Part shown: one piece after another, positions 1-64,000 of the stretch
Numbering within the stretch: position 1 is the first letter of the stretch
How the letters are laid out: each line of letters begins with the position of its first letter
NCBI RefSeq assembly: GCF_964204865.1
Contig: NC_135258.1
Location: 21,204,001-21,268,000, forward strand
DNA: 64,000 nt
Origin: Styela clava
Lineage: Eukaryota
Reading direction: 5' to 3'
Made by a program: the position numbers and the translations under genes
The notes under the pieces: model-generated
Database searches by the model: none
Told to the model about the DNA's origin: nothing
The model's input: the letters and a program-made list of their open reading frames with translations, nothing else

Positions 1-129
1 AAAGTGTTTGATTGTGTGATACAGTTATTTCATATGAAATGGATGCACTGAATTTAAGTTAATAAAGTGTTTGTAGGACATTTTTTCACCCATTTAACGA
101 TTTATTACCAGAATTTTGAGAGATGATAG

Positions 130-564
130 AGGCCGCAGTTCCGAAGTGGAAAATGTCCTGTAGTGGTCACGTCCTGTAGTGTCACATACAATAAGCACAT
201 TATTGGCATGGATTTACAGTGTTACATTAGGTGAATTGAGCAACACATAGAGGGGTCGTTCATCTACTGCACCAGAAAATATTATGGGCTCCTGCTGTAC
301 CATCGCGAAGATTCACAGCACAACATAATGTACTGTTAATGCATGGTGGATTTACCGTCCTGTAGTGTCACGCTATATTTTACTATATTTTTTATATCCA
401 CTAAGTATGTCTTGGGTTTAACTTTTGTGCACTTTTTTCCATATTCAACAAAGCAACTGTTTGAACAATGAAACAAAACATGTAGCTGAAAATGTAAAAA
501 TATATTGCATCTAACAACATGAAAAATTTCTGGAATTGTCCTGTAGTGTCACTTGGAATAGCCC
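130..564. mobile_element. Degenerate non-autonomous DNA transposon (MITE-like) with repeated subterminal motif GTCCTGTAGTGTCAC
   Basis: Motif occurs at 155 (variant), 171, 357 and 538. Imperfect terminal inverted repeats: ggccgcagttccgaagtg ... cacttggaatagccc. Confidence 0.45.
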
Positions 565-3500
565 ATAACTGGAAGCTAGGGCAATTTCAAAAATCGACAT
601 TATTCTTCAAAATATCGACAATCACGATCTTTATCAGTCGAAAAATATTTATTCATTTTAGTGAGGTTCATTGATTTTTCGAACAGTCCTATATTATGTT
701 TTTTTTTAAGTGTTAAGGCCGTTGCCTTCCTACGGGAGTCTGTAGAAAATAACACAACACTCATTTATAGTGTGCAGCATAGCCGTTTTAATATTGTCTG
801 ATGAGTTTTAACAGCAATTGTGAAGCGCGTATTATATTTTACCAGGTCGCATTATAATCGGTCCCATTTATAAAAAAAAAACGATTCGGGTGCACTTTAT
901 CTTTCAATTTTGATAAAATCCAAGCGCTTGCCTGTAAATCACAATTGCATATCTGAAGCAGCATTAAATCCACAATTTGCTGTATTTAAATTAGCATTTG
1001 CTCATGCTGGTTTTTAATTAAAGTCGAGCAAAAATACAAAGCTTTTGATTTGGTTGTTTACAAACTACGCCATAACATGAACATCTATTTGACAGTATTT
1101 CATTTTATTTTCCATGCGAAAGCGAGTACAATTCTGTATTATTTTGTCTTAAACACGTCAACGTGCAGGATAATGTGGATTAAAAATGAATTTCATCGGA
1201 AAACTTCGTGTAAATATTCCATTAATCTATAAAATACGTTCTTGTGTGGTAAGATTTTCTAAGAAGAAGTATTTGTCAACTTAAGACAAGAGAACGTTGT
1301 GTTCGGTAAAAAGAAGGCAGGAAAACTACAAAATTAACAATTATTCAAGATGTGATAGTTAAGATAACAAAATTGTATCGTTCGATAATTTTAATGGCGC
1401 TATAATGTAAGATTACGAAAGTAACATCCAAGAAACTCTATCAAATTTGTCAATATTCTACCTCAGCGGCTTATGCTTTTAAATAATTGAACGGCCATAT
1501 TTAATTATTATAACGAATTTAGTTTAGTAATTATTTATTCCAATTAGTCTAAACCTATACATTTATCTCGATCGGCGTAAAAGTAAAAAATGACTATTAC
1601 ATTAAATTAAAGATTCCATTGTTTATTTTCGTGACTACTTGTTGCTATTGATTGGCTTCATGACGCAATTCAACATTACTTTGAAAGAAGGGGTCAATTT
1701 CTGACATATTTACGCACGACCAATAATCGTTTTGAGCGACTTAAATCGACCGAAAAACATGTCAAATCGTTGGTAGGAAAAGTGAATGTGTGATGGAAAA
1801 TACCAGGTCGAAAAGGTGACAATTTACCCTAAACGCCACTTAATTTGAATATTCGCTACACGGGACAATCTTTGCGCAATTTCCAATAAAAATTATTTAC
1901 CAGAACCAACTTAATCACATTGACTTAAATATGTTTCAGCAAAAAACACATATCGATGTACAATAAATTAATCTAACACTAAATATAGCAACATAGATTT
2001 CATTTGTGTATTCCACTATTCCAGTTTCTGTATTTAACACTTTGGGCACACCAGAAATGTACCAACATGGCTGCTTGATCAAATTATAGCACTATCAGTT
2101 AACTGGACAAATTTCGTTTTTTTGTTGTTGCTTGAAAGGATATATACGGTTTCGTATACCGCCATCTAAACAGACGCAGTTATTCGATCATTATCGGGAG
2201 ATTTTGGCGTAATAAATAACTTAGTTATGATAAAAACATTAAAGATATAGAAAATAGAATATCTGTGGCGCGATTTATAGCTGTAGGCGCGAAATTGAGA
2301 CAGATAGACTATCTATGTTTTTGAGATATTGCGTGAACCACACTGAACCCGTTAAAATTTAGCGATTTTTTACATGTGTGACGTTATTAAACGGAACTTT
2401 GACTCCGATAAAACATGGACCAGCTTCAAGTAAAGCATTGATTTATAATTTATAGCTGATCCATGCTTGAATGAGTTTAAAGCTAGGTACAAATATTTAG
2501 ATGAAGCGAGCGCATATTTTCGCTGATTGATACGTCCGAATTTGAAAGCTCTCTTGGGTAATATTTTATTGTATATTACTCTTTCCATTATTATACTCGT
2601 TTCACTAAAAACTTGACAGCGGAAAAGCCGTTAATACACAGCGCATTTCAGTTTAAATTCATGGAAGTTTTTTCATCATTTTCTCGTTTATTTTGTATTA
2701 GACTATTAAAATTGTACCGCACTGCACACCCACGGTGCCAAGAAAATTAAAAGCACAAAAGAGGCAATATATTGTCTATGAAGACTCAAAATTAAATTCA
2801 TTCACACGCAATAAATGTCTAAATTTAACGAGCGTTGCAAAAATCTGCCAATAATATTACATTAAATATATAGACGAAGTGGAATAAAGCTACCTCTGTC
2901 ATGGTAAATTTAAGAAATAAAAAACGCCAAACGCGGAGAAGAATATGAATTTAATGTTTCAACTGTGTAGTACAAGGCGATGTTGCATATTTAGTGCGTA
3001 GTTTTGTAGACCGAATATTACGTTAGAAATATTAGTAGAAACTAGGGTTTTGTTTGTTGCCAATTACATAAATTGATAGAATTGATGTAGTAGAGCCGGA
3101 GAGTATTACAGATTACATGTTAGAATAATCTAAGGTAGGTCATACTTTTGAATAAGCAGTTACAAGTACGTGCATCGGTATCGGTTCCTTTAATTCAAGA
3201 AGTAAAATAATTGGATAATAAACGACTGGGGTTTGATGTGGGAAAATATGTATAATTTGACCTCCTTGGTTATATAGCGTGGTAATAAACCCCATTTTAA
3301 TCTATTTTATAACTTAAAATTGCGGTCACGATGCCCCTTTCATTTCTAAACACATAAAACTTACGCTTGACAATAGCCGTGAATCAGGGCGTACACGACG
3401 AATCCAATATTTAATATCGCTATTAAACAGCGGGATACTTATGTTGCAGTCATGACAATGTTTCGGCGGTATAAAGAGGTCGACAAACACGGGCCTTGGC

Positions 3501-5320
3501 AAAATTAAAATTCAATGATTATGTATCCGTGGCGCATGCATGAAAAGCGTATTCCCAGATGCCTAATTTAGCATTCTCTCAAATATCTTTTTTTCTTTTG
3601 AGCTTTTAACCTAATTTACATCTATCGGAATTTGGAAGGACTGCTGCGTAAATAATAACAATAATAAAAATTAATAAATACAAACGAACAAAAAAGAAAA
3701 AACAAAAGACTAAAAGGATGCCAGCAGCGAAAAAGTTTTAGAGATCCTTTTGTTCTGACTTTATTGTTATTTTACGCACAATGTTGTATCGGCTAGTCTT
3801 ATCAGTATTGAGTTTTCTCTATCGTATTGTGCATTACTCTGCTCGAAGATATTTCCAATTATGTAAGCGTTCGTTCATTATCGGACTTTAGCGCTAGTTT
3901 CGTCTATTCCGATAACGAGATGTATAATATCAATAGCGCCATGAAGAGTAACATAGCTTTACTTTTACGACATCCCTTAACTTTAGAATGAAATAGAAAG
4001 CTAGGGAAATTGCCAGAACCTATGTTTTCTATTTTCGCATAAGCTAACAGACATAAAATAGACAAATATGAAGTTGGAAGTACAATGATTTATTGCGATA
4101 TTGTCAGTTTGTCTTGAGGGTTAGCGCAGTAAAATAACGAGACAATGTTAAGGGAAAGATGTTCCGACTTTGAGTTTTTATGTTTGCTAAGTACACTGTT
4201 TGCTAGTTATACATGAATATAATGCTGATTCCTATCAGGTGCGCGGTGAAGATTGGATGTATATATTACCAGTTCAAGGATAAGTAGTAATGCAGCAATA
4301 GTTTCTCAAGTCTATATGACAATGTTTGGGCAATGGTCAAAATATTCGATATTCTAATCCTATTGATCTCGAGTACCGGTACAAGATATTTAGTTGTCAA
4401 CGAAGTTCATAATAGCAGAAATTTTAATTTCGATGCGTGCATTTCAAACTAATTTTCGGCAATGTAACATTCGTGGGTTCGATAGTCTTCTGATACCGGT
4501 ACTTCACCAAATCATGTTAATTCCATTGCAACCATTGCTTATCCTTCACAACACCAGCGCCATTTAATTAAATCGCTGGCGTCTATTTTCAAGATAGTAG
4601 CAATAATCTTCGATTGTGCCTCGTTTAAAGTCATGTAGCACACTAAATAGTTTATAATAATCAAACTATACAAGCCATATCGTTACTACTTATTTGAGGA
4701 TTTGAGGCAGTCTGACGTTAAGCATAAATCGGATGTAGGAAATCAGGTGGATTTAAAGTCGCAACAGATTTGATTGATACTGAGAAAAGTAGAGCACAAA
4801 GCTTCCGTCCCAAACGTATGTTATACTTTAAACGTTGCAATAAATGCTATATTATGGAAAACATATAGCAAGTCCCAGTTGTTTCGTCATTAACAGGTAG
4901 AACGAATATGGAAAAGTTTGAACTTTACGCAAGTCGAGAGGTTATAGCAAACATAGACTAGAATCTCATTCCACACCACTGAAGGGTTGCGAGGTTTCGT
5001 CATAAAGCTAGCATACGTCATAAAGTTAGCATAATTGTCTTCGACAATTTGAGTGACCGCCACAACGATGTAAATCTAATGCAACGCAAGTCAAGTCTAA
5101 TGTCAAGCATTATTTTGATGTTTGTGTTTAATGTATTGCCGTGCCAGATAAATTGACTTCATATTGTGTATTTATTACATGTGTTCATATAGGATTATTT
5201 GTGTTATTCCAGAATGGAACTAGCCTAAAATCCATATAAAGACTATACGCATTGTCGAAATATAAATAGATCATACATCAATATTTTCCAACAAATAGAA
5301 GACGTCAAGACATCACGACA

Positions 5321-8300
5321 ATGGCAGAGGTGTGCACAAAACTGAGCAAGGACGAAAGACTCGACGTGTCCATAATTAAAACAAGCCCATTGAACTTGTC
5401 AATGTTGAGCAAAAAACGTGCAATCGAAAGCCTGATGAATAGCGAAACCATACAAGATGGCGTTATTAAACGGCCACGTAGAGAGAATGACATCACTGAT
5501 GACGAGGAAAAGCAGGAAAATGAACAACAATCGGACGAGGTAGAAGAAAATGAAGATGACGAAAAATCTAAAACTAGCATTCTGAAGCATTTTTATTCTT
5601 TCATACGACGAAAAGCAGACCAGAATGGAATCGACGGTCGACCGAACACCGAGGCGCTCAATCAAGGCGATGAAGACCAAAAATTTCCGACCGAAGCATA
5701 CAAACCTCAACCAGAAACATTCGAAAGATTACGCTCTCTATATAATTTACAAGCCACAATAAACAACGGTAACGTATCTCCCACACTACTTGATAAAAAC
5801 ATGTACGCGTTGGAATACAACGCCGCAATGAGCCGACAATTAGCAGCAAGAGCAAACACTAACAATCTTATGGACGTCTGGAGTGCAATGGCAGCAAACG
5901 CAATAGCTAGAGCAAAGAATAATGAAGTATCCGACATTCAACGGAGATCACCGACTTTTGCAACAGCGACAGGACTGAATGGAAATGCTCAGAATGGGAA
6001 TGAATATGAGACGAAATTAAGTACCTCTAATATATATGCAACTTCACCGGCGTCCACCAATGCAATTCCAGAAAGAACAATGCGACAAAACAACTGGGCT
6101 GTGAAGGTGGGTAACGTACCCTGTTGATTTTGCGAAACAACCATTCACGTGCGAAATGCATAACAAATCTTCTTCTTCTTATAGGTTTGGAGAGATTGGG
6201 CGATTGAACGAAATTCCAATGCGAACTTGACCGGAAAGACTGGACCACTTCAGATAGTTCCGATGGATATCAAAGATGCCACTGTTGATGTGATGAGTTA
6301 CTGGCTCCCAAAGTTTATCACCGAGGTAAATGAAAGTATTTGGACAGTGCTTAAACTTTCAAGCCTTATCCTAATGCGCTGTGTTGTTAGGCTTACGGCA
6401 CATCGAACATTCAATTAATCGCTTATGAAGTTCTTGTAAAATTCAGCTCGGGCTTTGAGCTAGTTGAAGTGAAAATTCCTAAAAGTAGATAACTCAGCCT
6501 TGCAAATTCATTTTGTAAGCGTATATATTATATATATGGAAGTTCAGTGAAACACCCAAAATTTGTGTGTTATATATCAATTTACTTCCAACTTGGCCAT
6601 ATTGACCTAGGAAAACTCGCAGAAATATTAAATATATATTTTGTTTAAAGGTTAGACGTCGAGATAAAAGAGCGTACCCACCGGACACCTTGATGCAAAT
6701 TGCATCTGGCCTTCAACGTCATCTGAGGCACGTTTCTGGAAGATCTGATATAACATTTTTTGATAAATATTCACCAACGTTTGCTGAATTCCGAGAAGCC
6801 CTAAAGGCGCGGTCGGACGCAATAAATTCTCAAATATCGACCATAAGGCGTAGTGGTAAGTTTAAGCCTTGTATATATGAGCAATAAAGTCCGTGGTGTT
6901 CACGTAATCAGAACTAAAGGTCTGATAATGGAAAAAGCAAAAATGACAGCCTATCAAAATATGACAAGCTATATGACACAATTTCGCTGCAGGAAATTAA
7001 TAAGGAAACCACTGATAAAACTAGTTCCGATATAATATTATATGTTTTCCGGTGTTCTGCGTCTTACAAACTGATACCGCATCTGAATTAGTTGCTTTGT
7101 AAAAGTATTATAAACTTAGCTTCCGGTTCGTTCATTTACCGACAGCAACAACTTCGCCGTAGCGGATATTTTAATTTTGACATGAATACTTCTCGCTCTT
7201 AAAATACTATCAATTGATCGAGTTGCTTGGCAACCCTATACCTCAAGCTCAAAAGTATATATATATATATATATATATATACGGCAATCAAAGTCGTTGC
7301 TGCTACCACAACATTTCTATAAATAAAAACGTTCTTGATTATTTTAGGAATCGATCAAGAATCTTCACCAGAGAATAACGACCTTGGAAGCGAGTCGTGG
7401 CCAAGCTCATTGTTTAATCTAAATTCTGCGAAAGGACTGTTTCGTGCAATATTTTACCACACCTGTTTGAGTTTTCATGTAAGTAATAAACAGGATTATA
7501 CCATAAATTGACAACACAATAGATATACTAGATTTACAAATGAGAAGCCATATTATCTTGGTTGGGACTGAATAAATGAGGGAGCACGGAAACGAAAATA
7601 CAAAAGCTGTTAAGAAGTATTTCAGACTTTCACCACGGAGAACAGGACTCGGGACAAAATTGGCAAGGATGGGGCTACCACATTCTGGAATAAACAGGAC
7701 TTTTCCGGTTCAGGATAGCCAATTCACATGTTGCACTCAATTTCAAATTGTATTAAAATAGCAACTATATCACATTTGTAGCCAGCCAGTGGAAAGAAAT
7801 TCTTCCGATCGATCATCCGCTATTTATAATGCATTTTTGTCATATTTAGGAAGTTTCTCATATAATTTTGACAAACCATGGCACTGGCTTCCTTCTCAAT
7901 AAATCTGGCAATGGAGTCTCCTAAAACGTTTCTTTTAAAATAAACTTTATTTTTCAATTTCAGATCACAAGCATGGAGGAACATCATTCACTTCTTGTGT
8001 CACAATTTCGAATTGGTTTTGATGAAATTACAAAGCAAGAGTATCTCGAATTTACAAGGGAGAACGGGTAAATTCAGTTGATTTCTGTCGATATTCTGAA
8101 TGTTCGGAAACAACGATAAGCAAGAATTTCATGCCTATCATTTCACAAACTAATCACAATCAAAACATACATTTACGACACTTTTACGCACATTAATTCC
8201 AGTATGTAATATTGCATTTATCCGATTTTCTAAAAATGTCTTAAATAATTTTACACAAAGCAATATTCAAGATGGGTTTGAATTTGATCAAAGTGAAAAC

Positions 8301-9899
8301 TGTCTCTAAGTCGAGATGTGAGTACCATATAAGATGCCAGCTATATAAACTTACAATTAACGATATTAAATTCTTATATTACAGGCAAATTACACGCAAA
8401 ATGTCAGCACTATTCGACGAAAGATGCATTGTCAAAGTTTTCAAGAAATATTTTCAGCATATACCATCCAACGGCTTGCTATACAAACGACCATTGCAAT
8501 CATGTAAGCTACATTAGAAAACATATGTGAATATCAAAACAATGAAAGGGGGGGGGGGGGGGGGGTTGGGGGTAATTTGCCACAAAATGCAGTTTGTTGA
8601 GTATTCAGCTAATAGCCTCGACAGCACAGATACAAAGGAGACACCACGCAGTTCGAAATCCCAATTTTACAGGCTGTGAGACAAATTATTATTATAAGAA
8701 GTTGGATTCCTCCCAATGTTACTAATTACTAAATCAAAGAAAAGCGACAATCTGCTATTATTAAAACAAGCATTCCGCTCATGTATGAAAATGAGGGATG
8801 TTCATCGTACCAGTAAATTCAAAAATAAAATGCCAAAAAATTCAGTATGGATTTCTTAGCTTCACATACCTACTAATATAAATCACAGGAGGACCTCTAC
8901 TGCCCCTAGTGTCAATACAGCAAAGCGGATGGTGCACATCACGCAAACGTGACACGCATTTGTTCAATTATGCATTTTTTTTTATAGCTGACAGCTCCGA
9001 ACTACGCTTCAGTTTCAACCCAGTTGGCATAAACAAACTTCGGGAAACATTCAAGATGTTATTTGGAGGCAGAAGATCAGGTGCACATCTACCTAGTATG
9101 GAAGAAGACGACGACAGAGAAGGTATTGGCATTTATTTGTTTACTTGGTATACCGTAATTTGCCTCTGATTCGACATCGTGGTATACATATGTCCTCAGT
9201 GCGCGGTGAATCAGTTTGGAAATTGCAATAATTTTAAATCTTACAGCAACGTTAAAATGCAAATATGGTATGATATACATTATTAACCAAATTTCGCTTT
9301 CGCTGCGAACAAGGCCCTGAATTCGGCATCTTTCCCATTAGGCATACACGATTTCTTATACCATTTATGTCGACGCCAAACTGATCTAGTCAAACGAATA
9401 TGACATATGACACTTTCTTATTATGAACGGCAGATGATTCAAGCAAAACCAACACTAAATACATATTATCTCGTGTTGAACAGGTATGCAACATAGTTTG
9501 CGATTATACTCTGGCGAAGACGATCCTAGATCAATATTGAAGTTTGAACACAGCCCAAACAGCAATGCTAGCAGCGGACAAGGATCGTGTTTGGAAATGG
9601 CACGACAATACAGCAATGACAATCGGCGACCATCAGACGGCAGCGCCCAGGAACAATTGTCTCCAACAAGAAGCGTTATCAATTACGCCACTGACAACAA
9701 AATATTGCCAATCCCATCGCCAAGCTTAAGCACAACTCTGCAGCAGCGACCCAAAATGATGGAAGAAAACAGCAATAATAATGCTTCAACAATTGATGAA
9801 GACGACAGTCTGACATTGAAGCTACCTGCGCACATCCAAAGCGTCATTATTTTCCAAGGAAATAAAAAATTCAAGGTGGACTTGACTGCTATAAACTGA
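5321..9899 (+). CDS. Crypton-derived DUF3504-domain protein (ZMYM2/3/4-, QRICH1-, KIAA1958-like domesticated tyrosine-recombinase fold), ~678 aa, 8 coding exons
   Basis: Exons 5321-6106, 6185-6325, 6651-6855, 7348-7478, 7964-8067, 8385-8503, 8988-9122, 9484-9899 (all GT-AG, 2037 nt, open frame). Motifs NWAVKVWRDW, YWLPKFITEVRRRDKRAYPPDTLMQIASGLQRHLR, SAKGLFRAIFY, EEHHSLLVSQF, RCIVKVFKKYF..LYKRPL, PVGINKL and HSLR match the DUF3504/Crypton consensus as I recall it. Low-complexity N-terminus with PLNLS and KRPRR. Confidence 0.85.
7256..7281. repeat. (TA)n microsatellite
   Basis: tatatata run in intron 3 of the DUF3504 gene. Confidence 0.9.
8548..8572 (+). repeat. Poly-G tract
   Basis: Run of ~18 G followed by ttggggg, in intron 6 of the DUF3504 gene. 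Confidence 0.85.
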
Positions 9900-10689
9900 A
9901 AATTTTATTCAAAGAGAATAATTAAATCTTTGAACACAAACACAAAGCACTCGGTAACTTACGGCCGAAACATTGAAATGCATAAAAACAGGAAAATATT
10001 TTGACAACCTTTGTCGATAGCAAGAGTTCAAAAATCATCCAGAACATATCAGTTTCTAAACAAAAGTTTGGAGAGGCACAACATTTGACACCTTTCCCAA
10101 ATTCGTTTGCAATATTGTTCATTTTTAATTATTTTTATTTGATAGACAATAAAACCAAAGCTATATTGACTATTGTATGCTGTGCAGTGATTTATGTAAT
10201 GTATGGATATTTTACCCACCTCGTTCAAGATTTTTAGATTTATTTATACATTTCAGTTACTTTTTTATATAGAATGGACATTATTTAGTTCATATTTTAC
10301 TGAATCTTAATAATCGTATTATGTGAAAGTAACTATACATTCGGAATATATGTTTCTTCTCTAATCTTTGCCATTGGTATTGTGTGTAACTTCAATTTAT
10401 TTGTTAAATGTCTATGTATTGGTACTTTAATAAATTGTGCTGAGACATGTTTGAAGAAATTTACAAGAATATGTAAGAAATAAATTGCTGATCACAAATG
10501 CTCAATATTCAACAAATAGATGCCAACAAATCGGAAACAGCAAAAAATTTTGTTATGACGTACAACAAGTATACGCTTATGATTTTGGTGCTCATGAGGG
10601 TAAAGTATATGATATGTGATTAGAAATTTCTTATTTTAACATATCAAACTAGTTCAAATATCAAGTCCATGCTTCCGAGAACGAATAAC

Positions 10690-10811
10690 TGGCTAACTAA
10701 TCCCATACCTGACATGAACTGGTAACCGGACGAGAGGCCGTGGTTCGCCATATTGATAAAGCGTCTTATCGCTTTTCCTCTCCCCCAGGATAAATATGTA
10801 AATCCTATCCT
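10690..10811 (+). repeat. Dispersed SINE-like repeat fragment
   Basis: Core gtggttcgcc...ttcctctcccccaggataaatatgtaa recurs at ~44149-44187 (+) and degenerately at ~32161-32195 (-). Ends in an atcct-type tail. Confidence 0.5.
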
Positions 10812-12900
10812 TTGCCGGAAAATCATTTTGCAATTAAATCCGCTATAACATATCTCATCGTTGTTTATAGTATATTTCACGAAAAACTAAAATTTACCTT
10901 ATATTTATCATGCGGATAAATTATATAGCGTTATATGACAATATTTAAAGCACATAAACAAATCTTAATTTTGTCAACCAATAGTATACACACCCTGCAG
11001 CGCATGGCTGAAACAATGAAAGGTATATAACATGTGAGCATGTGAGTCCCGAACCTAAATAACATTCGATTTAATAGTGCCCAAGCAATGCCAAAAACAT
11101 TACAAAATGCTAACTTCTCTGACTTTTAAATATCAATATAAGTATACACGTTTTGTCACAGTATGATAAAATATTCGTATATTAAATCATATTCATACAC
11201 GTTTTGCTACCACAACGGATACCATTTCGTGGATGGTTAAGACCAAAATGTCTTGAATACCCAAGAATTGAATACATTTTTTCCATGTCCACTATGAGGC
11301 CAACTTCACATATTGTAAACTTCAGCGCAGACGAAACAGAAGTAATTGAGAAATATGAAGTTTTTAACTATGCAAAATTTTAACACCTAAATAAATTTCT
11401 TGTTGAATATTAAGACTTGGCTAATAAGCTGACAACTTCATGGTTTGGAATCCTCTCCCATTCAAGTTTCAAAATGCAAGTAGTCAGACAATTGGTAATT
11501 CATATCACACATCCCATGTTTTCGTTCTGTATATTAGTCATGTCAGTACCACTACTTGTGGAAACAACAAACTTCGCGATGACTATGTGATATGTAAGAT
11601 GCTAAGTAATTCCTATGACAGATGCTAAGTACGGTCGGTAATTCCTATGAGAAATCTAAGGAAAATGAATATTGTAGGGTGAGATAATATAGAGTAGAAC
11701 TTTTTTTTTTACAAATAAACCATGCAAACTATAGAGAGAAATCACGCACATTTTGCAATAGTAGTGTGAGATGCGTGTTAACACTTCAGTAGTTTTAAAG
11801 TTGTACTTAATTAAGAAACTCATTGAAACAGAAGGCAGATAAGAGACCCAGCTTCACAGTGAACAGATTTGATTACAACATGCAGTTTGGAAATTCATCA
11901 TACAAAAAATAGGGATTGTACTGAGACCTATTATTCAGTCTGGCCAAGGTTTAGCAGATGGATGTGCGTAGATTATTACTTCCTGGAATTGTTACAACAC
12001 GTGAAAGACGCTTACGCATATGTAGTGATCGCGAAATACGAGATGAATAGTTTCAGAAGATACTTTCTATGATTTAATAAATCTTCACTAAATACATAAT
12101 TTAATGTTGAAGGGAATAATTAGCTCAAGTCGAATTTCAGTTTAGTATTTAGTATATTTTGTGAAATGTATATAAAATTTTGCCACACTTATATTCGCAA
12201 TCAGCATTTAGTGGACTTAGAGCAGGAGTTACTTTCTTAAGTAGGCCAAAAAAATAGACTAGGTTATTTGGCCAGAGGATTTAAATCTCAATATAACACT
12301 ATGAATAAAAAACAGTTTACTTATAAATAAATAGCGTCAATAACATTCGTCTGCTGCTCGTTTCACTGATGTAGGGCAATAATTGATGTACGGGACAAGA
12401 GGGAAAAAACTCTTGAAGCATTCACAGCTACACGAAAAAGGTTTTTGGGAGTAGATCTCTGAAAAAACGTCATTTGTAGGCTTAACACAAGTAGAGACGC
12501 TATTCTGGGCAGAGACGCTAGAGTTTTTACAATCACATAAATAATTTGGATGGATGACTTTGAGGTATATGAGGCTCGTTTTGCAAAATATATTCGGTTG
12601 TGAATAATATGTGGGCAGTTCAGTTACAGTATTTATTTTAGCCAATGATTTCTTATTCCCATCAATATTTGCAACGAAAATTTATATCCATAAAAACTAT
12701 GGACATAATTTTAGCAGGCACGAGTGGGCCAGTTTGAACACAGCGGTGAGCCGGATCCGGCCCAGGGCCATAATTCACCGATCCCTGAGCCAGAGAGACT
12801 GACTGATTTGAATTATTTCTAAGCAGTCATCATTAGCACCACCCATGCTCATGGGGTATTATTTATTGTACATAATGCAATCATAATTTGGATATAGAAA

Positions 12901-15900
12901 ATGAAGATATGCTGGGAAAACATCATGAGCTTTATGGTGACATGGACTACACTTACGAATTCTTTTGAACTACTGGTCTACAATGAATGTCCTTTGATCA
13001 AACGTTGCGGGTAACTTTTGTAACATACGAATTATACTACCAATGCTGATTGTATTAGTTATTGTTCATCTTTCTCACACCTTGCCACTGGAGAACCATG
13101 ATATTTTCAGCAATTTACAATATCAGAAGGAATAAAAATTGATTAAAGGGCTTAGTTCTATGGCTAACTATCGGGACTTGTCCAGTCTTGTTATAAGGCA
13201 AGATTGGATATAAGATAACAGCACAAAGTTTGGGGTACACATGCTTGGAATTTGAGAATTAGGCAGAGAGAAGTTCGGAAACCATCACTTCACAATAGCG
13301 AGGAGTCCAGTAATACACTCACACAGGGGCGCAGACAGCCGGGGGGTTGTATGGGTCGTAACCCCCCCGTTTGAGAAAAATATTTTGAGCTGAATTTTTT
13401 TCTACAAAAGAGCAACAGCGACGTTTTACTGTCGCGCATCGTGGTTTTGCGGTCAAAACAATATTATTCTGTGTGTTATCTATGTAGCGCAGTTAGCACC
13501 GCCAGAATTTTATCGTCCTTACGATATGTTATCTTTTTTAGTTGGCGCTGATAATGATAAATGAGAATGTGTAATTGTTGATTGCAATTCGGTGAGGCGT
13601 ATTTTCCTTTCTCTCCATGAAACGAGGTCAACCGCCGATGTGAGCGCTCAAAAGGAGATTTGTGTTTAATTTGTGTTGTGAATGCACTCCTTAATAGTTG
13701 TCTTTAACATTTTCGCCGAACTCACAATTTTGTCCGAAATATAAAAACCAAACTACGATATCCGCCGTTGAGTGAAAATTAATATTTGCTAGTGGTTAAA
13801 AAAAAGTTGTTTAATATAGTGTAACAACATTAATTGAAGTGTCGGCCGCCGAAACGATCGCGATGACAAAAAATTTACTGCAGCCTTTGATTATGACAAA
13901 ATTATGAAATAAAAAACGCCACAAACGGAGTTTTCAGTATAGTAAAATCCGAAAAAAATATGTATTGTCACGGCGATCGTTTCGGCGGCCGACATCCCAA
14001 TTAATGTTGTTTAAAATGACAATACTCATTATTCGATGTTCGTTTCGAATTCGAATACCTCGATTACGATTTTGCCCGCCACTAATCACGGCGCATGTAA
14101 ATAATCATTGGATGGCAATAAAAAATCAACTTCATTGACAATAAATTCCAAGTAATAGTTTCACATTTCACGAATTTGCTCGGCGCTACATGCGAGGGTG
14201 TTTTTGTAAGTATAAACCGTTATGACGCTAGTTATAAGTTCTCTCCAAAATTAGTTTTCGCGATTTTTAATGTTTTATTTTTAAATGCGGGTACCCACTG
14301 ACTACAGATAAATGGTCGATGTTTGAAATAGGACTTGCAAAATATTCACCAAACACCACCAGGCAAAGAGAGGCGGTCTACAGGTAACTGTGGAATTTCG
14401 CTGTGAAGGACGCATACTTTTCAGTTTATTAAACGCCTTACGTCGTCGTGAATTGCACTTTTGGTGCACTGTTTTAATTTCACCGTAACCCCGTTAGAAA
14501 ATTCTGGCTGCGCCCCTGCACTCACACATAGTCATCTTCTACAAGATTAGACCCAACATAGTATGCTAATGAGTGGTACAAATGCTTAAACCAATCCAAT
14601 TGCCAAAATCATTGGTATTATCCCAACTGTAACTTACATAACATGAAACAGTGTTTGAATATTCAAATGTAATATATTAACAGCTGTACAGAGGATTCAA
14701 AAATTGAGGGAGGAATTGTAATATCATGTAAGAACATCACCACCAATGATCTACAAAAATTGCCACTGGAAAACATGACCAGAATAACTATAATAGGTAT
14801 ACTGTCAAGTGTCAAGTCTATAATATAAATTATTTTTCTGATAATAGAGTTATTTAACTGTCGGTACTTATTTTATATTAACATGTTAAATCGAGGAAAG
14901 GTATAATATGTTATTATTTTCAGTGATACTCAAGTTGTCACAATAAGATAATATAAAAATAGCTGAAATACTAGAAATCTGTGATTTTTTTTCTCATTCA
15001 GACTCCACTTTCCAAGACCCCGCGGACATTGGAATATTACGAAAAAGCACATTAAATACAATGAAGAATATTACAGTGTTTGCCACCGAGATTAGTCATT
15101 TTTCTTGGGAATATATGCCAGGTTAGAATTATGGAGGAAGAAAACATTACAAAAAGGAAAAATCTATTTCTGATAATATCTAAAGACTTGGTATTGTAAT
15201 ATAAAATTCTAGTTGCTTGAAGTCAAATAAGTAATGACAGCTCTAATATATTTTTCTATCACTCTAGTTTACATTCATCATTAATTTCAGACAACATTAT
15301 GAAGATAACTCTTGGTAAAACAAAAACAAAAAATATATTTTCAAGCAAAGAACTGAAACCAGATGGAACTTTCATATATGAATGTGGGATGCAGCATATA
15401 AAGGTGAGTGATTATCTGGATTTACACAAAAAAATATCTACAATATAAACTAGAGCTGCGTGCAGCTTTAACAGGCTTCCCGCGTAAAAAAAAATTTGCA
15501 TTTTATTGCTAGCTGAGAACTTCTGCACATTTGAGGTGAATTTCAAGTTTGTAGGACCAATTTGAAAAAATAATAATAATAAATAAATAATAATAATAAT
15601 AAAACACAGGAATACAATAGGTTCCCTGCTGACAAGCAGCGGGAAGCCTAATAAACTATTGTTTCTAAAAGCTGTTAAATAAATCAAAAGCTTCAAATTA
15701 AAGAGTCAATAACATTATAGCAGAAATCAAAATTCTGGTTTGCCGAAACAATGAAGAACTAGCCTGAAGAAATACCATGGTTGAACAGTAAGCAAAAAAC
15801 TATCAAATTTAGGGACGAAATATAATGACCCCTGGGACTCATATAAAATATGAAAAAAAAATTAAGATTTCCAGTGCCTTCTTCCATTTCAGTGAATGAA

Positions 15901-18900
15901 TTTGTACATTGGTAGCATAGAAAAGCATATTTCCACAACAACCCCAACAATTTAAGAAGATGAGCATAGTACAATCTGTACCCCAATATTCCCCATCTAT
16001 CTTCCAATCATTAAACAACTGAAAAGCTCACACTCCATATTGATCCTTGGCTAACCGAAATTGAAATCGAATAAATTGATCATCCTAATTTGGCAAATTA
16101 GGATGATCAATTTATTTGATTTCAATTTCAACTTCCTACGCTTTTATCGTGGGCCACTTTTTATGTTTCAGAATAAGATATTTTGTTGATAATTTTCAGA
16201 ATATTACTGCCCTGTATCTGCTGAGACAGGAAGAAATGAGAACAATTCCTCCATGCCTACCCCCAACACTGGCAAGATTGTCATTCAAAAGCGCAGATTT
16301 GTCAAGTCTTGGCGAAGACAGGGATGACGATGGCAGAACCACAATTATATGGCCTGAATCTTTGAAGATATTGCAATTTTCAGATAATAACATTACAACT
16401 CTTGCAGATAGAGTATTTGCTAATTCCCCGCAAAGTTTAACTCGGATCATATTTCGAAATCAGCCTATAATGAATGGAGCTTTTTTACTTAAACTGCCAG
16501 CTTCCACACTTTTAAATCTAAGACTCCAAAGTGCACCAATTGCATCAATTTTTGGGAGGCATTTTGAAAAATTTCGAAAAGAAAACATACTACAACATCT
16601 TGCGATAACGTACTGCAATCTGGTAGCAATACCTATGGGCATACCAACATCAGTTTCAAGTCTTCATTTAGAAGACAATAAGATCAAAGTAATAGATCCA
16701 ATGGCAGTGAAGGACTTGACAAATCTCAAGTATATTGGATTAAAGAGAAACTTGCTGAAATTTATATCCGTTGGACTTCCAAAAAGTTTAGAAGATATCC
16801 AGCTTCCACACAACCAAATTCTCTCTTGTCACACTGAAGCATTTATTGAACTTAAAAACTTAACTACTCTCAACCTATCCAACAACAGGTGTATTTTTTA
16901 TATTTGATCACAATTAGTTCAGATTGAAGTTAAAGTATACCTTATCAAACCTATAAAAGTGTAATGAAAAACAAAAGAAATGAAAACTAAATTGAAAGTT
17001 TTGTAAATTTGTCATAATGCATCAATTATTCAAACATTTAAAAAAAATAATAGATCTGATACTTGAAGGTTGAAATCCAACTACTCTGCTCAATCTGTTG
17101 AAACTTATTTCCTGAATTCATGAATTTCTAATTCAATTCTCAATTTTTTTTTCAATTTGTATTACTTGAAAATTCAACTGCTATCGATTCAAAATCATGT
17201 TTTAAAATCATTCCATGGGTTTACCATAACCAAACGCTTTTTCCCCGACCTTTAGACTTCAGAAAAATTCTTCCTATACTTTACCATTGCAAAATTTTTG
17301 ATGCTTATTTTAAGAGAAGTTTCGCGAATTGGCGCTATAAAATGGTTTATATGTTTTGAACCAGCATTTTTGATTGCTGTAATTAAACTAAAACTCAAAG
17401 GAAAATAAAATTATCATTGAGTTATTTGATTCATAATTTACAAAACACAACTACAATCTAACAAATAGCATGCAAAAATGTTTACAACCATGCCTAAATA
17501 TCTGTCTGAGTGACAAATGTGTCTGAGCGGCTGCTAAAACGTCTATTGTTATTACGTCAGTTTTTGCATCTTGTTGATTAGCCAATGTTACGGAAGTAAA
17601 CAAGAAAGTCTATGCTCTGGGAAGCATTTATTACTAATATTAATCTGAATACCAATTTCAATCTCAAATTACCCCATATTAATGAGAACTATTACACAAT
17701 TCAGGTTGATGAACATTCCCACAGGTATTTCGCATGGTATTTTACATTTCGATGTGCAAGGAAATCAAATATCAGAGATTGGACCACATTCGAACTATGA
17801 ATTCTGTGCCAACTGCAAAGTGTTTAACATTTTTGATAACCCATGGGCTTGTAATTCAAATATGATAAAATTTTTAGTCTGGATAAGTAAACCCAATATC
17901 AGTAAAACAATATCATCTGACATAAATAAATATGTGGAATGTGAAACTGGAATGCCAGGTATTATTTTCTACTATTATTACTCATTTTAAAGCCAATTGT
18001 ATGGCGAAAATTGACTTACAATTTGCATATCAATAGGAAAAATATAATCATATAAGCTTGTTTTAGAAAATTTCACCATAGCATTTTTTGCGCTCAAGGA
18101 TATTAATATCATTGAGATATGTGGTGATTAGTATAAATACTTAATATGGCTTTCAAACTTTTTTACAAAAAAGCTACAATAATTGTGTTTGAAATAAACA
18201 TTGAGATTGTGCAAAATGTTCTTATTTGTATTACCATAAATACTATTGCAGGTCTGAATGATATGATTTTGGAGAAAATTATGAGCACTTTGATAATATT
18301 TCAAAAGCTTGGTTGCTTCTATAATGTGGCAGTTCTGAATTGTACATCAAGCAAAATGGAGACAATCCCAAGAATCGAAAATAATTTGAAGAAGGCTATA
18401 ATTGTCAATAATGCATTGCCTATGAATGGAACTGATTATGTATTTTATGGACAAAAATCCTTAACAAGGTAAGTTCTGATAATTTGACTGAAATACATTT
18501 GGATAATAATAAACTTATCATATTTGGAAGAAGGATATAAAATTTGGCACACTATTAAATTTCAACATGTACTGGAGACGTATGCTAAATTAATAATTAA
18601 TTTAAAACTGTTAACAACTTCGCTTTTAGAGTTCAACTTGAAAATATTGGATTATTTTGGATACCGAGAGGTTTACCAGAAAGTATATTATACCTGAGCT
18701 TGGCAAACAACAAAATATCAAGTCTTTCTGAAAAAGATGGAGAAGCTTTGAAGAATCTAACAAATGTTCGAGAAATAAACCTGAAGAACAATAAACTATT
18801 TACAATGCCAATGAATCACATACTATCGTTATCCTACTTAGAGATGGTAGACCTGTTTGGAAATCCATTGGTATGTCATTTCACTTATTCTTACAAACAC

Positions 18901-21900
18901 ATTCAAGAACATTCTTCATCATTTACCATCGCTATCTAATTAAAAAATATAACAATAATACAACAGCTCCAGAATGAATGTTTATTTCAAGTTTCAATCG
19001 CTGTTTCAACAAAACTGTGTTACTCATATTGCAAAGTGAAATTTGTTAAAGAGTTGGATATGATTATGTTGGCACTGCAGGGTGATTCAAACCCTCCGTG
19101 TACCACTATAGCCAATGCTGAACTGGGAAGTCAGTTGTCCAGATGATTGTTAAAAGTAGAGACATGAAAAAAATTCATAAAAAATTATGTCAGCAGTTGA
19201 ACCGAACCTCGAAATAAAAAGTTCCCTAACCCCACTCGTCTTGGCTTTGAGTTTTTTTCTCAGAAGCTCACTCATATCTGCTTACATCTGAACAAACAAT
19301 CTTCCCGTATACAATTGAGTCACTATAATTTTGTTACAGATATGCAACTGTGAATTATGGCCCTTCATTGTTTGGCTATATGAGAAGGAACACCAGGAAA
19401 GATTAGAGAACAATGGAGAAATAAATCAACATGGTACATGTCATGCACCCATGGATAAGATTGGAACTGATATCACATTTTTAAAAAATTATTTCTGGTA
19501 CATTTCCAAACTATTGATAACATTAAAATATGTTGATAATTGCCTAACATTATTCTGAATCAGTTATACATATATTCTTCATAGGTATGAAAAACCATGT
19601 ATTCAGCATACCTGTGAATGGGACAGAAAATATCCAGACTTGGATTGTTCATACGGCAAAGCAATGGTACTTCCTTGTATTTATACTTCAATTTGCCCCA
19701 TTAATATAAATTTGATATAACATTGGTTATAAACTCAAATATATTTTTTAGGAAATCTCCAAAAACTACACAGATATAATGGGTCAATTGCCGGCTATAG
19801 CACGAAGCGGATATTGGAAGAAAATTAAATTGAGTGGGCTGGGATTGCAAAATACAAAAATAAGATTGAATCATTTGTATGGTTTGATAAACATCAACTT
19901 GTCAAGTAACCCATTAGCTTATATTATTCCACTATTTTTTCACACTAAAATTTATCAATTATCGAAATTGGACACAATTTCAGTGTCTTTCAAGGAAAGG
20001 ATATTAAATCTCAAGTCGAATAATATAATGAATTTTTGCCCGAATTCTTTTTTCTAAAAATTCGTCTTATACCTTATTATTGTGAGAGTTATGTTTCATA
20101 TATTTAGATTTTCGTTGAACACATTTATTTTTAGTTTTTCTTTCAGGGTGCTGACTGATTGAGTGTCATCTCAAATGATTCCCAACAGCGTAATTGCGTA
20201 ATTAAACAGTACTGCAAGCAAATATTAGCATTTTGGAAAACTATGTTCATGTGTCACTAGAAAACTAAACTTGACTGAAGAAATAGGAGTTTGTTTCATT
20301 TGACTTAACCAGTTTTCATTTCAATATCAAATGCCTCCAGAAAGTGACAAAGTTACATGCCACTCATATTTTGTCAGGAGTTTTTAGCTGAATGAATTGC
20401 ATCTTACTTTGAAGGCTTGCCTCGGAAGGATTGTGACTTTAATCAATTCAACATAAAAAATAATAAGCACTGCTAACTTTTTCAGATAATTCATTGAACA
20501 GTTTTCCTCTTGTTGGATTACCTGGTACTGTGCAAAATCTGACTTTAAAGAACAATAACATAAGCTCACTGCCAAGTATTGAAGGCATAAAGCGGCATCT
20601 GCCAGATTTGAAATATCTTGATCTGCAGAAGAACAAATTAACGTATGTATTGGAAAATAAAAACTTAAAACAATGTATAATACTATATTTTCACATTAAA
20701 GTTTTATAATCCGGAATGTCTTGTTTACACAGATCATTGAATGAACACGATGTCCAATTGTTCCCGCTGCTAACGAAATTTCTGTTACATCAAAATCCAC
20801 TGGTTTGTGACTGCAAACTAAGACCGTTTGTGGCATGGATTGCAGCAAACCATGACAATCCCAGTGTTATGAGAAGTCATGAATTAGAGGTAATTGGGAG
20901 CACACGGACAATAAATAACTTTTGTTCTGAAAATCTTTATGGGGAAATTTTCAATAATAAGGCATCAGATAGAATGGATGCAAAAGGTTCAGCATATTCG
21001 CAGTGACACAAATACCGTATTTTCCAAGTAATAGGTCTATAAGTAGAGGTCAATTTGTAAAACTAAATATCAGGGTTTTTCTATATTATCGTCGAACAAG
21101 TCAGGGCAGAAAAAATTGGTTACTTTGTTTTTCCGTTTGTCAGAGCACCAATATGCGCTTATAATTTAATATGGCTATTTTGTAAGTAAAATCATGTTTA
21201 TTTCATCTCTTGTAAAATCATTTCCATGGAATTCACTATTCTGCCTAACAAAGCCATATTCAGCATTAAAAGGGTAGCTTGGAGCGTTGCAATATTCTTT
21301 TAAAAAGAATGAAGTCAAAACACAGTATAAAGTCAAATACCAGTAGCTATTGGAAGACCGTTTAGCATCGAATACATTTTAAAATATATCCTACTCAGAG
21401 ATAATTAAGCTAGAGAAGGCTAATGCAAAAAAAAAAGCTAACCACAGAAAAAAACACAGGCCCAAGTCAACCAATAAAATGACCCCTGAAAATCAGGTCC
21501 AAATATTGAGTCCAGAAAATCGTCTTACGGTAAAAAAATATGGTATGTGATACTTTGCTGATTTAAAACGAATTGCAAAATGTTGTCTGCTATTATTTTA
21601 TCTTGCAGTATCCAAATTGTTCACTTGGTTTTCAAATGGTTTTCACTTTGTTTCCAGTAGATTCTCTCAAAAAACTTGTTCCTATGGCTTGCAACATACT
21701 ACTGAGAACTAATCAAATTGAAACCCCAAATCATACCTAAAACCTATATTATTTATTTTGGCAGAGACTGACATGCTATGCTCCATGGAACTTAGCAGGT
21801 GACTTAATCATGAATCTTACAGAAGCGAAATATTGTCCAGATGTCAACGTTGGTGTGATAAGTGGTGGATTGGTTGCTGGAGTGTTGTTTCTCATTGTCC

Positions 21901-23941
21901 TAGCAATTGCATGCAATATATACATGCACAGAGTAAGCTGAATTATTCTTATAATGTATAAATGATGATAAATCTAGAGCTATTTTTTATGTTTTCTGAA
22001 AAAAAAAGCAGATAACTGACAGTTATTCAAAATGTTAATAAACAATGGGAAATTTAAAAAATGTGGATTATATCAATAACAACTATTTTTCGAGAAATGC
22101 AAGATTCGAGAAAAAGAAGCCATATTGCAAGGTTTTCGAGAATTATTACAGCAGGAAGCTGGATTTGATGACACCGATCCTGAAACTGGGGTGAACATGA
22201 TTGAACCTACAAGATTTAAGTATGATGCATTCGTATCTTATGCACCACATGAAGAAGACACAGAATTTGCAATGTGGCTTCTGGATGTGAGTAATAGTTC
22301 ACAAATACAGTAATGAAAAGTATGAATACAATACATCCATTTCAAAAGATTTATTGGCTATGTACAAAGATTGCTTTAGTCAAGTGTATATAGTAGAAGT
22401 AGTATATAATAGAAATTATTAATTTATCTTGAGAGCATTATGTCTCACTTCTCACTTGCAATGTATAATATTTAACACCGCCACAAAAAACCCAATTTTA
22501 TGTTTTTTGGTTGTTTCTGTATACAATTGTTTATTTCATATCAATAACAGTCAGAATTTTGCTAGTTTCAAATTTATTTCATCAAGTTTGCTTGAAGTGA
22601 GGTCCCTGCGGAGTGCATAGGCTTGCTATATTTAGCTATATACATATATATTAACTGGTGACCGTACATTCGAACCCACGAACATTTGAACCCATGTGTA
22701 TATCCGCGGGTTCAATCTATATGCGGGTGCTAAAACCCATGGGTTAGGGTTAGGATGGGTTCAAATATCCGTAAAACAGAAAAAATTTTCATAGGTGCAC
22801 TAATATGCAGGTGCAATTGTCGTGAGTTCAAATGTACGTGGGTTCAAATGTACATGGGTTCAAATGTAATGGAACCATATTAGCTATATTATACATATCT
22901 AATGTTTTTTGTTTTATATTTGGCAAAAGGGGTGCATGCAGCACATTTGTGTTTTAGGCCAATAGGTCTTGTGCATGCATCCCGTCTTAAATAATAATAT
23001 TTGTCAATTTATTTATTTATCACTATTACGAAACGAATAAACATACATACATTTTTTTGTGTATGCCGCCTTTCATAAAATCACAAAAAGTCATATGTTT
23101 AAAACAAAGCTTGGTACTGATAACCAATTATTATTCGGATGAAAGCTCACATCTGAATTAATTGTTTATTCTTGAATTATATTTATAATTACTTTGACTA
23201 CAACCAACAAGAATATACTATTTTACTCCACAAAAAATTCAATATACTCACACAAAACTTTACAGAGAAAACTCATAAAATTCAAAATAAAATTATTTCA
23301 GGAGTTGGAGATTGAACAGAACTATAAGCTATGTGTACATGAGAGGGATTTTGTCCCAGGAACTGGTATAGCAGATAACATTGTGGAATGTATCGGTGCA
23401 TCAAAGCGCATTATTCTAATTTTATCAAACCATTTTGTAACAAGTCCATGGTGTCAATATGAAGTTCAAATCGCACTTACAGAGCTCCATCAAAAGAGGA
23501 AAAGCAAACTTCTTGTACCTATTTTGCTGGAGGTACGTATGATTGTAAACCCAATAAGAATTTGATAATATTCTTAACATTGCAAATCCTCAAAAGCTAT
23601 TCAGTGAAGCTTAATATTCAAGAAAAATCCATTACATTCCAGTAAAAACCTGATTCTCGATTACTGTTGGAATACAGAACTGAGATAAAACTTAGTTAAA
23701 AATACTATTTTTAATGATTCTAAAAACAAGTATCTACAGAAAGTTATCTTATTTACTCTTTGCTGCATAATTTCACTTTCAGGAACTGGATGGAAAAGTA
23801 GAAGGAAGTGTAAAAACGTTTTTATCATTGATAAAAGGTATAAGAATACCACATAACCAGAGTCATTCTCAGTGGACTGTGTTCTGGAATGAAATTAAAG
23901 AAGCAATGCCAGAAGAACCAATTCAAGATAGCATTGTATGA
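12901..23941 (+). CDS. Toll-like receptor A (multi-cysteine-cluster type), ~1104 aa, 17 coding exons
   Basis: Exons 12901-13010, 14684-14796, 15002-15121, 15291-15403, 16200-16888, 17705-17958, 18252-18468, 18630-18870, 19340-19497, 19585-19666, 19752-19905, 20486-20642, 20733-20889, 21765-21932, 22095-22286, 23302-23532, 23783-23941 (3315 nt, in frame). LRRs present; LRRCTs NPWACN, NPLICNC, NPLVCDC; TM VISGGLVAGVLFLIVLAIACNIYM; TIR YDAFVSY / CVHERDFVPG / SPWCQYE / FW. Confidence 0.88.
13324..14518. mobile_element. Non-autonomous hAT DNA transposon in TLR-A intron 1
   Basis: TIRs caggggcgcagacag / ctggctgcgcccctg; perfect 8-bp TSD cactcaca (13316-13323, 14519-14526); internal inverted repeat ~13829-13870 / ~13966-14009; a partial second copy lies at 51157-51994. 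Confidence 0.9.
16057..16129. repeat. Near-perfect palindrome (36-bp arms, 1-nt loop)
   Basis: gaaattgaaatcgaataaattgatcatcctaatttg-g-caaattaggatgatcaatttatttgatttcaatttc, with one mismatch. Confidence 0.9.
17240..17510 (+). repeat. Dispersed repeat, copy 1 (TLR-A intron)
   Basis: Colinear similarity to ~60420-60790 (ccccgacctt..gaaaaattcttcct.tactttaccattgcaaaatttt..; aattaaa.taaaactc; tctgtctgag). Confidence 0.7.
21015..21543. mobile_element. Tc1/mariner-pogo (Tigger-like) MITE
   Basis: TA|ccgtattttcc ... aaaaaatatgg|TA termini with TA target duplication. Confidence 0.6.
22657..22877. mobile_element. Small foldback MITE-like element with central GGGTTAGGGTTAGG
   Basis: Terminal inverted repeats tggtgaccgtacattcgaaccc / gggttcaaatgtaatggaacca; tandem acatt(c/t)gaaccc and gggttcaaatgt subterminal units. 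Confidence 0.6.
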
Positions 23942-24080
23942 GAGAGAAATTGGCAGCAACTCATAAAATGAGAGCATGCTAATGGGTTCTGCAGAAGCAC
24001 ACTTAGAGACTGAAGAAATCCCATAAAAACTTGGAATAAAAATGGAAAACAATGGAATTCGATATCTTGTGTGTCTAACT

Positions 24081-24373
24081 CAATGGTTCTCAAAAAGTGG
24101 GGTGCGCCTCATATGCGTAAAGAATTTTTTGAGTGGTGTAAACCAAATAAAAAATAAAAATATTTGTTAGATTTGATCTTGCCAGCCTTATTTTGGACAT
24201 TTACATTTCAAAACTTTCCATATATTTTATTATTTACTTTCCATCCCTGCATTTTCAACATGTTTTTTGAATAAAACATACTTTCCCTTTACTATTCGTT
24301 ATTTGTAGCTTATTTTTAGCTACCGTAGGTATTTTTGAGGTGGGGCGCAGCTTAAAAATTTTAAGAACAACTG
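24081..24373. mobile_element. hAT (Charlie-like) MITE between TLR-A and TLR-B
   Basis: TIRs caatggttctcaaa / tttaagaacaactg; perfect 8-bp TSD gtctaact (24073-24080, 24374-24381). Confidence 0.85.
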
Positions 24374-25100
24374 GTCTAACTCATAATTCACAAAATGATT
24401 TCAATGCATGTTGTGCATTATATATAAAAATACTGTTTATTCGAAAGAAAGGAAGGTTTCTTCTATACATCAGTGTATTGAAACATCTTCAAAATTTTAT
24501 TATTTTTTGGTCATTCTCTGGCACATTAGTCACTGTCTTGAAAAAGCTCAGCCTTAAAAAAATACCTGCACAAGAGGCCACCCGCTGTACCCCCAAGCTA
24601 ATTTGATAAAAAAAAACTGAGTAGGGGGAGAACGAACAGGCGGAACAGGAACAATTTTACACAGTTGGAGTCTGCCTTCATCTACGCAAGCATTAGAATC
24701 AAATTCTAGAAGCTGAGCAAGATTCAAAGGTTGCTGCAATATAGATTTGAAGGGGAAAATTTAAAGTTGAACCAAAACTCATTGGTACATTTGGCCAATG
24801 GAAAATAGGGTTATCCAAAAAGCCATCAAAAATATAGGTTCAAGGATTGAACTGTGTGGAAATAGGAAAGTTTGACAACACTGGTCATCAGTAATATACT
24901 CTGAAATAAGATATGACATAAAATGTGAAATAAGAGAGAGCCTGCCAAGTCAAACTATGGAATACTTAGAAAATATACAATTCAATAAGATGGCCTCCTC
25001 GTATTAATAAAAAAATAAGTCCATTGCTAGAGTGCAGTCAATTATTAGAAACCTCTTTTTATTACAAGCAACTGATTAGAATTAGGTATATTCAAAGAGT

Positions 25101-25110
25101 GGGAATTTCC
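25101..25110 (+). promoter_or_regulatory. Consensus NF-kB site GGGAATTTCC upstream of TLR-B
   Basis: Exact GGGRNWYYCC match ~220 bp 5' of the TLR-B ATG; function untested. Confidence 0.4.
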
Positions 25111-25329
25111 TTGCATGTTACAGTACTCTCACATTAAACAATGTTAAAGTAGCTCGTGATTACTATACTGAAATTCTTTCCATAGCACGTATTGAAACAG
25201 TGACTAATTACAATGAATGAGCAATATCATGACTAGTTACAAAAAAGGGAATACGAGTCAGTTCAAGAAAGTTGTTTCAAAGGCAATGGGATAACAATCA
25301 GATTAGATATATTATGATCAGGATAATCA

Positions 25330-28300
25330 ATGATGTTCAACAATGATAATTCAGAAAAGATTGGGATGTTTATATTACTTTTGTGCGCATTTGGATTTTG
25401 CACTGTTAGAGCAAACTTCCTGAAAAAGAACTGGTGTGCGGATGTCACTGATTGCTAGTGAGTAGCAGAGATATATTGAAATATTTGTATAAGTTATTAG
25501 TATTGACAATATCACCAGTAGCTGCTATTGAGGCAACATCAGCATGCAAGTGGAAATTTTGAGCTTATGACATTTCTCTATTCGAACACACTATAATTGC
25601 ATTGCTATATGTACTGGTATCAAATATTTTTTGATTATACTAAAAACCTTTTTGACTGAAACAAATTTGTAGCATTTCTGATGTTTGCCTCTTTAATTAT
25701 TTAAACAAACACTGATGACAAAAATTTTTAAAATGTGGAATGAAAATTTTAAAATTCATACCAATATTTGAGAAACTTTATAGTAGGTAATTCCTATCCC
25801 AATTTATGAAATTTTTAGTTGCTACAAACTTGACACCGACAAGGTTACAGCAGAAAACCAACTGTTTGTATCATGTGACAAATATGACATTAGGATAATG
25901 GACCTTCTACCTGTGATGAATATAAGTATTCTTCAATTTAAATATGGTGAGTACCAGAGGAACTTTCAGCAAGACACTCATTTACTATTCGATTGGAATG
26001 CATTCTTTTTCAGTATCTTCAAGCACAACAGAATCTTTGAGGAATTTACGAAACAAAACAACGCAACTGAAAAAGTTGAGTCTATCTGGTGGTAGTTTGC
26101 AATATTTTGACATGCGATGGCTACCAGGTTTGGATTTTATTTTTCTGTTCTAGGTTTATGATTAGGAAATACTCTAAAAACTCACCATTCAAAACCAATA
26201 TTCATTTTATTACAGATATGATAAAAGAATTAACAATCAAAGAAGTAAAGATCGACCAATTCATTCCACAAAATAGAAATTCAAGTCTATGCAAGAACGA
26301 AAAAGTCAGACTTAAAAATCTGACGAAATTAACACTCACCAAACTTCAAAAAACAATTCCATGCATTCCAGATTCAGTTTCCAAAATTTTATTGGTAGAT
26401 ATCAACATCACAAATGGCACGGCATGGCCAAAATCATTAGCACAATTGAAAATAACATTCTACGGAAAAGGAAGTATGCCACAAAACTCACTTCAGCAAA
26501 TGAAAAATTTGACATTGGTTTGGTTAACATCTATTCCACTTCGAGAGGGAAATATTCCACATATTGGAAGTGAAAGTACTCTGAAACATTTGATGATCCT
26601 ATCATGTAACTTGCATTCAATCCAACCAGAATCTTTACTTAAATTTAAGAAACTGCACACAGTAAATATGAAGAGTAACAGAATATCCAGGTTTTATGCC
26701 AAGCTACCACTAACAGTTAAAACCTTGTTATTATCGTTTAATGAGATTACAGAAATATCAAAAAATCAATGGCTAAATTCAAGTCTGAAAATACTATATT
26801 TAAACCAAAACCATCTAGAGTCAATGCCACTGGGTCTGCCAAACACAATAGAAGACCTCAATTTAGCATATAATCAAATCAGCAACTGTCCTATAGAAGC
26901 TTTCCACCACTTGAGCAGATTGAAAATACTGGATTTATCTCATAATAGGTAAATAATCAATACAATAAGGAAATTAAGTTTACAAATTTTATGTTATTTT
27001 TTGTGTTTTGAAGAAAGAATAATATTATGAATAAGCAGAGATTTTTGTAATAAATATAAAAACAATGTTTTCAGGTTGCTCACAATGCCTCTCGGAATTC
27101 ATCCTGGACTACTTGACTACAGCATTAGTTACAACCTTATAAGCCTTGTACCAGGTTCACAAGCCTACAATTTCTGCACACAATGTAGACAATTTGGATT
27201 TGGAAACAACAAATGGCTTTGTGATGATAAATTTTTTGAAATGATGTTATGGATAGTGACAAATGCTGACAATGATGTGATAAAAACGTTTTACTTGAAT
27301 TTGCATTCATTCTCGCATGGCGAATGTACAAGTTTGCCCAAAAATGGTAAGTTGATTATTAAATTCGAATGAAAATAAGAAGATTCTGATGAAACTTTTT
27401 TCAACAGCTTTGACGAAAAAATATTTGGAACACGCCAAAACCTTCATGCAACAACTTAAAATCATACCATTTGCCAATTGCCGGTGAGTATGTGGAATAA
27501 ATAGCAAAATCTTTGAGAATAATTAAAACCTTTGTTGGAATAAAAAGATTCCTAAAGGGCTCGGTTACTGCTTATATAAGCATTCACATGAATAAATACA
27601 GTATTGACTACTGATATTGAAAAATCACAATAATTGATGGCCAAATAACTATCGACACTTTGAGGGTTGGTGAATCGATCATGATGGCTACATATTCAGT
27701 CGCCTAATGAGCTTTAATACTTGTTTTCAATAATAATCTGAAAATATGATAATACAAAGATTATATTTTAGTTATGAGTCACAGAAAATACTCAACTGTA
27801 CTAATGCCAATCTCGATAATTTTCCGAATTCACCTCCGGATGGTCTAAAAAAGGTGGTAATTAAAGGAAACAAAAATCTTAAGGAAACTCCAGACTATAT
27901 ATTTTCAGCACAAACTACTTTGAAAGGGTAAGTGTACATAATGACTCAGAAACCCAAATTGCAAAAGTCCAAAAGTTAACAGATATAACAAAATCATTTT
28001 AAGACTGGAATTGAATGAAAATAACCTGAAAAGAATTCCATATGGGCTTCCTTCAATGATAATGCACCTCAGTTTACAATACAACAACATCACGGAACTA
28101 TCAAGCCGAGATGTGGAAGCTTTCAGTTTTTTGAAAGACTTGAAAGAATTATATCTGGAGGGCAACAAAATTAGAACTTTATATAGTAATCAGTTCAAAT
28201 ACCTGACAAAACTACGTTGGATAGGATTAGAATCAAATGAATTGGTGAGTTGATCAGATAAAAATAATTGCCATGCTGTTCTCAGAGCTTTTTTGTTTAT

Positions 28301-30994
28301 ATTTAACTAAACGCAGAAACAATTTCTTTGATTTCACAAAGCACTTTATTTTGCATTACTTTATTTAATTTCGAACGATTAAATTTTTTTGCCAAATATA
28401 TGATCTATGCTGCTTTGCAATTACAAACAATTTAACAATTTCATTTGCAATAGGTTTGTGACTGCTCTCTGCAATCCCTTATAGAGTGGTACCAAAAGTT
28501 AATTCCAGTGCTTCATTATGGGAGTAAGCTTGCAAGATATGCGAGATGTAAATATCCTACAAGGTGGAATGATCGTGACATTAGGAAAATGCATTGGATA
28601 TACGAGTGAGTGTACTCCCTAGATTTTCATTTTGATTTTATTTCTTAATGACGACAGAACTATATATATATATATTTCTGCTTAACAGGTATGAATTACA
28701 ATGCAGACCACCATCATGCAAATGGAAAGAACTCGAGATGGACGATATTCTTAACTGTTCAATTGCTGCACAAAAGGTTGGAAAGTAACTAGAAAGATAA
28801 GAAGTATGAGATCTATAGCCCAGTGGATATGATATACCCTCATACTCTGGATTTCCTTTCGATATGTAATAACTTTTAAATATTATTATACACAAAAAGG
28901 GAATCCTATTTTACAATGGTTGCACATGCTAAAATTCAAATATATAATAAATCGTATAATATTTCAACAGGAAGAAAAATATTACATGTTCTCCAAACCA
29001 GATCCTGTCATAGGAGCCCTGCCAAATATACCTCGAAACAAGCTTTGGAAGTCTTTGATTATTAGTGGTCTAAAATTAAATGATGACGACATTCAGCTGA
29101 AACATCTAAAAAATCTGATCCACGTTGACATTTCAGGTAAGAAACGTAATGACAATAGCTGGTAATCTACATTCAACACAATCAAGCAGTTCAGTTAAAG
29201 ATATCCCTTTTTTCGATTTAACTTCTAGAAAATCAACTGACAAGATTGCCAATAGAAAATTTACCAACCAATGTGGAAGAATTGCAGTTGAATAAAAATT
29301 ATATCACAAACTTACCCACAAAAGAAAATATACTACAGAACGTACCAAAACTGCGGCTCGTGAATCTCAGGAATAACAAAATCAAGTAATATTATTAACG
29401 ATGGTTAGAATTTATTGCGGTAACAAAAGCAAGCTGCACTTTTAAGAAGAACAATTCACATTGCTCTAAAGACTGTTTTTGTATATTAGAAATCACAACT
29501 TACACCAAATGCCATTTTTTATTAACAGAATACTTAGTGTTAAAGAGGTCCAGCTGCTCCCAGTGATTGGTTCTGTATTTATGCGAGGAAATCCTTTTGT
29601 GTGCAACTGCACTCTCAATCATTTCATCACATGGGTAAAAGCAAACGGAAGTTCTCTCAGCCAGAATGGAAAATATGACATTCAGGTAAATGGTATCAAA
29701 GTAATTTTACTAAAGTGCAGCGAATACATTATCAAATGCATTTATCTACAAACAGGAACTTCGGTGTGACAGTCCAAAAGAAATAATGGATCAAAGAATT
29801 CAAGATATTTCCTCAGAAGATGTGTGTCAGAGTAGTGCCTCAATAATTCTCAAAGCAGGAATTTCTGCGATGGTGGCTGTAATAATTTTAACGCTACTTA
29901 TAGTAGTTTTTCTGTATATGGTGAGGAAAATGAACTTATTGACTTTTGTTTCAACAATTTTTGACCGCACAATAGCTGTAAAAAGCGATCGCCGAACACG
30001 ATTATCGTGGATAGGAACAAAACAAAATTTGTGGAATCAGACTAAGAAAACTATACAAATCTTTACTTTTAGAAAAGACGACGCGACTACAAAGCTCAGA
30101 TATTGAATGGTTTTCAAAAGCTTCTACAACAAGAAAATACCTTATATATGAAACAAGAAACATTTGGAAAAGACAATGAAACATTTGTATTTGATTGTTT
30201 TGTTGCCAGTGAAGATACAGAACACGACAATAAATATTTAGAAAAAATAATTCAAGTTAGTATTGGCCAAATATTCTAATCTTTCTAATACTTAATTTGT
30301 TGATCACATATTTCCCATATTTTGGGGAATTTATATTGCATAGAATAATATACTAATATGTACTACTCACTCAGTACTAGTTAATAGAATAAAACAGTAA
30401 CGAAAGCATGTTATAATGTTACATTCATAGGAACTTGAAGAAAAACGAGGTTACACCCTTTGTATCGCACATAGAGATTTCCCACCAGGAGAAGACATAG
30501 CAGAAAATATTGTCAGATGCATCGGTTCATCGAAGTGTATCATCTTGCTGTTGTCCAAAAGCTTTATTTCAAGCCCATGGTGTCAGTACGAGGTCCAAGT
30601 CGCATTGACTGAACTCCATGAAAGACAAAGAAAACTGCTTGTGCCGATTTTGATAACGGTATTGAAAAATTGTTTCTGGATAACATCTAATATTTATAGT
30701 TAGTCATTACCAAATGTTCTCTTGATTAGCAGTCTAATTTTGAGCAGCAAACTGGAAAATCAAAGCAGCAATGTCCCTAATATTGTCACCATACATCCAT
30801 TCCTATTTCTAACTAAATCAAAAGCTAATGTTTTGATCATCATATTTTAGGACTGGACATTGAAAGACAACATACAGGGAGCAGTGAAGTCATTTATATC
30901 TACAATTCCACCAACCAAAGCACCTGCTCTGAACGCACCTCAAAGAGAATGGGAAAAGTTTTGGAAAACATTCGAAAACTTACTGAATGCATAA
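25330..30994 (+). CDS. Toll-like receptor B (multi-cysteine-cluster type), ~1095 aa, 17 coding exons
   Basis: Exons 25330-25457, 25819-25946, 26014-26127, 26216-26948, 27075-27346, 27408-27483, 27772-27927, 28004-28244, 28454-28605, 28689-28776, 28971-29136, 29229-29385, 29529-29685, 29756-29920, 30073-30255, 30431-30658, 30851-30994 (3288 nt, in frame). Signal peptide MFILLLCAFGFCTVRA; three LRRCTs; TM ISAMVAVIILTLLIVVFLYM; TIR FDCFVASE / CIAHRDFPPG / SPWCQYE / KFW. Confidence 0.88.
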
Positions 30995-32881
30995 TAATAT
31001 TAATCACATATCTTTTCAAATGTCTATAATGATGCAATTTAATTTATTCCTATCTTGTTCCTATCTATTCTGAACAAGCAATAAAACTTGATATTAAAAG
31101 TGCTTAAGACCTATTTTCAACAATTAAAAAAAAGTGCTATAGACTAGAAAATCAGTCCGAGGATAGAATCTAGTTTTCATTTTCAGCATGCAAAACAAAA
31201 AGCATAAAACTTTAGTCTAAAAATTCAATTTCTGATGATGAAATTTACCTGGCAATTGTTTCAGTCGTATTTTATCCTGAATGATTCTTATAAGGTATAA
31301 TCATTATGGAATACTCATACCTAAATCTACACTTTTATGAAATTGTGATGACAGGCTAGATGGTAGATTTAAAAAAATAATTATATTGTATATAACCACG
31401 CTGTTGGAAAAGTAGTTATTTCTGATTATTATTTTACTGAAAAGTTTCACAGTCATACAATGAAATTTCGACAACCACTATATGGATTAGGAAAAAACAG
31501 GTATTGTGCAATATGGAAGAAATCTAGATAGACTCATTTTTCCACAAGTAAAAGAGTTTTTAGGTAATTGCAACACATTAGAGTGTACTTGTGCTGAATA
31601 AATAGATGAGGGGTCAAAGAAATGAACGTCTTTACCAGAATAATAAAAACTGATGTAAAATATTTCGAAATTTTTGAAAAAAAGCTAGTGTCAATCACAC
31701 AATGATGATAGAAATATTATGAAACAATTATACAATTTATTAAAAAGTTTGAAGTTTCTTTGAAACAAATACAATTAAAACGTTTTATCAAAATGCATCT
31801 GAAAATAATATTAATTCACTAGAACAAGTTACAGATATCAATATTAGGATTTGGTTGGGGATACTGTAATCTCTGCCAAGTAGCATTTGGTTGAGAGGTA
31901 AATAATTTTTTAGCGTTTCCAAGACAAAAAATATCAAGTAATGTGGTAGGAATGGTTTTTATTCGATATACCTGGATTCAGGAATGGTATAAAAATCCAG
32001 TATGAATCATAGTGGAGAAATGTGGACCAAAAAGGGTTCCTATCCCTTCCCCTAGGCCATTCTAACTTATTAAGCTAATACCCACTCTGTTTACTGGCTT
32101 ATCGATACATATTTGTAAACTAAACACTAACTTGAAATTTTAGCCAAGTATTAGGAAGTAATTTATCTATGATAGGACAGAAAAGGCGAACCACTAAAAC
32201 GAGTTTGTAGATGAACAAACAGTAGTGCATATTTAAAATATTAAGTAGGTGAAGATGACTGGCAATATGATGAATTCCAAATATGGTTAGATCAAGGATT
32301 AGACGAAAGTGAGCATGGCAACTGGAAGCGGACGCATGAGTAAATTCAGAAAAAATCTATAATACATCACGTTTCAGAATTGATAGGTGCACTTTACACA
32401 TATGATACTTAAGTGATGTAAATATGCAAAATAAATTCACTAATATATATGAAGCTTATAAAAGCCTTCAAGTTCTATCAATTGCTGATCACACGACTTA
32501 TGCACTATGTTGTTCAAAAACTGTCCTTACTCAATTTGTGACTACAATCATGTGCTATTAATAGATATTTCCTGTAAGTTGCGAGCAGCCTGGCAACCAT
32601 TGTGCAAAATTGTAACCCAGAACTCTATATAAGAGGGAATGTGCAGAAATATCAAGATTATGAAGGAATTTATTATTGCCTACAAATACATGAAATTCCT
32701 TTACTTTAGCTGATATTAAATATCATTCATAAATGTAGTGAATTGGAGTCTAAAGTTCCAAAAATTTGAATTGAGTTCTTTATTATAACCTATTATTTAT
32801 ATATTACTTCACACATTAACCTTTGATTTGTTTTGTAATTTTTTAAAGCATATTTTCAATTTATAATAAATGTTAAACTCA

Positions 32882-35800
32882 ATGAAAATCTCAGTATCAA
32901 AAACCTGTATACAAGTTTATGCTGTTGCTTTATTTTTATTAATCAACCTGAAAGATCTGCAGGCTGCGAGCTTGTGTCCGGAGATACAAGGATGCCGGTG
33001 AGTATCCAGTTATTCATTCAGAGGTGGTGAAAAATTTGCAAATTCAACTCAAATGATTGCCAATTTGTTTCAGATGCTCAAAGGATTCTACATCTTACGG
33101 TGAAACAGATACAGCAGACGGAACAATGAAGATAAGTTGTTCAAGTGTGACAGATCCTAAACTGCATCTCATGCCGCATGAAAACATCACACAGCTCATT
33201 CTGTCCAGTAAGTTGGTTCTATCCATTTTATTTTCAACTTACTGCATACACCCTAGTATGTTACCATAATATATAGATATAATGACAAAATTTGACTAAT
33301 ATAAAAACAATGCGGTTCAAATATGTTTACAGGAGTAACAATTGCTAACTTATCTATCCTGGATGAACTACGTAAAACAAAGCTCAACAAACTTAGTCTT
33401 TATCGAAACAATTTTGGAGAAACTGCAGTCTTCACTTGGAAATGGATACCAGGTACCAAACTACCATTATCATCATGAATGAATTTGGAAACAAATTTTG
33501 TTCAAGTAAATCATTATTCATTTACCGCCAAGAGATGCACAAAATTTTAACCAAGTGTTATGTACATATAAGGCAACAAAAAAATATTAAGGATACTGTG
33601 AGCATTCCGATATAATTCTATATTTTAGAAGTCTTTCAGACCAAAACCACCAATATTTTCATACTTTCAGATTCGATTACAACTATTTCATTATCAAGAA
33701 ATGGATTCATAAATTTTGCGAATGGTGAAGAGGATTGCAACTTTACAAGAATGAAGAATAATTTGACGATACACATATCAGATGAAAAAATTTCATTATT
33801 ATCATTGTGCTTACCTGAAAGTACAACAAAGCTATCAATTTCTAATATACAACACAGTGGAAAACAGGAAACAATAGAGATGACGGAATGGCCGAGAAAT
33901 ATGAGCATATTGTTGATGAGTAGAATCACATTGGATCATAAGCATAAACATCTTTTCCAATCAATCCCAAGCACATTGAAGACGATGATATTCAAAGAAG
34001 TAAACATTAATAATATTAGTTGGGCAGAGCATTTTCCATCACATCAGTTAACAAGCTTAACCTTACAAAATTGTAGGTTAAGGGAAACATCCTCTGTACT
34101 GATTCCTTTAATGAAAAATGCAGTAAACTTGAAGTATTTATCACTTAGTAGAAATCAATTCAAGCAATTACCAAGTTTACTTTCAACGTCAATCGAGCAG
34201 CTTATTATTTCATACAACGAAATATCTAATGTGGACGAAACTGTTTGGAAAGAATTCCCGAATTTAAAGCAGCTGAATCTGAGACACAATCGATTGTCAG
34301 TAGTACCAGTTGGAATGCCGTCAACACTTCAGAATATCGATCTCGGATACAATCAAATAGAATACAGTCTTTCTTCAGCTTTCAGCTCAATGTACAATCT
34401 CACTTCTTTGGATTTGTCTAACAACATGTGAGTAACCTTTGATATTAAAATACAAACGTTAAAATAGAAAAATATTTATTTTCTGAATTTCCTTTATATT
34501 TTCACATTTGTTAAGACTAGGAGTGGCCAATATAACTTATCTTAGGAGTTATATCTTGTTTCATCTAAAAAACTACAATCTACAATTTAACGAAAGCCTA
34601 CAAATATCTTTGCTATTTCGTGAAAAGAGATGATTATGTTATTCTCATTTATCAGTTTATTACTACCTAGTTCAGGCATCCTTGTGGTGAGAGCCACAAC
34701 AAATCCAACACCCTAGCACTCCTCAACCTAGAGCACTTACATGGAAGATATTTTGAATCCTGCATATTCAACTACTCAAATGACAAATCTACATTTAAAT
34801 AATTTCTAACTTTGAAAGATTCACAACATTGTATAAAAATAAATGTATTCCAAATGTCTTTCCCCGATCCCTGGTTAATTGAGCATAGATATCTGATTCT
34901 ACTTTTCATGACACGTGGTCGTGCACTATTATATGCATACACTATTGTAAATTCTCGTACAATATACTTGTCAGGTTGGAAACATTGCCGGAAGGAATTA
35001 CACAAGGAATACAAGTTTTGTTTCTTCAAAATAACAGAATTTATACAGTCAACAATCCACAGAAATATAATTTCTGCAAATACTGTAAGATAATGGCTTT
35101 AGACAACAATCCTTGGATTTGCAATGTTCAAACCATACTGATGTTCTCATGGTTGAAAATGCATGAAATCAACACAGGATATTTATCAACAAGAAGTCAA
35201 ATTTGCAAACCACAACCTGGAGGTAAGGTTAAGTGATTATTTACCATTGAATGTTGTTAACTGTGAATACTTTTATAATCCAAATAATCATGATTAACAT
35301 GGAATCTATTGTTACTAAGAATTGGACGAACATTTTATTTACGAAACAATGGAGTATCTGAAGTACATCAGCAAATTCAACAGCAATTGTTCATACACTG
35401 TGGACTCGTTGAAATGTGTCAATGCAGGACTGAACAAAGCTCCAGATACATTGCCAGCTCATCTCAACAAAATCAGCATCACTGGGAATCCAAACTTGTC
35501 CCAATTTCCAGATAATTTGTTTTATGCACAGAATAAACTAAAAGAGTAAGTACGGTAATAATTTTAGTGTAATACATAAAAGAAGAGGGAGGGTTATATT
35601 CAAAATATTCAATCACAATCCAACAGTGATACTGTAATTTTATTACATCCCTCTCCATCCTTCTTGATCAATGCTTTAGTATATCTTTTGCTGAGCTGTA
35701 GGCCTACTTATAATTTTAAATAAAAGGCATTAACATTCAGTTACTTAAATCTATTCTAGGTTATTTTTGGACCACAACAACCTCACAAATCTGCCATTTG

Positions 35801-37204
35801 GGCTTCCTAGCCAACTTGTCAAGCTTAGTATGATCGGAAACAGAATCGGGGATTTCACACAAAGAGACTTGGCCACATTGAACAATTTAACATCCTTGCA
35901 ATTCCTCAACATCAAAAACAATCGTATCAAAACATTGCATGCCTGGCAATTCGAAGCTTTGCCAAACTTACAGTGGATTGAGTTGGCTGAAAACCAGTTG
36001 GTAAATCCTAAATCACATAATTTTATTTTTTGCTTCTACATTAAATACTCCCTGTAGATATCATTGTTATACAACATTGCATGAGAGTTTCATGAAATCA
36101 TAAATGTATTCAGATATGTGATTGCAACCTTCTATCATTTGTGACATGGTATGGAAAAATGGCGCCAAGAGGAACGAACCAAATTACTATGAGTTACCCA
36201 ACTTGCTCATTACCTGCTGATGTCAAAGGGAAGGATATACGCCAGCTTTATGGATACTATTTGTGAGTATGAAGACATTTAAACTTTAAAGTATATGAAC
36301 AAAAATGAACAAACAACAATCAGTAAATCAAATACACAAGGGATATTGCATATTATAAGACAACTAACAAAAAGTTATCAAGTACCTATTTTTTCATTAA
36401 GATATAAGTTACAATGTGTGCCTTCTGAATGCAGTTGGGATGGACAATCAGGATTATTGGACTGTTCTGCAGAATATCAAGTTAGTCAAAATTGAAATCT
36501 TTGTCTAAATTTGAATCCAAAATTTTGACATATATTTCTTCGGCAACTAAGAATACTGCATGGATTTAAATATTACCTATGCCAAATATCATCAAATTAA
36601 TTTAACCTAGGTAACTACGAAGACAATCTTAAAGTCAAAACCAAAGGCAAATTTTCATCATGCACCAGTAATTCCACCAAGCTCACAATGGACTTCATTG
36701 AATTTGAGTGGACTGAAACTAAATAATAGCCAGATTCAATACGAACATCTCACACAGCTGAAAACGATAAATTTATCAGGTAAGAAAGCATACAGAACTA
36801 TGAAGTATTAATCACACCACACAATTTACAAAAATAATTCAAATCTTTAATACCTTTACAGACAATGACTTGACGAAAATACCAGTTGAAGGATTGCCAA
36901 AAAGTATTAAGAATGTTCAAATGAATGGTAACCCAATTGCAAATGCTCCCAAAACAAAGAATAAGTCATGGATGAAATTGACCTCACAACAGATAATTAG
37001 GTAGGTGCTTAAAATTAGAATACCAATTCCCTGTATAGCCTCCCTATGTAGCCTACTGTACATCACAATATTCACATTATTCAATGTTACAGAAAATTGA
37101 AGAAAAAAAGTATGCAGCTGTATCAAAAAAGAAAACAAATTTCTAATATATTGAAGATGGTTGAAAAGAGACTGCTTTCACTTCAGCACCGCAAGAATAA
37201 CTAA
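32882..37204 (+). CDS. TLR-like LRR protein C lacking TM and TIR (candidate secreted form), ~829 aa, 12 coding exons
   Basis: Exons 32882-32997, 33074-33207, 33333-33452, 33671-34427, 34975-35222, 35320-35545, 35760-36000, 36114-36262, 36402-36480, 36611-36779, 36862-37000, 37093-37204 (2490 nt, in frame). Signal peptide MKISVSKTCIQVYAVALFLLINLKDLQA. Exons are homologous to TLR-D exons 1-11. No TM or TIR exons were found before the next paralog starts at 38830. The last exon is the least certain. Confidence 0.78.
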
Positions 37205-38511
37205 TATCCACAGGAAAAAAGGGTCCATGCACGCTAAGAGTAACATTACATCGAACACAATCTGCCACTATTCAGTATTCAGATGTTGATTTCTAAGTAA
37301 TATAGCATGGAATATACTTTTATTCATTATTGGCAAACTTACATGGCTAATATTGTCAGTAAAAGTTGAAGAATAACATAATGAAACGATAAATTAAACA
37401 AAAAATATTCAATTGTTATACAAGGCTTCTTGAAATGGTCTGATATATATATATAAAAAGATTATAGCAATATAGAAAAATATACGCAAAAAAGAGTATT
37501 AGTTATCAAAAGAAATGGGACCCAAATGTATTATTGCACAGCAAAAAAGTTCCGCCCATTAATTTTTCAAATAATTGAAAAGAAGATTTTTTTTTATAAA
37601 CCAAGATTGTTTGTCCATCTTTTCTATTTTCAAACCATATAACAATATCATATACCGGAAACAATTTGTATGTGTTAAAATATTAGCAATAAAGCATTGG
37701 ATACAAGAGTTGTATATTGATATTAATAAATATGATCTTGGAAGTTTTTGCGAGTTTTTTTAACCAAAGATAACAAAAACCCAACTGACTGCAAAATGAT
37801 CACTGGTATGAGGATAGAAACTCTGACACACCTAGAAGTAAATACCAGTATATATATATATTTAGTTCTCAGTAAATATTGTTTGTAGATACAATACTTG
37901 AAACTATACAAGGCAACACTGTCAGGAAAATAGCTGAGTGAAAATGATCTCTAAAATGTTGCGTTGACTATAGGGTGTTGAGGTGTTCAACCTAACAAAC
38001 AAGAAAAAATCATAGTTCGAATTGAAATGTTGTGCTCCTACAGTTGCAGGTTTTACTATTGCCATAAGATCAGGTTTCATCGTATAGAAACTAGATTAAA
38101 TGGGAAAGCGCGAGCAGGAAGTAATAGTAAACCTAATTTCCCTTCTAAATAGCAGTGATGGTGACACACTTCGATTGTGATAAGAATTAGCAAAGAAAAA
38201 GGTGATAGTTTCTAGTAAGACTTTTGAACAACTTTGTTGTACATGTACGATATCAAAATATAGTCTGGAAAAACTTTCAGGCCCTTATAATAAAGTTAAA
38301 TATTTTCATGTCACACTGAATGGAATTTAAATTTTTTTTGAATTTATCAAAATTTTAGATACAAATATAAACTAAGCTCATAAGAAAATTCACATAAAAA
38401 TTAATAGCAAAATTTTACACCTGCTATTGTTTCAAATCACGAGTGATTATAGATCATGTATTCCCATTTCTAATTGAGTAGTATTTTCGTTAAGCGACAA
38501 TAGACAACAGA

Positions 38512-38518
38512 TGACTCA
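38512..38518. promoter_or_regulatory. AP-1 consensus TGACTCA upstream of TLR-D
   Basis: Exact 7-mer ~310 bp 5' of the ATG; may be chance. Confidence 0.2.
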
Positions 38519-38829
38519 TTTTCCTGATAAAGTGAACTTCTTGGACTCATTGATGCGATGGCTCATACAGTAGAAACCCTATAGAAACCATATGTTAAGG
38601 TGCAGAGTTACATTAATAACAGTCAATGTCTACGATAAACAACAATATACCAGTCAAGTCAATTATTTATCATATGTTGAAGCAAAAAATTGAAATTTAT
38701 TGTTATGAATTAAGACTTGAAAGGTACTGGAAAGAGTACTGGAGAATTAAGATCACTCTGATGTTATCTTTAATTAGCTTTAGTTTTTTTTACTAATTCA
38801 GATAAAGTTTGATTGTAATATAGACAGTG

Positions 38830-41800
38830 ATGGAATTAATTTTAAAACGGACTTGGATATTTGCAGTGTTCATAAGTATCAACATTCTTCATCTTCATGG
38901 TGCAATCAACAAATGTCCGGGTATAAAAGGATGTGTGTGAGTTATTTTGCATTTCGCAATATTTATACAGAAGGCTATATAAACAATATTTCTTATATTA
39001 CAGGAAATGCTGATAACTTGAATTAGTTTTTATGCAACTATTCATTCCTCATCAAAGGCTTCAATGAAAAATAGGCAGAAATCACGAAATATTGAAAAGT
39101 GGACAACTTTTGTAAAACTTAATTGCCCAAATAGATTAATTTTCACTTGGATTTATTAGGAATTGTAAAAGCTTATTTGTAAATGTTTTTTCACTTGTAT
39201 TCGTGTATATACACATGCCTGTATTCGATTTATACAAAACACTACAAGAAAACGTTGCAAATTAACTAGATTCAACAACAGTACGCGGTTTCGAATAATT
39301 TCCTAAATACAATTACAGGTATACAACATCCATTTTAAATGGATCAATGTAACAGGTGATTGGTGAGTCGAATTAACATCATTAACTTATATTTAATATA
39401 ATTGCCAACTACAGGTGTGACAGGATCTGGAGTAGGGATGGTATTCGATTCAGATGTAGTGAAGCAGAAGATCCACCACTTCATCTCATACCACATGAAA
39501 ATATAACATCGATTTTATTTATAAGTAAGTGTTTTATATTAATACAACATTTCAATGCAAAGTAAAACATGACAACAAATGTCAATTTTTCAAACATTTG
39601 ATTCAGGATCAACTTTTCACAATATATCAGCAATATATGAACTACGGAAAACTAATGCAAGGAGAATATCGTTAATTGAAAACAAGTTTGTACACAAAAA
39701 AATGACTTCGCTGAATTGGAACTGTATGCCAAGTATGTTGTTATTACTGGTACATCAAATCTTTTGAATAGTAAGCTTTATATGAAATCCTACAAGTTTT
39801 ATCAGTAGTTTTTAACAGAAAGAAATGATATATATTTATATAAACTGTGATTTATTGTAATTTATCAATACTTCTAATCAGCACAATAAATACTCTCTAT
39901 ACCCAATGAGCTCCATTCAAGTAATGATGGTGTGAATTGAATCAAGCCAAACGTTCAATGTTCATAATTACCTCAATATATTATGGTAAATATTGTTTTT
40001 GCAGGCACAATATTCAATATTTCTGTATCAGAAAACGGCTTTGATGGATTCACAGATGGAAATAAAACGGGAATGGCATGTAGACTACACAGATTTAAGA
40101 ACAATATCACATTGCAGATAAGAGGGGAAAATATTATAGGAATGCCAGAATGCATACCCGAAAGTACTAGCACCCTCATTCTCAACAATATGCCTGCAAG
40201 CAATGAAACTCAACCTGAAGTAAAATGGCCGGAAAAGATATCCCTATTAAAAATAGTTGGAGGTGGAATGAAAAATTTTTCTAAAGCTTTTGCAGATGCA
40301 CCCAGCTCCTTGAAACGAATATGGATACATAACGGCATTCTTGATGAAGGGAAATGGCCAACAGGATTACCAGCAAACTTCGTAGAAAAGTTGATCCTGA
40401 CCCATTCAAAAATGCATACCATTTCATCTACGGAAATGAAAAGATTTCAGAAAGCTAATAAATTAAATACACTCATCTTGAATTATAATAATTTGAAAGA
40501 CATTCCAAAAGATCTCCCCTTATCATTGATCAACCTACAAATGTCTCACAACAAAATCTACCAAGTGTCACCAAAAAACTGGGAAAATTTGTCAAACCTG
40601 AAATTTTTAGATTTATCTAATAATCTTCTGGTGATGGTACCAAGACAAATGCCTTCTACATTACAAACATTATACTTCCATGGAAATTTGATAGAATTCA
40701 GTGACCCAGAGGCTTTCATTGCAATGAAAAACTTGGAGGTACTTGATCTGTCAGATAACAAGTAAGTGTATTTGATAACCAATAACAATCATTAGCTTTA
40801 CAAACTACCCAGTATGGACAAAATCACGTTGACATATTGGCAGAATAACTTTCAATAACGCTCTAAACATCCCTAAAACACCCCTGCAGTGATGACCAGG
40901 ATAAATTTTTCAAGATGAATTTGATCAAATCTTAGTTTTTCACACAACAGCAGATAACTTTATTTTACTTTTTTACAATCAAGGCTATCATCTATGCCAA
41001 GAGGAATCCAGCCTGGAATACAGAAATATTTGATCACCCACAATCAAATATCAATTGTGAACGGGCCAAGTGATTACAACTTCTGTACAAGTTGTTCAAT
41101 ATTCCAACTGCAAGCAAACCCATGGTATTGCAACACACAAATGCTGCAAATGCTCAGTTGGCTGATAAGTCACGATATCATAATAGGAAGTTCAGGGTTT
41201 TATGAAAAAAGTGACACAGAAAATGTTGCTTACTGCAGTAAAATTCCAATAAAAGGTGAGTCCTCAAAGTTGTCAAGTCTGCAACACCAACTTAGTTAGG
41301 CCTATTGGACTAACTACTTGGACAGGCGTGGGAATCTGCAAAAAACTACCGTAATTAAATTCCATTGCAGGTATTGATATATACTGGCTGAATGTGGCAA
41401 TTGAATACATGGAATATATCAAGCAACCACCAAACGACAAATGCATCTATGAAATCGAGTATTTAACTTGTCAGGATGCGGGTCTAACATCAGTGCCAGA
41501 TCAAATTCCACCAAACTTGGAAAATGTGATAATCTCAGACAACCCAGATCTGACATTTATACCCGATGACAAATTCAAAACACAAACTGAATTGAAAAAG
41601 TAAGCAAGACCATGTTTAAATAACTATTTGACGATTGGAAACATAATGATGGCAATCTTCAACATTTCGAATCTTTTCTTTCAGATTAATTTTAAACAAT
41701 AACAGTATCAGCCACATTCCAATTGGTTTGCCAAAATCATTGATAATGCTTGAATTGAGAGACAATGAGATTGGGAACTGGAATTCAAAAGATTTGAGAG

Positions 41801-44800
41801 CACTGCAGAACTTGACAAATTTAAGACAAATATATCTTGAAAACAACAATATAAGTGTACTTTACGCTTATCAGTTCGAAGGACTGACAGAGATGAATTG
41901 GGTTGGATTGAGCAGAAATCAACTGGTAAAATACATGATAAATTGACTCTGTAATATATTAAATCTCCAAACAAAGCCTCAGACAAAACAGCAAGAAAGA
42001 TTGTGAAAGGTTACAAAGAAAGCAAAAAAACTTTACATGCATAATTTCAATGATACTAATACACACTTTATCACACAGCATTGTGACTGTTCCCTGCAAT
42101 CCTTTGTTATCTGGTTTAATGACATAGCACCAAGAGACTACAAGTTTGTCGGGCCTTCATTTCCTGAATGTAGTTCACCAGTAAGTCAACAAGGTATGGA
42201 CATCCGCCATCTACATGGACATTTCATGTAAGCTTCATTATACCGAGCAATTAAATAGGATATAATGAATCAGCGTAGTATTAGTGCTAAACAGTGCCGC
42301 AATCGAATAACTCAAACCCTTAACCGATAAACTTTGAATTGCAGTGGCGCGGAAGTTCAGTAATACCACAAAGCAGAAATTGAGTATAACAAAGTTATGA
42401 ATCTATTATATTCATAACTAGCAATATCTAATTAAACAATTAATATTGAATCATTCCTTTCCACCATAGAAAAATGAAAATCTTCTATTCTATACCTCAA
42501 TGATAAGAATTATTTCAGATATGGAGTGCAATGCGCACCAATTAGATGTGAATGGAAAAGCAACAACCGACCAATACTGAATTGTTCAAGGGCTTTTCTG
42601 GTAATTACTTGAAGAAAATATAAATATGGAGAAATTTAACAATGTAAAAAAAACATGTAACAAGATGCAATTATAGAAACCACTTTTATATATCATAAGT
42701 GACATAAATATGCATATGACATATCAAGTATAGCAAAGCCCAAGTCGCTTGAATCGCTTATCTAAATTTTCCAGTAATAATAGAGATAGCAACTAAGCAT
42801 ATTTGTATTTAGAATGATGATTCCATTAATACCTACAAACCCCCATATGAAGAAGGAATTGCTCCCGTTATTCCAGAAAACAGTTATTGGACAAGTTTGG
42901 ATCTAAGTGGATTGATGCTGAAGGATGACCAAATTCAATACAGCCATCTAACAAGGTTGATGTCGGTCAACTTATCAGGTATCACTCAATCAAGTTAAAT
43001 GAAATGAAATTCCACTTATTTCAGATGAAATACCGGTAAATTGGATAAACATAAAATTTCTTATGCAACAACTCAAAAACCAAAGAACCACTCAAAAGAA
43101 AATTTACCGTTGTTTTTCCTTTTAAGATTTGATGATTGATAAGGCTTAAAATACACAAAATATTATTTCTTTCTCTAGAAAATTCTCTCACACAAATACC
43201 TCTGACTGGATTTGGTCCATCCGTGCAAATTATGAACTTATCTCGGAATTTTATCGAACATCTGCCATCGACACAAGAATTCAAGAAATATTTTCCAAAG
43301 ATTAAGTCACTGGATTTGAGCAAGAACAGAATCAAGTATGTAGCGATAATGTCCAAATCAAACCAAATAGTCTTAAGCAGTTTTCAAATACCACGACCCC
43401 GCCAAATATCGTTGTAAGTGTTAATCAGAATAATATCGAATCGTTGACAAATGCACATATTCACACTCACTTATATTTAAAACATTTTACCTTGCTCCAA
43501 TTGGTCTTATTTTCTAGGTTTGCATATATATTTATAATACAATATAACTTATAATATATACTGGTAATTCCCTATTCTCAGATACAAGAAAAATTCAAAT
43601 TTCAATTATTTCACACATATCTTCACTACGAAAGTCTACGATGAAGCATTATTAAAGCTTAATTACTGTTCAGTTGGTTTTTAATAAACTGAAATGTGGT
43701 GTCAAATTTCATAATGTGTTAATGAATGAATACGATAAAGAAAATACAAAGTGCTGTTCTACAAAATGTACAAAAAAATAGCAAAAAACAAGTGGCAGTC
43801 AAGAAACTGCATTGACATCAAGTATATGATTCATAGCAGGTATCCTTGGAAACTACTTTCGTTAATTTGAATGAGAAAACGTCAGCCAGCATGACTTAAC
43901 ACTTGAAATATTACTCATCGATAATTAAAGTTAAGCAACATTGCAATTTTATAGACACCTTGATTTTGTGGAAGTTGGAACATTGGAGTTCGTAGATACC
44001 TTATTGCTGACCGGAAATCCTTTCATTTGCAACTGTTCACTTAGAACATTAGTTGAATGGATTCATGTGAACAAAGAAAACACCAAAATGGTGCGTCAAC
44101 ATCAGTTACAGGTCAGTTTGATCAAGAATGATTCATATTTCATACATCAGTGGTTCGCCTTTCCTCTGCCCCAGGATAAATATGTAACTGAATGAAGCTT
44201 GCGATTAGCAGTGGCAAAACTACAACTGGTAACCGTTGCATGATTTTCATTGAGAGACAGAGCCTACCAGAAGGTCGTACTACATTCCCATTGTACTTCT
44301 AAACATTTCACCAAATTCTCACCTTTTTCTAAATGTTTAAAACAACATTTCAAAATATTAATTGAAAATATTGAAATCAATTTCTTTGGGCTTGTTTCAC
44401 TCGTAAACCTACAATCTTATTATAAACATGTCGAATAAGCTAGCGGAGAATTATAATCCAGTTGGTTTTATGTCTGGTGACATGCGGAGTTCTAGAGGTA
44501 ACATTGTGGAAGCCCAATGGAGTCTTGCTGGTTTAATAACCAGAGAATTTTTTTTTTCAAGGAATTAACTTGTAAAACAAGTCAACGAAGAAACGCAAGA
44601 ACATTGCAGATAATGTCAACTAAAGATGAAGAGTATTGTCCTGAATTACCAGTAGTGACGATCATCATTAGCATACTATCATTCATACTCATCTGTGTCA
44701 TAATCGTGTTTATTGTCCATGTTTATATGCAAAGAGTAAGTAGGAATTTGTTTATCAGAAATATTTTTTAGTTTTTTTTCAGTGGTTTACCAATTCCTAA

Positions 44801-45978
44801 GGAAGTTTGTGGGATTGTTAGAGTAACGAGCATAATAAGCACCTTTTGTATTCTATCTCATGTCACATACTAAGGAAAATTCTGAAATTTGCCGAATGGA
44901 ATCTACTTGTCAACTTCAAGTTCAAAGTTTGCCCAACTCAATAAAGCATTAAAATCAATTGAAAAATGATATTAAAATCTGTTTACAGCAACGAACCAAA
45001 AAAATACATGAAGAAATACTGCTTGGGTTCCAAGGTTTACTGGAAAAGGAAATAAAAGAAGGTGAACGAGATCCAGAAACAGGCATGGGATTGGAAAAAG
45101 AATTGAAATTTGATGCTTTTGTTTCCTATGATGCTAATGGAGCGGATGCTGAATTTGTAATGACACTTCTAGAGGTAACAAGTGACCAAATTATGTTATA
45201 TAACTTTATTCAATGTTGTCCTGAAATTCCTTTGCTTTTGCTTAAATTAGGATTTTAGGATGCAACACTACTGATATGATTGCAAACTTTGTAAATGTAA
45301 TTGGTTGTTTTCATAATGTGGATTGTACGACATAGAAATAAATATCAGCACAGCCTTGATTAGAATATGATATTTAGTCAAAACCAGGAAATATCCTTTG
45401 TTAAGGAACTGGAAGACAAGCGAGGATACAAGCTTTGTCTGAATGAAAGAGACTTTATGCCTGGTGCTGGTATCACTGACAACATTGTTGAATGCATTGG
45501 AACATCCAAACGTATTATCTTAATCTTATCAAGAACATTTGTGTCAAGTCCGTGGTGTCAGTATGAAGTGCAAGTTGCATTAGCTGAACTTCATCATAGA
45601 AGAAAAAGTCAGCTACTCATTTCACTTCTTCTTGAGGTATAAATTAATTAATTTACTCATAATTTAAAGATGATTTAAAGTAATATTACTACCGCTCAAT
45701 CTATTGATTAACCTTAAACACCATGGTTTTCAATAATAGAATATCAGTACAAATTTAATTTAATGAACAACAAGGTAATGACATAAACTCAAAACAAATA
45801 TAAAAACATTTTACAGGATATATCAAGTGATGAAAACCTTGCCAGCAGCGTGAGAACATTTTTGTCATTGGTTCCAAGTATACCTGTTCCTGCTTACACA
45901 GCAAATGATAATGAAACTTGGAAAAAGTTCTGGAGAGAATTATTAAACATGATGCCAAATCCATCTAATATCATTTGA
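38830..45978 (+). CDS. Toll-like receptor D (multi-cysteine-cluster type), ~1101 aa, 16 coding exons
   Basis: Exons 38830-38936, 39415-39524, 39607-39732, 40005-40761, 40984-41255, 41371-41599, 41685-41925, 42079-42227, 42519-42600, 42813-42978, 43179-43335, 43955-44111, 44562-44735, 44989-45174, 45406-45636, 45817-45978 (3306 nt, in frame). Signal peptide; LRRCTs NPWYCN, NQLHCDC, NPFICNC; TM VVTIIISILSFILICVIIVFIVHVYM; TIR FDAFVSY / CLNERDFMPG / SPWCQYE / KFW. Confidence 0.9.
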
Positions 45979-46366
45979 CAAAGAATAACAATGCTGATGT
46001 TCTTACATTTACATCAGGCAGTCGTGAATTAATGAGCATTTCAAAGAGTTGAAAATTAAATAATGAAAATATATTTAATATTGAGTGTTATATTCCACAA
46101 CACTCGTCAGCTGAAGGTCAAAATGCCATAGGATTTATTTGCTATTTTCTGATTTATATAGTTCAGTTTGTTCATTTATATTTACTCACTTCATTGGTTC
46201 AGTTATAATATTTTTTTTTTCATGATAAGAAAACTAAGTCGGTTATTCACATTTTCTATGTAAACATATCAAGAGAAAGATGTATTTAGTTAACTTTCAC
46301 CCTACTTTGTGGAGCAAATAATTTGCATTTTGTTTGAATAAGCTCATGTCCATGTGGCTGTTGATT

Positions 46367-49300
46367 TCATACCCAGAATAACATGATGATGCTCAAATGT
46401 GGGTTCTTTATCTTATGGAATCCTGATGATTTCACTCGATAAAATGAAATTTGCCCAAATTCAATTTTTACATTTTCCATTTCTACATAGCCAGAAATTG
46501 CCAAAAATTTTAACATTTCATACATTTTTTCATTTTCCTACTATGCTTGCATCTTGTGATTCATATTTGATAAAATGAACTTTAATTAGTTTTGGATAAT
46601 TTTGATGATAATAAATAATGAAAATTAAATCCTTGTATTGTGATATAGAGAAGCAAACTAGTAAAATGACTCACGATTTTCTCTGTTAGAGTCATGGTAC
46701 AGCTGCCACCCATCCAACGAAACCACTCTCCAAGGTTGGCCACAGTACATGCAGAGATCTTGTGCCTGAAAATGCAAAGTTGGAATTTACCGAGATTCGA
46801 TACGTATGCTTACAAAAAAAAAATATAGAACAAAATCTTTATGCTGCTAAATGAGAGCTTAAAACTATTCCAAAATTAAATGTCAGCTGCTTTTAAATGG
46901 ATGAATTCAATGGTAAAAACTTTGCCTCGGTTGTCATGTTAAACTTTTAATGAATGCTTATTCAAATTAGAAAACATGCATCCAATTTTAAAAAGAAATG
47001 TCTCCCTATTATGCTATGCAGTCATGACACCAACTATTAAATGATTTGAAAATGACAAGCATATCTGCAAGTGTTACTACAATCAGGGATGAGGATCCAT
47101 AGCTGGAGTCAAAGTCATGGAACTGTGATATTTTGGTATAGTTGGAGCCAAGCTTACCATGTTAGATGGAGCTGGAGCTGGAGCAACCCGAAATTAGTGG
47201 CTCCAGCTCTTAACCATCCAATCATTTTTTAACATTTATAATTTCCTAATACTATAAAATCTATCCTTTTCAGCTCATAAAATTCTATAAATTTTAATTT
47301 ATACTGCATTTAGGCAGATGTTTTATGGTAGCGGTCACACTTAAAAACCTCAATGGGTATGGAGCCACAGCTGGAGCAGAAAATAAAGTTTGGATATACT
47401 GTGGCTCCCAGAGCTGAGGCCAGGGCCACAGTGATTCTGAACCAGCTTCCCAGCACTGGTTATAACAAAAGGAACAATTTAGTTTGTATTCTTGATATAT
47501 TGACCGACATATAACCAAAAATAGAGTGCATGTATCACAATTTTTGCAATGCATTGTAAACTAACTTCTACGTATACCTTTTCAATTTTTCCAGCTCTTA
47601 TAAATGAAAACATTGATTTTAGGAGTCGAATTTCATCACTTTGATCTAGATCTGCCAGAGGTTTACGTTGTCGGGAAGGTGCATCTGGGTCCTAAATAAA
47701 ATGAGTGTAATGTAATCAACCACGACAGATTGAATATAAAATAGTAAAGGATGTAAAAATAGTACCAGTACAACACATTAGGTGAAATAAAATCTTGAAT
47801 GAATGGATCTGAAATACTAATAAAAAGATGTCATTTTTTTTCAATTGAATAAAATTTAGATATTGTTCATATTCATTCACAAATACACAACTGATTATTG
47901 AAAAATTTAATTCAGAGTTTATTTAACCAAGACATCAAGTCATCAAGCGGTATGACTTAAACGTTATGCATGTACGGTCGGTCCATTTTGGCTGGATCCA
48001 ATCCAACCCTTACAATTTTATATAGGAGAAAATTTGACAATATGGGATATTCACACCATAGCTTAACCATATGACACGAAGACATACCCACTGTTGGAGC
48101 TACAGAAGTCGCAACCGCTTGTTTTGAATTTTTTACTTTTGTGTTTAATCTTATGTAACCCCCTGTTAAAAAATCCTAACTGCACCATGACGCCATTAAT
48201 ATATCCCATGACACCAAGAACCAAGATTCATAATTCTCAGCAAAAAAAAAAATGTTCATATTGAATGTCTAATCTACACACAAGTATCTAATATATTTTT
48301 AGTATTGAAGCGTCCCTGAAAGGTCAGCAATTTTAAGTAGAACAAAGAAAACAATCTATAAAATAGTTCATAAACGATCAAAATCTTATTCCGAGAAGGC
48401 GGGAAAAAATTTGTTAGGAACTGGTGACTAGGGATGATAAAATATGCAACAAACACCAAGAAATGATTGAAACTTACCATCTGAGAAACCATATGTTTGT
48501 CACCAGTTCCCTTTTCTCCTCTTAATTTTCTCTGTGAGAGATAATGAAGTGTGTTCTCCCTGCGCAAGTGGAAATACATAGGTTGAATAGAAGTATTTTA
48601 ACAGTTTATTTTGAGATATTTGAAATACGGTATTAAATTATTCAATAAACATTCTGACTATAATATTGAGCAAGTGAACACTTTTCATGCTGGTGTATTT
48701 CTATAACAAAACTCATATTTGCTGGGTTGATATTGTGCACTTGGATGATTAAAATGAAAGGAGTTGGTGACTTACCAACTACAAACCAGTACACCTCTGC
48801 TGCCCACTGACGGCTTGTTGGAACTCATGTTAACAGCACAAAAGTCTCAGTTAAAAAAGTTTTTGGAATGGTGGAGGTCGAAGTTAAAATGAAGGAATGA
48901 AAAAAAGATTTTTTTTTCATGGAAGCCATGACAACTTTACTGAAACTACTATTAAACTCCTAAAAGCCGAACAAATTGGACCAACATATTTCCACCAAAA
49001 GATTAAAGAAAATGTGTGAATGTAAACATAGCCATTGCAATGTAGTACATATCCCAGCGGTTATGTTAACACAAGTGACACAACCATCACATAAGAATTG
49101 TTAAAAATAAGGCGAGAACAAAATTTCATCTGACCAGCAAACATTTTCAGAATAATGTTGAACTTTATCAACAACTTCGTCATCTAAATCATCTGCTGCA
49201 TTTCTTTCGAGCCAATCAATAACGATCTATAAAAAAATATAAGTATATATGAACAGTGAGCGACACGATTGTGAGACAGGGCATTCATGGATTAACCAGA

Positions 49301-52300
49301 GAAGATATTAGAGTACAACACAATATTCATATTAATAACGATAACAACATTATACCATGATTCTTCCGAAATAAACATGATCTAGTTCAAACAGACTTAT
49401 GAAAAAACGAGTAACATAAAATCTATAAAAATATAGTGAGCATTGGTGCTTAATTGACAAACAGAGAAACGAAGCAACATATTTTTACTCAATGCCTTAT
49501 TGGACATTGAAAAAGACATTTTAGTGCTGAAAATTGGCCTTGTCTTATTCTCCAGATAGATTTACAGTACCTGTGCTTGTCTTATATCAGCGTTCTCCTT
49601 GAAGAGATTGTTCACTACTTTCTTTTCGCTAGTATGCTCCGTCTGGGAAATGAATCAATATAAAATGAAACGCACAATTATATGAATAGGAAGGCACTGG
49701 TGTCATTCAGATAAGCTGAACGTAGTGCACCTGCTCAACAAATTTTTCTTGCTCGCTTCTAGTTTAAAAGGTATATTAATATCAAACAAACATCATTGTT
49801 ACCCTTTTTATATTACTCAATATATTAGAATGATGAGAGATTGAAATTTGATGATGAAAAATATGTTGCAACTGCATGTTCAAATGATCAAAATAATGGA
49901 GTAGCAGTAGCCTATTTGTATTTTGCTTCTTTACTACATAGTGTCACACATTTTGCTTCTTACATGAATGTTACATAGATCAGTAATATCACATATTTCT
50001 CACAAGTACCAGAAAGTCATTCTTGGAATAAGAAGTTTCAAAAACTGGATCAACCAGAAAAAATGGATAAGAGAAAGAATGAGTCTGTTCACAATAAGCC
50101 TAAATGCGTTTGAACATGACAGTAAGAGTATTCAAATCTTACCATGTCATCCACAACCATGCTGCTTTCCATAGCCTCAGTTTTCAGACGATCGCTGTGA
50201 ATAAACAATGATAGAGTCAACATTCATTCAACTATAGAGCTTGATCAAGTCAGGTAAAAAAGTTGATTTTCCGAGCAATTTACATTTTGTATTCATACAT
50301 TACCTGTAGAGATTGTACCGATTCATAACTACTCTCATTCTCCAAATATATTTATTGATAAATGATAGAAATTTTAGCAAAGCACACTTGAGAATACATA
50401 CTTGTATAGACATGCAATTAACCTCCATGTTCTTTTTTCATCTCTCACCATCGCCAACAGATTCACAGAATTGAGACTGTGAAATTTATGAAAATATAAA
50501 TAAGATCACTGACACATTATTGAAAAATATACTCATCAAAAATTCAAACTCACGCAGGGTCGGGTCGAGCAACTCCCAAAATTTTTCTGAGTAATGCCTC
50601 ATGATCTGAGCAAACTTCTTCATAACTGGAAAGTAAGTCAAAAACGTCTGATGCGGATTCATGTCGCTGAAAACAGTGTTTGAAGTCTGTGAAGAGACTG
50701 GACGTGGCTGGAAAACATATATGAGATTTTTGATTAAACATTCACTTGTTCTTGACCCAGGGTAAAGTATAGAGAACCTTAAAGATCTACTGTATTTTAT
50801 GGAAATTTCTCGAGATATTGAGAAGAAATATATATTATTTTGACCACGTAGAAATGCCATTATTACCGATTTACTCATGTGTTTAGTATCAGTGTTTTAT
50901 TCCTAAGCTGAGTTACGTAAATACTCAACACTGAGTATTCAAGAGATTACCAATTTGCAGAGCTTTTATTTATCATGTAATACGAAAGTAACATGGACAT
51001 GATCTAAAATGAAAAGCATAAAAATGTCAACTATCCGCTTCACAAATATCGCATCCCGGGGTCAGTAATGATAATATTGTTCGCTCAAAATTGGGACCGT
51101 GAATTACAAACTGTGATACAAATCCCACACAGAAGATAAAAATGAGAATAAAATGGATTTGTGTTGTGAATGCACTCCTTAATAGTTGTCTCTAACATCT
51201 TCGCCGATGTGAACTCACAATTCTGTCCGAAATATAAAAACCAAACTACGATATTCGCCGTTGCGTGAGAATTAATATTGGAATAAAAAAGTGCTTTAAT
51301 ATAACTTAACAACATTAATTGGAATGTCGGCCGCCGAAACAATCGCGGTGACAAAGCTGCATTGTTACGGACTTTTCAGTCTTCCAGTAAAATCCGAAAA
51401 AAAAAAAATTTATTGTCACGGCGATTGTTTCGGTGGTCGACATCCAAATTAATGTTTAAAATGACAATACTTATTATTCGGTGTTCGTTAAAAATATTCG
51501 AATAACTCTAATAAAAAATACGATTTTACCCGCCACTAATCACAGCGCATGTTAATAATCATTGAATGACAATAAAAAATCAACTTGATAAACAATAAAT
51601 TCCAAGTAATAGTTTCACATTTCATGCATTTGATCTACATGCGCTACATGCGAGCGTGTTTTTTGTACATATAAACCATCATGACGCTACTGACATCTGC
51701 GAGTTATAGTTCTCTCCAAAATTAATTTTCGCGATTTTATTGTTTTATTTCTAAATGCTGGTACCCGCTGACTACGAATTAATGGTCGATGTTTGAAATA
51801 GGACTTGCAAAATATTCACCAAACACTAGCAGGCAAAGAGAGGCGGGCTACATGTAACTGTGGAATTTCGCTGTGAACAACCAAGCATTTTAGTTTATTA
51901 AACACATTATTACGTCGTCGTGAATAGCACTTTTGGTGTAATGTTTCAATTTCACCGTAACCCCACCGTTGGAAAAATCCTGGCTGCGCCCCTGATCATA
52001 ACATATCAGTAATATGTTACTAGAGCTCGACCGATATCACTTTTTGGCACCGATACCGATAACGATATATCGGCCAACTAGTGACCGATAACCGATATCG
52101 ACATACCGATATCTACAACCTGAACCCGCGATAAATACAAACAGAAAGAAAAATTCAGTTTCAGTCAATCAAAAGTTTATGTTGAAAAATAAAGCAGTCC
52201 TACACAGTGCTTGCATCATTGATAAAAGTTTCACAGCAATTAATAAGAACACACATTAATGCACAAAACAGAAGGCAAAGTTTGAAAAAACCAAGCACAA

Positions 52301-55300
52301 AAGAAAAAGGGCAATCAGTGAAATGCTTATAGAAGTCCACTTTGATCCATACAGTAGTAGGTGGGGACTAGGCTTGCACGTAATTTAGGGAATTACGTAA
52401 TTATTTCGAGTTACGGAAAGGAAGTTACAAATTACGTAAAGTCGCCATCCCGTTTGAGCGTTTGGTTTCACGATCAAAATGATATTATTATGAGCGTTAT
52501 CACCGTAACGCAATTAACACCGACAGACTTTTTTGTCTTCACGATTTGGTATCTTTTTTATTTGGCGCTGATAACGATAAATAAGAATGTGTGATAGTTG
52601 ATTGTAATTCCGGAAGACGTATTTTCCTTTTTCTCCGTGAAACAGACATGAAACGAATTTTATCGCCGCTATGGAGCAAAGGGAGAGAAGGCTACTTTAT
52701 TTTCCCGACTCAATCACTTTTATTAATACAAATTACAGAACATTAAAAAACAAAATAGAATTTATTAGCATTAATTTACAACGATTTACGGGTAAGAATT
52801 TACCGCCGGCTAAATAATTAATATGTGATCTAAATTTATCACAAATAATGTTATAACATTTAGGCCGCGAAATGATTTGATATAAAATGAAGCTTGGTAA
52901 TCGGAATATCGTCAATAATTCAGCATTAATAATTATTGCAAAATGCTAACTAGGTAGCAAAGTCGGATAATGTAAAAAACGGAGCAATAACAAGTCTTCG
53001 TCGCGAGGCAAGCGCAGGTATAATCAAACGAAAGAATACGCTCGTCGTTGATTAATAACTTGGAAACCTGACATTTTTATCCAATACGAAAGTCGATTTA
53101 AAAAAAAGGCAACTATTGTTTCATAAATATCGGTATACCAGTGTTGGTAATGATAAAATTGATCGCATAAAATTGGGACGATTAATTTGCGGAGGTGATA
53201 AAGGAAAACCAAATCAACACAAAAGATAAAAATCAGAATAAATACAATTTGAATTCACTCCTTGGTATTTGTCTTTAACATCTGTCGCCGGCGTGTAGTA
53301 CTGTTGGTGATATGAAAACCAAACTTCGATGTCCCGTTCGGAAAAGAAGTGGTTTCAAATGGTTTTTATGATAGGTTTAAATGCGTGAAAAAATATCGCA
53401 CTTACGGGGTCATTACGTAATCGATTTTGCTGCAATTACAAAATTGATTTTTGTCGATTACGTGCAAGTCTAGTGGGGACGCAAGATATTCGAAGGCGAG
53501 GATTTTGCGCCGCACGAAGAGATAAAAGAGAGAAATATAAAAGAGAACTCTCTGTTCATTGTGAGGCAAAATGAGAGAAGCAAAAAAAAGAAAACGCTCG
53601 GCCGCAGATATTTCCCAGGGAAAAAGACTCATTTTTTAGAACGTGGAAAAGCGACTAACGCTGATATATATCGGCCAGATATATCGGCCGGTTGGGCCGA
53701 TATGATATATCGGCAAACACGCAATATCGGCCCGATATATCGGTTGGCCGATATATCGGTCGAGCTCTATATGTTACAATGAGTTATTCATTACCTGCCA
53801 GTCCTGGATCTTCATCAGGAATACACTGTAATGTTGTCATATGTTGAGTGAAGCCAGATGGAGTTTTAGGTTCAAGAAGATTTCTCGTTGCATCAAGTTC
53901 GAAATTTTCATCAGAAATGTCAAGCTAAAAATAACTCTTGAATATTAATATTCTTCAGAATTTTTCTGTACAGAAACTACAGATGATGAAATATAACAGA
54001 AATCTTGTACAAGACTATTAGCCATGTGTCAAAATGCTATAAATTTAACCAAATAACAAAAGAAAGAATTTATTCCAAAGGGGAACATTTCAAATTAACT
54101 GATTTATATTAGTTTTCAATTGAAAGAAGCATAACAACAAATATTATTATTAATGATAGTACCAAATTACACGATTGGGTTAATTAGGTTCTTGCATATA
54201 CATATGTCAACATAACAAAAATATTTACTGGTAAATTTTGAAGACCAAACTACTCACAATTTGTGAACTGTAAAATGCCGAATTTACTTTAGACAAATTA
54301 GTATGATATACTACAGCAATTGAAAAAAATATATATTTCACTCAGTTTGCACTTCTCAGCCAAGATGGGATTTGGTTTAATCAATAAATATTAGAAGAAA
54401 ATGAGTTGGAAAAGTTTGGTATAATTTACAAACAGATACGCAAAAATATCGACACCTCAAAACCAAACAGTGCTAAGTCCACTTTTCCAAAAAATGACAT
54501 TTTTCAATTGCTGATTTTCCTGGACTTAGCTCTACATTTTGGTCTATTTGCCTTATCTCTAGGTGCTCTAGATCTCAAGACAGCTATGGACATAACCCTG
54601 CTTTTTTTAGGGCATTTGAGAACTAAACAGACCTGTGTCTACTATAGTGGACTTAGCTCTGGATAACTGCATTGTAAGTTGGGGCTAAGTCCGTTTTTTG
54701 GACATAGCTCCTCTCAAAAAATATAATACAAAGCGCTAAGTCCGTTTTTTGGACATAGCTCCTCTCAAAAAATATAATACAAAGCGCTAAGTCCATACCA
54801 GCCTCTATAATAACATAATAAAGGGGCCCTAAGTCCAATAAAATTGTTTTTGGTCCAGAAAATTGAGAGCCAAAAAGGGTTAAGTCCAAAAAAAAACCCC
54901 AAAAAAAATTGGGGCGGAGCACAAATTTTTTTATACCATCTAAATATGGCCTTCATTGTAACTTTGGTGGACCATAAAAACTAGACATCCTCAATGTAAG
55001 GTATTAGAGAAATAAAAAAATGAAACAAAAAAAAAAACGTTTTTCTCAAAACTAGAAAAATGGACTTAGCCCAATTTGGATTTCATGCGTCGATATGCTT
55101 TAGAAAGTCACATACACATAATCTCACCATGGAATATTCTGCTTCTTGTCTGGCCATCATTGTTCTAGGAAATTGCTGACTGGTAAAATCATAATTTGTC
55201 ATTCCTGCAAGCATTCAAACTTTATTTTTAAGTGAACTAGATTCAAGACAACAAAAGTTCTATTCTTCGGGTTTCTGTGAAACTGATTACTTACTTATCC

Positions 55301-56756
55301 TACTTTTATTGAGCTAATAGATTAGTATCTCCATAATGTAAGAGTGCTAATGTGCAACATGTTCTTGAATCACATAGAATAGCTTGCAAATTGATGATAG
55401 ATGATAAACAAATTTTTTTAAGATAATTCTATGTAAATGTGCACACAACCCTTATCATGATTATACCCTTAGAAACAAGTAGATTAGAGATTATAATTTG
55501 GCATAATTTTGTGGCTAGTTACAATGTGTATGGTTTCCAAAACTTAATAACAAAGTCTAGCAAATTATAAAATGCCAATATAGAAGTAGCGACCTGAAGA
55601 ATAATTTAATATTATTCAATTCAATTCATCTCATAGAAATACCTCGGCTATTTGAGCTAGGTCCAGAAATTGGAGTAATTGCTTCAAGAAACGCAGGATT
55701 CTCTTGAACTATACTCTCATCCAGTTGTTGAAGACCTGAAAGTTAAAACTTGTATTAAGTTTATAATTAAGCAAGCATTTATATGCCAAGTAAGCACACT
55801 CCAAAGTTTTCCTCTTTTATCCACCAAAAATGGGATAGCCACCCAGTCCACAACAAATCATGAAAGAAACTAATGTTGACTGTATATCTGAAGATACTTG
55901 TTATATCTGATTTGCATTTATTACTTTGGTTCAGTAATACACCTAGTGCTGCTTAATTTTTTACCAAAGGATGACAAAAAATCTGATATAGAGGGGAGTG
56001 AAGAGGAATACCTCATAATCAAGTTTTAAAAAATTATATTCTGAAAATACTTTGATATTGTTGTGGTGTCATCCTTGATCTTCTTTGCATACTTCTTGCG
56101 TCTCTCATTGTTGATGGTGAATTAATCAATCCACTTGCGTTCAAACCTCGAGTTCTGAAACATAAGAGATAAGCATATGCATTTAGGATACCGAGACTAT
56201 CACAGAATATTGAACACCTTAGGAAGAAACTTATTTTCAATTTTAGGAAATTACTTGGAAGACGTATCAAAAAAGGGCTATTATATCTTGCTGGCATGTC
56301 TGTCCAACAGAGCACTTAATGCACAAACGAGAATATCGGTCGGAGACCGAAGACTTATCAATCGAAAATGCGGTTTCGATTCACGACTCTATAGTGACAC
56401 AGCGTGTCCCATCACTAATTAATTAATAACTCGCTAATTATAGGACATAATTCATCCAAAATCAATAGGCTTCTGGTCCGAGGTATGATGAATGCACATG
56501 CAATTTGGAGCAGATTCAACCTCGCCTTCGTGAGATATCGCGTTCATCTAACAGACAAACAAACATACGGACAGACAAATACCTATCAACATACTTAACG
56601 ATCTTAAGATCGATAAGTAAAAACTGAACAATCACCAACATTGAAGTAAATTTTATTATTGAAGTAATAAAAATAATATAGGTGTGAAAAAAACATTGGC
56701 AACAATTTATTCGCTTACCTACGACTACCAATATATGATCCATTCCTTTCATCCAT
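46367..56756 (-). CDS. NUP107: Nuclear pore complex protein Nup107, N-terminal ~390 aa only (apparently truncated)
   Basis: Minus-strand exons 56756-56719, 56154-56051, 55735-55643, 55204-55128, 53924-53795, 50707-50554, 50476-50402, 50194-50143, 49642-49571, 49226-49135, 48559-48478, 47691-47578, 46765-46675. They encode [113 protein letters not shown], all Nup107 motifs. Possible non-homologous last exon 46482-46367. Confidence 0.85.
47084..47458. mobile_element. Degenerate hAT-like MITE with GGAGC(T/C) subterminal repeats
   Basis: cagggatgagga ... ttcccagcactg termini; ggagctggagctggagc arrays; no clear TSD. Confidence 0.4.
51157..51994. mobile_element. 5'-truncated copy of the hAT element at 13324-14518
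   Basis: Colinear with ~13670-14518 and ends in the same TIR ctggctgcgcccctg. Confidence 0.85.
52021..53769. mobile_element. Non-autonomous hAT element (outer) in a Nup107 intron
   Basis: TIRs tagagctcgaccgatat / atatcggtcgagctcta; 8-bp TSD tatgttac (52013-52020, 53770-53777); ccgata/tatcgg subterminal repeats. Confidence 0.92.
52369..53472. mobile_element. Non-autonomous hAT element nested inside 52021-53769
   Basis: TIRs taggcttgcacgtaat / attacgtgcaagtcta; 8-bp TSD gtggggac (52361-52368, 53473-53480). Confidence 0.92.
54446..55096. mobile_element. MITE with CTAAGTCC/GGACTTAG repeats and an internal ~54-bp tandem duplication
   Basis: Imperfect ~36-bp TIRs atatcgacacctcaaaaccaaacagtgctaagtcca / tggacttagcccaatttggatttcatgcgtcgatat; duplication at ~54685-54795; TA/ATAT flanks. 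Confidence 0.7.
56325..56620. mobile_element. Helentron-associated (HINE/DINE-1-like) non-autonomous element in Nup107 intron 1
   Basis: 5' tcggtcggagaccga hairpin, subterminal inverted repeats acttatcaatc / gatcgataagt, acagacaaacaaac microsatellite, A-rich flanks. Confidence 0.6.
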
Positions 56757-57100
56757 GTTTTGAAAAAATGTTTGAAGAATTTTGAAGTGTCCCAATAACA
56801 ATTAATATTTAAATCTATGTTCTGAAATAACCGAAAATAATGAAAAACTTACGATAGTGAAAAAGGCACAGTCTTAGAATGAAAATCGGCAGTGAGAGAA
56901 ATAAAGCAGTGATGGAACAACAACTGGGCATATCAAAATACCAGAAAGAAAGTGGCCAAATATTCAAGTACAAAACATATAGAATTGACCTTAGCAACAA
57001 AATGATATGAAATAATCAGTTGTGTCCAATGTTGTCCAAGAGTCAGGGGTAACACCTTTTAAGTTCTAATAATTTTTTTGATTCTCAGTACACATACAAC

Positions 57101-57850
57101 TTATGAGCATTCCATTGGCTGATCAGAAACTTGAGCACTAGCAAATTCTGTTGGTAAACAGGTCTGGTCACGAGGTGGAATTTGAAGTTGTTCAATCATT
57201 TTAATACACGTCAATGCTTCACCAGTTTTCTTGTGTTTTCCTTCTAATGTTTCAGTTTCCGGTTCACTTTCAGTGTCTCTCTCATCTCCACTGGAATACT
57301 CAATATCAGTGAGGGTACCCCCTTCCATGGGGTCGAAATATTCATCTTCGTCAGATTTATATTCCTTATCCATATCTTCATCTAATATTGTAGCTGTTCT
57401 GTAGTATTTGAAAGAATCTTTACCTTCTTTTTTATCAGAATCTTTGTCCTCCTGCTTTTCATTACTGACTTCTTCTTCTTCTTCATTTTCACTATCTTCT
57501 GCTTTCATTTTAGCTTGTAATTCCTTTCGCCGCTGTTCATCATTCTCATATTTTAGTTGGAGGAACTTCTGACCTCCGAGTTCAATTAATTTTACATCGA
57601 CCCCAACTTCTTCTTCTCCACTTGAGCAAGAATCTTCTTCCTCATTTTCGTCAACTTCTTCATTAGGAATAAAATCTTCAGAATTATCGTCTGCTTCAAA
57701 GTTAGTTTCTGCAAATTCCTCTTCTTCCCCATCACTTTGAGAATCTGCAGTCAGTTCCTCCGTCTTCTCAACTTTTTCTTCAACATGTTCATCCACTTTC
57801 TTCTCAGGAGCAATGGTGGCAGTTACATTTTCGCTTTGTACATCAGACAT
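57101..57850 (-). CDS. Intronless highly acidic (Glu/Asp-rich) 249-aa protein, function unknown
   Basis: Long ORF with strongly biased E/D/K composition in otherwise stop-rich DNA. ATG in aaatcATG context; acceptor-like ctcag ~55 nt upstream. Confidence 0.8.
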   Translation of the reverse strand: MSDVQSENVTATIAPEKKVDEHVEEKVEKTEELTADSQSDGEEEEFAETNFEADDNSEDFIPNEEVDENEEEDSCSSGEEEVGVDVKLIELGGQKFLQLKYENDEQRRKELQAKMKAEDSENEEEEEVSNEKQEDKDSDKKEGKDSFKYYRTATILDEDMDKEYKSDEDEYFDPMEGGTLTDIEYSSGDERDTESEPETETLEGKHKKTGEALTCIKMIEQLQIPPRDQTCLPTEFASAQVSDQPMECS

Positions 57851-59002
57851 GATTTATTATGATTGGTTTATGGTTATGAAGTACAAATTTATAGACACTA
57901 TAACTGAGCATATGAAACGAAAGAAGATCAGGATGATCAAAGCGAAATTGTTTTAAAAATTACCACCATACCAAGATCATGAATATTCAAATAGTGAGAA
58001 TCAAAAACCATGAGTCTAATAATCAAACAAAAAATGATAGAACTATATCAAGAGAAACTTTTCATGTTTTTTATTCATTTTCAGCTATTTACAAAATTAA
58101 AATATGCTGGTTTGGAAGTATTTTATCTGAAGCATGATGCAGAAATAGTTTTTATTAGTGCATCTGTAATAAAAAACTAGAATTTGGGTTTAGTCAAGTA
58201 AACATGTTTGAATTTACCTACTTTCAATGTTCATTACAGCTTTTTGCATAGCCTATGTTCAGATGTTGGATATAAAAAAATAGTTTAACATTTACAATCA
58301 GAGACCACACACGCTGAACATCTGAGACTGAAAGAGTAGGCTTATTTGTAAAAAGGACTGGACTACTGCTTTGGCCGACAGAGGTTCAAGCTTCGAAAAC
58401 CGGCTGCGACATTGCATTCGCAAAGGTCAAAGATCAATTAATCAGCGACCAAGTTCATCAGAAAGTTCTGTGTTAATGTACAATTGTGAGTATCGAGATA
58501 CAGGTTACAAAAAAACTTGTGTTTGGAGGATAGACTCGTATAGTTGTTAATTGACATGGGTTTTGGTGAGCTTGTGGGAAGATGATGAAAGATACGTGTT
58601 ATCAATAATTAGGCAGTTTATAATAGGACCTATTCGAATTTGTCAGCAGTGTATATTACAGACGATGGGTACTGAAAGTCGGAGAGTGGTGTGGTTCTTA
58701 AACTCTGAAACTAGTCACTGATTGCATGCCCAATTTCTGTATTTCTCATGGAAAACGCCATAAAATCCGGACTGGATCAGAATAAATCAATCAATGACTA
58801 CTGCAATATTAGAATATTCAGAACAGAAATACAAAATCTACAAACAAATAGGCCTACTTGGGTGAGTTTGGCGAGTAAAGCTTAGCTAACTATGAATTAA
58901 GTTGAAAAGTAGTCTAAATCAATATCCGGAAATTAATGAAAACTATGAACAGTGGTCAGTAGTGCATTAAACTAAAAGCAATCAGATAAGTATAGGTATT
59001 TC

Positions 59003-59433
59003 GGGTCTGGTATAGTTCAGTACCACATGTACTTCTACTTGGCCTGGCTCAACAATTTTTGCATATGTCAATCCTAACCCCCACCTGACTACGCCATTGA
59101 AAAAATACGTCATTCCGACGTCACAGTGCTGTAATAAGGCCCACCAAAGTATGCGGATGGTTGTCCAAAGCGCGCAGACAATCATCCAAAATCGAGCAAC
59201 CATTTCTCTCGTTTCTCGTCACAACGATCACGATAGGAGAGAGATTGTCAGCGTTGGCGAGTTGGCGCTGATGCCATTTCGGGCGATGGGAATTTTACTT
59301 TGTCAGGCCCTATGGCGTGATAGTGACGTAATTTTTGGATGGCATAGTCAGGTGGGGGTTAGGAATAACATATGCAAAATTCGTTATAATACGTCCACCG
59401 GAAGTATTTGTGGTATTAAACTATACTAGACCC
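59003..59433. mobile_element. Foldback MITE with long imperfect TIRs and 3-bp TSD (Harbinger-like)
   Basis: gggtctggtatagttcagtaccaca...cctaacccccacctgacta / tagtcaggtgggggttagg...tgtggtattaaactatactagaccc; ttc flanks both ends. Confidence 0.75.
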
Positions 59434-60419
59434 TTCATTTCAACTCCATAATCAGCATAACAATAAAATAATTGCAAAAAAAAAAAAAATGATTATGAAG
59501 ATGAAGTGAGAGTTTATCACTAGAATCAATCAATCAATCATTTTATTTCGGCTCTCTGACTAAAACGGGACAATACAAAAAAGTAAACAGACAACAAATA
59601 CAGAGATACCTGGAAGGCGAGCATAACTTAAAATAAAGTTAAAAAACGTACAAGTACGAGCCCACCCACCAAAAAATAAAATAGGAATAATACGAGTATA
59701 CAAAAAATATGGACACGATTCAAAATCGGGCAGTGCTTATAACTCAATTTAAAATGATAAAAGCCAAATAATTGTTTGAATCAGTGAATAATTTACATGG
59801 AGTAAAATAAGAGTTGCGCTTGAAATAAGACAGCAAGATTCAAGTAGATAAAACTAAATGTAATAGAATCCCAACCACCTCCTCCGTTTCTGATAAATGT
59901 TTCAAATGTTCTTATACGATTATGGTAGCTGAGAAATCGCCAGGATTCTGGGATTAGCCTTGCAGTAAATATATATAAATAAAGCTGATCTCTCTCGAAT
60001 TCTGTAAATTTTGAGTCTGAGATTCCTATATAGCATAGAAATATACAAGTCAAAATTTATGGGAGATACCGGTATCGCTTGCTGTCAGAAATGCAAAAAA
60101 TCACCAAAAAACTATCAAATGTGCAAGACAGATAAATAAATAGGCTACATGTTTGAAAAGCAGCATGAAGTTTTGAATCATTAATATCGTGTTGACTCAG
60201 TCACTACCTCAATACATGTCCAGTATCATTACTTCAGCTCGAAAGGGACAACTGTAAAACCTGAATGAGGGAAAGTTTTCTAGGGAAACGGTAACCAGAT
60301 GCCACGTCCATTCCAGTGACCCACACGCGCGCGAAAACAGTGGGGATTTCCCTTGTTTTATCATAGCTTCACCCTTGGCTTCACCTAACGGTCAATTTGT
60401 CGCGCTCAAGATATGGACC

Positions 60420-60790
60420 TTCCCCCGACCTTTGATCACCGAAAAATTCTTCCTGTACTTTACCATTGCAAAATTTTCGGGGCTATTTTAAGAGTGCTTC
60501 TGCGAGTTGACGCCTGTAAAATGGGGTGTGTTTTTCAACCCATCATTACGATTCATCGCATACAACAATCCGTTTTTTAAAAGTACCGGTGAAGAAATTT
60601 AGCCTAGTCTTTCACAGCTATTTCTACACTAATTTTTCCATACTGCAATTAAATTAAAACTCCTAGGAAGACAGAGTGATCATTGAATTATCTGATTTAT
60701 ATTTAAGTTTCCGAAACAAAACTGAAAACCAACGATGAGAGTTCAAAAACGAGGTAATGTTTACGACCACGCTTGAAAATCTGTCTGAGC
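60420..60790 (+). repeat. Dispersed repeat, copy 2 (homologous to ~17240-17510)
   Basis: Colinear shared blocks with the TLR-A intron copy. Confidence 0.7.
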
Positions 60791-61828
60791 AATGACATTA
60801 AACAACATGATAGGCAACTCTGACGTCACTCCATAAGACTACATGCGAAAGATTGTATTTCATGATACGCTCCAATGCACATATTTCTCGTCGCCTTTCG
60901 CGACCGTTTTCCGCTTGCTTTTGCTAACCGGCGTCCTCTTTACGTTTAGTACCTGCCTTTTTGCGCCTGTAACGAAAGAAAATAATCTCTATATCTAAGA
61001 AGTTTTGCTCACTTGGAAAGCTGGAATGACATACAAGCTGTAAAGAGTAATTCTGGACATCATAGACTTTTTTTTATCAGAGAAGATTACAAACGCGATA
61101 GAGTAAAGATTTGTGTGGGACATTTTGCAGATAATGACAAAGTTCAAAGTTAGTAATTTTAAAGTTTGCGCTTAAACATTGAAATTTCATTTAAAGAGGG
61201 TGTCATACAAAACAGCAAAACTGTTTTTACTTCTCTTAACGATGCTGTGATACAATTCCATAACACAAAGTTTGCACCTATCGAACTTGCTTTAGTAGGT
61301 GAATTTATTAGACATTATTAGACAAATTTATTGTGAGGAATTTCGCATGTAATTCTCATTGATTGGTGGCTGTTTATAATTCCTATTAATTGTGAATTCT
61401 GATTATAACAAAGAATTTACTGGCACCTTTTTCTTGTCAATACTCCAAGCTGAGGTAATGAACAAGACAATACATTTATGTCATCTGGAAGCAAAATATG
61501 CAGACTAATTAAGAGTTTGACACATTGAGATAATACATCATTACAGAAAATACAAGTTAAAGATATGTATGACCATCACATGGTAATTGAAATTTAAAAA
61601 AAAATTAATAGGGGCTGTGGAGTATAAAAAATTCAAGACAAAGAAAAGAACAAAAGTTCATAGCCCATGAACTCTCAATTTTGCCCCCATTGCTTTGTGA
61701 AGGCCAATATATTCCCAGTGGCTGAATTGGTTTACCTTTATGATAGCAACGATTTCGTATTTAATACGGCAAATTTAATTGAAGTGATATTATTTCCCAA
61801 AGCAATGCTTGAATTGTCTAGAATAGAT

Positions 61829-62986
61829 CAGTGGTGTCAAACTCATGGGTTTTCGAGAGCCGCATTGCATGTTGGAAATTGTAAAAAGTGCCGCAAACAG
61901 TTTTTGATAATGTATACTTGAAAGATATTTTCAAGATAGTTTTAGTTTGTGACATATATCAGGATGCAACTAAACAGTTGGATTAAGTTTTATTATTTTC
62001 TTTTTTTTCAAATGCAATTTCATGTTAATATTTGCATTCCACTATTATTGCAAGTTACTGTATTTATTACAAAAAATCATAAAATTTTATGTACAACCAT
62101 CAAAATCATTTTTGAACAAGCTTTGGATAAGGAAAGAATAATACATACACTAAAAAAATGACTTAATCTAAATATATGGACCTAAAATTAACAAAAATAC
62201 TACAATATAAACTCAATGTTTTTTAATTACATTTGTCCTGACGTTTGGCATCTTTTTTGTGTCACCAGCATACTAAAGCCAGGATGAAATAATTTTATAG
62301 TACCAACTCTAACTAACGAGGTCACATGATCATGGGTTAATCTGGATCTTTGCGAATGTTTAATTAATTCCAGTAATGCAAAAAAGTTACTCATTTCATG
62401 TATAGATCAGTAAAAAAACAAATGACAGATTTTTTTCGACAAGACATTTCGCGCCACATTGCATGGCATAGAATTGCTTGAATTATTATTGATATTTAGT
62501 AACAAAAAAGTTGTATAATTATATTAATATACAAACACATGAAAATTTTCTGTTCGAAGTTAGTCTTCGAATTTGTCATATTGACTGCTGAGCTTATTGT
62601 GTTTTTCATTGTACTGATGGAAATATGACAAATTAAACAATGTGCTTCAGAGAATTTTGTGAAATGCAGAAATATTGCAACTCCCATTTTCTTCGGAAAT
62701 GCTACCTTCTTCATGTACTTTGCGTTTAATTTAATAACTCAAGTGTTCTATTCAAGTATTCTTTTGCTAGCTTGATGTGTATTCTTAAATGGGTTAAAAT
62801 GTGAACAAAAAAAATTAATTTTTTAAAACTACTTTTAGTAAATTGTTTTCTGTGTGAATATTCAATTTCACTTTAAAAAGTTTGAAAAATCTGTTACATT
62901 TAGATAAAAAAAAATTCCAAAATACTTTTACAATTATTGTTAAGCTTTCGAGGCCGCACTGGAAGTTCTCTGGGGCCGCGAGTTTG
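61829..62986. mobile_element. hAT-like non-autonomous element, right end eroded
   Basis: Left end cagtggtgtcaaactc..gagccgcat; right end ggccgcact..ggccgcgagtttg; gtctaga-like flanks. Confidence 0.5.
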
Positions 62987-63046
62987 GTCTAGATTGAAGT
63001 TGTCCAAAATATATACCAGTATTTTATCATGAATCATGATTATACC

Positions 63047-63510
63047 CTGACCCGTAATCCTCATTTTTCAAAGCTGTTTTAAGTATGCCTGGCATGTTTT
63101 ATGCTTTTTCACAAAGAAGACCGCTTATGCAATCTTAAGCATTGGAATTTTTAGTTATTTTCCTCAAGCCTTGCAGGATGTAGGGGCCATACACAACTCT
63201 ACCGGAGGGTCAAATGCTTTTGCATGCCTTCATAGGTTGTTCTTCTATTGCAAACATTTATGGAGTATTCTAATTATATTTCTTGGAATCACACTGTCAC
63301 TGATATCTCGCCAGACTTCTTCTGATATCTCCCCTTCTGCAACGGTTGTCCTGTGAATAAATAATAGGAAATTGAGATTAGAGGAATAGTTGAAAGTTTT
63401 GCTTTATGTCGGCTTAATTTTTTGATTAATATACTTACTATTTTTGCTATTGCCTCTTGTGCTGCAGGAGTCTCACAATGCTTAGACAGGTTTGTCCACA
63501 ACTTTCACAT
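63047..63510 (-). pseudogene. Exon-like, stop-interrupted relic of unknown gene
   Basis: Good minus-strand acceptors (ttcttcag at ~63511, ttcacag at ~63351) and a gtaagt donor at ~63436 bracket higher-GC sequence, but every frame contains stops. Confidence 0.25.
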
Positions 63511-64000
63511 CTGAAGAAAGAGAGGAGATTTATTGATTTTCGCTAAGAATAAATAAAGCAGTCTATATGACTTAGAATGGAAAAGCTAATAAATCCAATA
63601 TCTCATGTTTAATGTAAAAAATGTTTTACTGAATTTGGTATATAAATCAACTAATAAAAGGGTTTAGTCAGAAAATTACAAGCATTCGTGGCTCCAAATA
63701 CTTGAGAGATCATACTATACAATATAGACCGGTATGAGTAAAATGTTAGGTGAACTTGTTAACCCTTTGATTCAATACGCAAATAAAAGTGAATGAGCAT
63801 AGTATGCTACAGCAATGAGTATATATTTCTACACTGATTAGAAAAATCTAAATGGAGGTGCATGAACTATTTGAAACCATAAAGGGTAAGTAAATATGCA
63901 ATTTCGGCAAATGGGCAACTACGTACCGTATTGATTTGATAACTTCGTAGTATTTGACAAAAGCTGGCTTTCCCACATGTATTTAACAGTGCTATGTCCG

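What the first reader, a model, noticed from the sequence alone, without database searches (positions are those of the whole stretch)
12901..45978. Tandem cluster of intron-rich TLRs with a three-module (triple LRRCT) ectodomain
Seen: each complete paralog is SP-[LRRNT-LRRs-LRRCT]x3-TM-TIR. For example, TLR-D has LRRCTs NPWYCN (exon 5), NQLHCDC (exons 7/8) and NPFICNC (exon 12), and the first two are each followed by a new Cys-capped N-flank. The genes have 16-17 coding exons. Known: vertebrate and most sea-urchin TLRs have a single cysteine cluster and few introns; Drosophila Toll-type receptors have two clusters; Ciona has very few TLRs. Inference: this is an unusual three-module TLR subfamily that expanded locally and long ago, with strongly diverged ectodomains and conserved TIRs.
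Basis: partly seen in the sequence, partly recalled or inferred. Interest (0 to 1): 0.75.

Follow-up and report, generated by a model that had tools for sequence, protein, structure and literature searches.

The report
Sea-squirt cluster of three-module Toll-like receptors

Summary
Window 12901-45978 carries four head-to-tail, + strand, intron-rich TLR genes (A-D). A and B share the plan (17 exons each, predicted). C stops after exon 11 and has no LRRCT3, TM or TIR. Profiles of the three C-caps hit C-terminal caps of solved LRR proteins: LRRCT1 and LRRCT3 clearly, LRRCT2 weakly.

The genes are co-orthologs of Ciona Ci-TLR2. They are colinear with it from residue 21 to 1072, are reciprocal best matches, and share a supported TIR clade. 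A Clavelina protein has the same three caps. [quoted passage not shown] By definition (two or more C-flanks) these are multiple-cysteine-cluster TLRs.

What I found in no paper searched is the four-gene tandem expansion, which is this genome's whole complement of the type, with ectodomain exons 24-60% identical and the core TIR exon 64-73%.

The joined protein was never searched.

The parts
12901..23941 (+). TLR-A, complete paralog, 17 predicted coding exons. SP/LRRNT1 in exon 1 (12901-13010); LRRCT1 NPWACN in exon 5; LRRCT2 NPL|ICNC across exons 7/8; LRRCT3 NPLVCDC in exon 12; TM in exon 13; TIR in exons 14-16.
   Evidence: Predicted exons: 12901-13010, 14684-14796, 15002-15121, 15291-15403 (4a), 16200-16888 (4b), 17705-17958, 18252-18468, 18630-18870, 19340-19497, 19585-19666, 19752-19905, 20486-20642, 20733-20889, 21765-21932, 22095-22286, 23302-23532, 23783-23941. 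Pfam TIR E 3.2e-19 on 23176-23562. The spliced unnamed ORF P0004 matches exons 9-16 piece by piece. No RNA laid on A.
25330..30994 (+). TLR-B, complete but most deviant paralog, 17 predicted coding exons. Cap 1 reads NNKWLCDD; the first TIR motif reads FDCFVAS.
   Evidence: Predicted exons: 25330(or 25366)-25457, 25819-25946, 26014-26127, 26216-26948, 27075-27346, 27408-27483 (6a), 27760/27772-27927 (6b), 28004-28244, 28454-28605, 28689-28776, 28971-29136, 29229-29385, 29529-29685, 29756-29920, 30073-30255, 30431-30658, 30851-30994. Pfam TIR E 2.7e-16 on 30431-30700. No RNA laid on B.
32870..37004 (+). TLR-C, truncated paralog. It has exons 1-11 (SP, modules 1 and 2 with their caps, LRRNT3, first LRRs of module 3). 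No LRRCT3, TM or TIR was found. The 3' end is not resolved here.
   Evidence: Exons 32870-32997, 33074-33207, 33333-33452, 33671-34427, 34975-35222, 35320-35545, 35760-36000, 36114-36262, 36402-36480, 36611-36779, 36862-37000+. tblastn with D exons 12-16 gave no colinear hit between 37000 and 38800; one weak off-register match of exon 12 fell on C's LRRCT1, 35078-35176, E 0.010. The TIR exon search of the whole genome found only A, B and D.
38830..38936 (+). TLR-D exon 1: start codon, signal-peptide-like segment, first half of LRRNT1 (CPGIKGC).
   Evidence: Loose ends of contigs in X2 and X6 before 39415 match 38907-38936. Donor is GTGAGT. An in-frame stop lies at 38821.
39415..39524 (+). TLR-D exon 2: second half of LRRNT1 (C-x12-C) and first LRR.
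   Evidence: Joint 39524/39607 GT..AG in X1, X2, X6; translation.
39607..39732 (+). TLR-D exon 3: LRR.
   Evidence: Joints 39524/39607 and 39732/40005.
40005..40761 (+). TLR-D exon 4: main LRR solenoid of module 1 (about 8-9 repeats).
   Evidence: Pfam LRR_8 E 6.1e-15; joints; LRR-like motif count.
40984..41255 (+). TLR-D exon 5: last LRR of module 1 and LRRCT1 (NPWYCN ... C; Cys at residues 34, 37, 49 and 84 of the exon).
   Evidence: Joints in X2 and X6. Alignment A2 of the four paralogs has these Cys invariant. The profile hits caps of FLRT3 (E 9.8e-7), VLR, Slit2, Nogo receptor and GPIb-alpha.
41371..41599 (+). TLR-D exon 6: LRRNT2 (C-x8-C) and first LRR of module 2.
   Evidence: Joints. 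Pfam LRRNT weak, E 0.039, below cut-off. Profile A6 aligns to N-terminal cap/first LRR of TLR4, biglycan, decorin, VLR and TLR3; the top hit is a bacterial LRR protein, SspH2.
41685..41925 (+). TLR-D exon 7: LRRs of module 2. It ends with NQL, the start of LRRCT2.
   Evidence: Pfam LRR_8 E 2.5e-10; joints.
42079..42227 (+). TLR-D exon 8: LRRCT2 (HCDC ... C).
   Evidence: Joints. Alignment A3. Profile hits are weak: SLITRK1 E 0.034; 18 of 19 hits are C-caps of LRR proteins.
42519..42600 (+). TLR-D exon 9: LRRNT3-like Cys cluster (C-x4-C-x11-C).
   Evidence: Joints. Cys invariant in 4 of 4 paralogs. No LRR hit in the PDB search, 0 of 11, so this rests on the Cys pattern and its position only.
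42813..42978 (+). TLR-D exon 10: first LRRs of module 3.
   Evidence: Joints; 41-60% identity to A, B and C.
43179..43335 (+). TLR-D exon 11: LRRs of module 3.
   Evidence: Pfam LRR_8 E 6.1e-8 on 43136-43414; joints.
43955..44111 (+). TLR-D exon 12: last LRR and first half of LRRCT3 (NPFICNC).
   Evidence: Joints. Profile A4 hits caps of LRRC26 (E 2.8e-6), Slit2 (6.3e-6), GPIb-alpha, Nogo receptor, Drosophila Toll 4lxr (5.4e-4) and TLR4.
44562..44735 (+). TLR-D exon 13: second half of LRRCT3 (two Cys) and a hydrophobic transmembrane-like segment (about 44646-44726).
   Evidence: Joints; translation. No TM predictor was available; the segment was read directly.
44989..45174 (+). TLR-D exon 14: juxtamembrane part and start of TIR (FDAFVSY).
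   Evidence: Joint 44735/44989; donor GAG|GTAACA read.
45406..45636 (+). TLR-D exon 15: core of the TIR domain.
   Evidence: Pfam TIR E 2.2e-17 on 45364-45639. Loose ends behind 45175 in X1, X2 and X6 match 45407 onward. 61% identical to Ciona TLR2.
45817..45978 (+). TLR-D exon 16: end of TIR and stop codon.
   Evidence: Phase and acceptor TTACAG; homology to A and B and to Ciona TLR2 residues 1032-1072. Not covered by the laid stretch.

Best explanation
The region is a tandem array of four paralogs of the ascidian 'TLR2-type' Toll-like receptor, co-orthologous to Ciona Ci-TLR2. It is the only place in this genome where the type occurs.

Shown here: A, B and D encode about 1100-residue type I membrane proteins. 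Each has a signal peptide, three separately capped LRR blocks (roughly 11-12, 5 and 5 repeats in D), one membrane-spanning segment and a TIR domain. With three C-flank cysteine clusters and internal N-flanks they belong to the multiple-cysteine-cluster (P-type) structural class. D is transcribed and spliced as one unit.

Inferred from published work on Ci-TLR2: the ectodomain binds microbial patterns at the cell surface and in endosomes. Ligand-induced pairing brings the TIR domains together, and MyD88-type adaptors then activate NF-kB.

Inferred from the sequence pattern: the paralogs keep the signalling core while their ectodomains have drifted far apart, so they probably differ in ligand range. 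C, which lacks cap 3, TM and TIR, cannot signal by itself. It is either a secreted or decoy form or a decaying copy.
For: - Architecture and splicing of D: (12 of 12 GT..AG joints; one 3763-nt contig; none of the joints in the DNA-like run).
- Domains: Pfam LRR_8 and TIR above cut-off.
- Caps. Ciona TLR2 against solved structures aligns each module through a C-cap: residues 261-444 with FLRT2 118-303, 469-620 with an LGR4-VLR chimera, 719-855 with TLR8 658-792 and Toll 640-773.
- Orthology: the best named hit of the TIR exon among 1.84 billion representatives is Ciona TLR2. Exon-by-exon colinearity over residues 21-1072. In the reverse search, 19 of 21 matches fall in this cluster. TIR clade support 96/97. 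A full-length Clavelina relative has 45% identity and 98% coverage.
- Whole complement of the genome.
- Conserved intron plan: 32 of 34 acceptors and 33 of 33 donors have a phase-matched site near the position expected from D (a permissive test).
- Function of Ci-TLR2: NF-kB activation by zymosan, heat-killed Legionella, poly(I:C) and flagellin; plasma membrane and endosomes; gut and haemocytes (PMC3342246, passages).
- Three-part ectodomain of CiTLR2 in an AlphaFold3 model: PMC12816324, section 3.2.
Against:
- LRRCT1 has an unusual Cys spacing: one Cys in place of CxC, plus a CxxC in the preceding repeat.
- LRRCT2 has only weak PDB support (best E 0.034). LRRNT3 has none.
- Pfam's LRRCT model missed all window pieces. 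It reached only E 0.0011, below cut-off, once, in the Clavelina protein.
- The RNA label of runs X1-X9 is the tool's guess. Only D was laid, so expression of A, B and C is unknown.
- B has a degenerate first TIR motif.
- Function is extrapolated from a Ciona protein tested in human cells.
- The organism name (Styela clava) comes from earlier notes and was not tested by me.
Confidence: 0.85

Rival explanations
1. The receptors mainly serve development or cell-cell guidance, like protostome multiple-cysteine-cluster Tolls, and not microbe sensing. On this view the segmented, Slit-like ectodomain would bind endogenous protein ligands.
For: They belong to the mcc structural class. After Ciona and Clavelina, the next-best full-length matches of Ciona TLR2 are Slit proteins (E 2e-31 and weaker), ahead of Tollo at 7.6e-27. 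Among 112 fetched proteins of 550 aa or more, only the ascidian TLR2s and Slits have three or more NPxxCxC-type motifs.
Against: Ci-TLR2 responds to microbial ligands and is expressed in gut and haemocytes (PMC3342246). The Slit scores may simply add up over several capped LRR blocks. No EGF or laminin-G domain appeared in the 15 D pieces scanned. Fast ectodomain divergence with tandem duplication is typical of immune receptors.
Confidence: 0.12
2. Only part of the array is functional: C, and perhaps B, are decaying duplicates, and the cluster is a birth-and-death relic and not a working four-receptor set.
For: C lacks exons 12-16. B has NNKWLCDD at cap 1 and FDCFVAS in the first TIR motif, and has the lowest identity to D (26% in exon 4). 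No RNA evidence was obtained for A, B or C.
Against: All predicted exons of A, B and C are open, with phase-matched splice sites. A B-like spliced ORF (P0009) and an A-like one (P0004) exist in other assemblies, so both lineages are kept and expressed elsewhere.
Confidence: 0.25
3. The internal Cys clusters are not true caps. The ectodomain would then be one long solenoid with Cys-rich insertions, so only the membrane-proximal LRRCT is real and the receptor is single-cluster type.
For: Pfam LRRCT/LRRNT did not reach cut-off on any piece. One review table lists Ciona with 3 scc and 0 mcc TLRs (PMC3367398). No own structure model exists.
Against: Profiles of cap 1 and cap 3 hit solved C-caps at E about 1e-6, and cap 2's hits are nearly all C-caps. 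Each cap is followed by an N-flank-like Cys pair and a 'gL..vP..lP' first repeat. A published AlphaFold3 model of CiTLR2 shows three short solenoids (PMC12816324). Another survey counts one P-type TLR in Ciona (PMC8609888).
Confidence: 0.05
4. The single long transcript is an assembly artefact, and the modules are separate neighbouring genes.
For: The tool warns that contigs cannot prove a single transcript and that the RNA label is a guess.
Against: The reading frame runs unbroken through all 15 junctions, from a start codon behind an in-frame stop to one stop codon. The same joints occur in three studies. The full-length cloned Ciona cDNA protein is colinear.
Confidence: 0.02

Closest known systems
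Ciona intestinalis/robusta Toll-like receptor 2 (Ci-TLR2; NP_001159600.1, XP_078488277.1; Sasaki et al. 2009, known to me only through later papers)
   Same: End-to-end colinear. Same three NPxxCxC-type caps. 61% identity in the core TIR exon. Same TIR clade. Reciprocal best match. [quoted passage not shown]
   Different: One gene in Ciona against four in tandem here, one of them truncated. Ectodomain identity is only about 29-47% per exon.
Clavelina lepadiformis TIR domain-containing protein (P0168, 1106 aa, unnamed product)
   Same: 45% identical to Ciona TLR2 over 98% of its length. Carries NPWVCDQ, NPLHCDC and NPLVCDC. So the plan is shared by three distantly related ascidians; by recalled taxonomy, not looked up here, these belong to three different ascidian orders.
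   Different: Annotated only as an unnamed product. Its copy number was not examined.
Multiple-cysteine-cluster (P-type) TLRs such as Drosophila Toll
   Same: LRR blocks interrupted by LRRCT-LRRNT pairs. The definition asks for two or more C-flank motifs plus an N-flank motif (PMC6224433; PMC8609888). Cap 3 aligns to Toll's cap (4lxr).
   Different: Three C-flanks here, against two in the two protostome-like mcc proteins I read (P0090, P0126). In the TIR tree the ascidian clade is separate and the backbone is unresolved. Ci-TLR2 senses microbial ligands directly according to PMC3342246.
Slit guidance proteins
   Same: Several short LRR blocks, each with its own N- and C-cap. Slits are the next-best full-length matches of Ciona TLR2.
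   Different: Slit is secreted, has four blocks followed by EGF and laminin-G domains, and has no TM or TIR. None of those domains was found here.
Oyster sPP-type TLRs (short protostome-like with internal LRRCT-LRRNT)
   Same: A non-standard class with internal LRRCT-LRRNT pairs, reported as absent from human, sea urchin and fly (PMC4346834, passages).
   Different: The text I could read does not give the number of caps, and figures and supplements are not held. No sequence comparison was made.

Membership tests
Toll-like receptor (LRR + TM + TIR) | Extracellular leucine-rich repeats | tested here: met
   Pfam LRR_8 at E 6.1e-15, 2.5e-10 and 6.1e-8 on D exon pieces.
Toll-like receptor (LRR + TM + TIR) | Cytoplasmic TIR domain | tested here: met
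   Pfam TIR at E 2.2e-17 (D), 3.2e-19 (A) and 2.7e-16 (B), all above the 21.3-bit cut-off. Not met for C: no TIR exon.
Toll-like receptor (LRR + TM + TIR) | Single transmembrane segment between LRRCT and TIR | tested here: inconclusive
   Hydrophobic runs of about 25 residues were read directly in exon 13 of D, A and B. No TM predictor was available.
Multiple-cysteine-cluster / P-type TLR | Two or more C-flank (LRRCT) clusters | tested here: met
   Three NPxxC(xC)-type motifs in A, B and D. Profiles hit solved C-caps: cap 1 E 9.8e-7, cap 3 E 2.8e-6, cap 2 E 0.034.
Multiple-cysteine-cluster / P-type TLR | Internal N-flank (LRRNT) cluster after a C-flank | tested here: inconclusive
   LRRNT2: conserved C-x8-C plus first-repeat motif; the profile aligns to N-terminal caps of TLR4, decorin, VLR and TLR3, but the top hit is a bacterial LRR protein. 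LRRNT3: conserved Cys pattern only, with no PDB support.
Single-cysteine-cluster / V-type TLR | Only one LRRCT, next to the membrane | tested here: not met
   Two further C-caps lie upstream.
Ascidian TLR2 type (Ci-TLR2 orthogroup) | Full-length colinearity with Ci-TLR2 | tested here: met
   Best matches of 13 of 16 D exon peptides map in order onto residues 21-1072 of P0151; exons 3 and 9 gave no in-order match, and exon 13 only a weak one (E 0.003).
Ascidian TLR2 type (Ci-TLR2 orthogroup) | Reciprocal best match and shared clade | tested here: met
   Forward search. Reverse search: 19 of 21 matches at E<=1e-6 lie in this cluster. TIR exon clade support 96/97; this tree has only 77 columns.
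Ascidian TLR2 type (Ci-TLR2 orthogroup) | Shared intron positions with the Ciona gene | not testable with these tools
The only evidence is a preprint's remark that one LRR domain spans five exons.
Ascidian TLR2 type (Ci-TLR2 orthogroup) | NF-kB activation by microbial ligands | not testable with these tools
   Known for Ci-TLR2 from PMC3342246; needs an experiment.
Slit | EGF repeats, laminin-G domain and cystine knot after the LRR blocks; secreted | tested here: not met
   No such Pfam family was found in the 15 D pieces scanned; a TM-like segment and TIR are present instead.

The most novel reading that the evidence does not exclude
The ascidian TLR2 type may be a distinct, ancient 'triple-cluster' receptor class and not a variant of Toll. 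On this reading three short, independently capped solenoids act as separate binding units, which would explain the unusually broad ligand range reported for Ci-TLR2. In this sea squirt the class has split into a set of specialised receptors plus a TIR-less soluble partner that modulates them.
Probability: 0.2. Interest if true: 0.5.

Novelty: new member of a known kind. Interest (0 to 1): 0.3.

Why it matters
Tunicates are the closest living relatives of vertebrates and are usually described as having very few TLRs. This cluster shows that one of the two classic ascidian TLR types has multiplied four-fold in a stolidobranch sea squirt, with strongly diverged ectodomains and one truncated copy.

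It also bears on a disagreement in the literature about whether Ciona has a multiple-cluster TLR: one table lists 0 mcc, another survey lists 1 P-type. Here the TLR2 type carries three C-flank clusters in three ascidians that, by recalled taxonomy, belong to three different orders.

That gives comparative immunologists a natural set of paralogs for asking which LRR block binds what. It does not change the picture of TLR evolution by itself.

Tried and rejected
- A 46-row alignment that added the window's exon pieces to the full-length relatives (A1) stacked the exons of modules 1 and 2 onto module 3, because the modules resemble each other. I discarded it and drew no conclusion from it.
- Pfam's LRRCT and LRRNT models were too weak on exon pieces, so I used profiles against PDB sequences instead.
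- The profile of the 27-residue LRRNT3 exon gave only chance hits.
- The word-based protein search with Ciona TLR2 returned only Ciona and Clavelina as close full-length kin, and only 8000 candidates were scored. It found no annotated proteins of this genome. This says nothing about their absence.
- Cluster look-ups gave no names for the exon-sized or transcript ORFs nearest to A, B and D, so I cannot say which species they come from.
- Sasaki et al. 2009 (PMC2785661) is not held. What I say of it comes from PMC3342246 and PMC12816324.
- Paper searches for 'three LRRCT', 'three LRR-CT', 'three cysteine clusters', 'triple cysteine cluster' and 'three LRRCTs' found no TLR paper.
- 'Styela clava' with 'Toll-like receptor' gave 48 papers. 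None of the 20 listed is, by its title, about this species' TLR genes.
- The S. clava genome paper has 0 occurrences of 'Toll'.
- Supplements were closed. Supplementary Figures 2 and 4 and Table 2 of PMC12816324 (an OrthoFinder set with three tunicate species, and AlphaFold3 models) may already show these genes or the three caps in more detail.
- I rejected separate genes per module (frame and contig continuity).
- I rejected the single-cluster type (two extra caps).
- I rejected Slit membership (TIR and TM present, no EGF or LamG).

Full report
WHAT IS THERE. The window is AT-rich (GC 0.30-0.38) and eukaryotic. Between 12901 and 45978 the + strand carries four colinear sets of open segments with LRR, transmembrane-like and TIR content. 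Pfam confirms LRR_8 in the large exons and TIR (PF01582) in A, B and D, all above the curated cut-offs. Earlier notes of this scan call the genome Styela clava; I did not test that name. The sequencing-run tool codes the species as 'organism A'.

GENE D IS ONE SPLICED TRANSCRIPT. Nine runs held about a third of the sampled words of 39380-45980, as expected if they hold exons only. Four runs held 0.82-0.89. I laid three of the former (from three studies) and one of the latter on 39380-45379.
- All 12 joints inside the stretch have GT..AG ends. X2 and X6 show 12 of 12, X1 shows 9 of 12, and the DNA-like X10 shows 0 of 12.
- One X2 contig of 3763 nt covers 39415 to 45175 and continues on both sides.
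- Its 5' overhang matches 38907-38936 and its 3' overhang matches 45407 onward.
- Phase arithmetic gives an unbroken frame from ATG 38830 (in-frame stop at 38821) to the stop at 45976-45978. That is 16 coding exons and 1101 codons.
- The last junction (45636/45817) lies outside the laid stretch and rests on phase and homology.
- The tool labels these runs 'RNA?' as a guess. The argument for RNA is the spliced form itself and its absence from X10.
Everything below uses single-exon pieces or database proteins.

ARCHITECTURE. Read exon by exon, D is as follows.
- Exon 1: signal-peptide-like start and CPGIKGC.
- Exon 2: C-x12-C, completing LRRNT1.
- Exons 2-5: about 11-12 LRRs.
- Exon 5: NPWYCN...C (LRRCT1).
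- Exon 6: C-x8-C and a 'gLtsvPdqiP' first repeat (LRRNT2).
- Exons 6-7: about 5 LRRs.
- Exons 7/8: NQL|HCDC...C (LRRCT2).
- Exon 9: C-x4-C-x11-C (LRRNT3).
- Exons 10-12: about 5 LRRs.
- Exons 12/13: NPFICNC...C...C (LRRCT3).
- Exon 13: a hydrophobic segment.
- Exons 14-16: TIR.

TESTING THE CAPS.
- LRRCT1 (alignment A2) hits the C-caps of FLRT3 (E 9.8e-7), VLRs, Slit2, Nogo receptor and GPIb-alpha.
- LRRCT3 (A4) hits LRRC26 (2.8e-6), Slit2 (6.3e-6), GPIb-alpha, Nogo receptor, Drosophila Toll (5.4e-4) and TLR4.
- LRRCT2 (A3, which lacks the 'NPx' part because an intron splits the motif) is weak. The best hit is SLITRK1 at E 0.034, but 18 of 19 listed hits are C-caps.
- The LRRNT2 profile aligns to N-terminal cap/first-repeat regions of TLR4, biglycan, decorin, VLRs and TLR3. 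Its top hits are bacterial LRR effectors.
- The 27-residue LRRNT3 profile gives no LRR hit (0 of 11).
- Pfam's LRRCT model found nothing in the window pieces.
So caps 1 and 3 are well supported. Cap 2 is supported by motif, position and weak hits. N-flank 3 is supported by its conserved Cys pattern only. LRRCT1 is atypical: it has a single Cys where CxC is usual, plus a CxxC in the repeat before it.

THE OTHER THREE GENES.
- tblastn with D's 16 exon peptides finds 13 (A), 12 (B) and 10 (C) of them in order. The rest were located by a search for open, phase-compatible exons.
- Phase-matched AG/GT sites lie at or near the position expected from D for 32 of 34 acceptors and 33 of 33 donors. The search windows were wide, so single sites could be chance, but most are exact.
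- The two misses resolve into extra introns. A's exon 4 is split (15291-15403 and 16200-16888). B has an extra exon 27408-27483 that carries the first Cys of LRRNT2.
- These models are not checked by RNA, except that an unnamed spliced ORF (P0004) matches A's exons 9-16 piece by piece.
- B is the most deviant copy (NNKWLCDD at cap 1; FDCFVAS where A and D have [FY]DAFVSY).
- C has exons 1-11. Exons 12-16 gave no colinear match behind it; the only hit in C was a weak off-register one of exon 12 on LRRCT1 (E 0.010).
- Identity to D is 24-60% in ectodomain exons and 64-73% in the core TIR exon.

WHAT IT IS. A scan of 1.84 billion representative proteins with D's TIR exon gave, as best named full-length hit, Ciona intestinalis Toll-like receptor 2 (61% identity).
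- D's exon peptides map in order onto residues 21-1072 of its 1077-residue model.
- In the reverse direction, Ciona TLR2 searched against this whole genome gives 21 matches at E<=1e-6. Of these, 19 lie in this cluster and 2 lie in an unrelated open frame on another contig.
- A maximum-likelihood tree of the TIR exon (47 rows, 77 columns, so limited power) puts A, B and D with Ciona TLR2, a Clavelina protein and 13 unnamed ORFs in one clade (96/97). Ciona and Clavelina sit in a sub-clade (99/98). A pairs with P0004 (93/91) and B with P0009 (92/81). The backbone to other TLRs is unresolved.
- A word-based search with Ciona TLR2 found one more full-length relative, from Clavelina lepadiformis (45% identity, 98% coverage). 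After that came Slit proteins.
- Of 112 fetched proteins of 550 aa or more, three or more NPxxCxC-type motifs occur only in the Ciona and Clavelina proteins and in Slits (a crude regular expression).
- Whole-genome searches with the TIR exon, exon 4 and exon 5 find only the copies in this window. The tool notes that such counts are lower bounds.

WHAT IS ALREADY IN PRINT.
- A 2026 preprint (10.64898/2026.03.26.714386; passages) describes an additional LRR domain behind a C-terminal LRR repeat, an N-terminal LRR 'broken into two parts', and a secondary LRR domain spanning five exons.
- PMC3342246 (passages) summarises Ci-TLR2's function: NF-kB activation by zymosan, heat-killed Legionella, poly(I:C) and flagellin; plasma membrane and endosomes; gut and haemocytes.
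- The mcc class is defined by two or more C-flank motifs plus an N-flank (PMC6224433; PMC8609888).
- The literature disagrees on Ciona: 3 scc and 0 mcc in PMC3367398, against 1 V-type and 1 P-type in PMC8609888.
- I found no paper with the phrases 'three LRRCT' and similar for a TLR.
- I found none on the TLR genes of Styela clava among those listed. Its genome paper does not contain 'Toll'.
- Supplements were closed. Those of PMC12816324 may show Styela orthologs.

HOW IT PROBABLY WORKS. Shown: the domain plan, splicing of D, and orthology to Ci-TLR2. Inferred from Ci-TLR2: ligand binding by the ectodomain, pairing, TIR-MyD88 signalling to NF-kB. Inferred from the divergence pattern: the paralogs differ in what they bind, and C cannot signal alone. 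A developmental role, as for protostome mcc Tolls, is not excluded.

VERDICT. This is a new, expanded member set of a known receptor type, with modest interest.

Noticed in passing
window 44157-44341 (intron 12 of TLR-D): A short stretch with about 30-fold higher summed contig depth than its surroundings in the DNA-like run (536 against 16). Several contigs break there, so it looks like a dispersed repeat. A 33-base piece recurs at 10769-10801 (94% identical).
   Followed up: partly
window 13440-14200 (intron 1 of TLR-A) and 51157-51658, 52463-52643: An element in A's first intron has 81-86% identical copies downstream of the cluster, with short inverted pieces nearby. It is probably a transposable element family.
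   Followed up: partly
window 40924-41257: One RNA-like contig of run X1 (335 nt) runs from 60 bases inside intron 4 into exon 5 of TLR-D. This suggests unspliced precursor or intron retention.
   Followed up: no
G000 contig C14:14277681-14278610 (- strand), outside the window: A 696-residue open frame without stops matches the LRR blocks of Ciona TLR2 at E 2e-9 to 2e-7. It is probably an intronless LRR or TLR gene of another type.
   Followed up: no
window 5270-9896: Long open segments upstream of the cluster (285 aa at 5270-6124, 139 aa at 9480-9896). Another note of this scan reads them as a domesticated Crypton recombinase gene. I did not examine them.
   Followed up: no
alignment A1: When aligned freely, the exons of LRRCT1 and LRRCT2 and the LRR exons of modules 1 and 2 stack onto module 3. 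The three modules therefore resemble each other enough to suggest origin by internal duplication.
   Followed up: no

What the first reader, a model, noticed from the sequence alone, without database searches (positions are those of the whole stretch)
32882..37204. Genomically encoded soluble TLR paralog embedded in the receptor cluster
Seen: intact signal peptide, 11 exons homologous to the neighbours with no stops or frameshifts and canonical splice sites, but no third LRRCT, TM or TIR exon in the ~1.8 kb before TLR-D. Exon sizes make it closest to TLR-D. Known: soluble TLR ectodomains (e.g. fish TLR5S) act as amplifiers or decoys. Inference: a maintained secreted pattern-recognition or decoy partner of TLR-D, forming a paired receptor/soluble-sensor system.
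Basis: partly seen in the sequence, partly recalled or inferred. Interest (0 to 1): 0.78.

Follow-up and report, generated by a model that had tools for sequence, protein, structure and literature searches.

The report
Secreted TLR-derived gene in sea squirt
A sea squirt (Styela clava) carries, inside a row of four Toll-like receptor genes, an expressed copy that keeps the sensing part, has lost the membrane anchor and signalling domain, and ends in a short, strongly positively charged helix, so it most likely makes a free-floating immune sensor or decoy.

Summary
Eleven exons are collinear with the three full-length TLR genes beside it, in the same intron phases. A twelfth exon encodes a new 36-residue polybasic tail and the stop codon.

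Spliced RNA contigs from 4 runs in 3 studies show all 11 GT..AG junctions. They also show the gene's own 3'UTR reaching about 37830, and no junction to TLR-D. No exon has a transmembrane-grade hydrophobic stretch apart from the signal peptide. Profile searches find no relic of the third LRRCT, TM or TIR exons in 37205-38852 above shuffled controls.

The organism is Styela clava, and the family is the Ciona TLR2 (CiTLR2) type. RefSeq holds only a 207-residue "uncharacterized" fragment of S.

S is nearest to TLR-D (39% identity against 30-32% to the others). It shares 17 of its 20 cysteines with D and has changed about 1.3-1.5 times as fast as D.

Best reading: a gene-encoded soluble TLR paralog, analogous to fish and lamprey TLR5S but of independent origin. 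Secretion, ligand binding and any partnership with TLR-D are untested. Selection evidence is suggestive only (pN/pS 0.51, p = 0.07). Moderate interest.

The parts
32870..32997 (+). S exon 1: start codon, signal peptide and first two cysteines of the N-terminal cap
   Evidence: ATG, GT donor, 2 trailing bases. The highest 19-residue Kyte-Doolittle mean in the gene, 1.86, lies here. Junction 32997|33074 is found in 4 of 4 runs. P0001 starts with the same residues.
33074..33207 (+). S exon 2 (N-terminal cap, first LRR)
   Evidence: It is 46% identical to D at 39431-39544. The junctions on both sides are found in 4 of 4 runs.
33333..33452 (+). S exon 3 (LRR)
33671..34427 (+). S exon 4 (757 bases, main LRR block)
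   Evidence: Pfam LRR_4 at 1.7e-13 and LRR_8 at 1.2e-12. It is 34% identical to D exon 4 at 5e-38. The inferred D exon 4 has the same size. Junctions.
34975..35222 (+). S exon 5 (LRR plus first C-terminal cysteine cap)
   Evidence: three cysteines are shared with D, B, C and CiTLR2.
35320..35545 (+). S exon 6 (second N-terminal cysteine cap)
   Evidence: Intron 5 is found in 3 of 4 runs, plus a fitting loose end in the fourth.
35760..36000 (+). S exon 7 (LRRs)
   Evidence: Pfam LRR_8 at 1.9e-09.
36114..36262 (+). S exon 8 (second C-terminal cysteine cap)
   Evidence: three cysteines are shared with all four relatives.
36402..36480 (+). S exon 9 (third N-terminal cysteine cap)
   Evidence: three cysteines are shared with D and C.
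36611..36779 (+). S exon 10 (LRRs of the third module)
   Evidence: It is 60% identical to D at 42837-42980. The junction is found in 4 of 4 runs, three of them with a one-letter difference at 36612.
36862..37000 (+). S exon 11, the last exon homologous to the paralogs. Its second LRR is degenerate. Its donor leaves two bases of a split codon, as in the paralogs.
   Evidence: Junction 37000|37093 is found in 4 of 4 runs.
37093..37204 (+). S exon 12, coding part: a 36-residue polybasic helical tail and the TAA stop at 37202-37204
   Evidence: Net charge is +11, above all 271 open 36-residue windows of local non-coding DNA, whose maximum is +9. AlphaFold2 gives one helix over residues 2-35 with pLDDT 97.6. 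It occurs once in the genome. It has no Pfam family and no Atlas hit.
37205..37830 (+). S 3'UTR, the same exon as the tail. AATAAA lies at 37688 and 37725. The end is approximate.
   Evidence: Contigs reach 37830 (X1), 37658 (X4), 37515 (X7) and 37435 (X2). Depth is 0 over 37919-38500 in 4 of 4 runs. Poly(A) signals are. All 4 runs lack 7 bases at 37269.
37831..38829 (.). Spacer between S and TLR-D, with no relic of LRRCT3, TM or TIR exons
   Evidence: The stretch 37001-38850 occurs once in the genome.
38830..45975 (+). TLR-D, the nearest full-length paralog (context and candidate partner). It has a signal peptide, 11 homologous exons, then LRRCT3, TM and TIR exons. Its exon borders are inferred, not checked with RNA.
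   Evidence: Pfam TIR scores 2.1e-17 on 45388-45636. The TM stretch has a Kyte-Doolittle mean of 3.54. The TIR exon is nearest to the TLR1, TLR6 and TLR2 TIR structures.

Best explanation
S is a functional gene of Styela clava. It arose by tandem duplication inside a cluster of CiTLR2-type Toll-like receptor genes and lost everything after the eleventh exon: the third C-terminal cap, the transmembrane helix and the TIR domain. Those parts were replaced by a new terminal exon.

Its mRNA encodes an 833-residue protein with three parts:
- a signal peptide;
- a TLR ectodomain of two complete cysteine-capped LRR modules plus the start of a third;
- a 36-residue, strongly basic, probably helical tail.

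Shown here: the gene structure, the homology, the splicing, the gene's own 3' end, and the absence of TM and TIR.

Inferred: the protein enters the secretory pathway and is released as a soluble TLR-like binding protein. It either captures microbial ligands away from the membrane TLRs (decoy) or hands them to those TLRs (amplifier, as reported for fish TLR5S). The basic tail would replace the lost cap of the LRR solenoid, hold the protein on negatively charged surfaces (microbial envelopes, sulphated tunic or matrix polymers, cell membranes), or do both.
For: Structure:
- Eleven exons are collinear with B, C and D.
- A GT-AG chain of 833 codons carries no stop.
- D has same-phase splice sites at all 11 homologous exons.

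Expression:
- Intron-less contigs in 4 of 4 runs from 3 studies carry the junctions and a 3'UTR to about 37830.
- The stop lies in the last exon, so the mRNA is not a target of nonsense-mediated decay.
- No junction leaves the gene.
- Exon 4 and the tail exon each occur once in the genome, so the contigs do not come from a retrocopy.

No anchor and no signalling part:
- The maximum 19-residue hydropathy outside the signal peptide is 0.82, against 2.72-3.54 in the TM exons of B, C and D.
- No relic of the tail exons lies downstream.

Family:
- CiTLR2 (P0125, NP_001159600.1) aligns with S exons 4-7, 10 and 11 and with D's tail exons 12 and 14-16.
- The TIR exon of D matches Pfam TIR at 2e-17.

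Maintenance:
- 17 of 20 cysteines are shared with D, and one more is shared with C and CiTLR2.
- There are 15 N-x-S/T sequons.
- Relative-rate counts of S-only against D-only changes are 66:51, 64:42 and 64:46.
- None of the 30 listed differences in the coding exons makes a stop, and the 3 indels in the RNA contigs all lie in the 3'UTR.

Tail: charge, helix prediction and uniqueness.
Against: - Secretion rests on a hydropathy heuristic, because no signal-peptide predictor was available.
- The runs are only guessed to be RNA and are kept as assembled contigs. Contigs cannot give expression level, tissue or rare isoforms.
- pN/pS of 0.51 is not significantly below 1 (p = 0.068), and 20 further differences were not listed.
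- No ortholog of S was found, so the age of the truncation and dN/dS are unknown. The representative search was swamped by generic LRR proteins.
- The length limit of the search for homologous proteins excludes 833-residue proteins for a 251-residue query.
- S differs from D at about 60% of residues, which argues against a simple same-ligand decoy of D.
- The tail's helical amphipathicity is not beyond shuffles (19.6% of shuffles reach it).
- A 36-codon open run is not rare in local non-coding DNA (5.8% of runs).
- The maximum-likelihood tree on exon 4 alone does not place S with D.
Confidence: 0.62

Rival explanations
1. Transcribed relic. S is a truncated tandem duplicate that is still transcribed and spliced, but its product has no function. 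The tail is an accidental read into A-rich non-coding DNA.
For: - The polymorphism test is not significant.
- S has changed somewhat faster than D, with p = 0.03 for one of three outgroups.
- The last LRR of exon 11 is degenerate.
- Open runs of 36 codons make up 5.8% of runs in local non-coding DNA.
- No ortholog was found.
- RefSeq models only a 207-residue fragment.
Against: - 833 codons and 11 introns are intact at about 60% residue divergence from the nearest paralog.
- 17 of 20 cysteines are kept.
- The rate excess over D is only 1.3-1.5 fold.
- The tail's charge exceeds all 271 local non-coding windows.
- The indels seen in the RNA contigs lie in the 3'UTR, not in the coding sequence.
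Confidence: 0.2
2. Surface-tethered accessory protein. The product is not free in the body fluid. Its polybasic helix holds it on the cell surface or in endosomes, where it acts as a non-signalling co-receptor of a membrane TLR such as D.
For: - The tail has net charge +11 and a confident helix prediction.
- S lies next to its nearest paralog D.
Against: - There is no hydrophobic segment and no hydrophobic C-terminus of the kind a GPI signal needs.
- Amphipathicity is not beyond shuffles.
- Nothing here tests localisation.
Confidence: 0.13
3. Hidden full-length isoform. S exons also join the LRRCT/TM/TIR exons of D in rarer read-through transcripts, so the locus gives a second ectodomain to one signalling tail.
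For: The exon 11 donor leaves two bases of a split codon, as do the exon 11 donors of C and D. Exon 12 of D at 43955 supplies the missing third base, so such a join would be in frame.
Against: - 4 of 4 runs join 37000 to 37093.
- No junction or loose end points downstream.
- Depth is 0 over 37919-38500.
- D has its own signal-peptide exon.
Confidence: 0.05

Closest known systems
Soluble TLR5 (TLR5S) of teleosts and lamprey
   Same: It is encoded by its own gene, derived by duplication of a membrane TLR, and lacks the TM and TIR parts. It is reported to augment NF-kB activation by flagellin together with membrane TLR5. Sources: passages of PMC6043800 and passages of PMC12816324.
   Different: - S belongs to a different TLR lineage. 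It is CiTLR2-type, and the TIR of its paralogs is nearest to the TLR1, TLR6 and TLR2 structures.
- S arose independently, in a tunicate.
- S has lost the last C-terminal cap and gained a new polybasic tail exon.
- No function has been tested for S.
Ciona intestinalis TLR2 (CiTLR2, NP_001159600.1)
   Same: CiTLR2 aligns collinearly with S exons 4-7, 10 and 11 at 28-48% identity. The ectodomain has the same cysteine-capped modules.
   Different: CiTLR2 has TM and TIR parts (Pfam TIR at 6e-20). S has neither.
TIR-less 'CiTLR3, -6, -7' of Ciona robusta
   Same: These are tunicate LRR proteins without a complete TIR domain that have been discussed as possible soluble TLRs (PMC12816324: abstract and passages).
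   Different: That paper finds no phylogenetic evidence that they arose from Ciona TLR genes and proposes renaming them as LRR proteins. S, in contrast, is demonstrably a truncated tandem copy of bona fide TLR genes.
Soluble TLR2/TLR4 forms of mammals
   Same: They are TLR ectodomains without an anchor that act as decoys (PMC12816324 passage).
   Different: According to that passage, most of them arise by ectodomain proteolysis of the full-length receptor, not from a separate gene.

Membership tests
Canonical Toll-like receptor | Extracellular LRR solenoid with cysteine caps | tested here: met
   Pfam LRR matches on exons 4 and 7. Cap cysteines are shared with D, B, C and CiTLR2.
Canonical Toll-like receptor | Single transmembrane helix | tested here: not met
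   The maximum 19-residue hydropathy after the signal peptide is 0.82, against 2.72-3.54 in the paralogs' TM exons.
Canonical Toll-like receptor | Cytoplasmic TIR domain | tested here: not met
   No TIR is found on any S exon, no relic lies downstream, and the transcripts end at about 37830.
Gene-encoded soluble TLR (TLR5S-like kind) | Separate gene with its own first and last exons, not an isoform or a cleavage product | tested here: met
   S has its own signal-peptide exon, terminal exon and 3'UTR in spliced contigs of 4 runs, and no junction to D. Rare isoforms cannot be excluded from contigs.
Gene-encoded soluble TLR (TLR5S-like kind) | Descent by duplication from a membrane TLR gene | tested here: met
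   Eleven collinear homologous exons share splice phases with B, C and D. S is nearest to D.
Gene-encoded soluble TLR (TLR5S-like kind) | Secreted into body fluid | not testable with these tools
   The only evidence is a signal-peptide-like N-terminus by hydropathy and 15 N-glycosylation sequons.
Gene-encoded soluble TLR (TLR5S-like kind) | Binds a microbial ligand and modulates signalling of the membrane paralog | not testable with these tools
   No data.
TLR5S orthologs | Orthology to vertebrate TLR5 | tested here: not met
   The best full-length relative is CiTLR2. The TIR exon of D matches the TLR1, TLR6 and TLR2 structures at about 1e-16 to 1e-14, but TLR5 only at 3e-07.
Pseudogene | Stops, frameshifts or broken splice sites | tested here: not met
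Pseudogene | Neutral evolution | tested here: inconclusive
   pN/pS is 0.51 with p = 0.068 on 30 listed differences; 20 more were not listed. The relative rate against D is 1.3-1.5 fold, with p = 0.17, 0.03 and 0.09.

The most novel reading that the evidence does not exclude
The new tail is not a leftover but a functional module. A de novo exon gave a TLR ectodomain a cationic helix that takes the place of the lost solenoid cap and binds anionic microbial or tunic surfaces. This would turn a receptor into a secreted protein that both recognises and sticks to its target, and possibly acts directly on it, in an animal known for cationic helical antimicrobial peptides. That last point is recalled, not tested. 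It would be the first clear gene-encoded soluble TLR outside vertebrates.
Probability: 0.15. Interest if true: 0.75.

Novelty: new variant of a known kind. Interest (0 to 1): 0.5.

Why it matters
Gene-encoded soluble TLRs are so far accepted for TLR5S of fish, lamprey and perhaps amphibians. A 2026 reanalysis of Ciona found no convincing soluble TLR in that tunicate (PMC12816324).

This Styela locus gives a clean case. Parent and truncated copy sit side by side, the splice junctions are seen in RNA, and the product is not in public protein sets except as a 207-residue fragment.

It makes two questions testable in a chordate invertebrate. Did the soluble-TLR strategy arise repeatedly? What does a newly born basic tail exon add to an LRR sensor?

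It also shows that the family is misnamed in RefSeq: gene B is called 'slit homolog 1 protein-like'.

Tried and rejected
1. Relics of the lost exons.
- tblastn and blastn of the tails of B, C and D against 36990-38860 gave only weak hits.
- The best ordered hit was a W-K-x-x-W-like motif at 38677-38763 against the last exon of D (E = 0.012). It did not survive profile HMMs against 100 shuffles, where 39% of shuffles reached the score for that exon.

2. Tail exon as a diverged copy of the paralogs' exon 12 or exon 14. Smith-Waterman against 200 shuffles gave nothing for 5 of 6 comparisons. The sixth (B exon 14, 0.5% of shuffles) lies at 37354-37406 in the A-rich 3'UTR, not in the coding tail.

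3. Transposon origin of the spacer. The stretch 37001-38850 matches only itself in the genome.

4. Ortholog hunt.
- The exon 4 search found only P0001 and generic LRR proteins.
- The representative search returned 11,008 hits, mostly giant LRR proteins.
- The search with the C-terminal half of CiTLR2 found gene B of this window, plus Clavelina and unnamed relatives, but nothing like S.
- The third homologous-protein search was not used.

5. The maximum-likelihood tree on exon 4 alone had 4 of 5 inner branches unsupported. I used summed per-exon counts instead.

6. Tail annotation. Pfam gave only DUF7069 at E = 0.055 and the Atlas gave no usable hit. The hydrophobic moment is not beyond shuffles.

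8. The supplements of PMC12816324 (trees that include three tunicate species) are closed. They may show Styela proteins of this family.
Full report
NAMES. I call the four paralogs B (~16.1-23.9 kb), C (~26.2-31.0 kb), S (the finding, 32870-37204) and D (38830-45975).

1. WHAT IS IN THE SEQUENCE.

The window has no N. Stop-to-stop translation of the + strand, compared with itself by blastp, gives four collinear series of homologous open segments.

For S, phase arithmetic on AG and GT sites gives a single consistent chain:
- exon 1: 32870-32997
- exon 2: 33074-33207
- exon 3: 33333-33452
- exon 4: 33671-34427
- exon 5: 34975-35222
- exon 6: 35320-35545
- exon 7: 35760-36000
- exon 8: 36114-36262
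- exon 9: 36402-36480
- exon 10: 36611-36779
- exon 11: 36862-37000
- exon 12: from 37093, with the stop at 37202-37204

This chain is 833 codons long, has no internal stop, and all introns are GT..AG. The RefSeq fragment P0001 begins at the first.

In C and D the eleventh exon has the same acceptor and donor phases. It is followed by an LRRCT exon, a TM exon and three TIR exons.
- TM exons: Kyte-Doolittle 19-residue maxima are 3.05 (C), 3.54 (D) and 2.72 (B).
- TIR: Pfam TIR scores 2.1e-17 on 45388-45636.

D has an AG and a GT in the same phase as S at all 11 homologous exons. Its inferred exons 4, 7 and 8 have the same sizes as in S, 757, 241 and 149 bases. These D borders are inferred, not checked with RNA.

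2. THE GENE IS TRANSCRIBED AND SPLICED AS PREDICTED, AND ENDS ON ITS OWN.

The look-up of sequencing runs listed 13 runs of one organism. Nine of them hold 0.23-0.37 of the sampled words of 32600-38500, which is about the exonic share.

I laid four of these runs, from three studies, on the stretch. Their contigs lack the introns:
- Junctions 32997|33074, 33207|33333, 33452|33671, 34427|34975, 35545|35760, 36000|36114, 36779|36862 and 37000|37093 are found in 4 of 4 runs.
- Junctions 36262|36402 and 36480|36611 are found in 4 of 4 runs if the rows with a one-letter difference at the border are read as the same junction.
- Junction 35222|35320 is found in 3 runs. A 10-letter loose end that equals the start of exon 6 fits it in the fourth.

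The donor of exon 11 is therefore used. It joins a twelfth exon that runs on without a break to 37435, 37515, 37658 and 37830 in the four runs. AATAAA lies at 37688 and 37725. Depth is 0 over 37919-38500 in all four runs, and no junction or loose end leads towards D.

The runs are only guessed to be RNA, but intron-less contigs with GT..AG borders are spliced RNA. Exon 4 and the tail exon each occur once in the 377-Mb genome, so the contigs do not come from a retrocopy.

Limits of this evidence: these are assembled contigs, so expression level, exact ends and rare isoforms cannot be read from them.

3. WHAT IS MISSING, AND WHAT REPLACES IT.

No S exon after the signal peptide has a hydrophobic stretch above 0.82.

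The 1.65 kb between the stop and the start of D holds no relic of the five tail exons:
- tblastn and blastn give only chance-level hits.
- Profile HMMs built from B, C and D score no better than dinucleotide shuffles. The fraction of 100 shuffles reaching the observed score is 0.28, 0.26, 0.12, 0.50 and 0.39 for exons 12-16.

The spacer is unique in the genome.

The coding part of exon 12 reads KLKKKSMQLYQKRKQISNILKMVEKRLLSLQHRKNN. It has 12 Lys+Arg and 1 Glu, for a net charge of +11. The codon split across the junction adds one more basic residue.

Features of the tail:
- It is more basic than every one of 271 open 36-residue windows translated from the local introns and spacers (mean +2.9, maximum +9).
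- AlphaFold2 on the single sequence predicts one helix over residues 2-35 with pLDDT 97.6. For such a peptide this shows helical propensity, no more.
- It has no Pfam family and no Atlas look-alike.
- It has no detectable kinship to the paralogs' exon 12 or 14 and no second copy in the genome.
- Its amphipathic moment is not beyond shuffles.
- An open run of 36 codons is not rare in local non-coding DNA: 5.8% of runs reach that length.

The simplest origin is exonisation of A-rich non-coding DNA after the 3' part of the gene was lost or never copied.

4. ORGANISM AND FAMILY.

P0001 is Styela clava XP_039263572.1, 'uncharacterized protein LOC120339499', 207 residues. It equals S exons 1-3 and the first 78 residues of exon 4, at 93-100% identity for exons 2-4 in blastp.

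P0170 is S. clava 'slit homolog 1 protein-like', 807 residues, with a TIR domain. It is gene B of this window; most pieces are 93-99% identical, and pieces whose alignments run over intron borders score lower.

The only full-length relative that is collinear with the family's exons is Ciona intestinalis TLR2 (P0125, NP_001159600.1). It matches:
- S exons 4-7, 10 and 11 at 28-48% identity;
- D exons 12 and 14-16 at 43-63%.

The TIR exon of D is nearest to the TLR1, TLR6 and TLR2 TIR structures in the PDB.

No protein holding the rest of S was found in either protein library. The length window of the first search excludes 833-residue proteins for this query, and generic LRR proteins swamp the second.

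5. IS IT MAINTAINED?

Summed over seven separately aligned exons, the identity of S to its relatives is:
- D: 245/623 = 39.3%
- B: 29.7%
- C: 31.1%
- CiTLR2: 31.9%

D is nearest in 999 of 1000 bootstraps. The other pairs lie at 30-35%, so the whole cluster is old and the S/D split is not recent.

Despite this divergence, S keeps an open 833-codon frame and 11 working introns. Of its 20 cysteines, 17 are shared with D and one more is shared with C and CiTLR2.

Tajima-type counts of S-only against D-only changes are:
- outgroup CiTLR2: 66 to 51, p = 0.17
- outgroup B: 64 to 42, p = 0.03
- outgroup C: 64 to 46, p = 0.09

S has thus changed only about 1.3-1.5 times as fast as a full-length receptor.

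Polymorphism in the RNA contigs:
- 30 listed differences fall in the coding exons, 20 nonsynonymous and 10 synonymous.
- pN/pS is 0.51 with one-sided p = 0.068. Twenty more differences were not listed by the tool.
- No listed difference makes a stop.
- The three indels seen lie in the 3'UTR.

Taken together this favours a constrained gene, but the direct test of selection is not significant. The time of the truncation is unknown.

6. MECHANISM.

Shown: a separate, expressed gene that encodes signal peptide, TLR ectodomain (two complete cysteine-capped modules plus the first LRRs of a third) and basic helical tail, without TM or TIR.

Inferred: it is secreted and acts as a soluble binding protein, either a decoy or an amplifier for membrane TLRs. 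Fish TLR5S is reported to augment flagellin-driven NF-kB activation (PMC6043800, passages).

The pairing with D rests only on adjacency and nearest paralogy. With about 60% of residues different, S and D need not see the same ligand.

The tail may cap the open end of the solenoid, anchor the protein on anionic surfaces, or both. This is inference.

Rivals:
- a transcribed relic without function (0.2);
- a surface-tethered accessory protein (0.13);
- a hidden isoform joined to D's tail exons (0.05). The phases would allow it, but no contig shows it.

7. COMPARISON AND NOVELTY.

The kind, a gene-encoded soluble TLR born by duplication of a membrane TLR, is known from TLR5S of teleosts and lamprey (PMC12816324, abstract and passages; PMC6043800, passages).

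For tunicates, that 2026 paper concludes that Ciona's TIR-less 'TLR3, -6, -7' are not shown to be soluble TLRs and did not arise from Ciona TLR genes.

My library searches found no report of such a gene in Styela or any tunicate:
- 'soluble TLR' + tunicate: 1 paper, the same one.
- Styela + TLR + 'TIR domain' + tunicates: 5 papers, seen as listings only.
- 'Styela clava' + 'Toll-like receptor': 48 papers, 20 listed.
- TLR5S + invertebrate: 25 papers, 12 listed.
- 'soluble TLR' + amphioxus: 2 papers.

Subscription journals and the closed supplements are not covered by these searches.

S is not a TLR5S ortholog. It is an independent case in the CiTLR2 lineage, and it differs by the loss of the last cap and the gain of a new basic tail exon. 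I therefore class it as a new variant of a known kind. Interest is moderate, because truncated copies in immune receptor clusters are common and no function is shown.

8. NOT DONE.
- The full spliced product was never joined, searched or folded.
- No signal-peptide predictor was available.

Noticed in passing
window 16107-23938: Gene B, a full-length CiTLR2-type TLR with a TIR exon, corresponds to the RefSeq protein named 'slit homolog 1 protein-like' (P0170, 807 residues, N-terminally short). This looks like a misnaming of a TLR.
   Followed up: partly
window 13442-14407 and 51212-52644: Two + strand stretches share a series of short open segments at 54-94% residue identity. They may be a dispersed repeat or a duplicated gene fragment. 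The first lies just upstream of gene B.
   Followed up: no
window 37149 and 37269: All four RNA runs differ from the assembly in two ways. They carry T>A at 37149, which changes Ile to Lys in the tail and makes it more basic. They also lack 7 bases at 37269 in the 3'UTR. The assembled individual carries a different allele.
   Followed up: partly
window 35055-35090: Four nonsynonymous differences cluster within 36 bases of exon 5 in runs X1 and X7. Contigs of X7 break here with unlike sequence (loose ends at 35079 and 35127). This may be a divergent haplotype at the first C-terminal cap.
   Followed up: no
window 32779-32838: One run (X1) skips 58 bases with TT..TA ends just upstream of the start codon. 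It is not a canonical intron and may be an indel allele in the 5'UTR or promoter.
   Followed up: no
window 38626-38796: An open segment just upstream of D's first exon holds a W-K-x-x-W-like motif that recalls the C-terminus of the paralogs' last exon (E = 0.012). It is not above shuffles.
   Followed up: yes
window 37830 / 36298: A contig of X1 joins 37830 back to 36298, inside intron 8, with one A between. It is probably an assembly artefact at the transcript end.
   Followed up: no
window 17240-17314 and 60419-60493: A short shared open segment, 25 residues at 60% identity, lies between an intron of gene B and the far end of the window.
   Followed up: no
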